From Candidatus Bathyarchaeota archaeon (GTDB lineage: Archaea; Thermoproteota; Bathyarchaeia; Bathyarchaeales; Bathycorpusculaceae): 64,000 nt of DNA. The translations under genes were made by a program, and so were the position numbers. Of this stretch, positions 1 through 64,000 are shown one piece after another (the first letter of the stretch is position 1; every line of letters starts with the position of its first letter). The notes under the pieces were generated by a model. It was given only the letters and a program-made list of their open reading frames with translations. It was not told the origin of the DNA and did not search any database. The stretch covers positions 416,001-480,000 of the forward strand of contig CAWAKC010000001.1 in the NCBI GenBank assembly GCA_963782525.1, given 5' to 3'.

Positions 1-1529
1 AAAATGCCGACGAAAACGATTCCGCTTTCAAGATTTTCTTTAGCGAAATCAGCCGGTAAGCGGTGGTACCCAAACGCCAAAAGACGCTCGCCAGCGTGAG
101 CCATCTGCGCAACCATGCTTAAAACTTCAATTCGCTTGGTATCAGTAAGCTCTGCTTCTTCGCCCATTAGCAGGATTCTGCTAGAGTTTTCTAAAAGTTT
201 CTCTGGTGCACCGCTGGATAAGACCACTTGGGAGTTGTTGTATTGGTAAATATAAGAGGCGAGTTTGCGTTTAACGTCAAAGCTCAATTCGTCTTTGAGT
301 ACCCAGTCCTTCGAAACAGCTTGCGCACTGACGCCGTCCTGTTTTAAGCGCTCTTCGATTGCTTGCGCCATAGGATTCCCCAACGTGGCAGAAATGGCAT
401 TGCCTTGGATGGCGTCGCTTGCTAAAAGCGCCGTTCTCAAAGATGCTTTCTCGTTTTCTTTAAACTCATATGTGGAGGTTATTTTGCCGTCAAAGTAGAG
501 GTGTTCAAGCCGCATCTTGTTCTCGGTGATGGTTCCTGTTTTGTCAGTAGCGATGACAGTTACGGTACCGAGCGTCTCGGCTGCACGCAAACGCTTCACA
601 ATGGCGCCTTTCCGAGAAAGGGCATAGCTGCCTACGCCTAAAACCATCGTAATTATGATAGGAAGCTCCTCGGGAATAACAACAAACGCCAAAGACAGCC
701 CATAGAGCACGGCTTCTGCGGGGCTTGGCTGCAAGCCTCTGATGTAGCTCAAAACGGGTATTAGGATGGCAAAGAAGAGGGCAACCCAAACAAGAGTCTT
801 CGAAAGCTGCTTCATCGCAAGTTGAAGGGCAGTTTTGGGTTCTTTGGTAGCTTTTGTGATGCCGGCGACTCTTCCGAGCTCCGAGTTAACACCCGTCGCC
901 GTTACAACTGCTTTTGCTCTTCCCCGGGTAATTACTGTTCCTGTGAAGAGCATGTTTGTTTGGTCGGTGATTCGTGTTTCATCTGGCAACACGATGTTTG
1001 CATCTTTTGCTGCAGGGAACGATTCGCCAGTTAACGATGACTCATCAACTTCTAAACCGTAGTCTTCTAAGAGTCTGGCGTCAGCTGGAACACGTTGACC
1101 AACTTTCAAAAGCAAGATATCGCCTGGAACCAAAAACGCTGTCTGAACCTCTATTGGCTGACCGTTCCTAAGCACTATAGCGGTCGGCGGAGCCAGTTGT
1201 CTGAGAGCCGAAATTGAGTGTTTTGCTCTGTACTCGTTCCAGACTTCTGCGAGAACAAGGATGATGATTATTACAATGATAGTTAAGGCGTCGGTTAAGC
1301 TGCCTAGAATGCTGTAGAGCACTCCAACAGCTATTAACAAGAGAATCATTGGTTCGGTGATTTCTTCCCGCAGAATCCCCAAAAAACGGATTTCCCTCTC
1401 TTCCACAAGCGTGTTTTTGCCGACTTTGTTTAGGCGCGCTGCTGCCTCTTGGTCAGTTAAGCCCTTCGCGGGGTCAACGCCTAAAGACTGAACCAGTTCC
1501 TCTGGTTTTTCTGAATATGGTCGGCTCAA
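1..1529 (-). CDS. Cation-transporting P-type ATPase (type II-like), 3' end runs off the window
   Basis: Manual minus-strand translation from TTG at 1529 (GGTG SD upstream). Contains TGES, IPEELP and the in-frame phosphorylation motif ATDKTGTITEN (~520-551). Missing from the ORF track because it has no stop in the window. Confidence 0.93.
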   Translation of the reverse strand, partial: MSRPYSEKPEELVQSLGVDPAKGLTDQEAAARLNKVGKNTLVEEREIRFLGILREEITEPMILLLIAVGVLYSILGSLTDALTIIVIIIILVLAEVWNEYRAKHSISALRQLAPPTAIVLRNGQPIEVQTAFLVPGDILLLKVGQRVPADARLLEDYGLEVDESSLTGESFPAAKDANIVLPDETRITDQTNMLFTGTVITRGRAKAVVTATGVNSELGRVAGITKATKEPKTALQLAMKQLSKTLVWVALFFAILIPVLSYIRGLQPSPAEAVLYGLSLAFVVIPEELPIIITMVLGVGSYALSRKGAIVKRLRAAETLGTVTVIATDKTGTITENKMRLEHLYFDGKITSTYEFKENEKASLRTALLASDAIQGNAISATLGNPMAQAIEERLKQDGVSAQAVSKDWVLKDELSFDVKRKLASYIYQYNNSQVVLSSGAPEKLLENSSRILLMGEEAELTDTKRIEVLSMVAQMAHAGERLLAFGYHRLPADFAKENLESGIVFVGI

Positions 1530-1862
1530 GACAGCACCTAAACCCAGGTTAAGCAGGATAATTTCTAAAGGTTGCGAAAGCAACTATGCCCTAAAAAGGT
1601 TGCGCAAGTAATCAATGGAATTTCCAGTGCCAAGCAACCCCTCTTTTTGGTCTTAAGTCACTCGCAAACGCCTAAGTTCCATAATTCATTGTGTAGAAAT
1701 AAATCTAAGGCGATTTATGTTTGTTAAATCCTCAAAAGCTTGCAATAGTGCATTGTAGTTAATCGTTAAAGATCAATTTTGTTTTTGAAAACCAATTTTA
1801 GCTTATTATGCAAAACTTTATAACAGCGCCGAACGTTTTGTGTCTAAAAAGGTAGAAGAAAG

Positions 1863-2783
1863 ATGAAATTCGGCACATACATGTTTGAAGCAAAAAAAGT
1901 TCCAGGCTTCGACTATGACCTTTTCCGAGTAAAACCAGAAGTAGGCAGACGAATGCCGCCCAAAGCTGACATGCACAGTAACATCGCTATCTTCGGAGAC
2001 AACGTAACCGCCCGTATTCATCCAGACTGGATTAGCCAATCTGACTTAGGTCCAGCATGGAGAACCAACGACAACTTTAACGTCCGCTGGGAAGTCCTCT
2101 GCGCAACACAACCAGAACACAGAGCAGAACAACTCGACTACATCGAAGATGTTGCACGCAAAAGCCAAGGAATCTGGCTAAACAGCATCCACTTCGCCGA
2201 ACACGGCCACTGCACATGCCCACGCTGCAAAGACCTATGGAAGAAAAGCGGATTAAGCTGGTATGAATGGAGACGAAAAGAAATCACCGAATACATGGCA
2301 CAAGTAAGCGACCGAGTACGCAACAGAGCAAAGAAAAAATTCGTCATCGGTGTCCTTCCAGACCCCGTTACAAACTATGAACGCTTCGGAGTATGGTTCG
2401 ACGATCTCGCACCCCTAACCGATGAATTCCTCGTCGTCATGTTCAACAAAAACTACGCAACCCCATGGTACAACGAAATGCTCACACGTAACTTCAAGAA
2501 ACTCTTCAAAGACGTCAAACTAAACATTGCACTCTACGTAATTGGGCCCGGAGACGATCCAAAAGAAACACCAACCCCAGCTGAACTCTTAACAGTCTCA
2601 GTACGCATGGCACGCGCAGGAGTAGACGGACTACTATACCTCACAGACAAAGCAGCACAGATGCAAGAATTCCAGAAAGCAGCAATCGCCCAAAAAGACG
2701 TTCGCGAACGCCTAGTAAGCTACGGCGGAAAACAAGGTCAAGAAGTTCTCGACTTAGTCACAAGTTGGGAAAAGCTGTTCTAA
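1863..2783 (+). CDS. Hypothetical protein, glycoside-hydrolase-like TIM barrel with CxCxxC metal motif
   Basis: 306-aa ORF with GIWLNSIHF..HCTCPRC and EWRRKEIT, resembling GHL10/DUF4015-type barrels. Clean codon usage. Confidence 0.55.
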   Translation: MKFGTYMFEAKKVPGFDYDLFRVKPEVGRRMPPKADMHSNIAIFGDNVTARIHPDWISQSDLGPAWRTNDNFNVRWEVLCATQPEHRAEQLDYIEDVARKSQGIWLNSIHFAEHGHCTCPRCKDLWKKSGLSWYEWRRKEITEYMAQVSDRVRNRAKKKFVIGVLPDPVTNYERFGVWFDDLAPLTDEFLVVMFNKNYATPWYNEMLTRNFKKLFKDVKLNIALYVIGPGDDPKETPTPAELLTVSVRMARAGVDGLLYLTDKAAQMQEFQKAAIAQKDVRERLVSYGGKQGQEVLDLVTSWEKLF

Positions 2784-2863
2784 AATAAACCAAACCGTTG
2801 CAGGCAGAAACAACCTATAGTGGTGAAAAACCACCAAGGCTGCCCTTTTTATTTAACCTATTT

Positions 2864-3295
2864 TTATTGTATGTACCCTAAGTTTTTGTTCTGGGTTTCG
2901 CTTATTTCCTTCATCGACTCGTAATGCGCTTCGATTAAGATTTTGAGGGCGTCGATGTTTTTTGTAATATCTTCTACCTCGCCGCTCTTCTGCAAAACCC
3001 CTGACTTTATAAGTTGCTCGTTTATCTTGCTGACTGAAACTTCAATGACCTTAACTTTGAACGCAAAAATCTGCAGCGTATAGAGCAGACTAAGCTGAGA
3101 AGTTAAACGTTCTAAACGATCTAACTCAAGTGTTTTTCCAATGAACGCTCTTAATTTTTGTTCTTGAGAGGCAAGCGGCGAAACAAGAAGCCCCTCATAA
3201 ATGGCCGTTTGTTTTGTGGTTGCTTCCTTGGTTTCATCCACGACTTTCTGAACGCGCTTTGCGGTTTTATCGAGCATTTCTAAGACTTCATCCAT
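2864..3295 (-). CDS. Hypothetical coiled-coil protein
   Basis: Helical, heptad-rich ORF. ATG at 3295 is preceded by GGGGA. Confidence 0.65.
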   Translation of the reverse strand: MDEVLEMLDKTAKRVQKVVDETKEATTKQTAIYEGLLVSPLASQEQKLRAFIGKTLELDRLERLTSQLSLLYTLQIFAFKVKVIEVSVSKINEQLIKSGVLQKSGEVEDITKNIDALKILIEAHYESMKEISETQNKNLGYIQ

Positions 3296-3448
3296 ATAAT
3301 ATCCCCAAATCAATGTTAATTTTACTTTTATGAGACTATATGACCCATTATATATAGCTTAAAGCGCTTGTTTAGGAAGCTTTTGATAGGTAAGCTTTTA
3401 GGTACTTTCATACATAATAACTAAGTCAGAATTAACAAGAGGAATATT

Positions 3449-3517
3449 ATGCCTTCACTTGCAAAAAAGAATGCAGCAAAAAAGAAGAAACATGAAGAAA
3501 AAACCGGGAAGAAATAG
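3449..3517 (+). CDS. Putative 22-aa lysine-rich peptide MPSLAKKNAAKKKKHEEKTGKK
   Basis: AGAGGA SD before the ATG, T-run after the TAG, and it sits alone in the intergenic gap. Confidence 0.5.
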   Translation: MPSLAKKNAAKKKKHEEKTGKK

Positions 3518-3614
3518 ATTCTTCCAGTTTTTTAATTATTCTATCCCCCAAAGCTAAACGTATTTTTTTCTCTTTCATACCTTTAGCACCGGGTTTTTCA
3601 GAATCAGTTTTTGT

Positions 3615-6600
3615 TTAATCTTGCTTTTTTTGCTTATCCTGCTCTGCCGTGTCTTTTGGTTGTTTTGTTCGGGAAAATTTGTGTGGCCACCAATTGAGTT
3701 TCTGCGCAAGCCCCATCAGTGAAGGCACAAAGAAGAGGATAACTACGCTTACGTCAATGAGGATGGCTGCGGCAACGGCGAGGCTAATTTGTTGAAGAAT
3801 CGCGATGCCAGTTATTAGAAGCGACCCAAAAACGGTGGCAAGAACAAGTCCTAGGCAAAGGATTGTTACCCAGACTTTCTCGATGGCGGTTGTTATGGCT
3901 TCGTTGTCGGTTTTGCCGCTGAGGGCTTCTTCGCGGATGCGGGTTACAAAGAATATGTCATAGTCTATTCCTACGCCAAGCATGGTTACGACTACGAATA
4001 GGGGGGCAAAGTCCAAGATGGGCAAGTTGAGCCCGACGTAGAAGATGAGTGAAATTATTGCTAAAGCGAAGACTACACTGCAGAGAATGGTGACTATTAG
4101 GCGGACTGGCGTGAATGCTGAACGGAGTTGGAAGAACAAAATCAAGTAGACCGCAACTGAGAGAATAACTACAACTTGTGGAATCAGGTTTGACATGAAC
4201 GCTTGGCTATCGTAAGTCGATTGGGTTTGTCCTCCAAAATAAACTGTTACGCCACTTAAGAGTGGCACCTCACTAATGTTCTTCTCCATTCCACGTAAAG
4301 AGTCGATTGCAGCTTGACTGGCAGCAGAATCAGAAAAACCTACCTTTATGACCGCTGTTTTGTTGTCTAAACCTATCGCAGAAAGCATCTGACTCTCATA
4401 CTGTGCACGGAGCGTTTCAGACATACCTTCGACACCTGAATAGTTAAAAGCGCTCCCAAAAGGTCTAGTTGGACCTGAAACAGCGCTGACGCCATTAGCG
4501 TTTGCAGCAGCATCTGTGATTTGCTCAAGTTGGTCGAGCAGAGTTTGGTTAAATTGGTTGTTTCCAAAGGCTATCTGTGTCGGCATGGTTACAACGATAG
4601 ATGTTGGTGCTGTTGCAATGCTTCCGAAGCTGTTTGACAGTACAGTTAGCCCTTGGTTGCTTTGGAAGTTAGGTATGAGTTTTAAGAAGTCATCGCCAAG
4701 AGGGGTATTGACTGTTACATAGAGTGCGCTCAACGATAATGCGCTGATGAGTATTATGATGGGTATTTTTCGTTTAAGTGTCCCCTTTGCCACCCGCTCC
4801 AGCAGGTTTTTATTTGAACCCGATTTTGTTCTGTTGCTCCTCTTTAAGCCTGGCCAAAAAATCTTGTCGCCCAACGCAATTTCAAGGGCAGGCAGAAGCG
4901 TCAGTGAAGCTACAAGCAAAATCGAAACTCCTAAAGCTATAGCGATTCCCACGTCGCTGAAGATAGGAACATTAGCGGCTGCCATAACAACGTAAGCAAC
5001 AATTACGGTTACACCCGCCGTCAAAACGGCTTGACCAGCCCACTTAATAGATATTCCAACGCTTTCCTCGGTGGTTTTTCCCTGTTGTCTTTCTTCTCTT
5101 GTTCGCCTAAGCTGCAGAACCGCGTAGTCCACGGCGAGTCCCAGCATTAATAGTACGGTTAAGGTTGGAGTGAGGAAAGTTATGTTCCCATGTCCAACTT
5201 CTACTATGGCGACATAAATGGATGAAAGGGCGACTGAAACTGAAACACCGCCTATTAGAACAGGAATTAAAGCAGCAACAGGAGCGAAGAACAGCAGCCC
5301 AACCAATAACAGTGAAATGGCTATGCCGGGTCCCACGGTGATTTCGAGGGCAGGCAGAAAAGCTTTCTCAACATCCTTACTTAAAACTGGACCACCCGTC
5401 ACATAGACTTTCCCGAAGTCAGATAAACCCGAATTCTGAACTGCGGATTCCACTTGAGCTATCGTGCCAGAATCTATGTTGGATGAAAAGCCCAAAACAA
5501 TCAGCATTGTATCGTTGTTTGAATTCACAAAGTTACCCGTTAACGCGCTAGACGGCAGATAAGGGTAACTCAAATACGGTTTTGTAGAAATCACATTTTC
5601 GATGGCGAATGCAATGTCTGAGCTCGTTGAGTTTGACGAAATGTTTGAGAGAAGAGTGCGTAATGCAGTACCGTTTACGGTGAAGAGCGGCGAATCTACA
5701 AAGGTGCTTTGAGTAGCGTTTGAGATAAGGTCACAGGCTAACTTCCATGTCTGAGTGGTGTTGGGTGATGCACCAAGCTGGTAGGTGAGTTGCATCAAGT
5801 CAGAAACTGAGAATCCAACATCCGCTGAAGTGAGATTACTATAATTGGCTTGCAGCAGTGAGATTGCATAGTTCGCGAGCGCTGCTTTTGAAGGCGAGGA
5901 ACCAAAGTTGTACAGTTGGTTCACAACGCGAATTGGTGAAGCTCCAAGTGCAGATGCAAGTTCCGCTGGGATATTTGACACCATGGTTGAGATGGTCAGG
6001 TTATTAATGGCGCTTTCTTGGTTCCAGTTGTTAACGTTCAAGCCTTGGGCAACAAGACCAAAAGTTTGGCTTGTCTGGGCATCAAGTTGGCCGCTGCTTA
6101 GAAGAGCCGTAACTGACTGTCCAATTGCGAAGGCTTCCCGGTCAATCACTGCTGTGTTGTTTGGGAGAGTTTGGAAACTATTGATCCAAGCGCCAAAGAA
6201 GGCAGAGTAATACCCGATGGCTTGGGGGTCGCCTCCGAAGTTAGAAGTTACGCTGTAAGTTGTGTCGTTGGCTAAAGAGTTCGCGAGATATGGGTCTGTT
6301 ATGCCTTGGGCTGTGATTCCCTGCCAAACACCGACAAACGCTGCTGGAACACCGTAGATTAGTTGTGCAGTTTGGTTGATGCCGAATTGAAGCTGGAACA
6401 GGTTCTCACTTAAAACCGATAGGTTGCCCTGCAAGGTGTATAGTCCAGAGTTAATTGTTCCGATTTCTGATTGGAGACTGGATGTTTGATTCAGAATGTC
6501 GGGCAATGATGAGTTTAGCAAGCTTGCCTCCAATGTGTACAGGCTTGACTGCCCTGTGTAATTGAGAATATTTGGGTTTTCAGTTAAAGTGCCGTTCAAT

Positions 6601-6899
6601 GCAAGGATTGTCTGCTTTAACGAATCCGAATAAACCGAAGCGCCCTCAAGAACAATTAAAATGCTGTTGTCGCTGCCGTTGGATGAAGACGGAAATTGCG
6701 CCTTAATTATGTTTGCAGCTTTTTCAGACTCAGCATTGGGTTGCCCACCAAACCCTCCTGTTAGATCGTAGGAAACTGCTGAAAAGAAGCTGGGAATAAG
6801 CACAAGCGAAAGCAGAACTGCAACTACCCACGCCACGATGACCCCACGGTAACGTTTCCTAATGAAGACGTTTAGTGAATCAAAAAAAGACCTTGGCAA
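3615..6899 (-). CDS. MMPL/RND family transporter with large extracellular domain
   Basis: Two TM bundles with GLAVDYA and GVGIDYDIFFVTRIREE motifs. Confidence 0.92.
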   Translation of the reverse strand: MPRSFFDSLNVFIRKRYRGVIVAWVVAVLLSLVLIPSFFSAVSYDLTGGFGGQPNAESEKAANIIKAQFPSSSNGSDNSILIVLEGASVYSDSLKQTILALNGTLTENPNILNYTGQSSLYTLEASLLNSSLPDILNQTSSLQSEIGTINSGLYTLQGNLSVLSENLFQLQFGINQTAQLIYGVPAAFVGVWQGITAQGITDPYLANSLANDTTYSVTSNFGGDPQAIGYYSAFFGAWINSFQTLPNNTAVIDREAFAIGQSVTALLSSGQLDAQTSQTFGLVAQGLNVNNWNQESAINNLTISTMVSNIPAELASALGASPIRVVNQLYNFGSSPSKAALANYAISLLQANYSNLTSADVGFSVSDLMQLTYQLGASPNTTQTWKLACDLISNATQSTFVDSPLFTVNGTALRTLLSNISSNSTSSDIAFAIENVISTKPYLSYPYLPSSALTGNFVNSNNDTMLIVLGFSSNIDSGTIAQVESAVQNSGLSDFGKVYVTGGPVLSKDVEKAFLPALEITVGPGIAISLLLVGLLFFAPVAALIPVLIGGVSVSVALSSIYVAIVEVGHGNITFLTPTLTVLLMLGLAVDYAVLQLRRTREERQQGKTTEESVGISIKWAGQAVLTAGVTVIVAYVVMAAANVPIFSDVGIAIALGVSILLVASLTLLPALEIALGDKIFWPGLKRSNRTKSGSNKNLLERVAKGTLKRKIPIIILISALSLSALYVTVNTPLGDDFLKLIPNFQSNQGLTVLSNSFGSIATAPTSIVVTMPTQIAFGNNQFNQTLLDQLEQITDAAANANGVSAVSGPTRPFGSAFNYSGVEGMSETLRAQYESQMLSAIGLDNKTAVIKVGFSDSAASQAAIDSLRGMEKNISEVPLLSGVTVYFGGQTQSTYDSQAFMSNLIPQVVVILSVAVYLILFFQLRSAFTPVRLIVTILCSVVFALAIISLIFYVGLNLPILDFAPLFVVVTMLGVGIDYDIFFVTRIREEALSGKTDNEAITTAIEKVWVTILCLGLVLATVFGSLLITGIAILQQISLAVAAAILIDVSVVILFFVPSLMGLAQKLNWWPHKFSRTKQPKDTAEQDKQKKQD

Positions 6900-7144
6900 C
6901 AGACATCAAACTCCAAACAAACCACGTATATTTACCAATTTTTCATAGCCTTTGCCAATTTGCAAAGTATGGTTTAAGGATTTCCCACAATCTAGTCAAA
7001 ACAATCCAATTCAGAACCTACAATCTACTGTATTTCTTAAAGCGTTGGGAGAAAAATAAAAAAAGTGCATTTTTTCTTTTTTGTGATAATTAAAATTCCT
7101 AAACAAACCTTTTCTATTTACAAATTGTTGCTGGGAGTTTGCTA

Positions 7145-7650
7145 TCAACGCACAAATTTGAGAACTTTTGAAATGTCATTTTGTAGAAGTTTTTGCTGGT
7201 TTTCTTTGTATTTCGAAAGTTGCAAATTAGATAGACCTTGTTTTATCTCAGCGTTAAATTTGTCTGTGACGTCCAAGATAGTTACGAGCCCTTGAATGGA
7301 TTGCCTTGCCGTTATGAATTTTTCGTCATTGCAGCAACTCAGGTATTTTTGGAATGTTTTGGCGAACTTGCCCTCTTTATCCCAACGTAGATTCGCGGCA
7401 ATGAGCATAACGCCAAGGCTTCGCTGATATGAGTTGTCGCTGTCCAATTTTTTCTCCAATTCACCCCAATACTCGTAAACAGTTGGAAACAACCGGGATA
7501 CTGACTGCAACAACAAGAAAGCGCTATAACGTAACTTGTCGTTTTTTTGTTGAGCTTTTCAAAGAGTAAACGGACATCGGCGGCGTTGAGGTTTTTTGAT
7601 ATGGCGGGAACAGCGGTTTTCTCCACCTTTTTTAATTCATCATCGTCCAT
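7145..7650 (-). pseudogene. HEAT/ARM-repeat-like protein split by a frameshift in a T7 homopolymer (~7542-7548)
   Basis: ORFs 7339..7650 and 7145..7516 join into one plausible protein (..EKLN / DDKLRYSAFLLLQSVS..). Could be an assembly error. Confidence 0.6.
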
Positions 7651-7936
7651 GTTTTCACAGATTCAATCTGCTCGTTTTACGGCTATAAATTTTTGGCAAC
7701 CCCGAAACTTCTGGGTTTAGCCAATGAGCTTCCTCTATGCAGGAAGAAAACCTTTGCTTTTGTCTCAGACAGCAACAGCAACTGTAATCACCATCCTGAT
7801 TTGAAAATAGTCGATATTGCTAAGCAAAAATATCTCGAAAGCTAAATACAAGCTTCCGATAAAAATAAAAGCTAAGCTTCCCTTAGGTCAAGTTAGTGTT
7901 TTTCAATCGCTAAAAAGGTTTGAGAGGTGATTTTGA

Positions 7937-8266
7937 ATGAAGAAATTTATGATTTTGTATATGGCACCGGTTTCTGCTGAGTCGCAGATGAATGTGAGTC
8001 CTGAAGAAATGAAGAAGGGTATGGAACCGTGGAATGCTTGGTACAAGAAATGCGGAAAAGCAATCGTTGACATGGGCACGCCCCTTGGAATGGGCGCATG
8101 TGTTGACAAGAAGGGAACAGCTAAAAGCCAAAGCCAAGTAACAGGCTACTCAATAGTCCAAGCAAAAGACTTAGACGCTGCAAAAGCAATGCTCACTGAC
8201 CATCCTCACTTAATGATGCCTAAAGCAAGCATCGAAGTCTTTGAAATGATGGCGATGAATTCGTAG
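7937..8266 (+). CDS. YCII-related domain protein
   Basis: MKKFMILY start, W..W, GYSIVQAKDLDAA..HPHL; GAGGTGA SD. Confidence 0.8.
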   Translation: MKKFMILYMAPVSAESQMNVSPEEMKKGMEPWNAWYKKCGKAIVDMGTPLGMGACVDKKGTAKSQSQVTGYSIVQAKDLDAAKAMLTDHPHLMMPKASIEVFEMMAMNS

Positions 8267-8604
8267 ATTCACAACTCTCACGAACATTTCTTCTTTTCAC
8301 TCAGAATTTTTTTATTCATAAGGAAATTTAAGGCTTGATAAAAAAAATCTCATATGACATATTACAATTTTTGGAATATTTGATTCACGAAATAACCCAG
8401 TTATATATTCTTGTAAAATGATTTCTTGGTTCAAAAATGACAGAGAAAAACTTAGACATCCACCAGTTCATCATACGAGAAGCATACACTAGAACCAGAG
8501 CAAAGCATAGCTTTAATACTACAGAATGTGCACTTGAAGAAATCTTTGGACCCCATTTTAAATAAAAAAAATTAACAGAACTAAAAATATTCCAAAAAAT
8601 AATT

Positions 8605-9075
8605 TCAACACTTTAACAGAATTGCTCTTCTAAGGACACCAGTCAGAACAGAGAACACCACCAAACCCAAAAGCAACACAATGTTGAAAAAATTAATATG
8701 CAAGAAAATCGAAAGCGCAGTAAGAATAATGGGTACTATGCTTAGCAAAGTATACACGAATGGAAAGAATCTGAGTGCTTTTCTGTTTATGTTTAGGTCT
8801 TGTATTGAGGTTTTGGTGAAGAAAAGGTCAGGCAGTTTTCCCATGCCAATCGTGCAGGTTTTGCACCAAAAACAGTTGATGCATCCTTTTTTGCCCAACT
8901 CATAAAAAACCAGAAAAGCCGCTAAAGCAAAAAAGATTAAAGCACCAAACGAAAGGAACAGCCAACAAGAAGCAGTTCCCAAGAGAATCCACATAACAAT
9001 GGCTAAGTTGCCAAATACCAATCCGGTTTTTGAATATTCCCTTTTCTTTTTTTCAACCGAGACCACATCTTTCAC
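8605..9075 (-). CDS. Hypothetical 4-TM membrane protein with CxxCxxC cluster
   Basis: Hydrophobic segments flanking GCINCFWCKTCTIG; last gene of the operon. Confidence 0.7.
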   Translation of the reverse strand: MKDVVSVEKKKREYSKTGLVFGNLAIVMWILLGTASCWLFLSFGALIFFALAAFLVFYELGKKGCINCFWCKTCTIGMGKLPDLFFTKTSIQDLNINRKALRFFPFVYTLLSIVPIILTALSIFLHINFFNIVLLLGLVVFSVLTGVLRRAILLKC

Positions 9076-9081
9076 CCGATA

Positions 9082-10371
9082 CTATTTCTCTTCAACAATG
9101 CTTTTTGTGACCTTTAATGCTAAAGCTGCCGTCGTCAACATGGTTGGCAAGCCTTGAGATCGCGGCATAAGCGAGAGATCTGCAACCCAGAGGTTCTTGG
9201 GAAGCGAATCAGAATGCATAGTTTTCGCATCACTCTTTGTAAGCGGTACGGTGCCTCCGAGATGCCCGCCATGAATCATGCCGTCTACTAAGGGTCCCTT
9301 TACTCCAGAGGCTTCCATGATTTCTTTAGCTATAACTTTGGCGCCTTCCAAACGTTCTTGGTCAACTTCAGTTAGCGCTTTTGTGACTGTTCCATCGGCG
9401 GCGACTGAGCCCATTTCAGTTTCCGCGAGCTTAATCATCATCCCCACTCGGTTCTCTGCCGACACATCTTTCCAGGGCTTGTGGAACCAGTAGGAGAGTA
9501 AGTCAAAGTAGGGTGAGAGAATGTAATTTTCTTGTTTGATGAACCAAACCATGGGTGGTTCGTTCAGCATTCGGGCATTCTTGGAGACGCCGCCAACAGT
9601 CAAGACCACGTCAACCCAAAGATTATCATGGACTGGTAGGTCAGATGCTTTCAGGATTTTGGCAGTTCCAATTCCTCCCGCAGATAAAACAACAAGGTCG
9701 GCATTCAGTCGCTCAAGCGATGAACCATGAGAAACTAAAACCCCCTTGGCACAACCTTTTTCTACCACTACTTTCTTGACTGGCGCATTGGTCTTCAAAG
9801 TGATGCCTTTTCCAAGAACCTCCTGATACAGTTGTCTACTATCCCATTTTGCCCCTGTTACACAACCCAATTCACAGTAACCACAGCCCACACATTTCTT
9901 TAAATCAACCACTTTCGGGGTTGGCTTAGGGGTGTACCCCAGTTTTTCGGCTTCATCAAACATCTGTTGGCTTAACGGTCGCCATTTTTCTCTTGGAATA
10001 GGATTAATTGTTAGTTCGCTTTCTAATTCATTGTATTCGGCTGTTAAGTCAAGACCTATTTCCTTTAGGCCACGTTCAGCCCGCACCATGTTGCCGCAGG
10101 AAATTTCGGTACATCCACCTTCAGTAACTCCGTAAAAAATTGCTAAGTCTTTACTTGAGCGGGTGGTATGATAGTGCGGAAAAATCCGTTTTATCGAGTT
10201 TTCATTTTTTAGCAGCGGCGTTCCTCTAAGCGAGCTTAGCCAAGAAACCTTGTGGGTCAGCGGACTGAAAGGTTGCCCCGCTTCCAACATCAGCACTTCG
10301 AACCCTTTGCTTGCGAGTACGCGAGCTGCAGTTGCTCCTCCCGCTCCGGTTCCAACTACAATCGCCTTCAC
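9082..10371 (-). CDS. GMC-family FAD oxidoreductase (long-chain alcohol oxidase-like) with CxxCxxCxxxC motif
   Basis: VVGTGAGG FAD motif, CVGCGYCELGC..GAKW, GHLGGT, LWVADLSLMP. Probable GTG start at 10371 after AAGGAG. Confidence 0.85.
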   Translation of the reverse strand: MKAIVVGTGAGGATAARVLASKGFEVLMLEAGQPFSPLTHKVSWLSSLRGTPLLKNENSIKRIFPHYHTTRSSKDLAIFYGVTEGGCTEISCGNMVRAERGLKEIGLDLTAEYNELESELTINPIPREKWRPLSQQMFDEAEKLGYTPKPTPKVVDLKKCVGCGYCELGCVTGAKWDSRQLYQEVLGKGITLKTNAPVKKVVVEKGCAKGVLVSHGSSLERLNADLVVLSAGGIGTAKILKASDLPVHDNLWVDVVLTVGGVSKNARMLNEPPMVWFIKQENYILSPYFDLLSYWFHKPWKDVSAENRVGMMIKLAETEMGSVAADGTVTKALTEVDQERLEGAKVIAKEIMEASGVKGPLVDGMIHGGHLGGTVPLTKSDAKTMHSDSLPKNLWVADLSLMPRSQGLPTMLTTAALALKVTKSIVEEK

Positions 10372-10373
10372 AC

Positions 10374-10988
10374 TTAATTTCTCCTTTCTATTCTTGCGGT
10401 GCAAACGTTGCAGCCGCCAGTTATTTCCTTTTCAAACTTCATGCTCATGTTAGGGTTTAATCCCTCCATTACGCCTTCATCTGTCGCGCTTAAGACCCTG
10501 CATGTCAACTCTGAATAATACTTCGCCAAAGCACAATGGTCAACAGTGAGTAATCCTTGATTTGTTCCAGTCCATTCGATTTTAAATTTTATACCTAACA
10601 CACGATACATTATTTTGGCTGTCTTGACTATATCCTCAGGACTATCGCCTACGCCCAATCTATCTCGATTTTGTTTGCCCAGTTGCTCCCCAACTTTAAG
10701 CAATGCTTCTCTTCCCACCTTAACTGCGGTTTCCTGCCCTAAAGCTTCTGCTAATGCCTCAACTAGAATGGTGTGCTGCTTTGCCATAAAAGCTCTTTTA
10801 GCGTTAATGCTTTTCATCGATTGCCGCTCTGTAGCTACAGCTTTAACTGATGTGTCTGGAGAATGGTCACGTAGCGCATCTTTGAGAGCCTGAATAGTTA
10901 AGTCTGAGATAGCATCTAGCTCTCGACTGATAGCGTACTTAGGCATCCACAACGATAAAAAAGTAAGTTTCACACCCATCACGATCAC
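10374..10988 (-). CDS. V4R/ATC-hydrolase-like ligand-binding domain protein
   Basis: DHCAL..C..LSATDEG....ITGGCNVC pattern of the V4R-like fold. Confidence 0.65.
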   Translation of the reverse strand: MIVMGVKLTFLSLWMPKYAISRELDAISDLTIQALKDALRDHSPDTSVKAVATERQSMKSINAKRAFMAKQHTILVEALAEALGQETAVKVGREALLKVGEQLGKQNRDRLGVGDSPEDIVKTAKIMYRVLGIKFKIEWTGTNQGLLTVDHCALAKYYSELTCRVLSATDEGVMEGLNPNMSMKFEKEITGGCNVCTARIERRN

Positions 10989-13792
10989 TCTGGCTTATCT
11001 ACTCCACCCACATGGATATCTGCGTTGGGTACGGAGCCTCCGTATAGGGCATCGATGACTTTTTGGTACCGTTGAGTCACCACGTTGTGTTTTAGTTTAA
11101 GGTTTGGGGTTAAGTCTCCGTTCTCTATGCTCAAAGTGTTCGCGAGTAAGGCCCATTTCTTTATTTTTTCTGGGTTTGAGAGGCGCTTGTTCATTTCTTC
11201 GATTGCTTGGTCGATTACCGCTTTGGTTTTTTGATTCCAATGGTCTTTTTGCACCCAGATTAGTGCGACGCAGTAGGGCTTGGACTCGCCAACCAGCATT
11301 GCTTCCCCAACGCCGTTGATTTCACGAATCATGCATTCTATTTTTCCCGAATAGATACACTTGCCGTAAGAAGTTTTGATTAATTCTTTCTTTCTGCCAA
11401 GAATAACTAAGCTTCCTTCCGGGGTCAGGTTTCCTATATCGCCCGTCATTAACCAGCCGTCTTTAAACGGTGGGTCAAGGGACTTGTCGAAATATCCTAC
11501 TGTGACTTGGGGTCCTTTCACCTTTATTTCACCATCTTCACAAACCTGCACCAGAGTCTGAGGCATAGGTTCGCCAACAGTGCCCAACCTGTTTCTGTCC
11601 ACCTTATTAATCGTTATAAGCGGAGCCTCAGTCATTCCATAGGCGTTGTAGATTTCTATGCCTAATTCTCGGAAATTCTCAAGCAAGTTCTCATCAGAGT
11701 TTGCTGAACCCGCGATAAGCTGCTCACACTTATCTAAACCAGCCCTCTTGAGGGTGGCGTTCTTAACAACTCGCCCGATTAGGCGTTTGAAGGCCCCTTT
11801 CTTGCGGCTAATGTAGAATCGCCCAAAACTATTGCTTTCCAGACCTTCCCAGACTTTCTCATAAATACGCGGAACTGCAAAAAAGATAGTTGGTCGCACT
11901 TGGGAAATTGCATGCTGAAGCTTTCTGAAGTCTTCTAGGAAATAAATGGATATGGGCGCAGGATAGTAGTAGGGTGAATAAGTGGCTAAAATGCCTTCCA
12001 CCACATGTCCCATGGGAAGGAACGATAGGTAGCTGGCCGGTCGGGTTCTGGATTTCCAAGATGTAATGGAAACTATCGATTCTGCCATGAAGCGGAGGTT
12101 GTCGTGCCTAAAGATTGCGCCTTTGGGTTTGCCAGTTGTGCCTGACGAATACCGCAATGTGGCTATGTCACCGAAACCTACAGGTGCCATCTTGGGCGTT
12201 GCGTTAGATGTTGCTTTGGCGAGGAAATCCGTCCAAGCAATAACTTTGCTATTTTGTGAAGGGGCGCCTCTGCAAAAAGACACAATTGGGACATCAGCCG
12301 TAAGCTCACCAATCCTTGCCAGTAAGCTGGGCATGCCGACGAAGAATAGTTTGCTTTCGCTCGCCTTTAAAACCTGGTCAACGTCTGCTGGAGGCGTCGT
12401 GTAGTAAAGGGGAACACTGATTGCACCAACAAGACCGATGGCTACATCCACGGCAAGGTAATCTGAACAGTTAAGACCCGTTAATGCCACGCGGTCCCCA
12501 GCAGAAATACCCATGGAGCGAAGAGCATCCGTAACGGACAAAATTTCTTCGCGCATCTGCTTAGAGGTTTTTTTAACAACCTTGTCTTCGATTATATCAT
12601 AGTAGGTTACAGGTAGACTTTTGCTCTCCAGCCGGAACAATACTTGCTCGTGAACTGTACGTTCTGAACGGTGCAAGAACCCGTGATAGGTGGCGTATTC
12701 GAGAAGATGGGGCAAAATCTTCTGCCAATTCATGTTGTATGGCCCAAGCAACTCGTCAAGGTTGCTTCGATGAAACTGGCGATTCTCGCTAAAATATGGT
12801 GACAGCGAAATGAGTGCATCCACGGCTTTACGGCCACCTGGCTTAACTGCTCTCTGCAAACGTAGAAAACCCTTCATCATCGACGCAGACTTGCCCACCG
12901 AGAAAAACCTCGGTAGTTTAATCCCCAGATTCGTTCCCGCCCACTTATTGACGGCGCCAAGGAGTTCACCAAGTTTGGGTAAGGATTCATATGGTGCGAC
13001 AAGGTGGAAGTTTAGTCCTTTTGCTTTTGGGTTGAAAGTAAGCTTGACTACTGAGGACGCGACGTAGTCGACAGGGACAATGTTGATTCTTAAGGAGCGA
13101 CTTACGGGCAATATTCGAAGCTTACCCGTCAAATACAGTCGCAGGGGAAAGTAGAAGGTGTTGAAGGTTTTGATGGCGCCTGTTTGGGAATCACCGACAA
13201 CCATGGCGGGGCGGAAAACTGAGGTTGGCATTTCTTTTTTTGCTTCTTGAACAAGCTTTTCTCCTTCGTACTTGCTCTGCTCATAAGCAGTAAAAAACCC
13301 GTACTCATCCGTTAGAGCGGCTTCGGGTACTACTACTCCCGTTCTTCCGCCTGCAACGTAGGCAGTGGAAATGTGGGAAAACCGCTCAAGCCCATGGTCG
13401 GCATTTGCTTTTTTCGCAAGGTCCAACACGTTCGCGGTTCCTTGAACGTTTGTTTTTCGGAGTTCTTCAAGCGATAAAAAACGCCAATCAGCAGCGGTAT
13501 GAATGATGTGGGTTACTTTTTTAGCGAGGTTAATGTAAGCTTCTTGGGTTAATCCTAAGTTTGGTTGGACAACGTCGCCGAGGATAGCTTCGACTCTGCC
13601 ATTTAATGCCTCTATTAGTTCTGGCCAATCCCACCATTCCCTCGCCAACTTACGCATCGCAGATTCGTTATCGGCTGCTCGAACCAATGCAAGAACAGCC
13701 ACTTGGTCATCTTTCAAAAGTTCGCGGGTAATTTGTGTGCCGATAAAACCAGTTGCGCCAGTTACCAGAACCGTCTTCTTCACGGCAACCAC
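10985..13792 (-). CDS. Fusion of an N-terminal extended-SDR (fatty-acyl/thioester reductase) and a C-terminal long-chain acyl-CoA synthetase (AMP-binding) domain
   Basis: TGATGFIG, HISTAYV, YEQSK, FRPAMVVG, then YSSGTTGKPKG, AYGMTE, TGDIG, GRKKELI, LTPNLKLK. Confidence 0.9.
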   Translation of the reverse strand: MVAVKKTVLVTGATGFIGTQITRELLKDDQVAVLALVRAADNESAMRKLAREWWDWPELIEALNGRVEAILGDVVQPNLGLTQEAYINLAKKVTHIIHTAADWRFLSLEELRKTNVQGTANVLDLAKKANADHGLERFSHISTAYVAGGRTGVVVPEAALTDEYGFFTAYEQSKYEGEKLVQEAKKEMPTSVFRPAMVVGDSQTGAIKTFNTFYFPLRLYLTGKLRILPVSRSLRINIVPVDYVASSVVKLTFNPKAKGLNFHLVAPYESLPKLGELLGAVNKWAGTNLGIKLPRFFSVGKSASMMKGFLRLQRAVKPGGRKAVDALISLSPYFSENRQFHRSNLDELLGPYNMNWQKILPHLLEYATYHGFLHRSERTVHEQVLFRLESKSLPVTYYDIIEDKVVKKTSKQMREEILSVTDALRSMGISAGDRVALTGLNCSDYLAVDVAIGLVGAISVPLYYTTPPADVDQVLKASESKLFFVGMPSLLARIGELTADVPIVSFCRGAPSQNSKVIAWTDFLAKATSNATPKMAPVGFGDIATLRYSSGTTGKPKGAIFRHDNLRFMAESIVSITSWKSRTRPASYLSFLPMGHVVEGILATYSPYYYPAPISIYFLEDFRKLQHAISQVRPTIFFAVPRIYEKVWEGLESNSFGRFYISRKKGAFKRLIGRVVKNATLKRAGLDKCEQLIAGSANSDENLLENFRELGIEIYNAYGMTEAPLITINKVDRNRLGTVGEPMPQTLVQVCEDGEIKVKGPQVTVGYFDKSLDPPFKDGWLMTGDIGNLTPEGSLVILGRKKELIKTSYGKCIYSGKIECMIREINGVGEAMLVGESKPYCVALIWVQKDHWNQKTKAVIDQAIEEMNKRLSNPEKIKKWALLANTLSIENGDLTPNLKLKHNVVTQRYQKVIDALYGGSVPNADIHVGGVDKPE

Positions 13793-15015
13793 TCCGGATA
13801 ATTTTTTTCCAGAAAACTTTTGAAGAGCAAAATGTTTCTTTTTTCTCGCTCTTTATACTGGTCGTAACCAACGCGGAGCTTTGCTTTTATGACATCGTAC
13901 TTTGAGAAGAGTGTTGCGACGTTGTCGCTTAAGAGTTTGTATCTGTCAGGGTCTTCGTGGTCTACGAAGAGGTCTTCGATGCCTAAATCGCAGTACAAAT
14001 CTTTTATTCTGAGGTCATGTCCGATTGCGGTCTGGGGAACTTGGTGTGCTAAAGAGAGGACTCCAGCATGGTATCTTGATGTTATTAAGAGGTCGAGACT
14101 TCCGAGGATGCTTGTCATCTGCGAAGCATTGTAGTCTATGGATGTGAAGATTCTTGTTTTTTCGGGGTGCTTCATTAAGCCTTGGATTTTTTTTCCGAAT
14201 GTAGCATCAAGCCTTTCCATGCTCAATAACGCTACTGATGTGCCGTAATCCTCGATCATCTCGTCAGCTTGAACCGCCAACACGTCGGCGAGCAACTCAC
14301 TTTTTTCCTGGCTCTCTTTTGTATGGGTATAATAGTAGGGCCAGCGGTAGAGGAATTTCTTTGACGCGTATGGTCGAATTACCACGGGCCACTTGTAGAT
14401 GTCTTCAGCTGCAACGCCGACGACATAGGAGGCTTCTGGCCAAATCCGTTTGAGCAACCCTTCGTCTGCTGGGTTAGGATTAAATGAAAAAGCATTGTCA
14501 GCTGTAACTTCGATTGGAGCTTTGACACCCCACTTTTTGAGGCGATCCGATGCCTTCTGGGTTCGAGATAAAATAAGGTTTGTTTTGCTGGATTCTCGTC
14601 TGATTAGCCACCTGTTTAATCGTGATGCGTTCCCAGCGTCCACTGAATAGGCAACGCAGGGTTTACCCATGGAATGAGCATAACGGGTTGCAAGTAGATA
14701 GAACCATAGGAGAGCTGAACCCCAAGTATCCATATAACAGCTGCCTTCAACCAGCAGGATTAAGTCGTTTTGTTTGACTAAGTTGCGGATATCCCAAAAG
14801 AAAAGGGAGGGTCTGACTGATTTGATTTTTACCGTTGGGCTTTCGGGGATATATCTTCGGAGGTTTTCTTCGTTCAGCGAGGGTATAGTAATTATTGCCT
14901 CTTGACCTAAAACTGCACGGACCTCTTTGACTATGGCGAGGAGTTTTGCTTCCGCTCCTGTATTGTTTGCGCCATTGTAGCCCACGAGCAAAATCCTTGG
15001 CTTCAACTTGAACAC
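13780..15015 (-). CDS. Polysaccharide pyruvyl transferase family protein
   Basis: GYNGANNTGAEA N-terminal motif, TADNAF, TSRYHA. Confidence 0.85.
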   Translation of the reverse strand: MFKLKPRILLVGYNGANNTGAEAKLLAIVKEVRAVLGQEAIITIPSLNEENLRRYIPESPTVKIKSVRPSLFFWDIRNLVKQNDLILLVEGSCYMDTWGSALLWFYLLATRYAHSMGKPCVAYSVDAGNASRLNRWLIRRESSKTNLILSRTQKASDRLKKWGVKAPIEVTADNAFSFNPNPADEGLLKRIWPEASYVVGVAAEDIYKWPVVIRPYASKKFLYRWPYYYTHTKESQEKSELLADVLAVQADEMIEDYGTSVALLSMERLDATFGKKIQGLMKHPEKTRIFTSIDYNASQMTSILGSLDLLITSRYHAGVLSLAHQVPQTAIGHDLRIKDLYCDLGIEDLFVDHEDPDRYKLLSDNVATLFSKYDVIKAKLRVGYDQYKEREKRNILLFKSFLEKNYPEWLP

Positions 15016-15017
15016 CC

Positions 15018-15578
15018 TTATTCCTTAGCTTTTTGAGCCAGTTCTCTAGCCCAACTTCAAATTTCGTCCCAGTTGCGAAGGTCGTAAACGCCAGGTTCCG
15101 TCTCTTTAAACCCGTGCTTTTGAATGGGAGACTTATAGCCTTCTTCCATCGCTTTACGTGTCAGGAAGCTCATTTTGTTATAGTCTATGACTCCGCCGAA
15201 GTATCCTGTCAAAATGGGTTTAAGATTGTACTTTAAGATTTTGTCTTCTAAGCCAATTTTTCGTGTTCTATCCACTCGAGCATTTTTTCCTTCTTTTTCC
15301 TCGACAGGTATCAATGAGGAGATGAACAGCGCAAGCTTTTTTTCTTCGAGGTCTCGGCGGAATCTTTTTAGGAAATCCTCGGCTTCGCCAACCCAATTGC
15401 CCAAAGCCATACCACTACCAACGATAACCAAGTCGTAATCTGAGAGATCACTGACCTTTTCATCCTTAACGTTCACGATTTTTACATCGAAACTTTCTCC
15501 TTGAAGTGTTCTAGCGATTTCTTCAGCGGTCCCCTTGGTTGCACCATAACGTGTAGCATAAACAACTAAGGCTTTCAT
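15018..15578 (-). CDS. Flavodoxin-domain (HemG-like) protein with premature TGA at 15057-15059
   Basis: YATRYGAT FMN loop. After RNWDEI* the frame continues SWARELAQKAKE*, matching paralogue 25930..26496 (RGWAKELAVKAQH). Confidence 0.8.
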
Positions 15579-15847
15579 ACTTGATCCTCCGAAGCATTGC
15601 TTACTGAAATAGATTTTTCTTCTCCCTTTGGCAGCGTCGCTGCAATCTCGTTTTTCCTCAAATTTAGCCTTAAAACGCCGCAGTCACCCTTAACTTCAAG
15701 AATCTCCGGTTCAACAAAGCAAGCGCTCTGTAGTTTTCCAATTGTTCCCTCTATTAAGACACCGCCATTCGCAGATAGCCTTGTGAGATGCTTATTGGAA
15801 ATGAGTTCAACAGAGAAGTCTCGTCCACCTTCATTTAATTCAGTCAT
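15575..15847 (-). CDS. Hypothetical protein, first gene of the operon
   Basis: 90 aa with GGTGA SD; stop overlaps the next start (ATGA). Confidence 0.7.
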   Translation of the reverse strand: MTELNEGGRDFSVELISNKHLTRLSANGGVLIEGTIGKLQSACFVEPEILEVKGDCGVLRLNLRKNEIAATLPKGEEKSISVSNASEDQV

Positions 15848-15945
15848 TTTTTCTCACCAAAATAATAATGCTGCAAAAATAGAGATAAAATTTATTTGCT
15901 TACAACACGAAATAATTAGCAAGGGTCCAAAATAATTCGTATCGA

Positions 15946-16734
15946 TTGGTATGTGGGAAGATAGCAAACTTGGAAGATAGTGAAGAAATTTCTAAAGTAC
16001 TCTTTGAGTTATCTAGCAACAGAAGAGCAAACATACTGTTCGAAATAGGAAAAGAAAATCTCAAAATGCAGCAGATCGCGAAATCTCTGGATACGACTGT
16101 TACCGAAACTTTCAGGCACCTGCAACGACTAACTGAAGCAAAACTTGTGGAGAAAAAAGTTGACGGTACCTATGCAATAACCTCGCTGGGCAAGCTGGCT
16201 ACTGGTTTTCTGTCTGGTTTCAATTTTGTTTTAAAGAATGGCGATTACTTCTTAGATCATGATGTTTTCTGTCTTCCTTACGAGTTCGTTAACAGGCTTG
16301 GGGAGTTGTCCGATGCGGAATTTTGCATGGAAGCTATGTCAGGTTTTAATCGAGTTAGAAAAATGGTGCTTGACGCTGAAAAATACATTTGGAGTATGGC
16401 TGAGCAGGTAGATTCAAGTCATATTCAGCCAACAACAGAGAAAAAGTCCAAAGGACTTGACTTCAAGTTTATCATGCAGAAAGATCTTGCAAAGGCACTT
16501 GCAAACGCCAAAGACTCTGAAGTCCTATTGGGAAGCAAGTATATGGAGAGAATCCCAGTCACTCTTGTGATTACTGAAAATTATGCTACGGTGGTTTTTC
16601 GACGACACAACGGTGTGATGGATTACATGGGGCTGTTTGGATTTGACGAAAAATTCCGAAAATGGTGCCAAGACCTCTTCATGTACTATTGGGAAAGGGC
16701 TGAGCGATGGTATCCAGGCATCCAGATAAAATAA
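15946..16734 (+). CDS. ArsR-type wHTH transcriptional regulator with C-terminal DUF1724-like domain
   Basis: HTH FRHLQRL..LVEK..GTYAIT..G and the C-terminal WCQDLFMYYW. Divergent from the operon. Confidence 0.85.
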   Translation: MVCGKIANLEDSEEISKVLFELSSNRRANILFEIGKENLKMQQIAKSLDTTVTETFRHLQRLTEAKLVEKKVDGTYAITSLGKLATGFLSGFNFVLKNGDYFLDHDVFCLPYEFVNRLGELSDAEFCMEAMSGFNRVRKMVLDAEKYIWSMAEQVDSSHIQPTTEKKSKGLDFKFIMQKDLAKALANAKDSEVLLGSKYMERIPVTLVITENYATVVFRRHNGVMDYMGLFGFDEKFRKWCQDLFMYYWERAERWYPGIQIK

Positions 16735-16934
16735 CCGATTGAATATTAATGTGAAATAGCGAAATTTGGGTTTTAAATTCCTTAAATGGCTTGAGATGTC
16801 ACCCGTAGGAATGCTCTTTTGATCCTGATAATTGGAAACAAATTATTTTTAAAATGGTCATTACTTTTTTTCCGTTTAAAATTAACTTTAAACCGGTAAA
16901 AAATAGCGATAAGAAAAAATATTTATGCAGATAA

Positions 16935-17534
16935 TTGCAATTAACAAAGCAGGCGATTGTTATGAACCCAATTCTTTTAGAAGGACTGAAAGTTGTAGGG
17001 ACCGAAGGTTACATTCTAGGCGAAATAAGTGAAATAGAAATTAACCCAAGAAATTGGCAAGCCGATGCTTTTTGTGTTAATTTGAGCGCTGACGCCACGG
17101 CAGAACTCGGATTCAAAAAACCTTTCTTACGTAAAATCACCGTCTGTTTACCAACCCGTCTTATTGGTTCCATTGGAGATGTAATTACTCTTAAAGAACC
17201 AATAAGGAACCTTGAAGACATCGAAGAGCGGCATGTTTCAGTGAATTATGCTAAACTGAGAGGCATGAAGGTAGTTGGGTTAAAGGGTCGTACTGTTGGG
17301 GAAGTAGAAGGATTTGATTTAGACCTCGACCATTGGCAAGTTACTGGTTTACAGGTTGGTTTAACTGATGACGCTGCAACAGAACTGGGATTTAAGCGAC
17401 CATTTCTTAGCAAGGTAGTAGTTGTTATTCCATCAAAGATAGTAGAAGAAGTTGGTAATTTCGTAAATTTAAGTAAAACCATAGAAAACCTTGAATCACT
17501 CGTAGAGTGCATACACTCCTGCAAAAAACTGTAA
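16935..17534 (+). CDS. Tandem PRC-barrel domain protein
   Basis: Two repeats of L.G.KVVG..G...GE...WQ...ELGFK.PFL. Likely start ATG 16962. Confidence 0.8.
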   Translation: MQLTKQAIVMNPILLEGLKVVGTEGYILGEISEIEINPRNWQADAFCVNLSADATAELGFKKPFLRKITVCLPTRLIGSIGDVITLKEPIRNLEDIEERHVSVNYAKLRGMKVVGLKGRTVGEVEGFDLDLDHWQVTGLQVGLTDDAATELGFKRPFLSKVVVVIPSKIVEEVGNFVNLSKTIENLESLVECIHSCKKL

Positions 17535-17689
17535 CTGAATCCTAACCTGCGAGCACAAAGCCAAACATTTTTCTTTGTTAGAAGATGTTAACCAACCAAC
17601 TGGTTGCCCCACCCTGAGCTTCAACGATAATGCACAATAAGAAATTAAAGCACAACCAGCCTATCTGTCTAATTGCAGGGTGAACACCG

Positions 17690-18530
17690 CTCGCAGTTTA
17701 TGTAACTAAAGCAGATGGCTCCAAACAACTATTCGATAAAGAAAAAATAATACAGACCTGCCGAAGATGGGTCGCCAACCATGAAGTTACCATGCAAGTC
17801 GTCCAAGAAGTAGAAAAAAACATCTACGAAGGAATAACAACACAGGAAATCCTTCAAATGATCTTCCAACCTAATGGTAAAACATAAACCCGCTGTTAAA
17901 CACCTCTTCGACCTTAAATATGGTATAAGCCTTATGCAGCCTAAACCTGAATTCGAAGTTTTTGTGCGAGTGGTCTTGGCTCATAGCGGCTCTCAAGTGA
18001 AGCCAAACATGATACTGAAGGGATTGTGTGGAGAACATGAGGTGGATGCAATAGCCGTCAAAGATGGCTTAACTTATCTTGTGGAAGCAAAACATCACGG
18101 TAACTACCATGCCTTGACCGGACTTGATGAGAGCCGCATAGCTCGAGCAATCATAGAGGATGTCACAGAAGGCTACAGAAGTGGTGCAACCGAAATCAAA
18201 ATTGACCGAGCAATCATAGTCACCAATACCAAATATTCAGAACACGCCGTAAACTATGGTCGATGCCGAGACATTTTGCAAGTTGGATGGGCTTCTCCTG
18301 AAGGTTTCAGGTTAAGAGACATAGTTGAGAGACACAAGTTGATCCCGTTAAGTTGCCTTCGAGGCATAAGCACAGAAACAAGGACACGATTGGTAGAGGC
18401 AGGAATAGTGCTCATAAAACAGCTTCTTGAACAGGATGGTCTATACATTTAAAGAAAAATTGGTTTATCCCATCAAACCGTTTTATCCATAGTGGAAAAA
18501 GCTAGACACACAACAGAAACACTTTGGTAA
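17690..18530 (+). pseudogene. ATP-cone + Mrr-like restriction endonuclease domain protein, disrupted
   Basis: Upstream frame reads AVYVTKADGSKQLFDKEKI (ATP cone). Frameshift near 17870 into ORF 17874 (EVD..VEAKHH). In-frame TAA at 18450; no canonical start after the GGTGA SD. Confidence 0.8.
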
Positions 18531-18653
18531 TATGTTTAGGATGTTTTTTACCCTAACTAACAGGATGTTGGAGTGGACTGGGGGATTGAACCCCTATCGT
18601 CTCGTGATTTCACTCGCCCAACTCCTCTTTTTTTGGGGTAAAGGTGAAAACGC

Positions 18654-18752
18654 ATGGAACAAAAAACAATAAATTGCCCGCAATGCGGCAAAATCATCCC
18701 CGAATGGATTCTTAAGGGAAACACAATAAGAAAAATTGTGACCTACCCCTAA
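18654..18752 (+). pseudogene. Small zinc-ribbon ORF, probably frameshifted
   Basis: AGGTGA SD, MEQKTINCPQCGKII. A second knuckle remnant (PNCS) appears in a shifted frame at ~18748. Confidence 0.45.
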
Positions 18753-18838
18753 TTGCAGCATTAAAAAAAAACCGCAAATACTTCATAATGAAGACGCGCC
18801 CCAAAGTCTCTGCGCTATACGCAAATGCAATTTTGTAG

Positions 18839-19168
18839 CTAAGCCCAACGAGCCGGCCATTGTGAACTTTGAAAGAGCTCTGTTCGAAACACCATGAAAT
18901 TTTCAATTTGCGGAGGGCAATCAAGCAAATCTTGGACTTTTTTAATAGCTAGAGAAAATACTTCTTTTTCTGACCTATTTAAAGCATCTAAATCTGCCCA
19001 CAGAGTTAGGATTGTTGCTGAGTTCAAGTCTTGAGAGAGCAGCGAAATGGAGCCCCGGAAACCCTCTGTTTGATGGACTAAAGTGTTTAGCAAATGGTCA
19101 AGCTCTAAAAAAGCTTCTTTACGCTTATCTTTTTTAAAATTCCACCTACTCACTCTGGCTAAAACCAT
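18839..19168 (-). CDS. Antibiotic biosynthesis monooxygenase (ABM)-like dimeric alpha-beta barrel protein
   Basis: MVLARVSRW..EGFRG..ILTLW pattern; GGAG SD before ATG 19168. Confidence 0.7.
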   Translation of the reverse strand: MVLARVSRWNFKKDKRKEAFLELDHLLNTLVHQTEGFRGSISLLSQDLNSATILTLWADLDALNRSEKEVFSLAIKKVQDLLDCPPQIENFMVFRTELFQSSQWPARWA

Positions 19169-19411
19169 AAGAAATTCTCCTTGACATAATTTAGGCTGGT
19201 TCCCTCTTAAATAGCTTAATAGAGAAGCGAGTGCATTGAAATCTTTCATTAATTTAGAAACTCAAGAAAGCCAGAATAGCCAACTCAAAACAGAAAGCTT
19301 GTTAGCTAATAGAATCCGGCTCTAATTTGTTTATGACTTTGGCTGTAACAAACTATTTAAAAAAGAGAAAGTAAACAGCCAAAATATTATTAAAATGACC
19401 GGGAAGTATTC

Positions 19412-19488
19412 TGGTGGACTGGGGGGGATTTGAACCCCCGACCTCTTGAGTGCAAGTCAAGCGTTCATACCAGCTGAACTACCAGCCC
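19412..19488 (-). tRNA. tRNA-Ala(UGC)
   Basis: GGGCTGG/CCAGTCC acceptor stem with G3:U70, anticodon arm CTTGA-CTTGCAC-TCAAG, GGTTCAAATCC T-loop, encoded CCA. Confidence 0.97.
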
Positions 19489-19603
19489 GAGCACTTTCCC
19501 GAATCAGATACGTTTCCTTGATATTTAGGTTTTGCCAACTAAAATGAATATGTGCATTTCTTTAAAACATTATATCTCCAAAAACAGTATAAGTTATTGA
19601 GGG

Positions 19604-20092
19604 TTGAAGTTGGATTTAAAAATAGTAAAAATTGAACCGCCAAAAGACTGCAACACCATTCTTGGAATGGCACACTTCATAAAAACCGCTGAAGACCTCT
19701 ACGAGGCGTTAGTAAACTCTGTGCCCAATATCCAATTTGGGTTAGGTTTCTGCGAAAGCTCAGGGCCTTGCCTTGTACGTCATGAAGGAAATGACCCTGA
19801 ACTGCGACAGTTGGCTGCACAAAAAGCGTTTGAAATAGGCTGCGGACACAGCTTTTTGATTTTCATAAAGAATGCTTACCCAATTAACGTTCTTGATAAA
19901 ATAAAGAAGGCACCTGAGGTATGCACTGTTTATGCTGCAACAGCTAACCCGCTGGAAGTCATAGTTGCCGAAACCAGTCAGGGCGGAAGCATCATCGGCG
20001 TAGTCGACGGTTTGAAAAGCAAGGGGATAGAGGCCGAAAAAGACATTGCCGAGCGAAGGCAATTCCTGCGAAAAATCGGCTACAAACTCTAG
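19604..20092 (+). CDS. DUF355 / adenosine-specific kinase family protein
   Basis: [36 protein letters not shown]. Confidence 0.9.
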
Positions 20093-20162
20093 TAAACCCT
20101 ACCATAAACTATTTTAGTTCACTTTTGAATTCAAACCTTAACGGACTTAGCGATGTGTTTTT

Positions 20163-21017
20163 ATGGCTTATGAAAGGAACATGGCACAAATTGAAGCTTA
20201 CCGAAAACAGGAAACTGAACAACAGCAGACCCTAAAAGACAAGATGGGCAAGATTAAACATAAAATCGCCGTCATAAGCGGGAAAGGCGGCGTGGGAAAA
20301 AGCACTGTAACTGTGAACCTTGCCGCAGCTTTTGCATTACAGGGTAACCATATTGGAGTTTTAGATGCTGACATTCATGGACCCAGTGTTCCAAGGCTGC
20401 TTGGGTTGGTAGGGCAACAAGTTAAGACTGCGGCCTCAGGTATTTTTCCTGTAGACGGTCCATTGGGTATGAAGGTTATGTCGATTGACTTCTTTTTGCC
20501 CGGGGAGGCACCCACGATTTGGCGTGGACCCCTAAAGATGCGTGCTATCCGCCAGTTCCTCAGCGATGTGGATTGGGGCGAACTTGATTTCCTCTTCATC
20601 GATTTGCCGCCTGGCACAGGAGACGAACCGTTAAGCATCGCTCAACTTCTTCCAGACATCGATGGCGTCGTCATAGTAACCATGCCCTCGGAACTTTCAA
20701 GCGAAATTGTAAAGAAAGCCATTACCTTCGCAGAAAGGCTACACATGCCTATCATCGGCGTGGTCGAGAACATGAGCGGATTTATCTGTCCACATTGCGG
20801 GACAAAAACAGAGATTTTCCAGTCTGGCGGCGGCAAAAAAATGGCGAAAGAAATGAACGTAGCATTTCTCGGGAGCATACCAATCGACCCGACAGTTGGC
20901 GTTGATTCTGATAAGGGCACACCCTTTGTGGTTTCACATAAGGATTCCGCTGCTGCTAAGGCGTTCATGGATATAGTGTTGAAAGTCCAGGAACGGTTAA
21001 ACCAAAAAAAGAGTTAA
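20163..21017 (+). CDS. Mrp/NBP35 (ApbC) Fe-S carrier ATPase
   Basis: SGKGGVGKST, DADIHGPS, DLPPGTGD, ENMS..CPHC. Confidence 0.95.
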   Translation: MAYERNMAQIEAYRKQETEQQQTLKDKMGKIKHKIAVISGKGGVGKSTVTVNLAAAFALQGNHIGVLDADIHGPSVPRLLGLVGQQVKTAASGIFPVDGPLGMKVMSIDFFLPGEAPTIWRGPLKMRAIRQFLSDVDWGELDFLFIDLPPGTGDEPLSIAQLLPDIDGVVIVTMPSELSSEIVKKAITFAERLHMPIIGVVENMSGFICPHCGTKTEIFQSGGGKKMAKEMNVAFLGSIPIDPTVGVDSDKGTPFVVSHKDSAAAKAFMDIVLKVQERLNQKKS

Positions 21018-21418
21018 TCCTCTTTTTTTCTCGATAAGGTTGTTGAAAACTCGGTTGACTTGGGGGTAATTGCCATCTTCCCTTCTTTAGATAGCCTTTC
21101 AAACAAACGGATTTTGTGAAAAAGTCCGTTTGCACCATGGCCCATGAGGAAAATTGATGCAACCAAAGCCAAGTAGCATCCTGCCATAATTGGCAGAAAA
21201 AGTTGCACTCCAAACAGAGTTAAAATTGCTGCAACGACAACTGACCCGCCATAGCTTGATATAAAAAAGATTTCCATAACAGCCACCAGCAGAATTGTTT
21301 TCTTTGGTTTTAAGTACTCAAGGTATACTCCGACCAGAACTGCTTGAAGTACCCAGCCTGAAAGGGGAATGTAAACAAAGATGAAGTCGACTGCAAGAAG
21401 TCCCATGCCGATGCTCAA
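21014..21418 (-). CDS. Hypothetical membrane protein
   Basis: Several hydrophobic segments; start uncertain. Confidence 0.55.
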   Translation of the reverse strand: MSIGMGLLAVDFIFVYIPLSGWVLQAVLVGVYLEYLKPKKTILLVAVMEIFFISSYGGSVVVAAILTLFGVQLFLPIMAGCYLALVASIFLMGHGANGLFHKIRLFERLSKEGKMAITPKSTEFSTTLSRKKED

Positions 21419-21593
21419 GAAGATGTAAAAAAGAGATTTCGGCGAGCCCGTTACATTTCATGATTTAATATTGTCTACTAGAAAGTATAAGGTTTTCACG
21501 AAAAACAAAAAATTGATGAATAATGTAAAAGAAACAAAAGTAAAAAGGGTTGGAGAGATTAAAAAACTCCAGTTTCAAGTTTTGTCCGCAGAA

Positions 21594-21884
21594 CTACTCT
21601 TTTGTAAGAGTAATTTCTATGGTTGAAACCATCCTGGACCTATTCTCGCCTTCGCGTGGTGGCATCTCGGCAGTTCCGATTGCAATCTTTGTCACTTTGA
21701 GGTCTTTTATGAATCGGCTTCTTGTGATTTCTGCAACGTCAACTGCGGTGGTGATTGCTTGTCCTCGGGCTTTTAGGGTAATTTCTTTACCTGCACCTGA
21801 AGAGAACGCGGTTATAATAGCGAGTACATAGCTCATTGGTGGTTTATTTCCGACGAATATAACGTCACTAGCTTTTTCTGTCAT
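21594..21884 (-). CDS. albA: DNA/RNA-binding protein Alba
   Basis: IFVGNKPPMSYVLA, LKARGQAITTAVDVAE, VSTIEITL. Confidence 0.97.
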   Translation of the reverse strand: MTEKASDVIFVGNKPPMSYVLAIITAFSSGAGKEITLKARGQAITTAVDVAEITRSRFIKDLKVTKIAIGTAEMPPREGENRSRMVSTIEITLTKE

Positions 21885-22134
21885 TTCATATCACTCCTTT
21901 TTTTAGTTTTTCTTTCCGGTGTAAGCTCATAGTAACTCAAAACTTCCTAATAAACCAAATTCAGCAGTACGATATACAAGCAAGCGCAGTGGAAAAAAGA
22001 AGTGGAAAAATTAACGGTAAAAATCGCTGTCTTCAACGGTAAATTCTGATGTTTGGAGCTCGTTAATATGCAAAAACGCTATAGTTTTATACCTCTACCT
22101 TGAAGGCAAGGTACAAGCAGAGAGGAACAGTTTC

Positions 22135-22905
22135 ATGTCTGTGTCGCCGGGTCTAAGAGAAGTTTTAGCTAGAAGAATCGCTGGAGAAATAATTCTTTCA
22201 AGCAAACCAGGCTCAACCATGAAGAAATGGCGTGAACTCTTCGCAGTTTCCCAAATCAACCTATCCGAAGCCATGGGGCTCTCATCTTCAGTCATAAGTG
22301 ATTACGAAAGCGGTAGAAGAAAAAGCCCGGGCGCCAAATTCATCCGCAGATTCGTTCTCTCGCTTCTGCATATTGACGAAAGTAAAGGCAGCCGCTTCAT
22401 TCGAGAATTCGCCAAATTAACCAGTTCCCCAAGCATGGCAGTCGTTGACCTCCGAGAGTTTCCAATACCAGTCAGGGTGGAGTACCTGTGCAAGGCGATT
22501 GGTGGTGAAGTGGTGGCTTGCAAAGAAAAATTCGTTAAAGAAGTCAACGGCTACACCGTCATCGACAGCAAAAAAGCCGTTGAAGCATACTCGGGCTCAG
22601 AGTACACACAGCTCTTTGGCGCCTCAACCGAGCGGGCACTAATTTTTACTAACATCGAAACTGGGTGTTTGCCTATGATGATTGTACGGGTAAGCAGCCT
22701 TAAACCGCGGATTATAGTTTTCCACAAAACAGTGCCCGATGAAGAAGCCATAAGGATAGCGGAGTACGAGCAGATACCGATAATTTACTCAACTGCACCG
22801 ACCCTTGAGCAACTGGTGAAGTCACTACGCAAGCTTTACAGAATTGCATTGCGAGTTAAGCTGGGAAGACGAAGGGTTCGCCCTCCACCAAAAATAAGCG
22901 CTTAA
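22135..22905 (+). CDS. Conserved archaeal XRE-family HTH regulator (COG1709-like)
   Basis: RIAGEIILS, SVISDYESGRRKSPG, ERALIFT. Confidence 0.9.
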   Translation: MSVSPGLREVLARRIAGEIILSSKPGSTMKKWRELFAVSQINLSEAMGLSSSVISDYESGRRKSPGAKFIRRFVLSLLHIDESKGSRFIREFAKLTSSPSMAVVDLREFPIPVRVEYLCKAIGGEVVACKEKFVKEVNGYTVIDSKKAVEAYSGSEYTQLFGASTERALIFTNIETGCLPMMIVRVSSLKPRIIVFHKTVPDEEAIRIAEYEQIPIIYSTAPTLEQLVKSLRKLYRIALRVKLGRRRVRPPPKISA

Positions 22906-22981
22906 AAATCTCAAATTGTACTGGCTTAGGAATCGTCAATGCCACCTGACCTATTAGGCGCTAAATAGATTGTTTTGACGC

Positions 22982-24796
22982 CTATATGAGGTAGGCTTCT
23001 GTGATGTATCTGCGCATTACCCACTGCGTTTGGAAGTAGTAGGCTATTTTAGCAATCGAGTTTTTCATGAGAGTTATCCAAGCGTCTTTTTGGTTGTAGA
23101 ACGTTGGAATTATTAGGTATTCTAGTTTGCTATAGAGGTCTTGAAGTTCTGCTTCTCTTCTTTCGTTTTCAGTCAGCAGTTCTCGCGGATGTGGACCTAT
23201 TGCCCAGCCTGTTACGCCTTCGATACACCCTTCCATCCACCAGCCGTCGAGCACACTAAAGTTTACAATCCCGTTGTGCGCAGCTTTCATGCCGCTGGTT
23301 CCAGATGCTTCCATAGGCGGCAACGGCGTATTAAGCCACACATCAACACCCGAAGTAAGTTTAGCTGCAATCTCCATGTTATAGTTCTCCAAGTAAACTA
23401 TGCTAATCTGGTCTTTCAATACCCGCGCGTAATCGTGGATTTGCCTGATGAGTTTCTTGCCTTCAATATCGTTGGGGTGAGCTTTTCCAGCGAATATCAT
23501 CTGGATTTTTTCTCTTCGGTTGACATCGTTTAATCTATGTAAATCTGAGAAAATCAAGGTTGCCCGTTTATAGCCTGTTGCTCTTCTGGCAAAACCCAGC
23601 GTCAATGCTTGTGGGTCAAGTTTTATGTCATTGTTTTTTTCCACGAAAGTTAACAAGTCATTTTTTGCTTTGGTGTGGGCGTCCCAGACTTCTCTGTTTG
23701 GAATTTCGCTGGCTTTTGCTAAGAGGATGGGTTCGTTTGTCCAGCCGGGGATGTACTTGTCGAAGAGTTGTCTAAAATACAGGTTTGTCCACGTAAACGA
23801 GTGGACACCGTTTGTGACTGCACGGATGTAGCGTCCTGGGAAAAGTTTTCTTGAGAAATCAACGTGCGCCAGGGAAACGCCGTTGACATATTTGCTCAGG
23901 TTCAATGCAAGGTAAGCCATGTTTAAGTTATCATTGCCCGCATACCGCTTCATATCGCTCAACAAATATTCTTTGCCAAGCACTTGCTCAATGAGTTCAT
24001 ATGAAAATTGGTCGAACGCGGCTTCCACGGGGCTGTGAGTCGTGAAAACACATAGGTTTTGAACTTTCTCAGTATCCATGTTGTTTGCTCGGAGCAATTC
24101 AAGGGTTAAGAGGCTTGAGTGACCTTCGTTCATGTGGTACTTTCTGATTTTGAAAGGAAGATTTTTCAGCATTCGCGTACCAGCGATGCCGAGAATGATT
24201 TCTTGTTTTAAGCGGTAACGTTTGTCGCCACCGTAGAGGGAATCAGTGATTCTTCGGTCTTCAGGAGCGTTCTCTTCGTTGTCGGTATCCAAAAAAAGAA
24301 TAGGCACCATGCCACCTGTGATGCTTTGGTACTCATATAGCCAAGCTTGCACTTTGACTGGGCGCCCCTCAATCTTTACGTCGACTGTGCTAGGCATGAG
24401 GGTTAAGGTTTTAGCTGGGTCCCACTCGTCTGGGAATTCCAGTTGATCACCTTGCTCTGTTAGTTTTTGTCTGAAGTAACCTTTTCTGCTGGCAAGTGTA
24501 ATGGCGATCATCTGGAGTCGCAAGTCTGCGCTGGACTTTAGGATGTCGCCTGCTAAGACTCCTAAGCCCCCGCTGTAAGTTGGCATGCTGGGTGAGATTC
24601 CTATTTCCATTGAGAAATAGGCAATTCTGGGATCGTCTTGGAAGTGCCGTCGGCAGTTTTCGCTGCAGAAACAGTATTTTTTGCCTCCAAAGCTGTCGCT
24701 TGCCACTTCAATTCTTGTTTGCGGGTTCTCTACATCGATCTGTATTCCGCAGACTGGGCATTTTAAAAGTCTCGGGTTACTCAAACGTGGCACCAC
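22982..24796 (-). CDS. glgP: Alpha-glucan phosphorylase with N-terminal YHS/TRASH domain
   Basis: CPVCG..YCFCSENC, then AYFSMEIG, YSGGLGVLAGD, NEGH, EASGTSGMK. Confidence 0.93.
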   Translation of the reverse strand: MVPRLSNPRLLKCPVCGIQIDVENPQTRIEVASDSFGGKKYCFCSENCRRHFQDDPRIAYFSMEIGISPSMPTYSGGLGVLAGDILKSSADLRLQMIAITLASRKGYFRQKLTEQGDQLEFPDEWDPAKTLTLMPSTVDVKIEGRPVKVQAWLYEYQSITGGMVPILFLDTDNEENAPEDRRITDSLYGGDKRYRLKQEIILGIAGTRMLKNLPFKIRKYHMNEGHSSLLTLELLRANNMDTEKVQNLCVFTTHSPVEAAFDQFSYELIEQVLGKEYLLSDMKRYAGNDNLNMAYLALNLSKYVNGVSLAHVDFSRKLFPGRYIRAVTNGVHSFTWTNLYFRQLFDKYIPGWTNEPILLAKASEIPNREVWDAHTKAKNDLLTFVEKNNDIKLDPQALTLGFARRATGYKRATLIFSDLHRLNDVNRREKIQMIFAGKAHPNDIEGKKLIRQIHDYARVLKDQISIVYLENYNMEIAAKLTSGVDVWLNTPLPPMEASGTSGMKAAHNGIVNFSVLDGWWMEGCIEGVTGWAIGPHPRELLTENERREAELQDLYSKLEYLIIPTFYNQKDAWITLMKNSIAKIAYYFQTQWVMRRYITEAYLI

Positions 24797-24872
24797 TTAA
24801 GGAAACGGCTGTCCCCCACTTGATATAGGTATTGATGAGAAGGCTCCGAACTTAGCGTTGTGTCAGGTTTTG

Positions 24873-25346
24873 TTATTCGACTTGTGAGGTTCCTGGCTGG
24901 GTAAAGGGTTCAGTCATACCGACGAGGAGTTTGCCAAATAAGTTGATATGGGTTTCTTCTTCAGCGAGAATTTCTTCAAGCATTCGTCTTGTGGTGTAGT
25001 CGCCTTCTTCTGCAGCAACCTGAATTGCCTGTTTGTATAGCGTGATGGCTTTTTCTTCGTCTTGTTCGTTTTGTTTGAGCATTTCAATGAGGCTGCCGCG
25101 TACGAAGATTGGGTCTGGCTTGGTTGTGGCTACGCCGTTGAGGTAGTCGAGGCGTTCGGCTAAGCGTTCGGCATGTTTCATTTCAGCGATGGCGGTTTTG
25201 CGAAAAATACCTTCCACTAGGGCGCCGTCTGTGCCAGTTACTTGGATGTGCTGCCACATATACTGGATGCTGACTTGGAGTTCACGGGCTATGCCCTTGT
25301 TTAGAAAATCTAAAAGTTTTTGAGAGGCCAAAATAATCCCTAACAA
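24873..25346 (-). CDS. Bacterioferritin/ferritin-like diiron protein
   Basis: EL..SIQY, EMKHAE, EE.AI.LY, EEETH ligands. Confidence 0.9.
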   Translation of the reverse strand: MLGIILASQKLLDFLNKGIARELQVSIQYMWQHIQVTGTDGALVEGIFRKTAIAEMKHAERLAERLDYLNGVATTKPDPIFVRGSLIEMLKQNEQDEEKAITLYKQAIQVAAEEGDYTTRRMLEEILAEEETHINLFGKLLVGMTEPFTQPGTSQVE

Positions 25347-25435
25347 AACCAGAGTCCGCCAGCATATAAATTGATTTCTGAACCAGTAAAAATTTCAGCC
25401 AAAAGGGATAATAACTTAAAGCCTGCCAAAATTCA

Positions 25436-25924
25436 ATGTCTGTGAGCAACATGAAAACACTAATTATCTGTTTTTCCTATCACCATAATAACACTGAAAA
25501 AATTGCTTCCGTCTTCACTAAAACTCTTGAAGCCGAAGTTAAAGCGCCCTCCGAAATCGATCCAAACTCGCTTTCCGATTTTGATCTAGTCGGGTTCGGT
25601 TCAGGAATTTCTTTTGGAAATCACTACAAAGTTCTGCTTGAATTTGCCGATAAAGTCCCCGCAGTAACCAACAAGAAAGCCTTCATTTTTTCCACAAGCG
25701 GTCAAGCAGGAAACGGACCAAAGTTCCACCGAAAACTGCGAGAAAAACTCGAATCTAAGGGTTTTGATATTGTTGGAGAATTTAATTGCACTGGATTTGA
25801 CACTTATGGACTTTTGAAAATTGCGGGTGGCATACAAAAGGGACATCCAAACGAAGAAGACTTAAAACAAGCAGAAACTTTCGCGTTAAGGCTCAAGCAG
25901 CTACCACAAATCTCAGATTCTTAA
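25436..25924 (+). CDS. Flavodoxin family protein
   Basis: SYHHNNTEKIA, GFGSGI, GHPNEEDL. Confidence 0.9.
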   Translation: MSVSNMKTLIICFSYHHNNTEKIASVFTKTLEAEVKAPSEIDPNSLSDFDLVGFGSGISFGNHYKVLLEFADKVPAVTNKKAFIFSTSGQAGNGPKFHRKLREKLESKGFDIVGEFNCTGFDTYGLLKIAGGIQKGHPNEEDLKQAETFALRLKQLPQISDS

Positions 25925-25929
25925 TCCAC

Positions 25930-26496
25930 GTGACCAATATGAAAACGCTGCTTGTTTATGGCACCCGATACGGAGCAACCGAAAGCACCTCAGAAGAAAT
26001 TGCGAAAGTTCTAAGAGCCCAAGGTTTAGAAGTTAAAGTGGTTAATGCCAAAGAAGAAAAAATCAAAGATATCTCCCCTTATGAACTTATCATCGTAGGC
26101 ACTGGGATACAGATGTCGAGGTGGGTTGGCGACGTCGAAGATTTCCTCAAAAAACACCAAAAAGAGTTAGCTCAAAAGAAAGTAGCCCTTTTTGTTTCAA
26201 CCATGAAGACAGTTAGTGAGCGAGAGGGAAAACTTGAAGATTTAGCCAAAGCCAAAAAGTTGGAACTAGACGACAAACTCGGAAAATACGATTTTAAATT
26301 CTTAAGCATAGGTTTCTTCGGCGGCGTGTTGAATTTTAACAAAATGAACATAATCTCCCGCAAAGCCTTTGGCTCGATGCGGACAAGACTGGAAAAGGAC
26401 GGCTTTAAAGAAATAGAACCTGGCTTGTTTGAGTTGCGTAACTGGGATGAAATTCGTGGATGGGCTAAAGAATTAGCGGTTAAAGCGCAGCACTAG
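25930..26496 (+). CDS. Flavodoxin-domain (HemG-like) protein
   Basis: YGTRYGAT, FFGG, RNWDEI; paralogue of 15018..15578. Confidence 0.88.
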   Translation: MTNMKTLLVYGTRYGATESTSEEIAKVLRAQGLEVKVVNAKEEKIKDISPYELIIVGTGIQMSRWVGDVEDFLKKHQKELAQKKVALFVSTMKTVSEREGKLEDLAKAKKLELDDKLGKYDFKFLSIGFFGGVLNFNKMNIISRKAFGSMRTRLEKDGFKEIEPGLFELRNWDEIRGWAKELAVKAQH

Positions 26497-27160
26497 CATC
26501 TGGAATTTGAGGCTGCGGGTTGCTTTTTTTGCCCCTGACTATGGGAATGATGAATTCAAGAACGATAAGCAACAGTATCAAACCAACAATAACCGGTAAC
26601 CCCCATGAATTACCCCTCAAGAACAACGTTATCCAACCGAAGTAGGGGATACGCATAACAACCCGTCCTATCACCAAGTTTTGAGGAACCCCTTGTCCAG
26701 TATTCCAGAGCGTGTTTGAATCGTATTCAGCTACGCCAGGTGTTTTTGGCCATTTGTCTAAGCTGTTCCCATCGCCTTTTGTTTGGAAGTATAGTGTGCC
26801 GTTGATATTATCTACTTTGACTATGCGGTGAACTATGGGTGTGGAGGTTGGGTCTGTTGGGTTTTCGTAGACTATTATGTCGCTATTTGGGTAATTTGCA
26901 TTTAAGTCAGCTGGGTTAATTTTTTGGATGACAATTATGTCGCCGATGTGAAGAGTGTGAGCGAAAGGATGACTCCAGCCGTCACAGGCGCCGTCGAAGG
27001 GAACACACATGCTGCCGCTTTCCACAACTCGAACGGGAACCGACGTGCCGAGTGCTAACTGTAAACCAAAGAAGAAACCCAGAACTATCGCGATGATTAC
27101 GCCGATAACGAGTGCTGATTTGACGTATTCGTTTCGCTTGATTTTTGTGACAATGCTCAA
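26480..27160 (-). CDS. Signal peptidase I, archaeal/Sec11 type
   Basis: VVESGSM, IVHR, TKGDGN. TTG 27160 chosen as start because the longer ORF overlaps the MFS gene. Confidence 0.9.
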   Translation of the reverse strand: MSIVTKIKRNEYVKSALVIGVIIAIVLGFFFGLQLALGTSVPVRVVESGSMCVPFDGACDGWSHPFAHTLHIGDIIVIQKINPADLNANYPNSDIIVYENPTDPTSTPIVHRIVKVDNINGTLYFQTKGDGNSLDKWPKTPGVAEYDSNTLWNTGQGVPQNLVIGRVVMRIPYFGWITLFLRGNSWGLPVIVGLILLLIVLEFIIPIVRGKKSNPQPQIPDASAAL

Positions 27161-27278
27161 GGTCTTGCCTTCAACAATTAACCTGAAAGGAAATGAAAAC
27201 ACCATTAATAAACCGCATTCTTTTCGGAGCATAGGAAACAAGAAATAGTTCATAACTAAAGTTTTCTTTTGGGTTAGC

Positions 27279-28490
27279 ATGCTTAGGACTAAATGGGCGC
27301 AGAAAGCCTTCTTTACCGTAATATGCGTTATGGGGTTGTTTGCAATCCTAAGCTCAACTATGTCCAAGAGCCCCGTTTTAAAACCGTTTGCAACAAGCCT
27401 TGGAACACCAGACGACTTGCTGGGGATAGTGGCTTCTGCCTCAACCATCCCTGGAATACTCATAAGTCTCCCAGCCGCCTCGCTCTCCGACGTCTTCGGT
27501 AGACGCAAAATGTTGTTGTTTTCTGCTTTCGTTTTTGCTTCTGCTCCTTTTTTGTATTTGGGGGTGAGTTCTTGGTGGATGCTGGCGCTTGTGCGGTTTT
27601 ACCATGGATTCGCAACGGCCATCTTCATGCCCGTGGCGGAAGCCTCAATCGCTACCCTGTTTCCGTCTAAGCGTGGAGAACGCATCTCACTCTTCAACTC
27701 TGCCACTGCAGTTGGCAGAGCATTAGCGCCGTTCTTGGGCGGCTACATACTTTTTGCAACCAACGAAAGCTTCTTCACTCTCTACGTCGCTGTGGGCATA
27801 GCGGGCGTCACCGCTTTCATCATTGCGTTGTTGTTCTTGGCTGAAAAACGAACCTTTGCAACAGAACCCTCGGCCATGGAAAGGGCACCTCGAAAAATGT
27901 TCAGCGGCTGGCTAACAATAATCAAAAATACCAATGTCTTAGGCGTCAGCTTCGTGCAGGCTATTCAATATTTTGTTTTTGGTTCGGTCGATTTCTTTTT
28001 GGTTGGATACTTGACTGATGTTGTGAAGATGGATCTTTTATCGGTGGGAATCATTACGGGTAGCGAGATAGTTGCGTTGGTGGTTGTTCGACCGCTAATC
28101 GGCAGAATCTCTGATAGGATAGGTAGAACTAAACCGATTGTCGCAGGCATAGTTGCAGGCTGCTTCATAATTGGGGCAATACCGTTCACATCGCAGTTTC
28201 CACTGCTGCTCCTATTAGCAGTCGCATATGGTGCCTCGTTTGCCACAGTGCTCTCCTCAACCTCACCCATGGTCTGCGATTTAGTTCCAGCCACCTTAGT
28301 CGGTGCCTCAATGGGGTTCCTATCAACCACCATGGACATCGGGCAAACGCTTGGACCCATAGTCAGCGGCGTAATCTTCGCAACCAACCTACGCTACACC
28401 GGCATGTTCCTAACGCTTAGCATCCTAATGGTTGTCTCAGTCGCGGTTTTCTTGCTGTCAAAGAGGCATGCCCAAAAAAACTTAGCGTGA
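27279..28490 (+). CDS. MFS transporter
   Basis: 12 TMs; LSDVFGRR and GRISDRIGR motif A copies. Confidence 0.93.
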   Translation: MLRTKWAQKAFFTVICVMGLFAILSSTMSKSPVLKPFATSLGTPDDLLGIVASASTIPGILISLPAASLSDVFGRRKMLLFSAFVFASAPFLYLGVSSWWMLALVRFYHGFATAIFMPVAEASIATLFPSKRGERISLFNSATAVGRALAPFLGGYILFATNESFFTLYVAVGIAGVTAFIIALLFLAEKRTFATEPSAMERAPRKMFSGWLTIIKNTNVLGVSFVQAIQYFVFGSVDFFLVGYLTDVVKMDLLSVGIITGSEIVALVVVRPLIGRISDRIGRTKPIVAGIVAGCFIIGAIPFTSQFPLLLLLAVAYGASFATVLSSTSPMVCDLVPATLVGASMGFLSTTMDIGQTLGPIVSGVIFATNLRYTGMFLTLSILMVVSVAVFLLSKRHAQKNLA

Positions 28491-29828
28491 TAGAACTTTG
28501 GAAAACCAGCCAAATGCTCCCTTCAAAATGCCAACTAAGAATGGACCTGCCAAGCTCAACACCATCAAAACAAGAGCAATATAGGTGAGGGCTGGAGAAA
28601 ACCCGTTTGCTGCGCTGGAATAGACGTTAAAGGGATAGTAAGTGACGGAGTCAACGCCAAAAGCCACAAACCCAACCCACTTGGTAAGAAAAGCGGTGCT
28701 TTCAAGCAACGAAGCCAACAGCAACACTAGCCCTGCTCCAACGAGCACAGGCTTGATATAATTAACTTTCTTTTTCGAATTCACCGACCCAAGCAACAAG
28801 CCACTTTTCGCAGCTAGGGAAGCCGCTAGCAAACAATAAAACGGCAAAGCCAAATAATCGTACTTAAAAACGCTGACATAAGGCACCGTTAGATGAAGAC
28901 CGAACACAAGCAACAAATTCAGTCCCGAAATAACCGCTATGGTTCCAACACAAACAGCATCCAACCACAAGATTTTCACAAAAAATTTCGTGTAAAAAAC
29001 CGATAGTGCCAAAGAGAAAAGTCCTGCAGCAAACAAAAACCAACCAGCGCTTTTGACAAGAATTATGGGCAAAAACAGCAATGAAGGATTAGCCACCAGC
29101 ACGGGATGGGTTATATCGCTGGCTAAGTAGACCCCGAAAAAGTTCTGATTAGCAAACCCGCCAAACCAAACCGCCTGCAAAACAAACGTCGGCACCAAAA
29201 AAATCAGTACATTACGCAAGTTGATTCTAAACTCAAGCTGTTTTCTTCCCAGGATAATAATCAACAAAAACGGAACCAGCATGAATACAGCGAACAGTTT
29301 AGTCATGAATGCAACAGCAAAAAAGACTCCGGCAACGGCAAGGATCTTTTTGGAATTCTTGCGAACCGCCAAAACCCCCGCCCCCAAAAAGAGCAGGCTG
29401 AAGAAGAGGTTTTGGTTGTCGATGAGGAAGATTTTTGACATGTAAACGTGCCAGGGAACGATGCCGAAGAGTGCGGCAGCCACCAATCCCGTCTTCTTAC
29501 CATACAGCATGGTGCCCAAAGCATAGACCAGAACAACGGCCCCCAACCCGAAAGCAGTCGTCAGCCCCGCCCCATTCGCGTAGGATAAGCCGAAGGCATG
29601 GAAAACTGGTGCATCCAAATAGAAGCCCAGTGGCGGCTGATTAATCATAAGCCCATTCGTAACGAACGGAAACCCGCGGGTTACCACGCTTGTGGCGGCT
29701 TCAAACTCTAGCTGGGCATCCCAATTTGTGTAGGTGCCAGTTGAGAGGGCAACTAGAAAAGCGCCAATTAAGACTCCGCTTAGTTGGTAGTGCTCTTTTA
29801 GGAGGGCGAGAAAACTTTTCCAGTTCAC
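28482..29828 (-). CDS. GT-C / family 39 (PMT-like) glycosyltransferase
   Basis: WD..E, QPPL, polytopic membrane protein, AFMTK. Confidence 0.8.
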   Translation of the reverse strand: MNWKSFLALLKEHYQLSGVLIGAFLVALSTGTYTNWDAQLEFEAATSVVTRGFPFVTNGLMINQPPLGFYLDAPVFHAFGLSYANGAGLTTAFGLGAVVLVYALGTMLYGKKTGLVAAALFGIVPWHVYMSKIFLIDNQNLFFSLLFLGAGVLAVRKNSKKILAVAGVFFAVAFMTKLFAVFMLVPFLLIIILGRKQLEFRINLRNVLIFLVPTFVLQAVWFGGFANQNFFGVYLASDITHPVLVANPSLLFLPIILVKSAGWFLFAAGLFSLALSVFYTKFFVKILWLDAVCVGTIAVISGLNLLLVFGLHLTVPYVSVFKYDYLALPFYCLLAASLAAKSGLLLGSVNSKKKVNYIKPVLVGAGLVLLLASLLESTAFLTKWVGFVAFGVDSVTYYPFNVYSSAANGFSPALTYIALVLMVLSLAGPFLVGILKGAFGWFSKVLSR

Positions 29829-29980
29829 TTCCAGGTTCCCAGCAGTAGCATACTCTAATGTTTACCATTTTAAAATTTCCCCATCCACCTCAAACTGGAC
29901 CTGTTGCGTTTGGTTGCGTTCTTTGAAACCGTAAATCATAAAAACTAAACTCCAAAATAGATGCCCTTTGAGGAAAACCT

Positions 29981-30319
29981 TTGGGTCAAACAGAAACCAA
30001 AAGACGGCCCTTAATCTATGCAATCGTTGTTTGGATGGTACTTAGCATAGTTGTTGTAATGATTTCACTACTTGTCGGTGACACAGCCGACCTAAACAAC
30101 TGGATAGAAATCGTGCTGTGGATAACCTCCATCGCTGGCGTGTTGTCTATGAGGAAATGGGGTGTCGCCTTCGCCATATTCACTTTAAGTTACACACTAA
30201 GCACCAGTATGGGCATAGTAATCTACTATCAAATTTGGATAAACGCCATCAGAGTAATCGTCAACATCCCAATCATCATCTACCTCTTCAGAGAACTCTT
30301 CAAAGGCAAATTCAAGTAA
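29981..30319 (+). CDS. Hypothetical 4-TM membrane protein
   Basis: Hydrophobic 112-aa ORF with GAGGA SD. Confidence 0.7.
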   Translation: MGQTETKRRPLIYAIVVWMVLSIVVVMISLLVGDTADLNNWIEIVLWITSIAGVLSMRKWGVAFAIFTLSYTLSTSMGIVIYYQIWINAIRVIVNIPIIIYLFRELFKGKFK

Positions 30320-30455
30320 CGACCACGGCGAAACTGTATTTTATACTTTGTATTTTTGGCGAAAGTGATAAGTTTTAAAAAGCGTTCAAGGGTTTAGTAA
30401 GACATATTATTTGAGGCGAATATGTTGCAGCAGAATTTGGCTGGAGGGTTTATGT

Positions 30456-30977
30456 TTGAGGGGTAAGCCATGGTCAATTGAAGAAGAGCGGCTTTTACGT
30501 CAACTCGTCGAAGAAAGAAAGGGTATCGATACAATTTCGCAAGTTATGGGTAAGACCCGAACTTCCATCAAGGGTAAACTTTACAATTTAGGATTAAATC
30601 TGAAAGTTGTTGCAACCGGTCTGCAGAATTCAGTTGCAGCAGCAACAGCAACACCTTCTCTGGCTCCAGTGGTCGAATCCGCTGGGGTCGTTATTCCAGC
30701 TTTAGTGACCAATCCTGATTTAGTCGAGGAGGTTGAAGCTGACTTGAAAACAAGACCACTGCCAAGCATCGAGGAGAAGCTGCGGGAATTGGATAATGCT
30801 TCAAAGGCGTTACATCACAAAGGTCTTAGTCCAACAGAGATCAAACGATTAGGTAAGATCATCGACGCAGCGAAAGAATACAATCAACGCTTTGAAAAGT
30901 ACGCACACTATCGTGACTTAGAAAATGAACTTGTAGAGTTGAGACGACAGTTTGCATCAGAAAAAACCAAGAAGTAA
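30456..30977 (+). CDS. HTH protein (Myb/GcrA-like N-terminus, coiled-coil C-terminus); possible terminase small-subunit analogue
   Basis: KPWSIEEERLL..MGKTRTSIKGKL. GGAGG SD before TTG 30456; overlaps the terminase start. Confidence 0.65.
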   Translation: MRGKPWSIEEERLLRQLVEERKGIDTISQVMGKTRTSIKGKLYNLGLNLKVVATGLQNSVAAATATPSLAPVVESAGVVIPALVTNPDLVEEVEADLKTRPLPSIEEKLRELDNASKALHHKGLSPTEIKRLGKIIDAAKEYNQRFEKYAHYRDLENELVELRRQFASEKTKK

Positions 30978-32411
30978 AGCTCAAAGTCCTCGATGCTTCA
31001 ATGCCGATGAGCTTCAAGCGCAATGGCGAGGTCTTCGGGAAGACTACAGAATCTACCTGGCAGCCAAGGTTGCGCAGATCGATGCAGTTAAAGGTGACAC
31101 GGCTAAATTCTTCAACGAAGTTTGTCACCTAAAACCTTTCGCGTACCAGCTTGAGCTTGCAGAGTTGTACCGGAAAAATCAGTTTTTGGCTGTTAGATGG
31201 CCAAGGCAGACAGGCAAAAGCACATCCATAGGAGGATTGCTTCTGCAGGACGCCTACGAAAACAACGATCTAAACATCGGGTTCATCGGACCCAGCTATC
31301 GCCAAACCAAATTAAACCTCCGCCGCGTAGCGGGCTTTTGCCGCAACCTCCCATCTGGAGCCTGCCACATTCAAAGAACCGAATCAGCTTCAAAAACGGC
31401 TCCGTCATCGAAGCCTTCCCAAACAACCCCGACACAATCCGAGGCAACACCTTCCATAGGATATGGTGGGACGAAACCAACTTCACCGCAAGCGACGAAG
31501 ACCTCTACGACGCCATCCTATTTACATTGGGAACCACAAACGGCAAACTCATCGCCAGCAGCACACCGTTTAACACCGATTCACTGTTTTGGAGAATGTG
31601 CAACCACAAAGACTACGTGGATTTTGTGAGACACCATTTCAGTTGGGAGAAGGCTCTAGGGCCGGCGGGTCCGCTGAGTCCGGAGATGGTTGAGAGGATT
31701 CGGCGGCAGTTCGGAGATGACCCAGCAAGGTGGCAGCGGGAGATGGAAGCGGAGTGGGCAGAAGACGAGGACACATGGTTAGCCCAGAGCCTAATCGTTT
31801 CTTGTGTTGGCACTACAAAGAATTGCGGAGAAGACCTCGAATTGTATGACATAGAAGAAAGCTACACTGGAGAATTCTATCTTGGTTTGGACATAGGTCA
31901 AATAAAGGATTACACCTGCTTGATCGTTGTTGAGCGAGTCGGCGACATCATCTTTTTGAGGCATCTAAAACTGTTTCCCCACCCCACTACCCATGCGCAC
32001 GTTCTAGGGTACATTAAGCGGTTGCAAGATCAGTGGGCTGGCTTTGAGAAAATCCGTGTAGATTTCACTCGTGAAGGACCCAGCTTAATCAAAGACATGG
32101 AAAACGCAGGCATACAAAATACCGAAGGCGTAAACTTCAGCGTACCCCGCAAAAGCGAAATAGCAAATGTCCTAAAGCAACGTATGATGAACCATCAGTT
32201 TTTCTTTCCACTGTTAACCTGGGAAAAACCCTATCGAAGCGATATTTGTACCGAACTTAACGTCGAAAAATATCAACTACGCAACGATGGCAACATAGGA
32301 TACAGCCACCCAACCGGCACCCACGACGACGTATTCTGGAGCATAGCACTAGCTATTTACGCAACTGTTGAAATGGTACCCGAACAATTCGTAGCTGTTG
32401 TACCTCGATAG
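30952..32411 (+). pseudogene. Terminase large subunit-like ATPase-nuclease split by a -1 frameshift at ~31380
   Basis: Walker A RQTGKST in frame 30952. Walker B IWWDE, SSTP, RNase H-type GLDIG..DYT and HDDVFWS in frame 31197. Junction reads HIQRT/RISFKNGS. Confidence 0.88.
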
Positions 32412-32552
32412 ATGAAAATCAGAAAATGGATAAACCAAGAGTCAGGAATTAGAAACCGAAACCGAGTTCAATAACACTTCTTTCTCGATCTAAAAAGTGA
32501 GGAGTCTAAACCAAAAAAAGAAAGAGGGGGGTATATTTGTTTTTTTACAGCT

Positions 32553-35087
32553 TTATGCTCTCTTCTTAATCATCAGCAAGGCCAGTACGATGAAACCTGC
32601 GATGACTAAGACGAATAGGCCTGCGATTGCGGGGATAAAGTAGGTGTCGGCGACAGATGCGGGGATAGCTGTTGGAGCTATGGTAGGTGCTGCTTTGTCG
32701 TCTACTGTGAATGCTGTTTCTGCGTGTGAGGACCAGTATGATTCTGAGCCGTCAAAGCTTGCGATTACTGTGTATGTGCCAGCAATGTCAGGTGTGTATC
32801 GATAGCTAAAGCAGCCGTTTGCATCGCTTGTTGTTTGTCCGATTTGGCGGTAGTTATTGTTGGAGTCTATTGCGTATAGTGTCACTGGTACACCAGTAGT
32901 ATTGGTTGGTCGAGGCTTCTGCATGTACACGTAGTCCATCCAGTCGCTCATACTTTCGTCTGAAACGGCTGGTACACCATTTGGAAAACGTCCAGCTTGC
33001 TCAGTCTGTTGAGTGCCTGCAGCGATGTCTGTTACGGTGCCTTCGATGATTACGCTGCTGCCTTGAACTGAAACTTTGGGTGAAGCGGCGACTGTAGTTT
33101 GGCTTGGGCCTTTACCGACAGCATATAACTGCAGATCGTATAAGTTCAGATATACAAAGTAGCCATCTGCAATAGCAAAGCCGTTATTAGAGCCATACCC
33201 ATCGATTGTCCATATTTCAGCTCCAGTAGTTGCGTTTATCCACCTGAATTGAACGCCTTTGAGGTGCGGTGAATTGGCAGAGTGTTCAGTGGTGTACAAG
33301 AAGACTTTTCCATCAGTAATTGCGCCTATGCCTAGTGGGAATCCTGGGTAGCCTGCGTCTAAGCCGGCTGGTGCTGTGTAGTTCCATAGTTGTTGTCCGG
33401 TGTTGAGATCGTAACAGTAGAGTACTCCTGCGTAGCCTGCTGAGTAGAGTTTGCCGTTTGCTACAGCGTATCTTGTTAGACCAAGGTCTGCATAGTAGTT
33501 GAAGTCAACTTCTGATGGAGTTTGCCATAGTTTTGTGCCGTTGTCAACGCTGAAACCAGCCCACTGTATCTCTTCTTTATCATACATTGTAAAGACGCGT
33601 GTGCTTGGATCTATAAAGAGGCTCATGAATACTGGCGCAAAGCTTAAGGTTACGTTGCCGGATGGTGCATCATAGTTTTTCATCCACAACAGGTTGCCGC
33701 GGCTTTCTGGTTTAAGACTTATTGCCCAAACTGTATAGGGACTCCAGCTGCTGCCTGGTGCAGGTAAAGTGCCGTTGCTGCCGATCAATACGTCGTTGTA
33801 GATGAACCCTTGTATGGTTCCGCCCGCCATTAGTGGGACTGATACGTTCCATGAGTATGCTGTGCTAGCGTCGACTGATTTGCCTACAGGTCTCCATTGG
33901 TTGTAGTTTGTGGTTGTGTAATCATTGGGGTCAGTTGAGGCTGTTAAGCCGTGAGCTGCGGTGTTGTTCCATAATGCGAGCCATTTGCCATTTGAGCCTA
34001 GCACGTATCTGAGTATTTCGCCGTTTGGACCGTAAGATGCGGTTCCTGTGGGAACGTTAGTTTCGTTGAATAGCCAGTTTCCGGTCATGGGGTCATATGC
34101 AATTAATGTTGTGCCTTGAGATGCCCATAAGTAGCCGTTTCGGATCATTCCGTGTTGGTTGATTGACTCGTAATCGTAGAGTTGACCAAATGTTGGAGTG
34201 ACTGATGTCCAATTTTGCCACCATAGTTGTTTGCCAGTCATTAAGTCAACACAGACATATCCTGAGCCTTTGGCTGCATCGCTTAGAGGCAGTGGATAAT
34301 AGAGTTTGCCTTGTATGATTAATGGAGCGCCAAAGATGCCTTCGTAAGCGGTTCCATCGTAGTATGTTACGTCTTGGATGCCGGTTTGGGATACATCTCC
34401 ACCTACAACACCTCCAAACGCGTACGGTTGCGTCCACATTATGTGTGCACTGTTAGGCGCTGATCCACCTAGCTGAACTTTTCCCCATATCTGGGGGGAT
34501 GCAAGCCAGTTAGATGCGATACTATACCATTGTGTGTTTTGTCCTTCTATGGGGCGTGTCCAATATTCGGTTGGAAGCGGATAGTTAGGTACTGCTGGTA
34601 TTGCATCTTGTTGAACAGTAATTGTTGTAGTTGCGGTGCTTGCAGCGTAGGTATTGTTGATACCAATGTTATAGTTGTATATGCCTGTTCCATTGCTTCC
34701 AGTTATGACTTGCGGTCCGAAACGAGACGTAAACGTGTACGTTCCAACCATATCAGGGGTGAATAAGTAGTAGCTGCCTCCGACAGGATCGGAAGTGAAC
34801 GGCCCTTGAGTTGTGATCGTGTTGTCAGGTGCTTTAATGTCAAGGAAGAAGAACCATCTGTCTCCGGCTGTGCCGGCTGCAGTAGGCGGGATCTTGTCAA
34901 CCCAAAATACTATGGTTGCAGTTTGACTTACTCCGATTGGGTCAGGTGAAGCCGTGATGTAGGCGTAAGTCGGATATGTCCAAGCAGGATAATGTGCATT
35001 AACACTCGGTAGAGCAAAAAACGGTACAGTAATAGTTAACATTAACAACATTGCAAATAACGTAGCATTTTTTTTGGATATTTTCAA
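32553..35087 (-). CDS. Secreted, C-terminally anchored PQQ-like beta-propeller protein, paralogue 1
   Basis: Signal peptide, Ig-like N-domain, YCYDLNTGQQLW-type blade motifs, Pro/Thr linker, TM helix and basic tail. Confidence 0.88.
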   Translation of the reverse strand: MKISKKNATLFAMLLMLTITVPFFALPSVNAHYPAWTYPTYAYITASPDPIGVSQTATIVFWVDKIPPTAAGTAGDRWFFFLDIKAPDNTITTQGPFTSDPVGGSYYLFTPDMVGTYTFTSRFGPQVITGSNGTGIYNYNIGINNTYAASTATTTITVQQDAIPAVPNYPLPTEYWTRPIEGQNTQWYSIASNWLASPQIWGKVQLGGSAPNSAHIMWTQPYAFGGVVGGDVSQTGIQDVTYYDGTAYEGIFGAPLIIQGKLYYPLPLSDAAKGSGYVCVDLMTGKQLWWQNWTSVTPTFGQLYDYESINQHGMIRNGYLWASQGTTLIAYDPMTGNWLFNETNVPTGTASYGPNGEILRYVLGSNGKWLALWNNTAAHGLTASTDPNDYTTTNYNQWRPVGKSVDASTAYSWNVSVPLMAGGTIQGFIYNDVLIGSNGTLPAPGSSWSPYTVWAISLKPESRGNLLWMKNYDAPSGNVTLSFAPVFMSLFIDPSTRVFTMYDKEEIQWAGFSVDNGTKLWQTPSEVDFNYYADLGLTRYAVANGKLYSAGYAGVLYCYDLNTGQQLWNYTAPAGLDAGYPGFPLGIGAITDGKVFLYTTEHSANSPHLKGVQFRWINATTGAEIWTIDGYGSNNGFAIADGYFVYLNLYDLQLYAVGKGPSQTTVAASPKVSVQGSSVIIEGTVTDIAAGTQQTEQAGRFPNGVPAVSDESMSDWMDYVYMQKPRPTNTTGVPVTLYAIDSNNNYRQIGQTTSDANGCFSYRYTPDIAGTYTVIASFDGSESYWSSHAETAFTVDDKAAPTIAPTAIPASVADTYFIPAIAGLFVLVIAGFIVLALLMIKKRA

Positions 35088-35148
35088 GTTTTTTTATTCT
35101 CCTTTAAAGTTCATGCGTCCACTAACGTGTTAGTGTTAATAAGCCTGA

Positions 35149-35163
35149 CTCACTTATCGTGAG
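35149..35163. promoter_or_regulatory. Palindromic operator CTCAC-TTATC-GTGAG, 5 nt upstream of TATA (CTTATTAA on minus)
   Basis: Same motif and same spacing at four paralogue promoters. Confidence 0.8.
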
Positions 35164-35562
35164 GAAAAAAAGCTAACTTAAGATACTGCAAACCTTCCAA
35201 ACGGTATCTCAATATAGAACAGTCAATTTGCGAATCCTTAACAGATAGTTTCACAGTTACATTGAAGGACGAGTATTTTTTTGTGCTAAGAATATCACTT
35301 GTTTTAACGTTATTATTAAATCAAAATTCCAGTTAGTCTCGAGGAATAATATCTTTTTTTATCTTTCCTACCTGCAAACACTGGTAATTCTAATTCACAG
35401 AAGTGCATAGCTCAACTTTACTGATTGGATGACTAAAACAAATTTTGATAAAAAGCGTACTTTTGCCTCAAAGGCTGAGAAGCGCGTGGGGCAGTTATAC
35501 AAGGAGAGAAAATCAAATATACACAAACTGCAGCTAATTCGCTAAATAGGAGGCATCCATAA

Positions 35563-36243
35563 ATCTCAGAACAGGTTTTCCTAGTCGCAGAAGAAACTTT
35601 TTCTTCACTCATCTGTTTCATTCTCGTATGGTTCTTAATAAAGCCATATCAGGTTACTAGAGAAAGTCGATATTTGGGGCTCCCCCTTGGATTTGGGTTT
35701 CTTGCCGCCTCCTATGCGTTTTCAGCTTTTGCACATTCGTATCCTACTTTTTCGATCAATCCTTTGGCATGGTTCCAACTCCTCTCACGTCCATTTGCTT
35801 TTGCATTTCTAGCGTTCACATATTATTTTGCCAAGAAAACTTCAACAAACACTCGACTAATCTGGGATGCAACATTAAGTTGTATGATCGTTGTTTTGAC
35901 AACCCTCTTTATTCTGTTTCTTGTCGCGCCAAAACTCGCTCTTGATAATTATCGCCTCTTAAGCATTTATGCCCGGGTTTTTGACATAGTCTGCCTGATC
36001 TACATCACTACCCATACAATCAGAAGTCACTTAGTAAGTCAAGATTCAAAAACAATATTGACGCCATTCGGATACATGCTTCTTGGAATAGGCCAATACT
36101 CATTGTTAATTTGGAATATAGGGGATATGAACAATAAATTTCCATTTTATGGAGGCTTGGCACTTCGTTGGATAGGATTGGTTCTTTTCCTCATAATTGC
36201 ATACCGAACCTTTTATGGGTCACAAAAAAGGATGTCTGAATGA
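35563..36243 (+). CDS. 7-TM membrane protein, copy 1 (probable ATC start)
   Basis: Open frame aligns with paralogue 43432..44097 for 37 codons upstream of the tracked TTG. AGGAGG lies before ATC 35563. Confidence 0.75.
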   Translation: MSEQVFLVAEETFSSLICFILVWFLIKPYQVTRESRYLGLPLGFGFLAASYAFSAFAHSYPTFSINPLAWFQLLSRPFAFAFLAFTYYFAKKTSTNTRLIWDATLSCMIVVLTTLFILFLVAPKLALDNYRLLSIYARVFDIVCLIYITTHTIRSHLVSQDSKTILTPFGYMLLGIGQYSLLIWNIGDMNNKFPFYGGLALRWIGLVLFLIIAYRTFYGSQKRMSE

Positions 36244-36521
36244 AGAAAAAAGCCAGAAGAAACAAAATGAAAATCTACGGAGACCTTTTGTCTATTATTA
36301 AGGCTGAAAAAAAGAGCGCAGACAGGATAGTTTTGACACGCATTCAGGCGAAAATGAATGTTCCCTTCGACCGTTTAAAAAACTACATTTCTGACTTAGA
36401 AGATCTCAAATTAATCGAAGACCAGCTTTCACTCAACCTCACTCAAAAAGGCAAACAATATCTAGATGAATATCAGAAAATCCTTGATTTCATGGAACGT
36501 ATGGGCATAGCCAACCGATAA
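36240..36521 (+). CDS. Small ArnR1-like winged-helix protein, copy 1
   Basis: RR.K..IY.DLL, LTRIQ..NVPFDRL..Y, LTQKG; ATGA overlap with the 7-TM gene. Confidence 0.85.
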   Translation: MKKKARRNKMKIYGDLLSIIKAEKKSADRIVLTRIQAKMNVPFDRLKNYISDLEDLKLIEDQLSLNLTQKGKQYLDEYQKILDFMERMGIANR

Positions 36522-37059
36522 AAACAATCGATAGTCTTGCATTGAAAGAATAATCACCGCATCTTTGCTATTAAAAAAGAGGGGCTGCTGAATCATTTCT
36601 CCGACTGAAGTGGATTAATTATCCCCTATGGTGCTGTGATAATCTCAGTGAAAATTGACCAAAATTGCTGGTTATTGAGGAAAATGGAAAAGGAAGATGA
36701 TTTTATAGCGCTAGAATAAGTTAGTCAATACGCGATTTTTTTTGGAGGCAGTTTCATAGTTCGATTTCAGGAAAAAGGGTTCGTTTTTTAAGATAACGCT
36801 ATTTTTTAATTCACGTTATTCTTGAATTATAATTAAAGCGGGAAATTTGACAACTTCATTTTATCCATTCTGATGGCAGATAATTTGAATTTTAAGTCAA
36901 AAAACAACTTCAGTGAAATTTTTCAAATGGATCGTGTCGCTAAATATTTATATACTTATTAAATAAAAATTAGAGCAATAGTACGCAATTAAATATACTT
37001 AAAGAATCTAAAAATAGTTTTACTTTTAAGCGATAAAGAGCTCACTTACAAATCTGCAG

Positions 37060-37338
37060 TTACTCAATAGTGTAAAGTGGTTGGGAAGGGTAGTTCTGTG
37101 TTTCAAAAGGCATTGATTTTGTTACACGAAGAATGCTAGTTGCAGGACCAGTAGTGATATATACGATTTCGACTTTAGGGAACTGCGTTTCTATTAATTC
37201 TTTAAGCTTATTAAGATCCTTTTCGTTCGCTTTAAGAATTAGTGCTCTCGGCTTGATCTTGTAAGAAGCTAAATCCAAACTAACTACTTGCGAAACGTCA
37301 CTATTTTGGGTACTTTCTTTGAGGTTTGACTCAACCAT
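37060..37338 (-). CDS. Unknown small cytoplasmic protein, copy 1
   Basis: KIKPRA.I.KA..DL..ELI.TQFP.VEI.Y.T.GP core shared with two other copies. Confidence 0.8.
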   Translation of the reverse strand: MVESNLKESTQNSDVSQVVSLDLASYKIKPRALILKANEKDLNKLKELIETQFPKVEIVYITTGPATSILRVTKSMPFETQNYPSQPLYTIE

Positions 37339-37409
37339 TTTCTTCCAGATCCTTTAATTTTTTGTTTTTTCCCATCAAAAAAAGGGATAAGGATGTTGTT
37401 TTTTGTTGT

Positions 37410-40070
37410 TTATGGCCGTTTTCTTAGGACAAGTATCGTAACAGCGAATCCAACGACGACTGCGAGGATTATGGCTATTCCGACGCCCATGATGTAGGTT
37501 TCAGTTGGTGGTAGAATAATTTCTGGGTACGGTGATGCTGTGGGCGCTGCGTTGCTGACACTCATGTAGGTTTGGGCTAAGGATGCACCGTAGGATGTTG
37601 AGCCGTGGAAGGTTGCGATGATCTTGTATGTTCCTGGAACTTGTGGTGTCCAGTCAAGACCGTAGACGCCTGTTAGGTCGCTTGTTGTGTCTCCAATGTG
37701 GATGTAGTTGCCGTTTGGATCGTATGCGTCTAAGGATACTGGTACTCCAGTTGCGTTTGTTGGCTTTGGTTGCTGTTTGAATAAGTATTCCATCCATGCT
37801 TGCATGCTGCCTTCGGACACTGCGGGTGTGCCTTTGAGTACAAAGTCTTCGCCGACGCCTTGGGCTTGAGTTAATGAGGGTACGGCGTAGTTTTCGTTCA
37901 GTTTACCTGAGGGGGTCTGGTCAGTAACAGTTCCGGTTAGGGTGACGCTGTTTCCGAGGGGTATGTCGATTTGTGGTGCTGATACTGTGGTTCCGGATTT
38001 TCCTTGTCCGTAGCAGTATAGGCAGTTGTCGTAGCTGTCTAAGCTTAGAACACGTCCGTCTGCGATGTATACGCCGGTACCTGCTGCCATGCCTGCTGAC
38101 CAATGGAGGATCTTCCATACTTCTGTTCCATCAGTTGCATTGATGCATCGTAGGTCTGATCCTCGCCAGAGTGGCTGGGTAGGTGAGTGTTCGCTGCTGG
38201 TACAATAGAGTTTGCCATCGGCGATTGCTGCGATACCGACTGGATAGTTTCCGTATGGTGATTCAAAGCCTTGGTCTTGTGCTGTGTACTGCCAAATGAT
38301 CTGTCCTGTGGTTATGTTATAGGCTGTGACTTGGCCACCGTAGCCGTAGCTGAAGAACATATGGTTATAGATGGCAGTGTCGTCTGCTGAACTTAAGCCG
38401 TAGAATTGCATTTGCGTTTCAGGTTGGCTTTCCCAGAGTTGTTGACCGGTTTTCAGGTCAAAGCCCCAGTACTGTCGGGTCATGTCTTGTCTGTAGATGA
38501 AGACGCCATCTTCAACGCTCATCGATTCGTACATCATGCCTGGTCTGGAACCGGCATATACCAAAGTGCTTGCTGCTTCTGGAGGAGTATAAGTTTCGTT
38601 CCATAGCAATGAGCCGATGGTTCCTTTGGTGGGGTCTAAGTTGAGTGCCCAGAAGTTGCCTTGCACTATTGTTGTTCCGTTGTTGCTGCCTGTTGTTCCG
38701 CCGACTACGTCTATGCCTTCTCGTACCCATCTGATGGTTCCTTGTACAGGAAGTGATCTTCCGCCTTGGCCGTCAAGGGTTACGTTCAGTGAGAAAGCTT
38801 GTCGTCCGTCATGTACTGCGTATTGTTGTGGTCGCCATTGCCAATAGTTGGTTCCGGTTGTGCCCAAGAGTTCAGAGGGGATAGCTGATGAGTTCCAGCA
38901 AGTTAGATACATTTTGCCGCCTGAGACCGAGTTGTTGTAGTATAGTATGCTTCCGTCGTGGCCGTAGACTTGCATTCCGCCAGTTGAAACGTTAGCGATT
39001 TTTGTGATTGTGTCAAAGGTGTAGCCGTCGAGACATTCCCAAGTTGACATTCCTGATCCAGTTGTAGAGCCCGTTGGGAGTGTTACGCCTGAAGTTCGCC
39101 AAAGGTAACTAAAACCGCCGTGCTGGTTAGGTGACTCATAATTGTATATTGATGCGAATGAGGGCATGACAGTGTTGTTGTATTGAGCCATTGTTTTTCC
39201 AGAGTACAGGTCGATGACCCACCAACCGTTGTTTCCATGTGCAGTGTTTCGGTCAGAAACAATGATTTTTCCGTTGAGGATAATCATGTTGCTGATGGAA
39301 AGTCCGCCGTAGTGCATTGTTTCATAGCCTATGTTGCCGTAGGCCTCATCCATGAGGCCGCCTGCGAAGTAGGGTCGTGACCACAAAATGTGTGGACTTT
39401 CTGGTCCAGGACCCATATTGTACTTTGTGTTTGGGGCGAGGTTGATTTGTGCGCCAGCTAGCCAGTTGGCTGAAAGTGTGTACCAGTCCCTGTTTGCACT
39501 GTAGATTGGTCGTGTCCAATAGTCATTTGGAAGCGGGGTTTCTGTCCATGCAGCGATTGGGTCTCGTTGTGCTTTAAGATTAACTGGGTCGCTAGTAGCT
39601 GGTCCGTAGGTATCATTGACATTATCATTTGCTATTGGAACTCCGTTCGCTGAAGGAAGCCCTGTCAATGTATATGCAGGCATGCGTGCTACAATGGTGT
39701 AGTTGCCCTCCTCAGTTGGAGTGAACATTGTATATGAACCGCCTACTGGATCGGAAGTCAATGGTCCTAAGGTTTGGTTGACACCGCTAGGTGAGGTAAT
39801 GTCTAAGTAGAAAATCCATCTGTCGCCATAACGGCTATCGGTGGATGCTGTGGGCATGACTGTGCCGCACCAGAAGGTGATTAGTGTTTCTTGTCCAACG
39901 CCTATGACATCTGGTGCAGCGGCTGCATAAACCCATACTTTATAGTTCACTGATGGATTGTGTGCTGCCGCATTTGGTAGAGCCGCAATTGGAATAATCA
40001 TAGCTAACATTAGAAACAACGCAATTATAGAGTAGGTTTTCTTTTTTGTCAGGTTGTTAGATAGTTTCAT
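37410..40070 (-). CDS. PQQ-like beta-propeller surface protein, paralogue 2
   Basis: Same architecture as paralogue 1. Start reassigned to ATG 40070 (SD AGGA; the TATA box lies immediately upstream of the tracked start). Confidence 0.88.
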   Translation of the reverse strand: MKLSNNLTKKKTYSIIALFLMLAMIIPIAALPNAAAHNPSVNYKVWVYAAAAPDVIGVGQETLITFWCGTVMPTASTDSRYGDRWIFYLDITSPSGVNQTLGPLTSDPVGGSYTMFTPTEEGNYTIVARMPAYTLTGLPSANGVPIANDNVNDTYGPATSDPVNLKAQRDPIAAWTETPLPNDYWTRPIYSANRDWYTLSANWLAGAQINLAPNTKYNMGPGPESPHILWSRPYFAGGLMDEAYGNIGYETMHYGGLSISNMIILNGKIIVSDRNTAHGNNGWWVIDLYSGKTMAQYNNTVMPSFASIYNYESPNQHGGFSYLWRTSGVTLPTGSTTGSGMSTWECLDGYTFDTITKIANVSTGGMQVYGHDGSILYYNNSVSGGKMYLTCWNSSAIPSELLGTTGTNYWQWRPQQYAVHDGRQAFSLNVTLDGQGGRSLPVQGTIRWVREGIDVVGGTTGSNNGTTIVQGNFWALNLDPTKGTIGSLLWNETYTPPEAASTLVYAGSRPGMMYESMSVEDGVFIYRQDMTRQYWGFDLKTGQQLWESQPETQMQFYGLSSADDTAIYNHMFFSYGYGGQVTAYNITTGQIIWQYTAQDQGFESPYGNYPVGIAAIADGKLYCTSSEHSPTQPLWRGSDLRCINATDGTEVWKILHWSAGMAAGTGVYIADGRVLSLDSYDNCLYCYGQGKSGTTVSAPQIDIPLGNSVTLTGTVTDQTPSGKLNENYAVPSLTQAQGVGEDFVLKGTPAVSEGSMQAWMEYLFKQQPKPTNATGVPVSLDAYDPNGNYIHIGDTTSDLTGVYGLDWTPQVPGTYKIIATFHGSTSYGASLAQTYMSVSNAAPTASPYPEIILPPTETYIMGVGIAIILAVVVGFAVTILVLRKRP

Positions 40071-40132
40071 TTTTCTTTTTTCCTTTTTAGTTTGTGAACT
40101 ATCATTGCTCATGTTACATCTAATAAGCTGAA

Positions 40133-40147
40133 CTCACCGATCGTGAG
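40133..40147. promoter_or_regulatory. Operator CTCAC-CGATC-GTGAG, 5 nt upstream of TATA (CTTATTAG)
   Basis: Conserved motif and spacing. Confidence 0.8.
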
Positions 40148-40488
40148 TGCAAAAAAGTGCAAATTATTTCGAATTTTGTATTTGACTGATTTAATATAAT
40201 TAAATAAATAAGACAAAAAAAGAAGCAACTATTTTAGGAATTACGCGAGTAAAGTCCATGGCCTTATTCAAATAAGAACGAAAAGGATATTCTGAATGTG
40301 ATGAGTAGCTTAAGGGTTTGCTGGAGCTTTATTTAGGAACAGGAAAGAAAATGAAAGTACAAACCTACAAATCTAAATTGAACAATTTCCTGATATTTTC
40401 AACCCAATTTTCTACCTTTATTCTAAAATAATACGATTTTTTAACTAAAAATAAAAAAAGGGATGTAATTTTTTAGTTTACTTTAGCA

Positions 40489-43251
40489 TTATGGCCTTTT
40501 CCTCAGCAATAGCAGACCGACTATGGCTATTGAAATGATTATAGCAATCACTCCAACTGCCAAGTACATGATTATGTCTGTTGTTGTTGCAAGGTTTGTT
40601 TGGGGTGTAGTTGTTGGTGCATTTGTTGGTGCTGCTTCTACAACGCTCAGGTAGGTTTGCGCTAATGAACTGCTGTAGGCTTTGGAGCCATGGAATGTGG
40701 CGATTATCTGGTATGTTCCTGATATTTCGGGTTTCCAGTTGCATCCGTATGCGCCGGTTAAATCGCTTGTGACGCTGCCGATTTGAATATAGTTGCCGTT
40801 TGGATCAATAGCAGTTAATTCTACTGGGACACCGGTAGCGTTTGTTGGCTTTGCTTGGTTCTCGTATAGGTATTCCATCCATGGACCCATGCTTTCGTCG
40901 GATATCGCAGGTGTACCTTCAAGCGTGAAGTCATAGAGATTATTCATGTTGCGTCTGCCTGATTTTGTTTGATCAGTTACTGTACCGGTGATGGTTACGC
41001 TAGAGCCTAGTGTTGGATCAGCCTGCGGCGCGTTAACTGTTGTAGCACTTGTGCCTGGACCTATGCAGTATATTTGGTTGTCAAAGTAGTTTAGACCTAC
41101 AACTTTGCCATCGCCAAATTGCATGTATTGACCTGTGAGATGTGCACCGTTGTCAGCGCCCATGCCTAAAAGTGACCAGATTTCTGTTCCATCAGCTGCA
41201 CTGATGCAGCGTATGTTTGGTCCTCTGTACAAGGGTTGAGTAATTGAGTGCTCGCCTGTAAGAGTGTAGATTTTGTCATCGCAAATGGCAAAGATGTTAA
41301 TCGGGTAGTTGCCATAGGGTGATTCGCCGCCTTCGTTTGTAGCTGTGAAGTTCCATGCCTGTTGACCAGTGGATATATTGTAGGCAATGCATACTCCGCC
41401 ATATCCTGTTGTTAGAAGCAAGCCTTTGTAGTAGTTGATTTGAGTGCTGTAGTAGTTTTGGTCAGGTTCTCTTGCACTTTCCCAGAGCAATGCGCCTGTC
41501 TTCATGTCATAACCCCAGTATTTCAGTTGCTTTGTAGAGTGGAATAGTATTATGCCGTCTTCGGGATAAACGCCGCTTAAGGATAGGGTTGTGTCGTTTT
41601 GTGCAACTGATGCGTATGGCGCTGAAAATGGTGTAGTCCACAATTGTGTGCCTTCTTTGCCTCTTTCCAAGCTATAGCACCATAGTTGACCTTGTACATT
41701 TCCGAGTTCGTTGTTTTGTCCTTGTGTACCGACGATTACAAAGCCGCCTACACCGTTTGTGTCACCTACACGAACAGTTCTAATTGTACCGTTTTGGTTA
41801 AGGGGGCTTGGTCCCATTGGCGTGGCTATTGAGGCGTTCACTGAGAATCCGGTTGAACCATCCCAAACGTATGCATTGCTTAGTGCTGGTCCTCCTCCGA
41901 ATCCTCCGCCTTCAGGTCTCCATTGCCAGTAAGTTGTACCAGTGTTGGGTCCTGTTGCGGTTTCGCCGAGAACGTTAGTGTTGTTCCAGCATGTTAAGTA
42001 ATATTTTGGATTTGCGTTTGTTCCTTTGTTAACAAGGTTGTACCAGAGTAAGTCACCATTGTTGCCGACGACGTTTGTACCTGATGCGGATGCGTTAGCT
42101 ATGTAACATATGTGACGAAGCGGCAGTGAGTATCCATCAAGCATTTCTAAGACTGAGCCGTTAGCAGTACCAAGACTTGGACCAGCTCTCCACAAGAGTG
42201 GGTATATTCCGTGTTGGTTAGGTGACTCATATTTGTAGAGTTGACCATAAGATGGCATAGTATCGTTGAAGTATCCTAGTAACTCACCTGTGTTTAAGTC
42301 AACAACGTTAAAGCCAATTGATCTATAGGCGTCCGCGCGATCTGCATAGTAAACTCTGCCATTTAGAATTATCGAGTTGAAGTCCATTCCTTGATAGTGT
42401 CCAGTTATATAGCCGTAATCTCCGAATCGAGCTTCAACGTCGCCGCCGGCATATAGGCTTCTTGTCCATAGAATGTGGGATGTTTCTGTCCCAAGACCAT
42501 AAACAAAACGGGTCGTGGTACCGCCGGATTGTCCTGTAGGTTGATTCCAAGCGCCATTAAGCCAGTTTCCTCCAAGTTGGAAGCCCCAATTTCTTGCAGC
42601 GTTGTTTATTGGGCGTGTCCAGTAATCTTGCGGAACAGGGGATTCATTCCATGCCGGTATTGGATCTTGCTGTACAGTAAAAGTTACATCTTCGCTATTT
42701 CCTGCGGTGTACAATTGGCTTGTCGGAGTTGGGTAACCATATTGTTTTGGGGTCGACACGTAAGTTCCGTTAGCTGCCTGTATTAGAGTGCTGTTTTTCC
42801 ATTGTTCAGGGAAAATAGCTTTGACAGTGTATTGACCAACTTCTGTGGGTGAATATATCATGTATCCACCGCCAATTGAGTCTTGTTGACCCACTGCGAC
42901 CGGAACATTAGTAGTCACTCCACTTGGCGTTGTGATGTTAAATGATACACCACTCCACACGGCTCTATTGAAGGCACCTGCAGTTATGAGTTCAGTTTCT
43001 CCAGTGTCTGGCGGAATGTCAGCAGTCCAGTAAGCAAAGACTTCGTCCTGTCCAACGCCAATCAAATTACTAGATACACTGCAATATACGTAAGAGGTAT
43101 GAGTAATTACATTAGTAGGGTAAGCTTGAGCAGCATCAACAGTTGGCGCAAATGCGAGTGCACCAGCCATAGATGCTATTAGCAAAAGAATGATTACCGT
43201 AGCTGATATTTTGTTTTTTGAGAGTTTTGCTGTTTTATTTATAGAAGTCAT
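40489..43251 (-). CDS. PQQ-like beta-propeller surface protein, paralogue 3
   Basis: YWTRPI, YESPNQHG, GEHS, LRKRP tail. Start reassigned to ATG 43251. Confidence 0.88.
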   Translation of the reverse strand: MTSINKTAKLSKNKISATVIILLLIASMAGALAFAPTVDAAQAYPTNVITHTSYVYCSVSSNLIGVGQDEVFAYWTADIPPDTGETELITAGAFNRAVWSGVSFNITTPSGVTTNVPVAVGQQDSIGGGYMIYSPTEVGQYTVKAIFPEQWKNSTLIQAANGTYVSTPKQYGYPTPTSQLYTAGNSEDVTFTVQQDPIPAWNESPVPQDYWTRPINNAARNWGFQLGGNWLNGAWNQPTGQSGGTTTRFVYGLGTETSHILWTRSLYAGGDVEARFGDYGYITGHYQGMDFNSIILNGRVYYADRADAYRSIGFNVVDLNTGELLGYFNDTMPSYGQLYKYESPNQHGIYPLLWRAGPSLGTANGSVLEMLDGYSLPLRHICYIANASASGTNVVGNNGDLLWYNLVNKGTNANPKYYLTCWNNTNVLGETATGPNTGTTYWQWRPEGGGFGGGPALSNAYVWDGSTGFSVNASIATPMGPSPLNQNGTIRTVRVGDTNGVGGFVIVGTQGQNNELGNVQGQLWCYSLERGKEGTQLWTTPFSAPYASVAQNDTTLSLSGVYPEDGIILFHSTKQLKYWGYDMKTGALLWESAREPDQNYYSTQINYYKGLLLTTGYGGVCIAYNISTGQQAWNFTATNEGGESPYGNYPINIFAICDDKIYTLTGEHSITQPLYRGPNIRCISAADGTEIWSLLGMGADNGAHLTGQYMQFGDGKVVGLNYFDNQIYCIGPGTSATTVNAPQADPTLGSSVTITGTVTDQTKSGRRNMNNLYDFTLEGTPAISDESMGPWMEYLYENQAKPTNATGVPVELTAIDPNGNYIQIGSVTSDLTGAYGCNWKPEISGTYQIIATFHGSKAYSSSLAQTYLSVVEAAPTNAPTTTPQTNLATTTDIIMYLAVGVIAIIISIAIVGLLLLRKRP

Positions 43252-43316
43252 TTTGTTTTTTTCTCTTCCTTTTAATTTGTAATAACAAACCCAGGAGTTA
43301 GAGCTAATAAACCACA

Positions 43317-43331
43317 CTCACCTATCGTGAG
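43317..43331. promoter_or_regulatory. Operator CTCAC-CTATC-GTGAG, 5 nt upstream of TATA (TTTATTAG)
   Basis: Conserved motif and spacing; lies in the divergent promoter shared with the 7-TM/wHTH pair. Confidence 0.8.
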
Positions 43332-43431
43332 TACCAAAAAATGAAAACGTTTCTCTTTGAATTGAAAGATTACAATTTAGTCATTTCTCAAGAGAAAACA
43401 AAATAAACACAAGTTGAAGTAGATTAGAATT

Positions 43432-44097
43432 ATGTACCAAGAAGCGCGGGTCATAGTAGAAGTTGTATCGGCAATCATTTGCTTCATTCTTGTAAGATAC
43501 ATGATAAAACCATATTCGTTTACAAAAGAAGGCCGCTATCTTGGTTTACCTTTGGGGTTTACTTTTCTTGGTGCATCATACATTATTTCAGCCCTTGCAT
43601 ACACCGAACTTTATCATTTCTCTGACTTCCTATGGATTCAACTACTTGTAAGGACATTCGCATTTGTGTTCCTAGCAGTGACGTATTACTTTTCTAAGAA
43701 ACCTTCAAAAAATACCCGGCAGTTATGGGATATAACTCTTAGTTTGTTAATCGTTAGTGTATTTGCTTTGTTTCTGGTGACTTTTATATTTCCGCAAATT
43801 GCGTCAGATGCATATCTTGAAAGCCAAGTGTATATTAGAGTTTTTATCGTAATTTGCCTCTCTTACATCGCTATCCATACACTTAGAGGTCACATAAAGA
43901 ATCCAGATCCAACAACAATTTGGGTTCCAATGGGTTATATTCTTCTGGCAATAAGCCAATATTCACTTTTATTCTGGTATCTTGACAATAGCTTAGCTGC
44001 CTTTACAGGTTCCTTGGTACTTCGTTTAATGGCGTTAGTAATTTTTCTGGTAGTAACCTATCTTTCATTCAAAGAAAATAAAAGGAAGGGAAAATGA
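43432..44097 (+). CDS. 7-TM membrane protein, copy 2
   Basis: Seven hydrophobic segments; IKPY..RYLGLPLGF and FAF.FLA.TYYF.KK shared with copy 1. Confidence 0.85.
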   Translation: MYQEARVIVEVVSAIICFILVRYMIKPYSFTKEGRYLGLPLGFTFLGASYIISALAYTELYHFSDFLWIQLLVRTFAFVFLAVTYYFSKKPSKNTRQLWDITLSLLIVSVFALFLVTFIFPQIASDAYLESQVYIRVFIVICLSYIAIHTLRGHIKNPDPTTIWVPMGYILLAISQYSLLFWYLDNSLAAFTGSLVLRLMALVIFLVVTYLSFKENKRKGK

Positions 44098-44372
44098 AAA
44101 AGATTTCACGGAGAGATAAACTGAAGATTTATGGCGACCTATTGTCTGTTCTTAAGGATAAAGCTAACAATGAAAACATAGTGTTAACTCAAGTTCAGGT
44201 ACGAATTAATGTGCCTTTCGATCGCTTAAAAAAATACATTTCTGAGATTAAGGAACTGGGATTAATTCAAGATGAGACCACACTTGTACTTACCGAAAAA
44301 GGCAAACAATACCTAAGTGAATACGAGAGCGTTCTCGAGTTTATGAAGCGTATGGGTATTACTTACCAATAG
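44094..44372 (+). CDS. Small ArnR1-like winged-helix protein, copy 2
   Basis: Clear paralogue of 36240..36521; ATGA overlap. Confidence 0.85.
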   Translation: MKKISRRDKLKIYGDLLSVLKDKANNENIVLTQVQVRINVPFDRLKKYISEIKELGLIQDETTLVLTEKGKQYLSEYESVLEFMKRMGITYQ

Positions 44373-44523
44373 AGAAAACATAACCAAACAGATAATCAAC
44401 ATTGTTTTTCATCATCGATGAATTTTTCAAGTTGGAGCAGAAAAAACTAAAATCACTTTTTTAATTAAAGTATATTGCCGTTCAGTCAAAGAAAAACAGT
44501 TTAGAAAAAGTAAGTTTGGTGGT

Positions 44524-44829
44524 TTATGGGAAGAATCCCATGCATCGACCATATCCAGAGGGCCCTTGATATACCGTTGTTGTGTTGGTATATGGGTTTG
44601 TTACAGTTATGTTTGATGGTAGACCTTGATCGACTAATGTTTCTGTTCCATCGTATTGCGCTCCTCTAAATCCGAAGCATCTGCCCATCCAGCCGAAAAA
44701 GCCATTGGTTGTTTCACTGTTTGCTGTTCCGTTAGGCGCTTTAGTAGCTATCTGCGCTGAAACCAATCCAACTACTACAACTGCTAATACTCCAACAATG
44801 ACCAATGCTGCTATTAGTTTGGTGTTCAT
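44524..44829 (-). CDS. Small secreted Gly-rich hypothetical protein
   Basis: GAGGTGA SD, signal peptide, GWMGRCFG and GYGRCMG repeats. Confidence 0.7.
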   Translation of the reverse strand: MNTKLIAALVIVGVLAVVVVGLVSAQIATKAPNGTANSETTNGFFGWMGRCFGFRGAQYDGTETLVDQGLPSNITVTNPYTNTTTVYQGPSGYGRCMGFFP

Positions 44830-45116
44830 GTTCTTTTTCACCTCAACATACAATAGCTCTTCGAATGGTAAGATAGTTCGCTGAAACAATTATGAAACAT
44901 TTTTTTGAAACGTTTTCTTTCATAAAAAAAGGGTTATTTTGTGTGTTTAGTCACAGACTCTTTGTTGCAAGAATGTTCCCATCTAGGAGTTATAAAGAAG
45001 CAAAGTATTTTTTGGAAGACCAAGTTAACCCAGATAAAAAGTACACTGATTGAGCAACAGAAAACCACGTTTCTGGATTGTCAGAACCCTTTTATAGTTA
45101 ACTTTTCAGAGTAATA

Positions 45117-45422
45117 TTGGTGATATTTTTGTCGAATTTTATTGTTCTAGGAAACTGGACCGAACAGGGCATAAAAAATGTCGCAGAGGTCCCGGAAAGA
45201 GTTAAGCAAAGCAGAAAAATGGTTGAAAAAGCTGGCGGAAAAATGCAGTTCTTCACAACTATGGGAAAATACGATTTTGTGCTTTTAGTTGAAATTCCCA
45301 AAGATGAAGATATGGCGGCGATTTCTTTGTGCGTAGGCAGCATGGGAAACATCCGCACCGTAACGATGAAGGCATGGACAGAAGCCGAAGTCACTAAAAT
45401 ACTCACAGCATCTCACGTTTAG
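45117..45422 (+). CDS. GYD domain protein
   Basis: WTEQGIKN, TMGKYD, GNIRTVTMKA. Confidence 0.9.
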   Translation: MVIFLSNFIVLGNWTEQGIKNVAEVPERVKQSRKMVEKAGGKMQFFTTMGKYDFVLLVEIPKDEDMAAISLCVGSMGNIRTVTMKAWTEAEVTKILTASHV

Positions 45423-46005
45423 CCTCAAAACCCGCTCAAACTTTTTCAACAACTCACTTTTTTTCGTTTATTTGAAATTGCGACTATACTCCATACTTTG
45501 TACCGGCAAAAGACCCTCAGAAATTGGCGGCTAAAAGTAATAGAAATCAAAATAATATTTCATATTTTTAATACGTTCTTATAGAGGAGGTAAACAACCC
45601 ATTTTTTCTTAATCCAAATAATTGGAAGATTGTTTTCCAATAATAGAGAAATTATGCAAAATTATTTAAACCAATTCAGTTGAATAAGTTTGGGGTTGAG
45701 GGTTGGGCAGTTGGGTTTACTAGACATTTACCCATCTTTTCTCCTAAAAGCTACCCCTCAACCTTTCTACATACAAAATAAAATGGAGAAATAAATTAAG
45801 ATTGCCCTTGCCATTTTAAAAGCTGCACAAGTATTTAGTTTGTTTTGAACCAAGAATCATTTGTTGCGTTTTATATTTTCTGAAGATAAAATTGAATCCA
45901 ACATTATTCCGCCTTTTATCAACGGATTTGATATCCCTTGATTCAGTTCAGTATCTGCAAATAACAATTTTTATATAGCAAATATTACGATACAACGCAC
46001 ACGAG

Positions 46006-46257
46006 ATGCCACGCACATTGCAGAATTTCAACCAAACATCTTTTTCTCTAGCTCTTATAGCCATGGTTCTCTTGACGTTAGGAACGGTTTCAATCTCATC
46101 AGCCGCAGATCAGACAGCTACATTGCCGCCCCGCACATTAATCGACAAATGGACAATCATAGGCATCATATCGGCATTAAGCTTGGCTGTTGCAGGGATA
46201 TTGATAGTTTCTGTCTTCTTTGTTAGGCAAAGAAAAATGCCGCCACCTCCAAAATAA
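46006..46257 (+). CDS. Small hypothetical membrane protein
   Basis: Signal-like segment, TM helix and basic/Pro tail. Confidence 0.5.
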   Translation: MPRTLQNFNQTSFSLALIAMVLLTLGTVSISSAADQTATLPPRTLIDKWTIIGIISALSLAVAGILIVSVFFVRQRKMPPPPK

Positions 46258-46504
46258 GGTGGAGCCTTCAAAAAATTGTACGATATAGAAACATATTTTA
46301 TCCAAGAAAAAAAATACGCAGTCACTCTGCAACCAAAAAAATCGATTATGCCCGCTTGGATATCTCAAAGCGATATAACCGAACAACAGATTGGAACCCA
46401 GAATCGTGCTTCTATAGTCAAATTTAAGCTTTCGCAGAATTCTTCTATATCAGTAAAAAATGCTCTTGAAAGTTCTGCAATCGAGATACTTTAAAAAATC
46501 CCAC

Positions 46505-46810
46505 CTATTCAATGGTGTACAGTGAATGCGCAGAAAAGTTCTGATTTTCGAAAGGTACCGATTTAGTAACGTGAAGGATGCCCGCATTAGGACCTGTTGT
46601 AACGTAGATGATTTCAACTTCGGGAAATTGAGTTTTTATTAATTCTTGAATTTTAAATAGATCGCTATTGGTCGCTTTAAATATAATTGCCCTGGGTTTG
46701 ATTCTTTTTGAAAAAATATCTGACTCTGAAATAACTTTTAGTGTGTTTTTCGTAGTATCTTCTACCGTGGTTGACTCTTCTATGGAAGATTCTATAATGA
46801 TTTTTTCCAC
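46505..46810 (-). CDS. Unknown small cytoplasmic protein, copy 2
   Basis: RIKPRAIIFKA..TQFPEVEIIYVTTGP..LYTIE. Confidence 0.8.
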   Translation of the reverse strand: MEKIIIESSIEESTTVEDTTKNTLKVISESDIFSKRIKPRAIIFKATNSDLFKIQELIKTQFPEVEIIYVTTGPNAGILHVTKSVPFENQNFSAHSLYTIE

Positions 46811-46886
46811 GCCCCTTCGCCCTCACACTTTTTCTTGATTCTTTTTAAAAATTAAAAAAAGGGAAATGGGTTTGATTGTATGTTTT

Positions 46887-49508
46887 TTATGGTCGTTTTC
46901 GGAGCAGTAGTAATCCGACTATTGCTATTGCAATTATTATGGCGACTGTTGAGAGGGCGATGTATGTTTCGGTGGGTGGCATCGTAAGTACTGGGTATGG
47001 GGATGGTGTAGGTGCTGAATCGGTGACTGCCATGGCGGTTTCTGCATGTGAGGCAAAGTACGAGTTGGTTCCGTAGAATGAGGTGATGATTGTGTATTTG
47101 CCTGAAATCTCTGGAGTGAACACGTAGCTGTATTGGCCGTTAATGTCGCTTGTGGTGTTGCCGATGTGTACTAAGTTGCTGTTTGGATCGATTGCATCTA
47201 TGCTGACTTGGACACCTTTTGCGTCTGTGGGTATTGGTCTTTCATGGTAGGTGTATTCCATCCATGCGGTCATGAAATCATCCGATATTGCTGGTGTTCC
47301 TTTAGCGCCTGGAGATTGATCAGTGACACTTCCTCGTATGACTGCACTGGATCCAAGTGAGAGAACTGTATCTGGAGCTGTCACGGTTGTTTCAGTTTGT
47401 CCCTTACCGAAGCAATAGATCGAATTGTCCATCTGGTCATAGTTTACGAGGTAACCATCGGCTATTGCCATGCCATTTGATAAGCTGGTGATGTTCCACA
47501 AGCCCGCTCCTGTATCAGCATCGAAGCAGTATATTGTCCAACCTCTGAGTAATGGTTGAGTGTGTGAGTGCTCGCCGGTGGTTACGTAGACTTTGTGGTC
47601 AGCGATGTATGTTTGTGCTGCGGGCCAATTGGGGTATGGACCTTCAAGTTTTCCTGGATTGAGGCTTGAGTTCCAGAGTAATTCACCTGTCTTTATGTCG
47701 TAGCAATAGAGTATACCTGCGTATCCTGCTGAGTAGATTTTGCCGTAGGCTGTTTGTCCGTTTAAGCCATACATGTCGTATTGGTCTTGGGAAGCTGAGG
47801 GACCCCAGACTTGTGCTCCTGTGTCTAAGCTGTAGCCGTACCATTGTCTGGTTTCTTTTAGTTTCATGGTAAAGATTCCAGCTTGTTCGTCAATGACTCC
47901 CATGATCATGGTGCCGTTGGTAATTGGTGCTCCATTGTAGTCTTTCTGCCACATCAGCGTTCCCATTGAACCTGGCTTCAAGCTTAATGCCCAAATGCTG
48001 TATGCGCCGACTCCGTACTGGAAGCTGGCTAATCCTTTTACGCCTATGAGTCTGTCGCTGAGGATGTTGTTGACGCTGCCTAAGTTTTTGGGCACAGTTA
48101 TGTTCCAGGAATAGCCATTGCTGCCGTCGATAGTTTCGCCTATGGGTTCTCTTAGCATCCAATAGAAAGCTTCTGCACTTTGGTAGGCTGAATATGGTAC
48201 GCCTAGGTTGTTGTTGGGGAAAGATATAGCTACTGTTGAATTCCAGAGTGCCAGCCAGCCGTTTACTTGGTCGTATACGTAGATCAGTTCTTCGCCATTC
48301 GGTCCGACTACGCGTGTTGAAGCTGCAAACTGTGCTCCACTTGACGGCACGTTAGCGATGTTACATATCCATTTACCAGTGTATGCATCATACATCTGCC
48401 ACACTGGGGAGTTTGCCGCTGCACTGAAAGAATAGACAGAGCCATTATTTCTCGTGTAGGAGTAGGTAATTGCTTTAGGCTGAGAGTAAGTTGACCATAG
48501 GTATGCGCTTGCTCCATGTTGGTTGCCAGTGTCGTATTCAAGTATTTGACCGAAGGAAAGTACAGGATACGTATAAGGTATTTCAGTAGCTCCTATGTGT
48601 GCGCCTGTTTGTGAGCCGACTTGGATGGGCCCAGTGCCATTGTTGTAGAATATTGGGTCGCCTGTCCGCAAATCAACGCAATACCAACCGTATCGTGGTG
48701 ATCTAGGTTCATTGTAGTAAAGTCTTCCGTCAATGATGATACCTGCAGTCCACATGCCTTCATAAGCGCTTCCCGTGAAGAAACTGTAATCGTCATATGG
48801 TTGTCCGACGATGCCGCCGGTAGCTGTTGGTTTTGACCATACTATATGGGCAGTGCTTGGTGCTGTTGTAGCTGTATTGAAGTTATATGAGGGAGTACCT
48901 CCGCCTAGCCAGTTGCCAGAAATCGCAGACCATTCTCTGTTGGTTGCATAAATTGGGCGTGACCAGTAATCTGTTGGAAGAGGAGTTCCTTGATATTCAG
49001 CTATGGGGTCGTGTTGTACAACGACATACACTGGATCGCTGGTGCTTGGTTGCAAAGTATCGTTAATGTACGCTCCGTAGGCTGCGGTGTAACCACCTGG
49101 GGGAGGATTAGCGCCTGCGTATTTGATCCCTGGAAATTTAGCGACAAATGTGTAAGTACCCTCTTGAGTGGGTGTGTAGTTAGTCCAGCCGCCTCCGACA
49201 GGATCAGAGGTGATTGGTCCTAAGGTCTCGGTTGTATTGTCAGGCCTTGTTATAGTTACAGTAAAGTTGAAGCGGTCACCATATTGTCCAGATGCTGTCT
49301 GCGGAAGTGTATCAAGCCAGAAGACAACTAAGGCATTCTGACCGACACCAACGGGGCTTGGAGTAACAGCGATGTAGGTCCAACTAGCTTTGTCCCATGG
49401 AGGACTATGCGCGGATGCTGTGGGCAAAGTAATGAAGGTTGTTGCGATAGATAGAATCAAAAGAAAGGCAATTGCAAAAGCAAAGGTTTTATTTTTATAG
49501 TTTTTCAT
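46887..49508 (-). CDS. PQQ-like beta-propeller surface protein, paralogue 4
   Basis: Same architecture; NQHG, GEHSH, LRKRP. Confidence 0.88.
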   Translation of the reverse strand: MKNYKNKTFAFAIAFLLILSIATTFITLPTASAHSPPWDKASWTYIAVTPSPVGVGQNALVVFWLDTLPQTASGQYGDRFNFTVTITRPDNTTETLGPITSDPVGGGWTNYTPTQEGTYTFVAKFPGIKYAGANPPPGGYTAAYGAYINDTLQPSTSDPVYVVVQHDPIAEYQGTPLPTDYWSRPIYATNREWSAISGNWLGGGTPSYNFNTATTAPSTAHIVWSKPTATGGIVGQPYDDYSFFTGSAYEGMWTAGIIIDGRLYYNEPRSPRYGWYCVDLRTGDPIFYNNGTGPIQVGSQTGAHIGATEIPYTYPVLSFGQILEYDTGNQHGASAYLWSTYSQPKAITYSYTRNNGSVYSFSAAANSPVWQMYDAYTGKWICNIANVPSSGAQFAASTRVVGPNGEELIYVYDQVNGWLALWNSTVAISFPNNNLGVPYSAYQSAEAFYWMLREPIGETIDGSNGYSWNITVPKNLGSVNNILSDRLIGVKGLASFQYGVGAYSIWALSLKPGSMGTLMWQKDYNGAPITNGTMIMGVIDEQAGIFTMKLKETRQWYGYSLDTGAQVWGPSASQDQYDMYGLNGQTAYGKIYSAGYAGILYCYDIKTGELLWNSSLNPGKLEGPYPNWPAAQTYIADHKVYVTTGEHSHTQPLLRGWTIYCFDADTGAGLWNITSLSNGMAIADGYLVNYDQMDNSIYCFGKGQTETTVTAPDTVLSLGSSAVIRGSVTDQSPGAKGTPAISDDFMTAWMEYTYHERPIPTDAKGVQVSIDAIDPNSNLVHIGNTTSDINGQYSYVFTPEISGKYTIITSFYGTNSYFASHAETAMAVTDSAPTPSPYPVLTMPPTETYIALSTVAIIIAIAIVGLLLLRKRP

Positions 49509-49799
49509 TTTTATTCTCTTTCCTTTTGTTTATGACGCCATTGAGGCGTCGAACCTCCATTATCCTATTTTTTTATTTATTAGTTTTTTGGTAGTCTTCA
49601 CATTTTGAAAAAAGAAATAAAAAAAATTCTAGCAATCAGGTCTTAAAAATAATAATATTTCCTAACATTCATAGTAATCATGGCCAAGATGATAATTTTT
49701 GAATTGTATCATCAGTTGATCGTTTATGGGCCAGATTACGAAGAAACTTTCTTTGGAAATGGTTTATCCAAAGAAGCCGCCGAGATGTGATTGCTTAAC

Positions 49800-49975
49800 T
49801 TTGGTCTTTTCTGTTGCCTTCTTCTGGCCTGGGAAAGATACCCAACCGCTCCACAGTTGTAGGCATTTTTCTGGGGCATAGCCGTGATAGTGATTGTTGA
49901 AGTACCCGTAGACCTTCTTGACTTTTCTGGCTGCTTCCTCAACCTTTGGAACCCTTGGCTCAGGTCTTCTTTGTT
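49800..49975 (-). pseudogene. C-terminal fragment of a DUF72-domain gene
   Basis: Minus frame reads KVEEAARKVKKVYGYFNNHYHGYAPEKCLQL (DUF72 C-terminal FNNH.G.A motif); no N-terminal part present. Confidence 0.7.
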
Positions 49976-50338
49976 ATAGCGGTATTAAAAAAAGGAAAAC
50001 TTATTTCATGTATCGTTAACAGATATAAACAAAAAAAGACCCTATTTCTCGTAAAGGAATACTGTATATGTGAAATTTACCAGCCGGTGGGTTTCATGTC
50101 CGCCAGCGTTTGAGCTTTAAAGATGTAGTCACCGTCAAAACTGTCTAATATTGCATCAAAAATTTCTTTATCCATCATTCTTACCTCAACGGTTTTTTAT
50201 TTGAATGAAGAGCTCTCCTTTCTCCTCAAATATCAAGCTGTATGCCTGCCTTAAGAAGGATATTTCATAAACGGGAATATGTCAAGAAAGCTCAGTCTCT
50301 ATCGATATAATCGAAAAAATCAGATAAACAGCCGCTTC

Positions 50339-50425
50339 AAGAAACAATTCTAATATTAACTAATGCTGTCCTTTATTCAAACGCGTGTGGGCCGGTCGTC
50401 TAGCTTGGTTAGAACGTTGGCTTTA
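50339..50425 (+). repeat. Duplicate of the tRNA-Val promoter and 5' half (direct repeat of 52234..52324)
   Basis: 50389-50425 matches tRNA nt 1-37 with 2 mismatches; upstream TTCTAATATTAAC..ACGCGTGT is also shared. Confidence 0.9.
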
Positions 50426-50552
50426 TGGAGTTTTAAAGATATTGACCGACTCAGCCATTGTTATCGCTTGGTCTGTTTGTATAACTCTAATCTGATATCA
50501 AAAAAGTGATTGTGGATAAGCATTTAAACTGTTTCAATAGTATGTGGATGAA

Positions 50553-50972
50553 ATGGAGTGGAATTGTAAATTGGAATTATCACTAGAAGATGCAAAGAAG
50601 ATAATAAAGGATGCAGAAGCAAAGGCAAAAGAGATTGGAGTGAAGATGAACATTGCAGTTGCAGATGTTGGAGGAAACCTTGTAGCTTTTGAAAGAATGG
50701 ACAATGCATGGATGGGTAGCATAAACATCGCCCAAAGCAAAGCTTTCACAGCAGTTGCCTTCAACATGACAACTGAAGATTTAGGCAAAGAATCTCAAGC
50801 TGGCAAATCATTGTTCGGTATACACACGACAAATAACGGAAAAATAGTGATTTTTGGCGGCGGCATCCCTCTGACAAGAAACGGCGTTTTAGTCGGTGCG
50901 ATTGGCGTGAGTGGAGGAGCTGTACCTCAAGATATAGAAGTTGCAAAAGCAGGCGCAAAAAACTTCAAGTAA
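50553..50972 (+). CDS. GlcG/HbpS (DUF336) heme-binding protein
   Basis: IAVAD.GG.LVAFERMD, KAFTA, GGGIPL, GAIGVSGG..QD. Confidence 0.92.
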   Translation: MEWNCKLELSLEDAKKIIKDAEAKAKEIGVKMNIAVADVGGNLVAFERMDNAWMGSINIAQSKAFTAVAFNMTTEDLGKESQAGKSLFGIHTTNNGKIVIFGGGIPLTRNGVLVGAIGVSGGAVPQDIEVAKAGAKNFK

Positions 50973-51009
50973 GGGGAAACCTCAAAAAATTTTCTTTTTT
51001 TAATTAAGG

Positions 51010-51791
51010 ATGATTTACGTTTTGACAGAACCTAGCCTAACTAGAAAATGTGTTGCAGAGTTTATTGGAACATTCATTTTAGTTTATGTTGGTGCAGGAG
51101 CAGCGGCAATAACAATTTTGCTCGCAAACGGAGAATCATCCAAATCCAGCTTCATGTCAAGCGGCATAGGCGCTCTTGGAGGCTTAGCCGATTGGCTCTC
51201 AATAGGCTTAGCTTTTGCTTTTGCAATCGCCGGAGCATTCTACATTTTTGGGCACATATCAGGATGCCACATTAACCCAGCCGTAACCATCGCGTTGTGG
51301 TCGGTGAAAAGGCTGCCTGGAAGAGATGTTGGTCCCTACATTATTTCTCAGATAGCAGGCGCTACAGTAGCAAGCATATCCTTTGTTGGCATTGTTGGTA
51401 CCCGTGCAGCAATGATTGGGGGAAGTGGTGCAACTGCTCTATTACCGGGCATAAGCTATTTGCAGGGACTTTTTAATGAAATAGTAATTTCGTTTATCCT
51501 TATGCTTGTCATAATGGCTTTAGCGGTTTATGAACGGGGATCAAAACCGGCTTAATCATTGGTCTAGTAGTAGCTGCGGGAATAACGACCACTGGCAACA
51601 TTTCAGGTGCCTCGTTTAACCCCGCAAGAACTTTTGGGCCTTATGTTGCAAATTCCTTGTTTGGTGGACCGAATTTTTGGATCCAGTTTCCCATTTATGT
51701 TATTGGACCGATAATTGGAGCGTTACTTGCAGCGTTTGCATATACTTTCTTGACTCAATCAAAAACAGACAAACATACACAACTTTTTTGA
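51010..51791 (+). pseudogene. MIP channel (AqpM-like aquaporin) with frameshift at ~51548
   Basis: First NPA (HINPAVT) in the tracked ORF. Second NPA (SFNPARTFGP) and the last helices lie in a shifted frame, 51549..51791. Confidence 0.88.
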
Positions 51792-52287
51792 TGTACATTT
51801 AACCATGATTCAAATCCCATTTCATTAATAGTTCGTGATTTTCACCTGAGTTAAAATAGCGTACTTGAGTGTGCGTTTTTTGGATGAGAATTCCACTTAT
51901 TTACAACTCAACAGGATTCTATCAGGAACTAACATTTCTATCGTTTCAGCGTAGGTTTTTTTAGTTTGGTTTTTTCTTTGATACTGAAGTGTTTTCAAAT
52001 CCTGAGGTTGGTAATTTGGTAAAGTGCACATAACCACAACTTTGAAGCTTTATCTAATTAGGTTTTATGAATTATTAGTTCACTCCAAAAGAAAAATGGG
52101 TAACGAATGAAATCTCTTGCAAGGCGCAGAATCAATCCCCGCCGCCTCAACATTGCCAAAAAAACCTTTTTGCAAAACCTGTATATGCTAATTCCTTTTG
52201 TTTAGGCCAAAAATTCTAATAAGTAGTCTCTCTAAGAAACAAAATTCTAATATTAACCAATGTAGTCCTTTTATCAAACACGCGTGT

Positions 52288-52365
52288 GGGCCGGTCGTCT
52301 AGCCTGGTTAGGACGTTGGCTTTACGAGCCAAAGGTCGCCGGTCCGAGTCCGGCTCGGCCCACCA
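52288..52365 (+). tRNA. tRNA-Val(UAC)
   Basis: GGGCCGG/TCGGCCC acceptor stem, TTGGC-TTTACGA-GCCAA anticodon arm, encoded CCA. T-loop is the variant TCCGAGT. Confidence 0.93.
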
Positions 52366-52408
52366 CAAATTAATAATTGACATTAACAATTAGGCTTAAA
52401 AAATTTAG

Positions 52409-52714
52409 TTATTCAACAGTGTAAAGTGGTTGTGCGGAAGGTTTCTGAGTTTTGAAGGGCATTTATTTGGTTACGCGAAGGATACTTGCTGTTGGACCGC
52501 TAGTAACATAGATGATTTCGACCTTGGGAAATTGTGTTTCTATTAATTCTTTAATTTGATGAAGGTCCTTGTCGTTTGCCTTAAGTATGATTGCTCTCGG
52601 CTTGATCTTTTTTGAACAAGCCATTTCCGAACACAGGGGAACCTCTTGAGTTTTTGACATGACTTCAAATTTGGTTACCTCACCGAAAGACGGTTCAACC
52701 TTGATTTTGTCCAT
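52409..52714 (-). pseudogene. Unknown small cytoplasmic protein, copy 3, with in-frame TAA at 52463-52465
   Basis: RVTK*MPFKTQKPSAQPLYTVE versus copy 1 RVTKSMPFETQNYPSQPLYTIE (TCA to TAA). Confidence 0.8.
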
Positions 52715-52792
52715 GGAGTTCAGCCTTTTTTCAGTGTTAATTTACAAACATTATGAAAAAAAATAAAAAGGGAATGGATTTTTTACTGATTC

Positions 52793-55714
52793 TTATCGTT
52801 GCTTTCTAAGCATTAGAATTGCTAGTACAGCGCCGACGATGATGATGACGACGATTATGGTTATTCCGACGGTCATGAGGTCTGAAGAGGTCAGTGATGC
52901 TGGTGCCGTTGTTGGTGCAACTGTGGCATGCGATTCCATGATGTTGAAGGTGGTTTCAGTGTGTGATGGCCAGTAACCGTTTGTTCCTGCAAATGTTGCC
53001 AAGACTGTGAAGTCGCCTGGAACGGTTGGTGTGTATGTGAGACTATAGGTGCCTGTTTCATCGGTTGTTGCGCTGCCAATGGAGTATTGATTTCCGTTTG
53101 AATCGACAACGCTCAGGTCGACTTTAACGCCGGTGAAATTAGTCGGTTTTGCTGCTTGCTGGTAGACATAGCTCATCCAATCACTCATACTTGAATCAGA
53201 TGCGCATGGGACGCCAGCTGGGAAGTTTGCTGCTTGCTGTGTTTGCTTTGTTCCAGCTGAAGTGTCAGTAACAGTGCCGCGTATTACCACTGGGGCTCCG
53301 AATGCTGAAACTGCAGGTTCTGCTGAAACTGTAGTAGCGCTGCTTCCTCGACCAACACTGTAGATTTGGTTGTCGTAGCCGTTTGTGAACACGCTAAAAC
53401 CGTCTGCGATAGCATAGCTCATTTGGCTGAATTCGCCGGTGTAATCTGAGAGTGTCCAGATTTCTTGTCCTGTAGTGGCATTTACTGCGCGGGCTAAAGC
53501 TCCTTTATAGATTGGGTCTGTAATTGTGTGTTCTGTAGTGACTAAGTAGATGACGCCGTTGCCAACTGCGTTGAGGAAGGTCGGGTAATCGCCGTAGGGT
53601 GTGCTTAAGGTTTTAGTTGTGTTTCCTGCTCCTCCGTTTCCGTATGTCCAATCAAGGTGTCCGGTTGTATCATCGTAGCAGTAGAGTATGCCCGAGAATG
53701 AGCAGTCGTAGAGTTTGCCGTATGCAATTTGGCTTGGTTGCCAGATGAAGTATGGTGCACCGTAGTAGTCAAAAGCTGTTTGAGCTGGAGTTGGACCCCA
53801 TATTTGGGCTCCGGTTGTTAAACTGTAGCCGTAGTATTGTTGTGTTTCTTGATATGACATCATGAAGACGTTGGTTGTTGGGTCTGCACCTGCAAATTTG
53901 AGGGTAAGGTTTCCCGTTGGTGGATCATAGGTCTTGGACCAAAGTACTTGGCCTATTGCACCGTTTGAGGCGTTGAGGTTTACTGCGAAGAGTGTGTAGG
54001 GGAGCTGTGGGTAGCCTGCACCGCTTGCGGCATAACCAGTTGGTAAGGATCCATTTCCGCAGAGCATCATGTTACCTGTGAATGCAGCGTAGACTGTAAC
54101 GGGGTTTGTTCCAGCAGCCGGTGTTGAGTATACTCCTGTAGCAGCGTTGTAGGTTTGTTGCAGTGGCATCGTGTTAAGCCAAGGCACAGAAATGTTCCAA
54201 TCATAGGTGGCTAATGAAGCATTTCCTGCGCCCGTTTGGTAAACACCACCGGTTGAAGCTGGCAGAGGTATGTTCCCGTTGACGATTAGGCTTGAGCCGT
54301 ATGGTGCAAGGAAGCTTGTACCGTTGGGTAGTGTTCCGCTTGTGCCTGTAAGGGCGATTGGAACAGCGGTGATTAGTAAGCCGTTGCTTGCGTTAACGAT
54401 TGATGGTGAGGTGCTGCCGCTGAAAGTGTATGGGTTAATGTCGTATTGCCAAAGTTTAGATGAATTCCACTGTGCTAAGTACCATTGAGGATTTGTTGGT
54501 GTGCCTGCGTTAGCAAAGACGTATCTTAATTGCTCACCATTTGGACCCATAGTTGTCGCTGAACCGCCGGGAACGCCAGTTACATTGAACAAAGCAGTAC
54601 TTGTGAATGCATCGAAAACTTGTGCCCAGTTAGCTGTTACTAGCATTGGTGGGAAAACGCCGTGTTGGTCAGGGTCCCACAGGTTGTAAATGTAGCCGAA
54701 AGATAGCGCTGGGATGCTGTTTGAAGACCAAGCGAGCTGTCCTGTTCGTAGGTCAACGCATTTGAGTGGTCCGTTATTTGGAGCTGTGAAGCCTACTGGT
54801 TCAGTGTAGTAGAGGTAGCCGTTGATTACTATCGGGTTAGTGAATCTTTGATTGTATGCAGAGCCTTCAAAGTATCCGACGCCTTGACCAGAGTAATCGT
54901 TTCCTCCGACTACTCCGCCGAACTGAATGGGTTTTGTCCACATTACGTGAGGGGTTTGGGAACCGACTGCGTCTCCTGGGTATCGTTGAATGTATGCTTG
55001 CGCTGTGAAACCGGTGAGTGTGTTAAAGCCAGTTGTCGATATAACGCCTGAACCTGTTCCTAGCCAGTTTGAAGAAATAGACCACCAGTCACTATTTTGA
55101 CCGTAGATTGGTCGTGTCCAGTATTCAGTTGGCATGGGAACACCAGATAGGGGTTGAGGAATAGGTTCTTGTTGAACTGTAAGTGTTGTTGATGCTGTGC
55201 TTGGCAGATAAGTGTCATTGATAAGTTGTGATCCAGAGTAACCGTTGCCGTTTGCTCCATAGACTTGTCCTAGGTAAGTGAAGTTGAGAGTATAAGTACC
55301 AACCATGGTGGGAGTAAAAGTATATCCTTGAGCGCTGTCTGAGCTTGTGATGACGGGGAAGAGTTGTGTTGTTGCTGTGCCGTTGGGTGGTGTTATAGTA
55401 AGCTGATAGTTTATGAATCTCCAGCTGTTTGAGAGTAATGCTCCACTGGATGTAGAACCGTTGGTTCCTAGAGTTGCTCCAGAGCCGCCTGCTGAACCGT
55501 AAAGTGCGTCAAGCCACATGTATACGTTGATTGATTGACCGACACCCACAGGGTTCGGCTCTGCAACAATGTAGGCATATGTTGGAATTTGCCAAGATGG
55601 TGTGTGGGCGTTAGCTGAGGGCAAAAGTACAAGCGAAGCGGAAATACTCAGCATTAGAATGATTGCGATTGTAGAAGCCATAATTTTTGTTTTTTTATTT
55701 GTAAAAGATAGCAT
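52793..55714 (-). CDS. PQQ-like beta-propeller surface protein, paralogue 5
   Basis: Same architecture with insertions; DQHG, TEHT, LRKQR. Confidence 0.88.
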   Translation of the reverse strand: MLSFTNKKTKIMASTIAIILMLSISASLVLLPSANAHTPSWQIPTYAYIVAEPNPVGVGQSINVYMWLDALYGSAGGSGATLGTNGSTSSGALLSNSWRFINYQLTITPPNGTATTQLFPVITSSDSAQGYTFTPTMVGTYTLNFTYLGQVYGANGNGYSGSQLINDTYLPSTASTTLTVQQEPIPQPLSGVPMPTEYWTRPIYGQNSDWWSISSNWLGTGSGVISTTGFNTLTGFTAQAYIQRYPGDAVGSQTPHVMWTKPIQFGGVVGGNDYSGQGVGYFEGSAYNQRFTNPIVINGYLYYTEPVGFTAPNNGPLKCVDLRTGQLAWSSNSIPALSFGYIYNLWDPDQHGVFPPMLVTANWAQVFDAFTSTALFNVTGVPGGSATTMGPNGEQLRYVFANAGTPTNPQWYLAQWNSSKLWQYDINPYTFSGSTSPSIVNASNGLLITAVPIALTGTSGTLPNGTSFLAPYGSSLIVNGNIPLPASTGGVYQTGAGNASLATYDWNISVPWLNTMPLQQTYNAATGVYSTPAAGTNPVTVYAAFTGNMMLCGNGSLPTGYAASGAGYPQLPYTLFAVNLNASNGAIGQVLWSKTYDPPTGNLTLKFAGADPTTNVFMMSYQETQQYYGYSLTTGAQIWGPTPAQTAFDYYGAPYFIWQPSQIAYGKLYDCSFSGILYCYDDTTGHLDWTYGNGGAGNTTKTLSTPYGDYPTFLNAVGNGVIYLVTTEHTITDPIYKGALARAVNATTGQEIWTLSDYTGEFSQMSYAIADGFSVFTNGYDNQIYSVGRGSSATTVSAEPAVSAFGAPVVIRGTVTDTSAGTKQTQQAANFPAGVPCASDSSMSDWMSYVYQQAAKPTNFTGVKVDLSVVDSNGNQYSIGSATTDETGTYSLTYTPTVPGDFTVLATFAGTNGYWPSHTETTFNIMESHATVAPTTAPASLTSSDLMTVGITIIVVIIIVGAVLAILMLRKQR

Positions 55715-55975
55715 TTGTTTTTTTCTCCTTTTAACCTATTCTCTCACATAAGTCTTGCTCATATATAATATTTTTTAATTTTGGCTTCAAAGCTCAAATA
55801 TTTTTTAAATAGTGCATTAACGTGGAAATATTCCACTACAAACGTTATCAAAACGTATTCAATAACTCAATCACAGCCACAAATAAAACAGATAATGCTG
55901 TTAAATTTATGACGATAGTTTACTTGGCAATTACAAGATAATGATATTAACAACAAACAAGTAAAAAGACCGAAG

Positions 55976-56950
55976 ATGACAACTAAAATAGATTCACTAA
56001 ATCTCAAAATTCTTAAAGATTTACTCAGTGAAGGAAGAAAACCATTTGCTGAAATTGCTGAGGAAAACAATGTCTCTAAAGAAGTTGTTTCAAAAAGGTT
56101 CAAGCAACTAAAAGCGAAGGGAATAATTTTAGGATTCACCACACAAAATAGTGTCAGATGCTATGGCGCCAGCTTTGTTTCAAACATTTTTATTCACGTT
56201 GAACATGGCGGAGTGGAAAATGTCATCAAAGAGTTGAAGAAAATACATAACGTGACCCAGGCTTATCCCTTGGCAGTGGAACAAAAAGTAATAACCGACG
56301 TTACTTTTAAAAACATAGAGGAAGTAGAATCTACTAAAAAAATAATACAGAGAATATCAGGCGTTCTGAGAACTGACATTACAATTTGGACTGGATTCAG
56401 AAACACTCCAGAAAACTTATCTTTTTTCAACCATGAAGATGTAGTCGGCACAGAAACAGTTGAAAAAAGTGACTTCATTAAAAGAAAAACAGGCATAGAA
56501 ATCGATGCGATTGACAAAGTCATCGTAGACAAGCTGTCGTTAAATGGCCGTATGCCCTTTGCAGATATTGCTAACCCGCTTGGAGTATCAATTGAAACCA
56601 TAGCACGAAGGTATGAAAAACTCAAGCAAAACGGCGACCTAAAAGTGGTTGTCCAAATAGACCCCACCAAACTAGGATATTATGCCTTTGGTAGATTCAC
56701 CTTTTCTTTTCGCCAGGAAGCTTTAGAGGGCAACCTGAAAATAATCTCCAAGCTTCTTGATGTGAATAGAATTACCAAATCTGCTGGCTTTCATGATTTA
56801 AGATTCACGTTAATGATAAGAGATATCAATCATTTCATAAAAGTGCAAGATGAGATGCTTCTTTTGCCCAATGTAACTAAAATAGAGACTAGTATAACAA
56901 AAATGCTTTGTCCTTGGCCTATGCAAAGAGAATTTATTTCAACATTTTAG
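55976..56950 (+). CDS. Double-domain Lrp/AsnC regulator
   Basis: Two HTH+RAM repeats (GRKPFAEIA and GRMPFADIA); divergent from paralogue 5. Confidence 0.9.
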   Translation: MTTKIDSLNLKILKDLLSEGRKPFAEIAEENNVSKEVVSKRFKQLKAKGIILGFTTQNSVRCYGASFVSNIFIHVEHGGVENVIKELKKIHNVTQAYPLAVEQKVITDVTFKNIEEVESTKKIIQRISGVLRTDITIWTGFRNTPENLSFFNHEDVVGTETVEKSDFIKRKTGIEIDAIDKVIVDKLSLNGRMPFADIANPLGVSIETIARRYEKLKQNGDLKVVVQIDPTKLGYYAFGRFTFSFRQEALEGNLKIISKLLDVNRITKSAGFHDLRFTLMIRDINHFIKVQDEMLLLPNVTKIETSITKMLCPWPMQREFISTF

Positions 56951-57053
56951 TACTTCAATATGCTCCAATTTTCAACTAGCTATCATTCATTGAATAACGA
57001 CCACTTTTTTCTTCTACAAACAGTCCATGAATTCATCTAAAATCAGCCTATCC

Positions 57054-57092
57054 GCCAAAAATCGCCCATCCGAGCCCGCCTCACCCACCACA
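57054..57092 (+). repeat. Degenerate copy of the tRNA-Val 3' half (att-like scar)
   Basis: GCCAAAaaTCGCCcaTCCGAGcCCGcCTCa-CCCACCACA aligns to 52328..52367. Confidence 0.75.
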
Positions 57093-57343
57093 TTTTAACT
57101 AAAGGAGCTTGATTTTGAACTTATTTGGGGGTAATGATGTATTTGCTCACAAGGACGAAGGGTTTGCTGGGCTCTGTTAAGGGAAAAAGAGGAAGAATAG
57201 GAACAAACCCCTGCTCCACGCAGCAGCTTCGATCTACGTTGAGGTTTAACAGAGCACTCTCAGCCCCTCATAGACTTCTTCGTTTGTTGTTAATTTGAAA
57301 AAAATAAGAAAAAAGGAAGATTGATGTTGGTTTTTTGGTTTTC

Positions 57344-59842
57344 TTATGGTCGCTTTCTAAGCATCAATGCAATCAGTACAATCCCGATTATGATCACTAT
57401 CAGGATTAATGCAATTGATACCGGCAGGAAGTATGTGTCAGCCATCGATGCGGGTGGTTGTTGTGTGGGTGTCGGCGTTGATATTGGGTTGGCAATCGTG
57501 AAGCTTGTTCCACCGCTTGAGGAATAGTATGATTCAGTTCCGCCAAAGGTAGCTGTGACTCTGTATAGACCGGATATTGCTGGTGCGGGCCATGAGAATG
57601 CATAATTGCCTAGGCTGTCACTTGTCGTTGTTCCTATTGGGATTATGTTTCCGTTAGGGTCAATTGCGGTTAAGGTTACGGTAACGCCTGTTGCATTGGT
57701 TGGCTTTGGTTGTTGCATATAGAGGTATTGCATCCATGCTGTCATGCTATCATCGGATACTGCGGGAGTACCTGCTGCGGGAGTATTGAAGGCGGTTTGT
57801 CCGGGTGACTGATCAGTTACTGTACCTTGAATGAGAACATCAGAACCGATGGTTGAAGGCAGTGTTGGCGCAGTCACGGTTGTTGCTGTTTGTCCTTTAC
57901 TGAAACAGTAGAGTTTTCCGTCGTAATTGTTGTAGGTTACTAAACTATTGTAGGCGACGATTGGAGCGGGCATGAATCCTTCTATGCTCCATATCTGGGT
58001 TCCATTCATTGCGTCAAAGCAGTAGAGTCGTTCGTTTGGATACAAGGCTGAGTTTGGACTGTGCTCGTTAGTAGCGGCATATACTTTTCCGTCGGCGACG
58101 ATTGGTGCTCCGTAGAATGGCGATTGACCATATGGTTCCGTAAAGCCAGTGCTTCCAGTAGACCCAAACCACATCAAGTTTCCGTTTGTCATGTTATACG
58201 CATGGACACCATCGTATCCTGAACTGTATAGTACACCGTTAGCAACTGTTGGGTTTCCGGCGCCTGCACCCATGTAACTTTGACTGTAAAAGCCCCATGA
58301 ATTGTTGTAGGCTGCGGTTGGTCCCCAGATTTTCTGTCCTGTCAGAGCATTGTAGCCGTACCATTGTGTTGTGGCTTGGTTAAAGTATGCAAAGACGCCG
58401 TTTTGGATTGGGCTGAAATTGTATTGTGGACGACTGGTGAAGAATGGACTAATCGTGTAATTCCACATTTGATGCCCATCTTTTGCGCTGTAACCCATAA
58501 CTACGACGTATGGTGTAGATGCAGTGGCGTTAGCTACTGCGGTTAATAAAACGTCAGGGCTGATGGTTATCAAGGATTGCCCAGCTACTGTAGGTATTGT
58601 TGTGTTCCATTGAATGCCCTTTCGCCACTCGTATGTTCCAGCTAGGGGTCGCCATTCACCGTTTTTGTTTCCCGGTTCACTGTAGATTTGCATGCCGTTA
58701 GCGACAAAGGCCTGTGTTGAATTCCACATAGCGATATAACTGGCAGTTACCAGATAGACCAGCATTTCACCATGTCCACCCATTATTATTCTACCTGATG
58801 ATGCGTTAGCGAAACTTGTTATTAGGTTGCCTGAGAATGGGTCATAACATCGGTAAGTTGATCCTGTTTGCCATAAGTACGGAATGACTCCTGCTTGGTT
58901 AGGTGATTCGTAGTCGTAGAGTTGACCCAAAGTTAGAGTGATGTTTTGCCACCATACCTGTTTGCCAGTAGCTAAATTAACGCATACAGCGCCTGCACCG
59001 TTCACATTGTTTGAGAGCGGCAAGTTGTAGAATAAGAGTCCGTCCATGATGATTCCAACGCCATTCCATTTTGGTTCGTATGAAAGGCCTGTGTAGTAGT
59101 CCGTGTCGTTAAATACTCCGCCCACCATACCTGCAATTGCCAGAGGTTGAGTCCAAGCAATATGAGCACTATTGGGTGCTATTGTGTACGGGTTGAAGGC
59201 TCCAAGATCAGCTGCATAACCGGTTCCAAACTGCAGTGGTATGCTAAGCCAGTTTCCTGAAATGGTGTTCCAAAAACTGTTTGCGCCTTGTATAGGTGCT
59301 GACCAATAGTCACCAGGCATGGGCAACGCTGTCTCTGGGTAGAAGGGTATAGGTTCTTGCTGTACTGTGACAGATACGCTTTGAGATAAGCTTGGTTGAT
59401 AATAGACTGAAAATGAGGTTGCGCTAGGCCCGGTTACTGTTGAGCTCACGTTTATGTATTGACCCGGGAAGCTGAATTGGAAGGAATAAACTCCTGCTGT
59501 CGTTGGGGTAAACGCTGAGTAGGCTGTTCCAATATCATCTGAACTTAATGGACCTATTGTTTGGTTGCTTCCATCAGGCAGGGTTACTGTCACTTGATAG
59601 CCTTGAAAATCTACGCTTGTTCCTGTTTTGTCAAATGGAGGTATTTCGGCAAGCCACATTACAACAAATAGTTGTTGGCCAACTCCAATTGGACTTGGGG
59701 TTGCACTGACAAATGCATGGGTAGCTGCGGGAACTGAACTTTGTTGAGCTTGAACACTTGTCGTTAGAGGCAAGGCAATTGCCAATATCAGAAGGAAAGT
59801 GATCATAGTAGCCATAGTTTTGGTTTTTCGCATTTCAATCAT
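57344..59842 (-). CDS. PQQ-like beta-propeller surface protein, paralogue 6
   Basis: YESPNQAG, NEHSP, LRKRP. Confidence 0.88.
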   Translation of the reverse strand: MIEMRKTKTMATMITFLLILAIALPLTTSVQAQQSSVPAATHAFVSATPSPIGVGQQLFVVMWLAEIPPFDKTGTSVDFQGYQVTVTLPDGSNQTIGPLSSDDIGTAYSAFTPTTAGVYSFQFSFPGQYINVSSTVTGPSATSFSVYYQPSLSQSVSVTVQQEPIPFYPETALPMPGDYWSAPIQGANSFWNTISGNWLSIPLQFGTGYAADLGAFNPYTIAPNSAHIAWTQPLAIAGMVGGVFNDTDYYTGLSYEPKWNGVGIIMDGLLFYNLPLSNNVNGAGAVCVNLATGKQVWWQNITLTLGQLYDYESPNQAGVIPYLWQTGSTYRCYDPFSGNLITSFANASSGRIIMGGHGEMLVYLVTASYIAMWNSTQAFVANGMQIYSEPGNKNGEWRPLAGTYEWRKGIQWNTTIPTVAGQSLITISPDVLLTAVANATASTPYVVVMGYSAKDGHQMWNYTISPFFTSRPQYNFSPIQNGVFAYFNQATTQWYGYNALTGQKIWGPTAAYNNSWGFYSQSYMGAGAGNPTVANGVLYSSGYDGVHAYNMTNGNLMWFGSTGSTGFTEPYGQSPFYGAPIVADGKVYAATNEHSPNSALYPNERLYCFDAMNGTQIWSIEGFMPAPIVAYNSLVTYNNYDGKLYCFSKGQTATTVTAPTLPSTIGSDVLIQGTVTDQSPGQTAFNTPAAGTPAVSDDSMTAWMQYLYMQQPKPTNATGVTVTLTAIDPNGNIIPIGTTTSDSLGNYAFSWPAPAISGLYRVTATFGGTESYYSSSGGTSFTIANPISTPTPTQQPPASMADTYFLPVSIALILIVIIIGIVLIALMLRKRP

Positions 59843-59923
59843 TTTTTTTTCTCCATTAGATATTTTTCTTTTTCTCCAATTTCATGGATAAAGTAAACAG
59901 CCCCAAACCGCTATTAAGACTTT

Positions 59924-59938
59924 CTCACCTATTGCGAG
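59924..59938. promoter_or_regulatory. Operator CTCAC-CTATT-GCGAG (1 mismatch), 5 nt upstream of TATA (CTTAATAG)
   Basis: Conserved motif and spacing. Confidence 0.72.
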
Positions 59939-60129
59939 TGCAAGAAAGCGGTTTCTCTTTTGTATCGTAAGCAAGATTTCTATAGAGCATCTGTCAAAAA
60001 GAGTTGGAGGTGTTGTAAGATTAGCTCGTAAGCATCGATGACGGGTTGGTTTGAAAAAGCAAGTTTACATTTTTTTATAAAAAAGAGTAAATATGCCGTT
60101 CTATAGCTTAAGAAACGTTTGATATACCT

Positions 60130-61023
60130 ATGAGAAAGGGAAAGGGGACTTCCACAAGCAAATTCGGCACCTCAAAAAGAGAGAATCATGATTCATCCCT
60201 TTTCTACAACTCAAAGCTGTATCAGGGAAGAACCCCAAAAAATCAACCGACTAATGTCGTTGAGAATCAAATAAATGCAGACGTCTTAGACAGAATATAT
60301 TGTTCAAGCAGCGAAAAAATGACTGAATTACCCGATAACAGTGTTCATCTAATGGTCACTTCGCCACCGTATAATGTCTCTAAGGAGTACGATCAAAATC
60401 TTAGTTTGGATGAGTACCGCACTCTACTTCTCAATGTGTTTAAAGAAGTTTACCGTGTGCTCGTTTGCGGTGGAAGGGCATGTATAAACGTAGCGAACGT
60501 TGGAAGAAAACCCTACATTCCACTGCATAGCTATATTATTCAAGATTTGCTCTGCCACGAAGTCGGCTTTCATATGCGTGGGGAGGTAATCTGGGATAAG
60601 TCTGCGAGTTCGGGAACTTCAACAGCATGGGGAAGCTGGAAATCAGCGACTAACCCAACCTTAAGAGATACGCATGAATACATTTTGATTTTTTCAAAGG
60701 ATACCTATTCAAGAAGCGGAAGAGGAAAGAAGAATACCATATCTGCCCAAGAATTCTTATCATTCACCAAGAGCGTTTGGACGTTTCCTACGGAATCCGC
60801 TAAAAGGGTTGGTCATCCCGCTCCTTTTCCCGTGGAGTTACCATATAGGCTAATTCAGTTGTATACTTTTGAAGACGATATAGTTCTCGACCCGTTTATG
60901 GGGAGTGGCGCAACCGCACTTGCGTCACTTAGAACCAATCGCCACTTTATTGGCTATGACACTAAACCCGAATATGTGAAGTTAGCGGAAAAGAGAATTA
61001 AAGCTGAAGTAGCCGACTTGTAG
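60130..61023 (+). CDS. Beta-class N4/N6 DNA methyltransferase
   Basis: Catalytic TSPPY precedes HPAPFP and the SAM-binding motif DPFMGSG. Confidence 0.93.
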   Translation: MRKGKGTSTSKFGTSKRENHDSSLFYNSKLYQGRTPKNQPTNVVENQINADVLDRIYCSSSEKMTELPDNSVHLMVTSPPYNVSKEYDQNLSLDEYRTLLLNVFKEVYRVLVCGGRACINVANVGRKPYIPLHSYIIQDLLCHEVGFHMRGEVIWDKSASSGTSTAWGSWKSATNPTLRDTHEYILIFSKDTYSRSGRGKKNTISAQEFLSFTKSVWTFPTESAKRVGHPAPFPVELPYRLIQLYTFEDDIVLDPFMGSGATALASLRTNRHFIGYDTKPEYVKLAEKRIKAEVADL

Positions 61024-61069
61024 GCTAAGCAAGAACAAACAAAACTATCAAATAGAAACGTAGTAATTT

Positions 61070-61500
61070 TTACCTTAAAAAATTTTGAAACCAAGAGAGC
61101 GCATTAGCCCTTTTAACCTTCAATAAACTAACAAATTTCATTAATTGCCTTTCTTCGGTTACATCAAAGATACCGTCGATATCTCTGTCCTTGTAATCTA
61201 TCAATTCATCAGAGCATAACGTTTGTTGCGATGTAGAAATAAGAGCCCACTTTTTTTCTTTTAAATTCTTCAGCATTACTGAAAGCTTTCTTCTCAGTAT
61301 CACTTCTGAGCATTCATGCTCTGCACAGCTGGCAGATAGTTCCATCTGGATTCTACACGTAAGTTGCTGAGCCTTTTGCCTCTATTCCAATTATTCTAGG
61401 TATACCAAAATCGATTAACCGTGAAACATACAAACTGCATCATTTTTCCAAACCAATTTTGAAGATTGGTCGGTTTAGATTTGGATAAGATTTTGAAAAA
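61070..61500 (-). pseudogene. Possible decayed PD-(D/E)xK restriction endonuclease
   Basis: Stop-riddled minus frame DAVCMF..PRIIGIEAKGS upstream of ORF 61070..61345; converges on the methyltransferase. Confidence 0.45.
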
Positions 61501-61568
61501 CCGTTAAAAGCGATGTTGCTACGTCCCAATATTAAGTTCGTTATTTAGGACCATAACCAAAAATTTCC

Positions 61569-62957
61569 GTGCCACCGGTGAAAAAAATATTTCATTTAAC
61601 AATAAACAAAAAAACAATACCCATGGTTGTAGCAATTACTGGGTTAATTCTGATGCTTTCCAGTTTTTCGTCAATAGTCAATGGTGAGACTAACAGTAAC
61701 TTTACTTTACCCTGCACAATCAACACGTACGGAAACGCTTGGAACGGCACAATAGCCTTTGACTTAGCAGGAACAATCAATGCTTTAGTGGTTATGAACA
61801 CTAACGGCACAATAGTAAACATGCGCCAATCCTCAACCAGTTACGACGGAGCAACCTACAACATAGCACCTGACACTATAATGTTCGAGGGCGAACCGAG
61901 CTTAAATTTGACTGGAACCGCTTGGTCAACTTGCGCCACACATATCTGGAACCTGGACACCAACACGACCGAAGACTTCCCAAACGTTCTTAGCGAACAT
62001 GACATTCAATACGACCCAGCAAACAACACTTTTCTGACCTTACAGGATTACGTACGCCAAATAGGGAACAACTCGTTTCTCTTTGACAAGATAGTGCAGG
62101 TTGATGCAAACGGCAACATCCTTTGGACTTGGGATACCTACAACTACATACCTCTAAGCGAGGCTTCTCCATTCAACGAGACAGTTAAACTCAAAATAAC
62201 AGCACAAACAGAAGAAGATTTCACGCATGCAAACACCCTCGACTGGGACTACAACAACGGCATTATTTACCTAAACTTACGCAACACCAACACATTCTAC
62301 AAGATTAATCAAACCACAGGAGACATAGTTTGGGCGTGCGGCGAATTCGGCAACTTCACCCTTCTTGATACAAATAACAACCCAGTTTCAAGTTTATGGT
62401 ACCACAGTCACGACCTCAAAGAAGTAGCTCCAGACGTATTCACCATGTTTGATAACGACTTCGACAACAACACTAACCCCGACAACTGCCACAGTCAACT
62501 CATGGAGGTTACTTTAAACGAAACAAGCATGACCGCCTATGTAAACTGGAGTTGGGAAGCCCCAAAACAATATTGGAACAACTACGGAGGAGCAACAGTG
62601 ATTCTTCCAAACGGAGACTACCTCGGCGATTTTGGGGACCCAACACACCAATTAACGCAAAACCAACCTTGGAACTTCAATAACACAGGAGCGGTATTTG
62701 TTGAAGTGAACCCAGCTGGACAAATAATGAGAACTTGGACGTTTCCAGTAGGATGGTTCAGCTACCGAGTTGAAGCATTAACCCAGCAAGCATCTGCCTC
62801 TCCAACGGAGACGCCAACCCCAACAAACTCGGGCTTTTCACAAACAACAATTGTCAGCATTGCACTTGCAGTGGTTTTAATAGTGGTCGCGGTATTAGCG
62901 CTCTCAGTCTATTTTAGAAAAAAAGCTAAAACAAAATTCAGCATTGAACACCAATAG
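61569..62957 (+). CDS. Arylsulfotransferase (ASST)-family secreted, membrane-anchored protein
   Basis: EHDI, DFTHAN, HSHD, MFDN motifs; signal peptide and C-terminal TM helix. Confidence 0.8.
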   Translation: MPPVKKIFHLTINKKTIPMVVAITGLILMLSSFSSIVNGETNSNFTLPCTINTYGNAWNGTIAFDLAGTINALVVMNTNGTIVNMRQSSTSYDGATYNIAPDTIMFEGEPSLNLTGTAWSTCATHIWNLDTNTTEDFPNVLSEHDIQYDPANNTFLTLQDYVRQIGNNSFLFDKIVQVDANGNILWTWDTYNYIPLSEASPFNETVKLKITAQTEEDFTHANTLDWDYNNGIIYLNLRNTNTFYKINQTTGDIVWACGEFGNFTLLDTNNNPVSSLWYHSHDLKEVAPDVFTMFDNDFDNNTNPDNCHSQLMEVTLNETSMTAYVNWSWEAPKQYWNNYGGATVILPNGDYLGDFGDPTHQLTQNQPWNFNNTGAVFVEVNPAGQIMRTWTFPVGWFSYRVEALTQQASASPTETPTPTNSGFSQTTIVSIALAVVLIVVAVLALSVYFRKKAKTKFSIEHQ

Positions 62958-62959
62958 CA

Positions 62960-63799
62960 TCAGCTTAGTGCAGGAGCTAGCATTGGCGGGTACGTTGCAG
63001 CAGGATGTTCAACGTACAGCAATATCATGAGTGCTGAAATTGAAGGGTGCCAATTTGTGTTGTAAGGTGTATCTTGTATGGTAGACCAGCCGCCGTCGGT
63101 ATACTGAGCTGATAAGATGTTTTGCACGAAGACAGGGTTAACCAGGTTACCTTGCCCTGCCTGGTAGAGGAAAGCAGCGGCTTCAAGTTCAATGTCATCG
63201 ACTCGTGAGCCATCGCCTATTAATGCGGCGTTGTCTTGGTAGAGGGTACTTTTGAAGTCTTTTGGTAGTTGGAGGCTACAGTTGTTATTTTGCAGCCAGA
63301 TGGTCGCTAACAACGTGTGGGTCAGTAAGTTGCCTCCGCCATTAACTGAGTCTGTGAGCTGGGAAAGGTAATCGTCAGGCAGAGTGATTCGGTCGCAGTA
63401 GAGAGCTGGAACCGTGAGGCGATCAAGCTGGTTTGTCACCGAAAGGAAATCCTTGGGTGAAACCACATTGTTATAGTCTGCAATGCGTCGGAATATTCGG
63501 GATATTGGGTCTGGGTTAGAAGCAAACTGCTCGTCGAATTGTTGCAATGAATCGTTGAATTCTGCTATGCCGAACTGTCGGTACATCACGTTAAGCATCA
63601 ACAAACCCATAGGTTCCTTTACCTGCCTCAAATAAGCAATGCCACGGCTTATTGCTTGCTGTAACGCCTTATCGTTCGGTTGCAAGGAAGTTTGAGGTTC
63701 ATCATCAGAAGGCGCTGAGGGCCACTTTAGAAGTAGCGAAACCGTCAATAGACTGCATATTACGAGAAAAACGCAGAGCGCTATTAGCGGTTTCTTCAT
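62960..63799 (-). CDS. Secreted hypothetical protein, alpha/alpha-toroid-like
   Basis: N-terminal anchor; AISRGIAYL and Q..DGGW prenyltransferase-like repeats. Confidence 0.6.
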   Translation of the reverse strand: MKKPLIALCVFLVICSLLTVSLLLKWPSAPSDDEPQTSLQPNDKALQQAISRGIAYLRQVKEPMGLLMLNVMYRQFGIAEFNDSLQQFDEQFASNPDPISRIFRRIADYNNVVSPKDFLSVTNQLDRLTVPALYCDRITLPDDYLSQLTDSVNGGGNLLTHTLLATIWLQNNNCSLQLPKDFKSTLYQDNAALIGDGSRVDDIELEAAAFLYQAGQGNLVNPVFVQNILSAQYTDGGWSTIQDTPYNTNWHPSISALMILLYVEHPAATYPPMLAPALS

Positions 63800-64000
63800 A
63801 CTTTATCTAATCAGTTGAATAGTTTTTAATCTTATATAATTTCATCATTTCAATGAACAAAAATACAACTAACAGAATCGAGAGTTTGCTTTTTTGTTTC
63901 TTTACACCTTCGACAACAAGAAATTGAACTCTTTTTAAATTTTGATCCAAAGGTCCTGAGAACCTCTTCCCAGAAAAAATCAGAAACCTTGAAAAGAAGC

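What the first reader, a model, noticed from the sequence alone, without database searches (positions are those of the whole stretch)
32553..59938. Repeated module: beta-propeller surface protein + unknown small partner + 7-TM/wHTH pair + shared operator (candidate new sensing system)
Seen: six co-oriented anchored beta-propeller paralogues. Three (2, 4, 5) are directly followed by the same unknown ~95-aa protein. Two (1, 3) are divergent from a translationally coupled 7-TM + small wHTH pair, and one (5) from a double Lrp. Four share one palindromic operator at a fixed promoter position. No kinase, receiver or ABC transporter lies in the region. Inference: a kinase-free signalling regulon in which a 7-TM sensor controls a soluble wHTH factor that switches on a repertoire of variable surface proteins, with the small protein as an accessory or feedback factor.
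Basis: partly seen in the sequence, partly recalled or inferred. Interest (0 to 1): 0.85.

Follow-up and report, generated by a model that had tools for sequence, protein, structure and literature searches.

The report
Membrane protein plus regulator controlling propeller genes
In a soil archaeon (Bathyarchaeia), a small seven-helix membrane protein and a tiny DNA-binding protein form a conserved gene pair that, through one 15-base DNA site placed just before the promoter, most likely controls a subset of the many cell-surface propeller proteins these archaea carry.

Summary
Six co-oriented, exported, membrane-anchored PQQ_2/BamB-like propeller genes lie at the stated places. Two are divergent from ATGA-overlapping 7TM + wHTH pairs, one from a double Lrp, and three are followed by an orphan ~95-aa gene. 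Four carry CTCAC-N5-GTGAG exactly 6 nt before the TATA box.

The window is a slice of a 34-locus propeller family. That expansion is already published for Bathy-6 Bathyarchaeia. The regulatory cassette appears to be undescribed. In this genome the site occurs 5 times, always before a propeller gene. In the genus, 21 of 22 genomes with the 7TM gene have the site, against 2 of 18 without it. The 7TM gene is directly followed by the wHTH gene in 45 of 46 loci, across three families. In relatives without neighbouring propellers the site sits in the pair's own promoter.

The 7TM is weakly MASE3-like and the wHTH is Sso10a-family. A sensor role for the 7TM is only weakly supported. The small protein is a real gene but occurs in 7 of 401 genomes and follows propellers whatever their regulator, so it is not a core part. 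Other paralogues have TrmB or Lrp neighbours.

Verdict: a probable kinase-free membrane-protein/wHTH regulon. It is a new variant of a known kind and of moderate interest.

The parts
32553..35087 (-). Propeller paralogue 1 (844 aa): signal peptide, Ig-like N-domain, PQQ_2/BamB-like propeller, Ig-like C-domain, TM anchor; TTG start after a GGAG box
   Evidence: PQQ_2 49.2 bits, cut-off 27.6
35136..35163 (-). Operator CTCACGATAAGTGAG (35149-35163), then 6 nt, then TATA-like TTATTAA (35136-35142), upstream of paralogue 1
35563..36243 (+). 7TM protein, copy 1. The frame is open and conserved from 35563 (ATC, 9 nt after AGGAGG). The first canonical start, TTG at 35674, would remove helix 1
36240..36521 (+). 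wHTH copy 1 (93 aa, HTH_45/Sso10a family); its ATG overlaps the 7TM stop as ATGA
   Evidence: 42.1 bits, cut-off 25.5
37060..37338 (-). Small orphan protein, copy after paralogue 2 (92 aa)
37410..40070 (-). Propeller paralogue 2 (886 aa from the ATG after the GGAG box; the ORF is open to 40112)
40120..40147 (-). Operator CTCACGATCGGTGAG (40133-40147), then 6 nt, then TTATTAG, upstream of paralogue 2
40489..43251 (-). Propeller paralogue 3 (920 aa from the ATG at 43251; the ORF is open to 43317)
43304..43331 (-). Operator CTCACGATAGGTGAG (43317-43331), then 6 nt, then TTATTAG, in the 180-nt divergent region between paralogue 3 and the second 7TM gene
43432..44097 (+). 7TM protein, copy 2 (221 aa), weakly MASE3-like, N-out/C-in
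44094..44372 (+). wHTH copy 2 (92 aa, HTH_45/Sso10a family); ATGA overlap with the 7TM stop
   Evidence: 45.2 bits
46505..46810 (-). Small orphan protein, copy after paralogue 4 (101 aa, GTG start)
46887..49508 (-). Propeller paralogue 4 (873 aa); no CTCAC-N5-GTGAG site
52412..52714 (-). Small orphan protein, copy after paralogue 5. The ORF 52463-52714 (83 aa) ends at an in-frame TAA in place of the conserved Ser. The homologous frame continues to 52412
52793..55714 (-). Propeller paralogue 5 (973 aa)
55822..55836 (.). A different 15-nt palindrome (GTGGAA-N3-TTCCAC) upstream of the TATA-like box of paralogue 5; a possible Lrp site; not shared with other paralogues
55976..56950 (+). Double Lrp/AsnC regulator (324 aa), divergent from paralogue 5
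57344..59842 (-). Propeller paralogue 6 (832 aa)
59911..59938 (-). Operator variant CTCGCAATAGGTGAG (59924-59938), then 6 nt, then TTAATAG, upstream of paralogue 6

Best explanation
The window holds six of about 34 paralogous genes for exported, membrane-anchored PQQ_2/BamB-like propeller proteins of a Bathyarchaeia genome.

A subset (6 of 34 in this genome, 4 in the window) forms a regulon. It is defined by the 15-bp site CTCAC-N5-GTGAG placed 6 bp upstream of the TATA box. I infer that the site is bound by a dimer of the 92-aa Sso10a-family winged-helix protein. That protein is always encoded, with overlapping stop and start codons, right behind a 221-226-aa seven-helix membrane protein. From its position just upstream of the BRE/TATA region, the protein more likely activates than represses.

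The membrane protein is N-out/C-in. Its outside loops are very short and variable, and its cytoplasmic loops are conserved. It most likely holds or releases the wHTH on the cytoplasmic face in response to a cue in or at the membrane. This would be a split, kinase-free one-component system.

The cassette is portable. In related families it sits beside other surface proteins or Na+/H+ exchangers, and it autoregulates through the same site.

The ~95-aa protein is a separate, young, selected gene that trails some propeller genes whatever their regulator. Its role is unknown, perhaps a propeller-specific cytoplasmic accessory.

Shown: the anatomy, the site's specificity, and the linkage and co-occurrence. 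Inferred: wHTH binding to the site, the sign of regulation, 7TM-wHTH contact, and the nature of the signal.
For: Site specificity:
- 5 of 5 genome-wide CTCAC-N5-GTGAG sites lie within 110 nt upstream of propeller starts; the reversed-genome control has 0.
- The spacing to TATA is fixed at 6 nt in 6 promoters.

The site goes with the pair:
- In the genus, 21 of 22 genomes with the 7TM gene have at least one CTCACNWWWNGTGAG (55 sites in total), against 2 of 18 without it (one site each, centres unlike the rest).
- An earlier draw gave 13 of 17 against 0 of 7.
- In family f7, with no neighbouring propeller, the site with the same 6-nt spacing to a TATA-like box lies in the 7TM-wHTH promoter (L068). 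A one-mismatch copy does so in L067. The site also lies before another anchored surface protein and an AIM24 gene.

The pair is a unit:
- ATGA overlap in both window copies.
- The 7TM gene is directly followed by the wHTH gene in 45 of 46 loci from three families. The exception, L077, has a TackOD1-domain protein in that place. TackOD1 is a described archaeal output domain (PMC5847659, passages read).

7TM as an input module:
- Full-length but sub-threshold likeness to MASE3: 11 of 19 members, best E 1.1e-5. NCBIfam MASE3_PAS_HK gives E 8e-6.
- 14 K/R in the loops and tail taken as cytoplasmic, against 0 in the loops taken as outside. Mean conservation is 0.71 in the three cytoplasmic loops against 0.46 outside.
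- One distant relative of 976 aa carries PKD/Ig ectodomains fused to this 7TM.

Complex prediction, 7TM + wHTH: weak support.
- Score 0.50, best of 3 controls 0.00.
- The mark was reached by 116 of 157 solved complexes and 2 of 215 mismatched pairs. At 0.60 or under it was reached by only 18 of those 157 and by both mismatches that passed.
- The runs agree in at least 76% of contacts, and the partner's pLDDT is at least 66.

wHTH family: HTH_45 at 42-45 bits, above the 25.5 cut-off. The best solved relative is Sso10a, 1r7j, E 0.017.

Not a recent duplication: operator-bearing paralogues are scattered over the paralogue tree, and the two 7TM copies are 48% identical.
Against: - No direct evidence that the wHTH binds the site.
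- The Sso10a family includes architectural chromatin proteins (PMC4941522, start of abstract only).
- MASE3 scores are below Pfam's cut-off (24.7 against 31), and no output domain is fused.
- The complex score is in the band where passes are more often wrong than right unless the pairing was likely beforehand.
- The fold search gave only generic GPCR-like 7TM bundles: Foldseek found no match at E <= 0.001. VIA gave Z 15.3, rmsd 3.6 over 210 residues, which is near the level helical bundles reach by arrangement alone.
- Some 7TM genes lack an adjacent wHTH gene: the second copies in L010/L025 and L037, and L030.
- Of the 17 genus genomes with a 7TM match, 4 showed no site matching the pattern. 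One of them, G022, again showed none. Their intergenic regions carry one-mismatch variants.
- 28 of 34 propeller loci lack the site.
- Related genomes are not independent, so the co-occurrence overstates the support.
Confidence: 0.6

Rival explanations
1. The wHTH is an autonomous site-specific regulator of the operator-bearing genes. The 7TM protein is a co-expressed membrane protein with another job, such as handling, anchoring or transport related to surface proteins or ions. It is not a sensor that controls the wHTH.
For: - The sensor assignment rests on sub-threshold MASE3 likeness and a weak complex score.
- The outside loops are only 6-13 residues long.
- In family f35 the pair sits beside or in an operon with Na+/H+ exchangers in 5 of the 10 f35 loci (L069-L078; the 5 are L069-L073).
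- Some 7TM genes stand without a wHTH gene.
Against: - The strict order 7TM then wHTH, with overlapping or near-abutting codons, holds in 45 of 46 loci over three families with different neighbouring genes.
- In L077 the wHTH is replaced by a TackOD1 output-domain protein.
- Conservation is concentrated in the cytoplasmic loops.
- No transporter, peptidase or exosortase family hit was found for the 7TM.
Confidence: 0.2
2. The wHTH is a general Sso10a-like architectural (chromatin) protein. The palindrome is bound by another, unidentified factor, and the adjacency to the 7TM-wHTH pair is historical.
For: - Sso10a-family proteins have architectural DNA-binding modes (PMC4941522, start of abstract).
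- The NCBIfam Sso10a_fam score is below the cut-off: 38.1 against 60.
- No binding data exist.
Against: - The site is found almost only in genomes that have the pair: 21 of 22 against 2 of 18.
- It clusters within a few kb of the pair.
- In f7 it lies in the pair's own promoter.
- A chromatin protein would not be expected to be missing from 18 of 40 genomes of one genus.
Confidence: 0.08
3. The repeated module is only the trace of recent segmental duplication of one propeller cassette, with its promoter and neighbours copied along, and has no regulatory meaning.
For: - The paralogues are tandem and co-oriented.
- Leader and trailer motifs are shared (families D3 and D14).
Against: - The window propellers are 38-45% identical to paralogue 1. 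The 7TM copies are 48% and the wHTH copies 58% identical.
- Small-gene paralogues have dS 1.2-2.5 with dN/dS 0.14-0.28.
- Operator-bearing and small-gene-bearing paralogues are scattered over the tree of 32 paralogues.
- The same linkage recurs in other species and families.
Confidence: 0.03

Closest known systems
Expanded extracellular PQQ-domain (PF13360) protein families of Bathy-6 Bathyarchaeia (PMC11697101, passages read)
   Same: Same kind of genes. There are tens of copies per genome (the paper reports 24-46). They have Sec signal peptides and Ig-like domains. The expansions are lineage-specific and arose by duplication. Here there are 34 loci in 2.87 Mb.
   Different: The paper's text holds none of the words transcriptional regulator, winged, helix-turn-helix, Lrp or promoter. 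It proposes PQQ-dependent redox enzymes. Here only the propeller family is supported: no solved quinoprotein or any other chain matched at E <= 0.1. Its supplementary tables were not read.
MASE3 (PF17159) and HisKA_7TM (PF16927): seven-helix membrane sensor modules at the N-terminus of histidine kinases and cyclases
   Same: Seven helices and a similar length. The alignment covers nearly the whole domain (residues 6-202 to profile positions 10-211 of 226). HisKA_7TM is the nearest cluster with a Pfam name in the protein atlas, at score 0.81, which is a lead only.
   Different: Scores are below the curated cut-offs. No kinase, cyclase or other output domain is fused. The presumed output is a separate wHTH protein.
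Sso10a / HTH_45 winged-helix proteins of Thermoproteota (solved: 1r7j)
   Same: About 92-95 aa. A winged helix followed by a C-terminal helix. Pfam HTH_45 is above the cut-off. 1r7j is the best solved match.
   Different: Sso10a proteins are discussed as chromatin or architectural proteins and are not known to be paired with a membrane protein. Here the gene is always behind a 7TM gene and goes with one specific palindrome.
BlaR1-BlaI / MecR1-MecI (recalled, not tested by a search of the literature here)
   Same: A membrane signal protein and a small winged-helix regulator are encoded together. They are divergent from the controlled gene, with palindromic operators in the shared intergenic region. 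No kinase is involved.
   Different: BlaR1 has a penicillin-binding ectodomain and an M56 zinc-protease domain that cleaves the repressor. No such family was hit here, and the site's position suggests activation rather than repression.
Archaeal activators that bind just upstream of BRE/TATA, such as Ptr2 and TFB-RF1, and the position rule described for TrmBL1 and SurR (recalled)
   Same: The site ends 6 nt before the TATA box, so it abuts or overlaps the BRE position.
   Different: A different protein family. The sign of regulation is not tested here.

Membership tests
PQQ_2 / BamB-like beta-propeller (PF13360) | Pfam score above the gathering cut-off | tested here: met
   Six of six propellers score 30.7-54.9 bits against a cut-off of 27.6.
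PQQ-dependent dehydrogenase (quinoprotein) | Sequence kinship to solved quinoproteins, with PQQ- and metal-binding residues | tested here: inconclusive
   phmmer of paralogue 1 against all PDB chains gave no match at E <= 0.1. NCBIfam gave only weak BamB hits, far below the cut-off. Cofactor residues were not examined and no model was built.
HTH_45 / Sso10a winged helix | Pfam HTH_45 above the cut-off; kinship to Sso10a | tested here: met
   42.1 and 45.2 bits against a cut-off of 25.5. 1r7j at E 0.017 with the profile. NCBIfam Sso10a_fam scores 38.1 bits, below its cut-off of 60.
MASE3 sensor domain (PF17159) | Pfam score above the gathering cut-off | tested here: not met
   24.7 bits against 31 for the window copy. 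11 of 19 family members match at E <= 0.01, best 1.1e-5.
MASE3 sensor domain (PF17159) | N-terminal membrane module fused to a cytoplasmic output domain (kinase, GGDEF and the like) | tested here: not met
   The proteins are 221-226 aa and end 9 residues after helix 7. Of the best 150 of 159 relatives at E <= 0.001, nearly all are under 300 aa; the one long form carries ectodomains, not an output domain.
Two-component system | Histidine kinase and receiver domain in the locus | tested here: not met
   No HisKA, HATPase or Response_reg hit among the 21 ORFs scanned in 30-61 kb.
BlaR1/BlaI-type sensor-protease and repressor | M56 peptidase domain in the membrane protein; Penicillinase_R family repressor | tested here: not met
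   Neither family was reported by Pfam for the 7TM (19 members) or the wHTH.
Lrp/AsnC regulator (tandem) | HTH_AsnC-type and AsnC_trans_reg domains, twice | tested here: met
   HTH_AsnC-type in 2 stretches (E 1.8e-17). AsnC_trans_reg 33.8 bits, above its cut-off of 25, listed with one stretch at residues 71-137. The second ligand domain is presumed from the length and from alignment to double-Lrp paralogues.
Archaeosortase/exosortase substrate | A recognised C-terminal sorting domain (PGF-CTERM and the like) and a sortase in the genome | tested here: inconclusive
   The tails have a short motif, a TM helix and RKRP, but no NCBIfam sorting-domain model matched at E <= 0.01. The genome holds two Exosortase_EpsH-family genes above the cut-off.
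GPCR-like 7TM fold | Structural match clearly above what helical bundles reach by arrangement | tested here: inconclusive
   Model pLDDT 78.8, pTM 0.75. Foldseek best E 1.2e-2, TM 0.4-0.6. VIA best Z 15.3, rmsd 3.6, 210 residues aligned, 6% identity; the tool's own caveat is that helical models reach about 14.

The most novel reading that the evidence does not exclude
The 7TM module is the membrane half of a receptor whose ectodomain is supplied in trans by the anchored propeller proteins themselves. It would read, within the membrane, the presence, load or ligand state of their C-terminal anchors. It would then release the wHTH to turn propeller genes on or off, giving feedback or choice among a repertoire of surface proteins.

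Leads that fit this reading:
- a 976-aa relative in which PKD/Ig ectodomains are fused to this 7TM;
- the near-absence of outside loops;
- the replacement of the wHTH by a TackOD1 output protein in one genome.

More broadly, this would be an undescribed archaeal class of kinase-free 7TM-to-DNA signalling that can be moved between target genes (surface proteins, Na+/H+ exchangers).
Probability: 0.12. Interest if true: 0.8.

Novelty: new variant of a known kind. Interest (0 to 1): 0.55.

Why it matters
Bathyarchaeia are among the most abundant uncultured archaea in soils, peat and sediments. Their expanded propeller surface proteins have been proposed to act on lignin or humic matter (PMC11697101). 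Nothing in the papers I could search says how these genes are controlled.

A defined 15-bp site and a two-gene cassette give a concrete handle. The wHTH can be made and tested on DNA. The regulon can be read from any genome. Metatranscriptomes can then be asked which conditions switch which paralogues on.

It would also add a kinase-free, split membrane-protein/wHTH design to the small set of signalling routes known in archaea.

Tried and rejected
Small protein: no lead to its function.
- The structure model from a 31-row alignment was poor (mean pLDDT 57.6, one helix), so no fold search was made.
- Pfam, NCBIfam and PADLOC gave no hit. PHROGs gave one weak hit for one copy, E 0.004.
- The protein atlas gave no usable hit.
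- A search for longer, fused relatives found none, which the tool itself calls weak evidence.

7TM.
- The profile found no relative among PDB sequences.
- Foldseek found no match at E <= 0.001.
- An exosortase-like Cys/Arg/His reading was considered. It was dropped because no exosortase family was hit and the nearly invariant Cys142 is Ser in one member.

RNA evidence.
- Four metatranscriptome runs kept as contigs were laid on 32500-52499. X1 and X2 gave identical pieces and may be one data set.
- Pieces with no differences (one piece per run has 5) cover parts of paralogues 2 and 3 in the soil runs. Relatives 90-99% alike cover paralogues 1-3 in two peat runs.
- No contig lay on the 7TM/wHTH or small genes. 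For contigs that proves nothing. Depth cannot rank genes, and DNA may be present in RNA libraries, so no statement on co-expression is possible.

Structured RNA after propeller stop codons, as earlier notes report for other genomes.
- The six 3' flanks here fold no better than shuffles (z from -0.89 to +1.50).
- They share only a 24-nt A-rich/CCC-T7 motif (family D14).
- Rfam found only tRNA-Val.

Other points.
- A shared palindrome for the distant f35 pairs was sought and not found.
- The palindrome before paralogue 5 is not shared by other Lrp-linked paralogues.
- The third 7TM/wHTH copy, at C3:196608-197198, looked like a natural fusion but is a decayed remnant. Only the last helix remains, run in frame into a wHTH whose C-terminus is frameshifted.
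- Recent segmental duplication is rejected.
- Literature: searches for Bathyarchaeia + beta-propeller + surface, Bathyarchaeota + PQQ + extracellular, MASE3, Sso10a, TackOD1, Bathyarchaeia + winged helix, and archaea + membrane-bound transcription + winged helix + sequester found no description of this pair or site.


Full report
**1. What is there**

The window is G000:C1:416001-480000 of a 2.87-Mb, 12-contig genome.

Six large minus-strand ORFs encode paralogues. Each has:
- a K-rich, hydrophobic signal-peptide-like N-terminus;
- a PQQ_2 propeller hit above Pfam's cut-off (30.7-54.9 bits against 27.6);
- weak Ig-like hits at both ends;
- a Thr/Pro-rich linker and a C-terminal hydrophobic helix ending in a basic cluster, RKRP in four of the six.

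Two ORFs start later than ORF listing gives. Paralogue 2 starts at 40070 and paralogue 3 at 43251, each after an AAAGGAG-type box.

**2. The wider family is large and already published**

tblastn and blastp of the six against the laid genome find 34 loci. Of these, 32 are at least 700 aa and 2 are split. A seventh tandem copy lies just beyond the window's end, at C1:480049-482985.

PMC11697101 (passages read) reports PQQ-domain (pfam13360) expansions for Bathy-6 Bathyarchaeia. It gives 24-46 copies per genome, Sec signals and Ig-like domains, and proposes extracellular redox action on lignin. Its text contains none of the words transcriptional regulator, winged, helix-turn-helix, Lrp or promoter. 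Its supplements were not read.

Only the propeller fold family is supported here. No PDB chain matched paralogue 1 at E <= 0.1, and NCBIfam gave only weak BamB hits.

In a sample of 401 genomes of the class, the propeller profile matched in 76. These were f1 62 of 103 (own genus 39 of 40), f7 12 of 18, and one other.

**3. The operator**

CTCACGATNNGTGAG is exact at 35149-35163, 40133-40147 and 43317-43331. A copy with two substitutions lies at 59924-59938.

In the whole genome, CTCAC-N5-GTGAG occurs five times: the three exact window sites and two elsewhere, at C1:316900 and C3:130335. All five lie 28-102 nt upstream of a propeller paralogue's start as called by my script. The 28-nt case is measured to an upstream ATG of paralogue 2; the start I favour, at 40070, lies further downstream. 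The reversed genome has no occurrence.

In all six promoters, counting the variant, the palindrome is preceded by a T-rich tract. It is followed after exactly 6 nt by TTATTAR, TTAATAG or TTAAATA. This places it at or just upstream of the BRE position; archaeal promoter geometry is from established knowledge.

Only 6 of 34 paralogue loci have it. On a tree of 32 paralogues these six are scattered.

Other paralogues show other palindromes before their TATA-like boxes. An example is 55822-55836 before paralogue 5.

**4. The 7TM-wHTH pair**

Both window pairs overlap as ATGA.

The wHTH proteins hit HTH_45 above the cut-off. Their profile's best solved match is Sso10a, 1r7j, at E 0.017.

The 7TM proteins hit MASE3 over nearly the full domain but below the cut-off. 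The window copy scores 24.7 bits against 31, and 11 of 19 members match at E <= 0.01. NCBIfam MASE3_PAS_HK gives E 8e-6. In the atlas the nearest clusters are unnamed archaeal and Chloroflexota proteins of 210-239 aa. The nearest named one is HisKA_7TM, at 0.81, which is a lead only.

The AF2 model (pLDDT 78.8, pTM 0.75) has seven long helices. Structure searches return GPCR-like bundles without significance.

Topology follows the positive-inside rule:
- 14 K/R lie in loops 1, 3 and 5 and the C-tail, and none in the other loops.
- The outside loops are 6-13 residues long and poorly conserved (0.46).
- The three cytoplasmic loops are conserved (0.71) and hold most of the invariant motifs.

Copy 1's frame is open and conserved from 35563. 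An ATC there lies 9 nt after AGGAGG. Three orthologues show the same AGGAGG-type box (GGGGG in L009) followed by an ATC or ATT. The TTG start of the ORF listing would remove helix 1.

**5. Distribution and linkage of the pair**

A profile search of 1.84 billion representatives found 159 relatives at E <= 0.001. Of the best 150 listed, nearly all are under 300 aa. The one long form, of 976 aa, has PKD/Ig ectodomains in front of the 7TM.

Among the 401 class genomes, 45 have the 7TM: f1 31 of 103 (own genus 22 of 40), f7 3 of 18, and f35 10.

In 46 loci examined (L039-L084), the 7TM gene is directly followed on the same strand by a wHTH gene in 45. In L077 a TackOD1-domain protein (E 3.7e-23) takes that place. 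TackOD1 is described as an archaeal output domain in PMC5847659 (passages read).

Exceptions seen elsewhere are second 7TM copies without their own wHTH in L010/L025 and L037, and a split 7TM in L030.

In the 28 loci L039-L066, all from family f1, a propeller gene lies within the 1.5-kb flanks in 26.

In f35 no propeller is near. A Na+/H+ exchanger is adjacent in 5 of the 10 f35 loci (L069-L073 of L069-L078). In f7 the neighbours are a Kelch protein, a small anchored surface protein, an MS-channel-like protein and an AIM24 protein.

**6. The site goes with the pair**

In the own genus, 21 of the 22 genomes with the 7TM have at least one CTCACNWWWNGTGAG, 55 sites in all. Among the 18 without the 7TM, 2 have one site each, with untypical centres. 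A first, overlapping draw gave 13 of 17 against 0 of 7. Single chance-level matches occur across unrelated families, for example f24 with 15 of 71. Related genomes are not independent, so these figures overstate the support.

The sites cluster around the pair. Several intergenic regions hold two sites about 110 nt apart, one near each divergent gene (L043, L051, L054, L063).

In f7 the site has the same 6-nt spacing to a TATA-like box and lies in the promoter of the 7TM-wHTH operon itself (L068; a one-mismatch copy in L067). It also lies before an anchored surface protein and an AIM24 gene.

This is the best available argument that the wHTH, and not a propeller-linked factor, reads the site. 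It remains an inference.

**7. Contact between 7TM and wHTH**

The one complex job gave weak support.
- Score 0.50, best of 3 controls 0.00.
- The mark was reached by 116 of 157 solved complexes and 2 of 215 mismatched pairs. At 0.60 or under it was reached by only 18 of those 157 and by both mismatches that passed.
- The runs agree in at least 76% of contacts, and the partner's pLDDT is at least 66.
- My own alignments were used, so the calibration holds only roughly.

**8. The small protein**

It is a real gene. It has 79 relatives at 58-100% identity, all unnamed. It has a conserved 65-residue core behind a variable acidic N-terminus. dN/dS is 0.14-0.32.

It stands directly after a propeller gene in 11 of 12 loci from other genomes. 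Those propellers belong to different subfamilies, and the divergent gene upstream is a 7TM/wHTH pair, a double Lrp or neither.

In the class sample it occurs in 7 of 401 genomes, all in the own genus and all with the 7TM. That is only 6 of the 22 genus genomes with the 7TM. This genome has most copies, five.

Each copy lies behind a CCC-T7 tract that follows the propeller's stop codon, and about 25-35 nt behind an A/T-rich box. It may therefore be transcribed on its own; this is an inference.

The third window copy has an in-frame TAA where the family has Ser, with the homologous frame continuing beyond it.

Its function is unknown. It is not a core part of the pair's system.

**9. Other regulators**

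Of 20 neighbours of other paralogues that were scanned:
- four are TrmB-family, one of them with a weak PAS hit;
- one is a double Lrp;
- two are radical-SAM proteins, one with a SPASM domain.

A further split double Lrp lies on C11. The propeller family thus looks individually wired, and the 7TM-wHTH cassette is one of several controllers.

**10. Mechanism proposed**

The wHTH dimer binds the palindrome (inferred). From a position abutting BRE/TATA it helps or hinders recruitment of TFB and TBP. Activation is somewhat more likely, by the position rule known for archaeal regulators (recalled).

The 7TM protein binds the wHTH through its conserved cytoplasmic loops. It frees or retains it in response to a cue in the membrane or from a membrane-anchored partner (inferred; weakly supported).

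The cue is unknown. The Na+/H+ exchanger neighbours in f35 and the anchored surface proteins in f1 and f7 both point to the cell envelope.

**11. Comparison and novelty**

It works like membrane-controlled winged-helix regulators such as BlaR1-BlaI (recalled), but it lacks their defining domains. It resembles MASE3 or HisKA_7TM sensors but has no fused output.

My seven literature searches found no description.

That is agreement, not independent evidence.

I rate it a new variant of a known kind. The propeller expansion itself is already known.

**12. Limits**

- There is no binding, expression or interaction experiment.
- The metatranscriptome contigs show only that parts of paralogues 1-3, or close relatives of them, occur in RNA libraries.
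- Family and genus labels are coded, so the equation with Bathy-6/UBA233 is not verified.

Noticed in passing
window 35548-35680; L009, L020, L021: The first 7TM gene appears to start at a non-canonical ATC (35563), 9 nt after AGGAGG and directly after an in-frame stop. Three orthologues show the same AGGAGG-type box (GGGGG in L009) followed by ATC or ATT. The first canonical start would delete helix 1. This may be a conserved weak start codon for the membrane partner.
   Followed up: partly
window 52412-52714: The third small-protein copy has an in-frame TAA in place of the family's conserved Ser. The last 17 codons are still recognisable behind it. It is either a recent nonsense change or an assembly error.
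   Followed up: partly
window 30411-32411: Two overlapping ORFs (30952-31629 and 31197-32411) both hit phage terminase large subunit (PHROG 2, E 8.9e-9 and 4.1e-23). A D5-like regulator hit lies at 30411-30977. This looks like a broken provirus remnant abutting the propeller cluster.
   Followed up: partly
window 37365-37388, 40441-40464, 46842-46865, 52751-52774, 57295-57318: A shared 24-nt motif (an A-rich stretch, then CCC and a run of 5-8 T on the coding strand) follows five of the six propeller stop codons. It is terminator-like. The flanks fold no better than shuffles, so the structured trailer RNA that earlier notes report for other genomes is not evident here.
   Followed up: yes
L077 (G361:C4) 4278-5615: In one family-f35 genome the 7TM gene is followed by a TackOD1-domain protein (PF18551, E 3.7e-23) instead of the wHTH.
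   Followed up: partly
L069-L073 (family f35): Distant 7TM-wHTH pairs sit beside, or in an operon with, Na+/H+ exchanger genes in 5 of the 10 f35 loci, with no propeller near.
   Followed up: partly
protein P0195 (976 aa, metagenomic representative): The only long relative of the 7TM. It has a signal peptide and PKD and other Ig-like ectodomains, followed by a C-terminal 7TM that matches the family profile at E 2.4e-9.
   Followed up: partly
G000:C3:196608-197198 (L107 2310-2702): A decayed third copy of the pair. Only the last helix of the 7TM remains, run in frame into a wHTH whose C-terminus is frameshifted. It has no propeller neighbour.
   Followed up: yes
G000 contigs C3, C7, C9, C10, C11 (outside the window): Other propeller paralogues have divergent TrmB-family genes (four) or double-Lrp genes. 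On C7, radical-SAM genes, one with a SPASM domain, lie between tandem paralogues.
   Followed up: partly
window 49534-49550: A GC-rich 6-nt inverted repeat with a 5-nt spacer lies 25 nt before the start codon of paralogue 4, inside the presumed 5' leader. It is not shared by the other paralogues.
   Followed up: no
G000:C9:4835-5650 and C7:378955-379749: Two Exosortase_EpsH-family genes above Pfam's cut-off. The propellers' tails (short motif, TM helix, RKRP) look like sortase-type signals but match no known C-terminal sorting model.
   Followed up: partly
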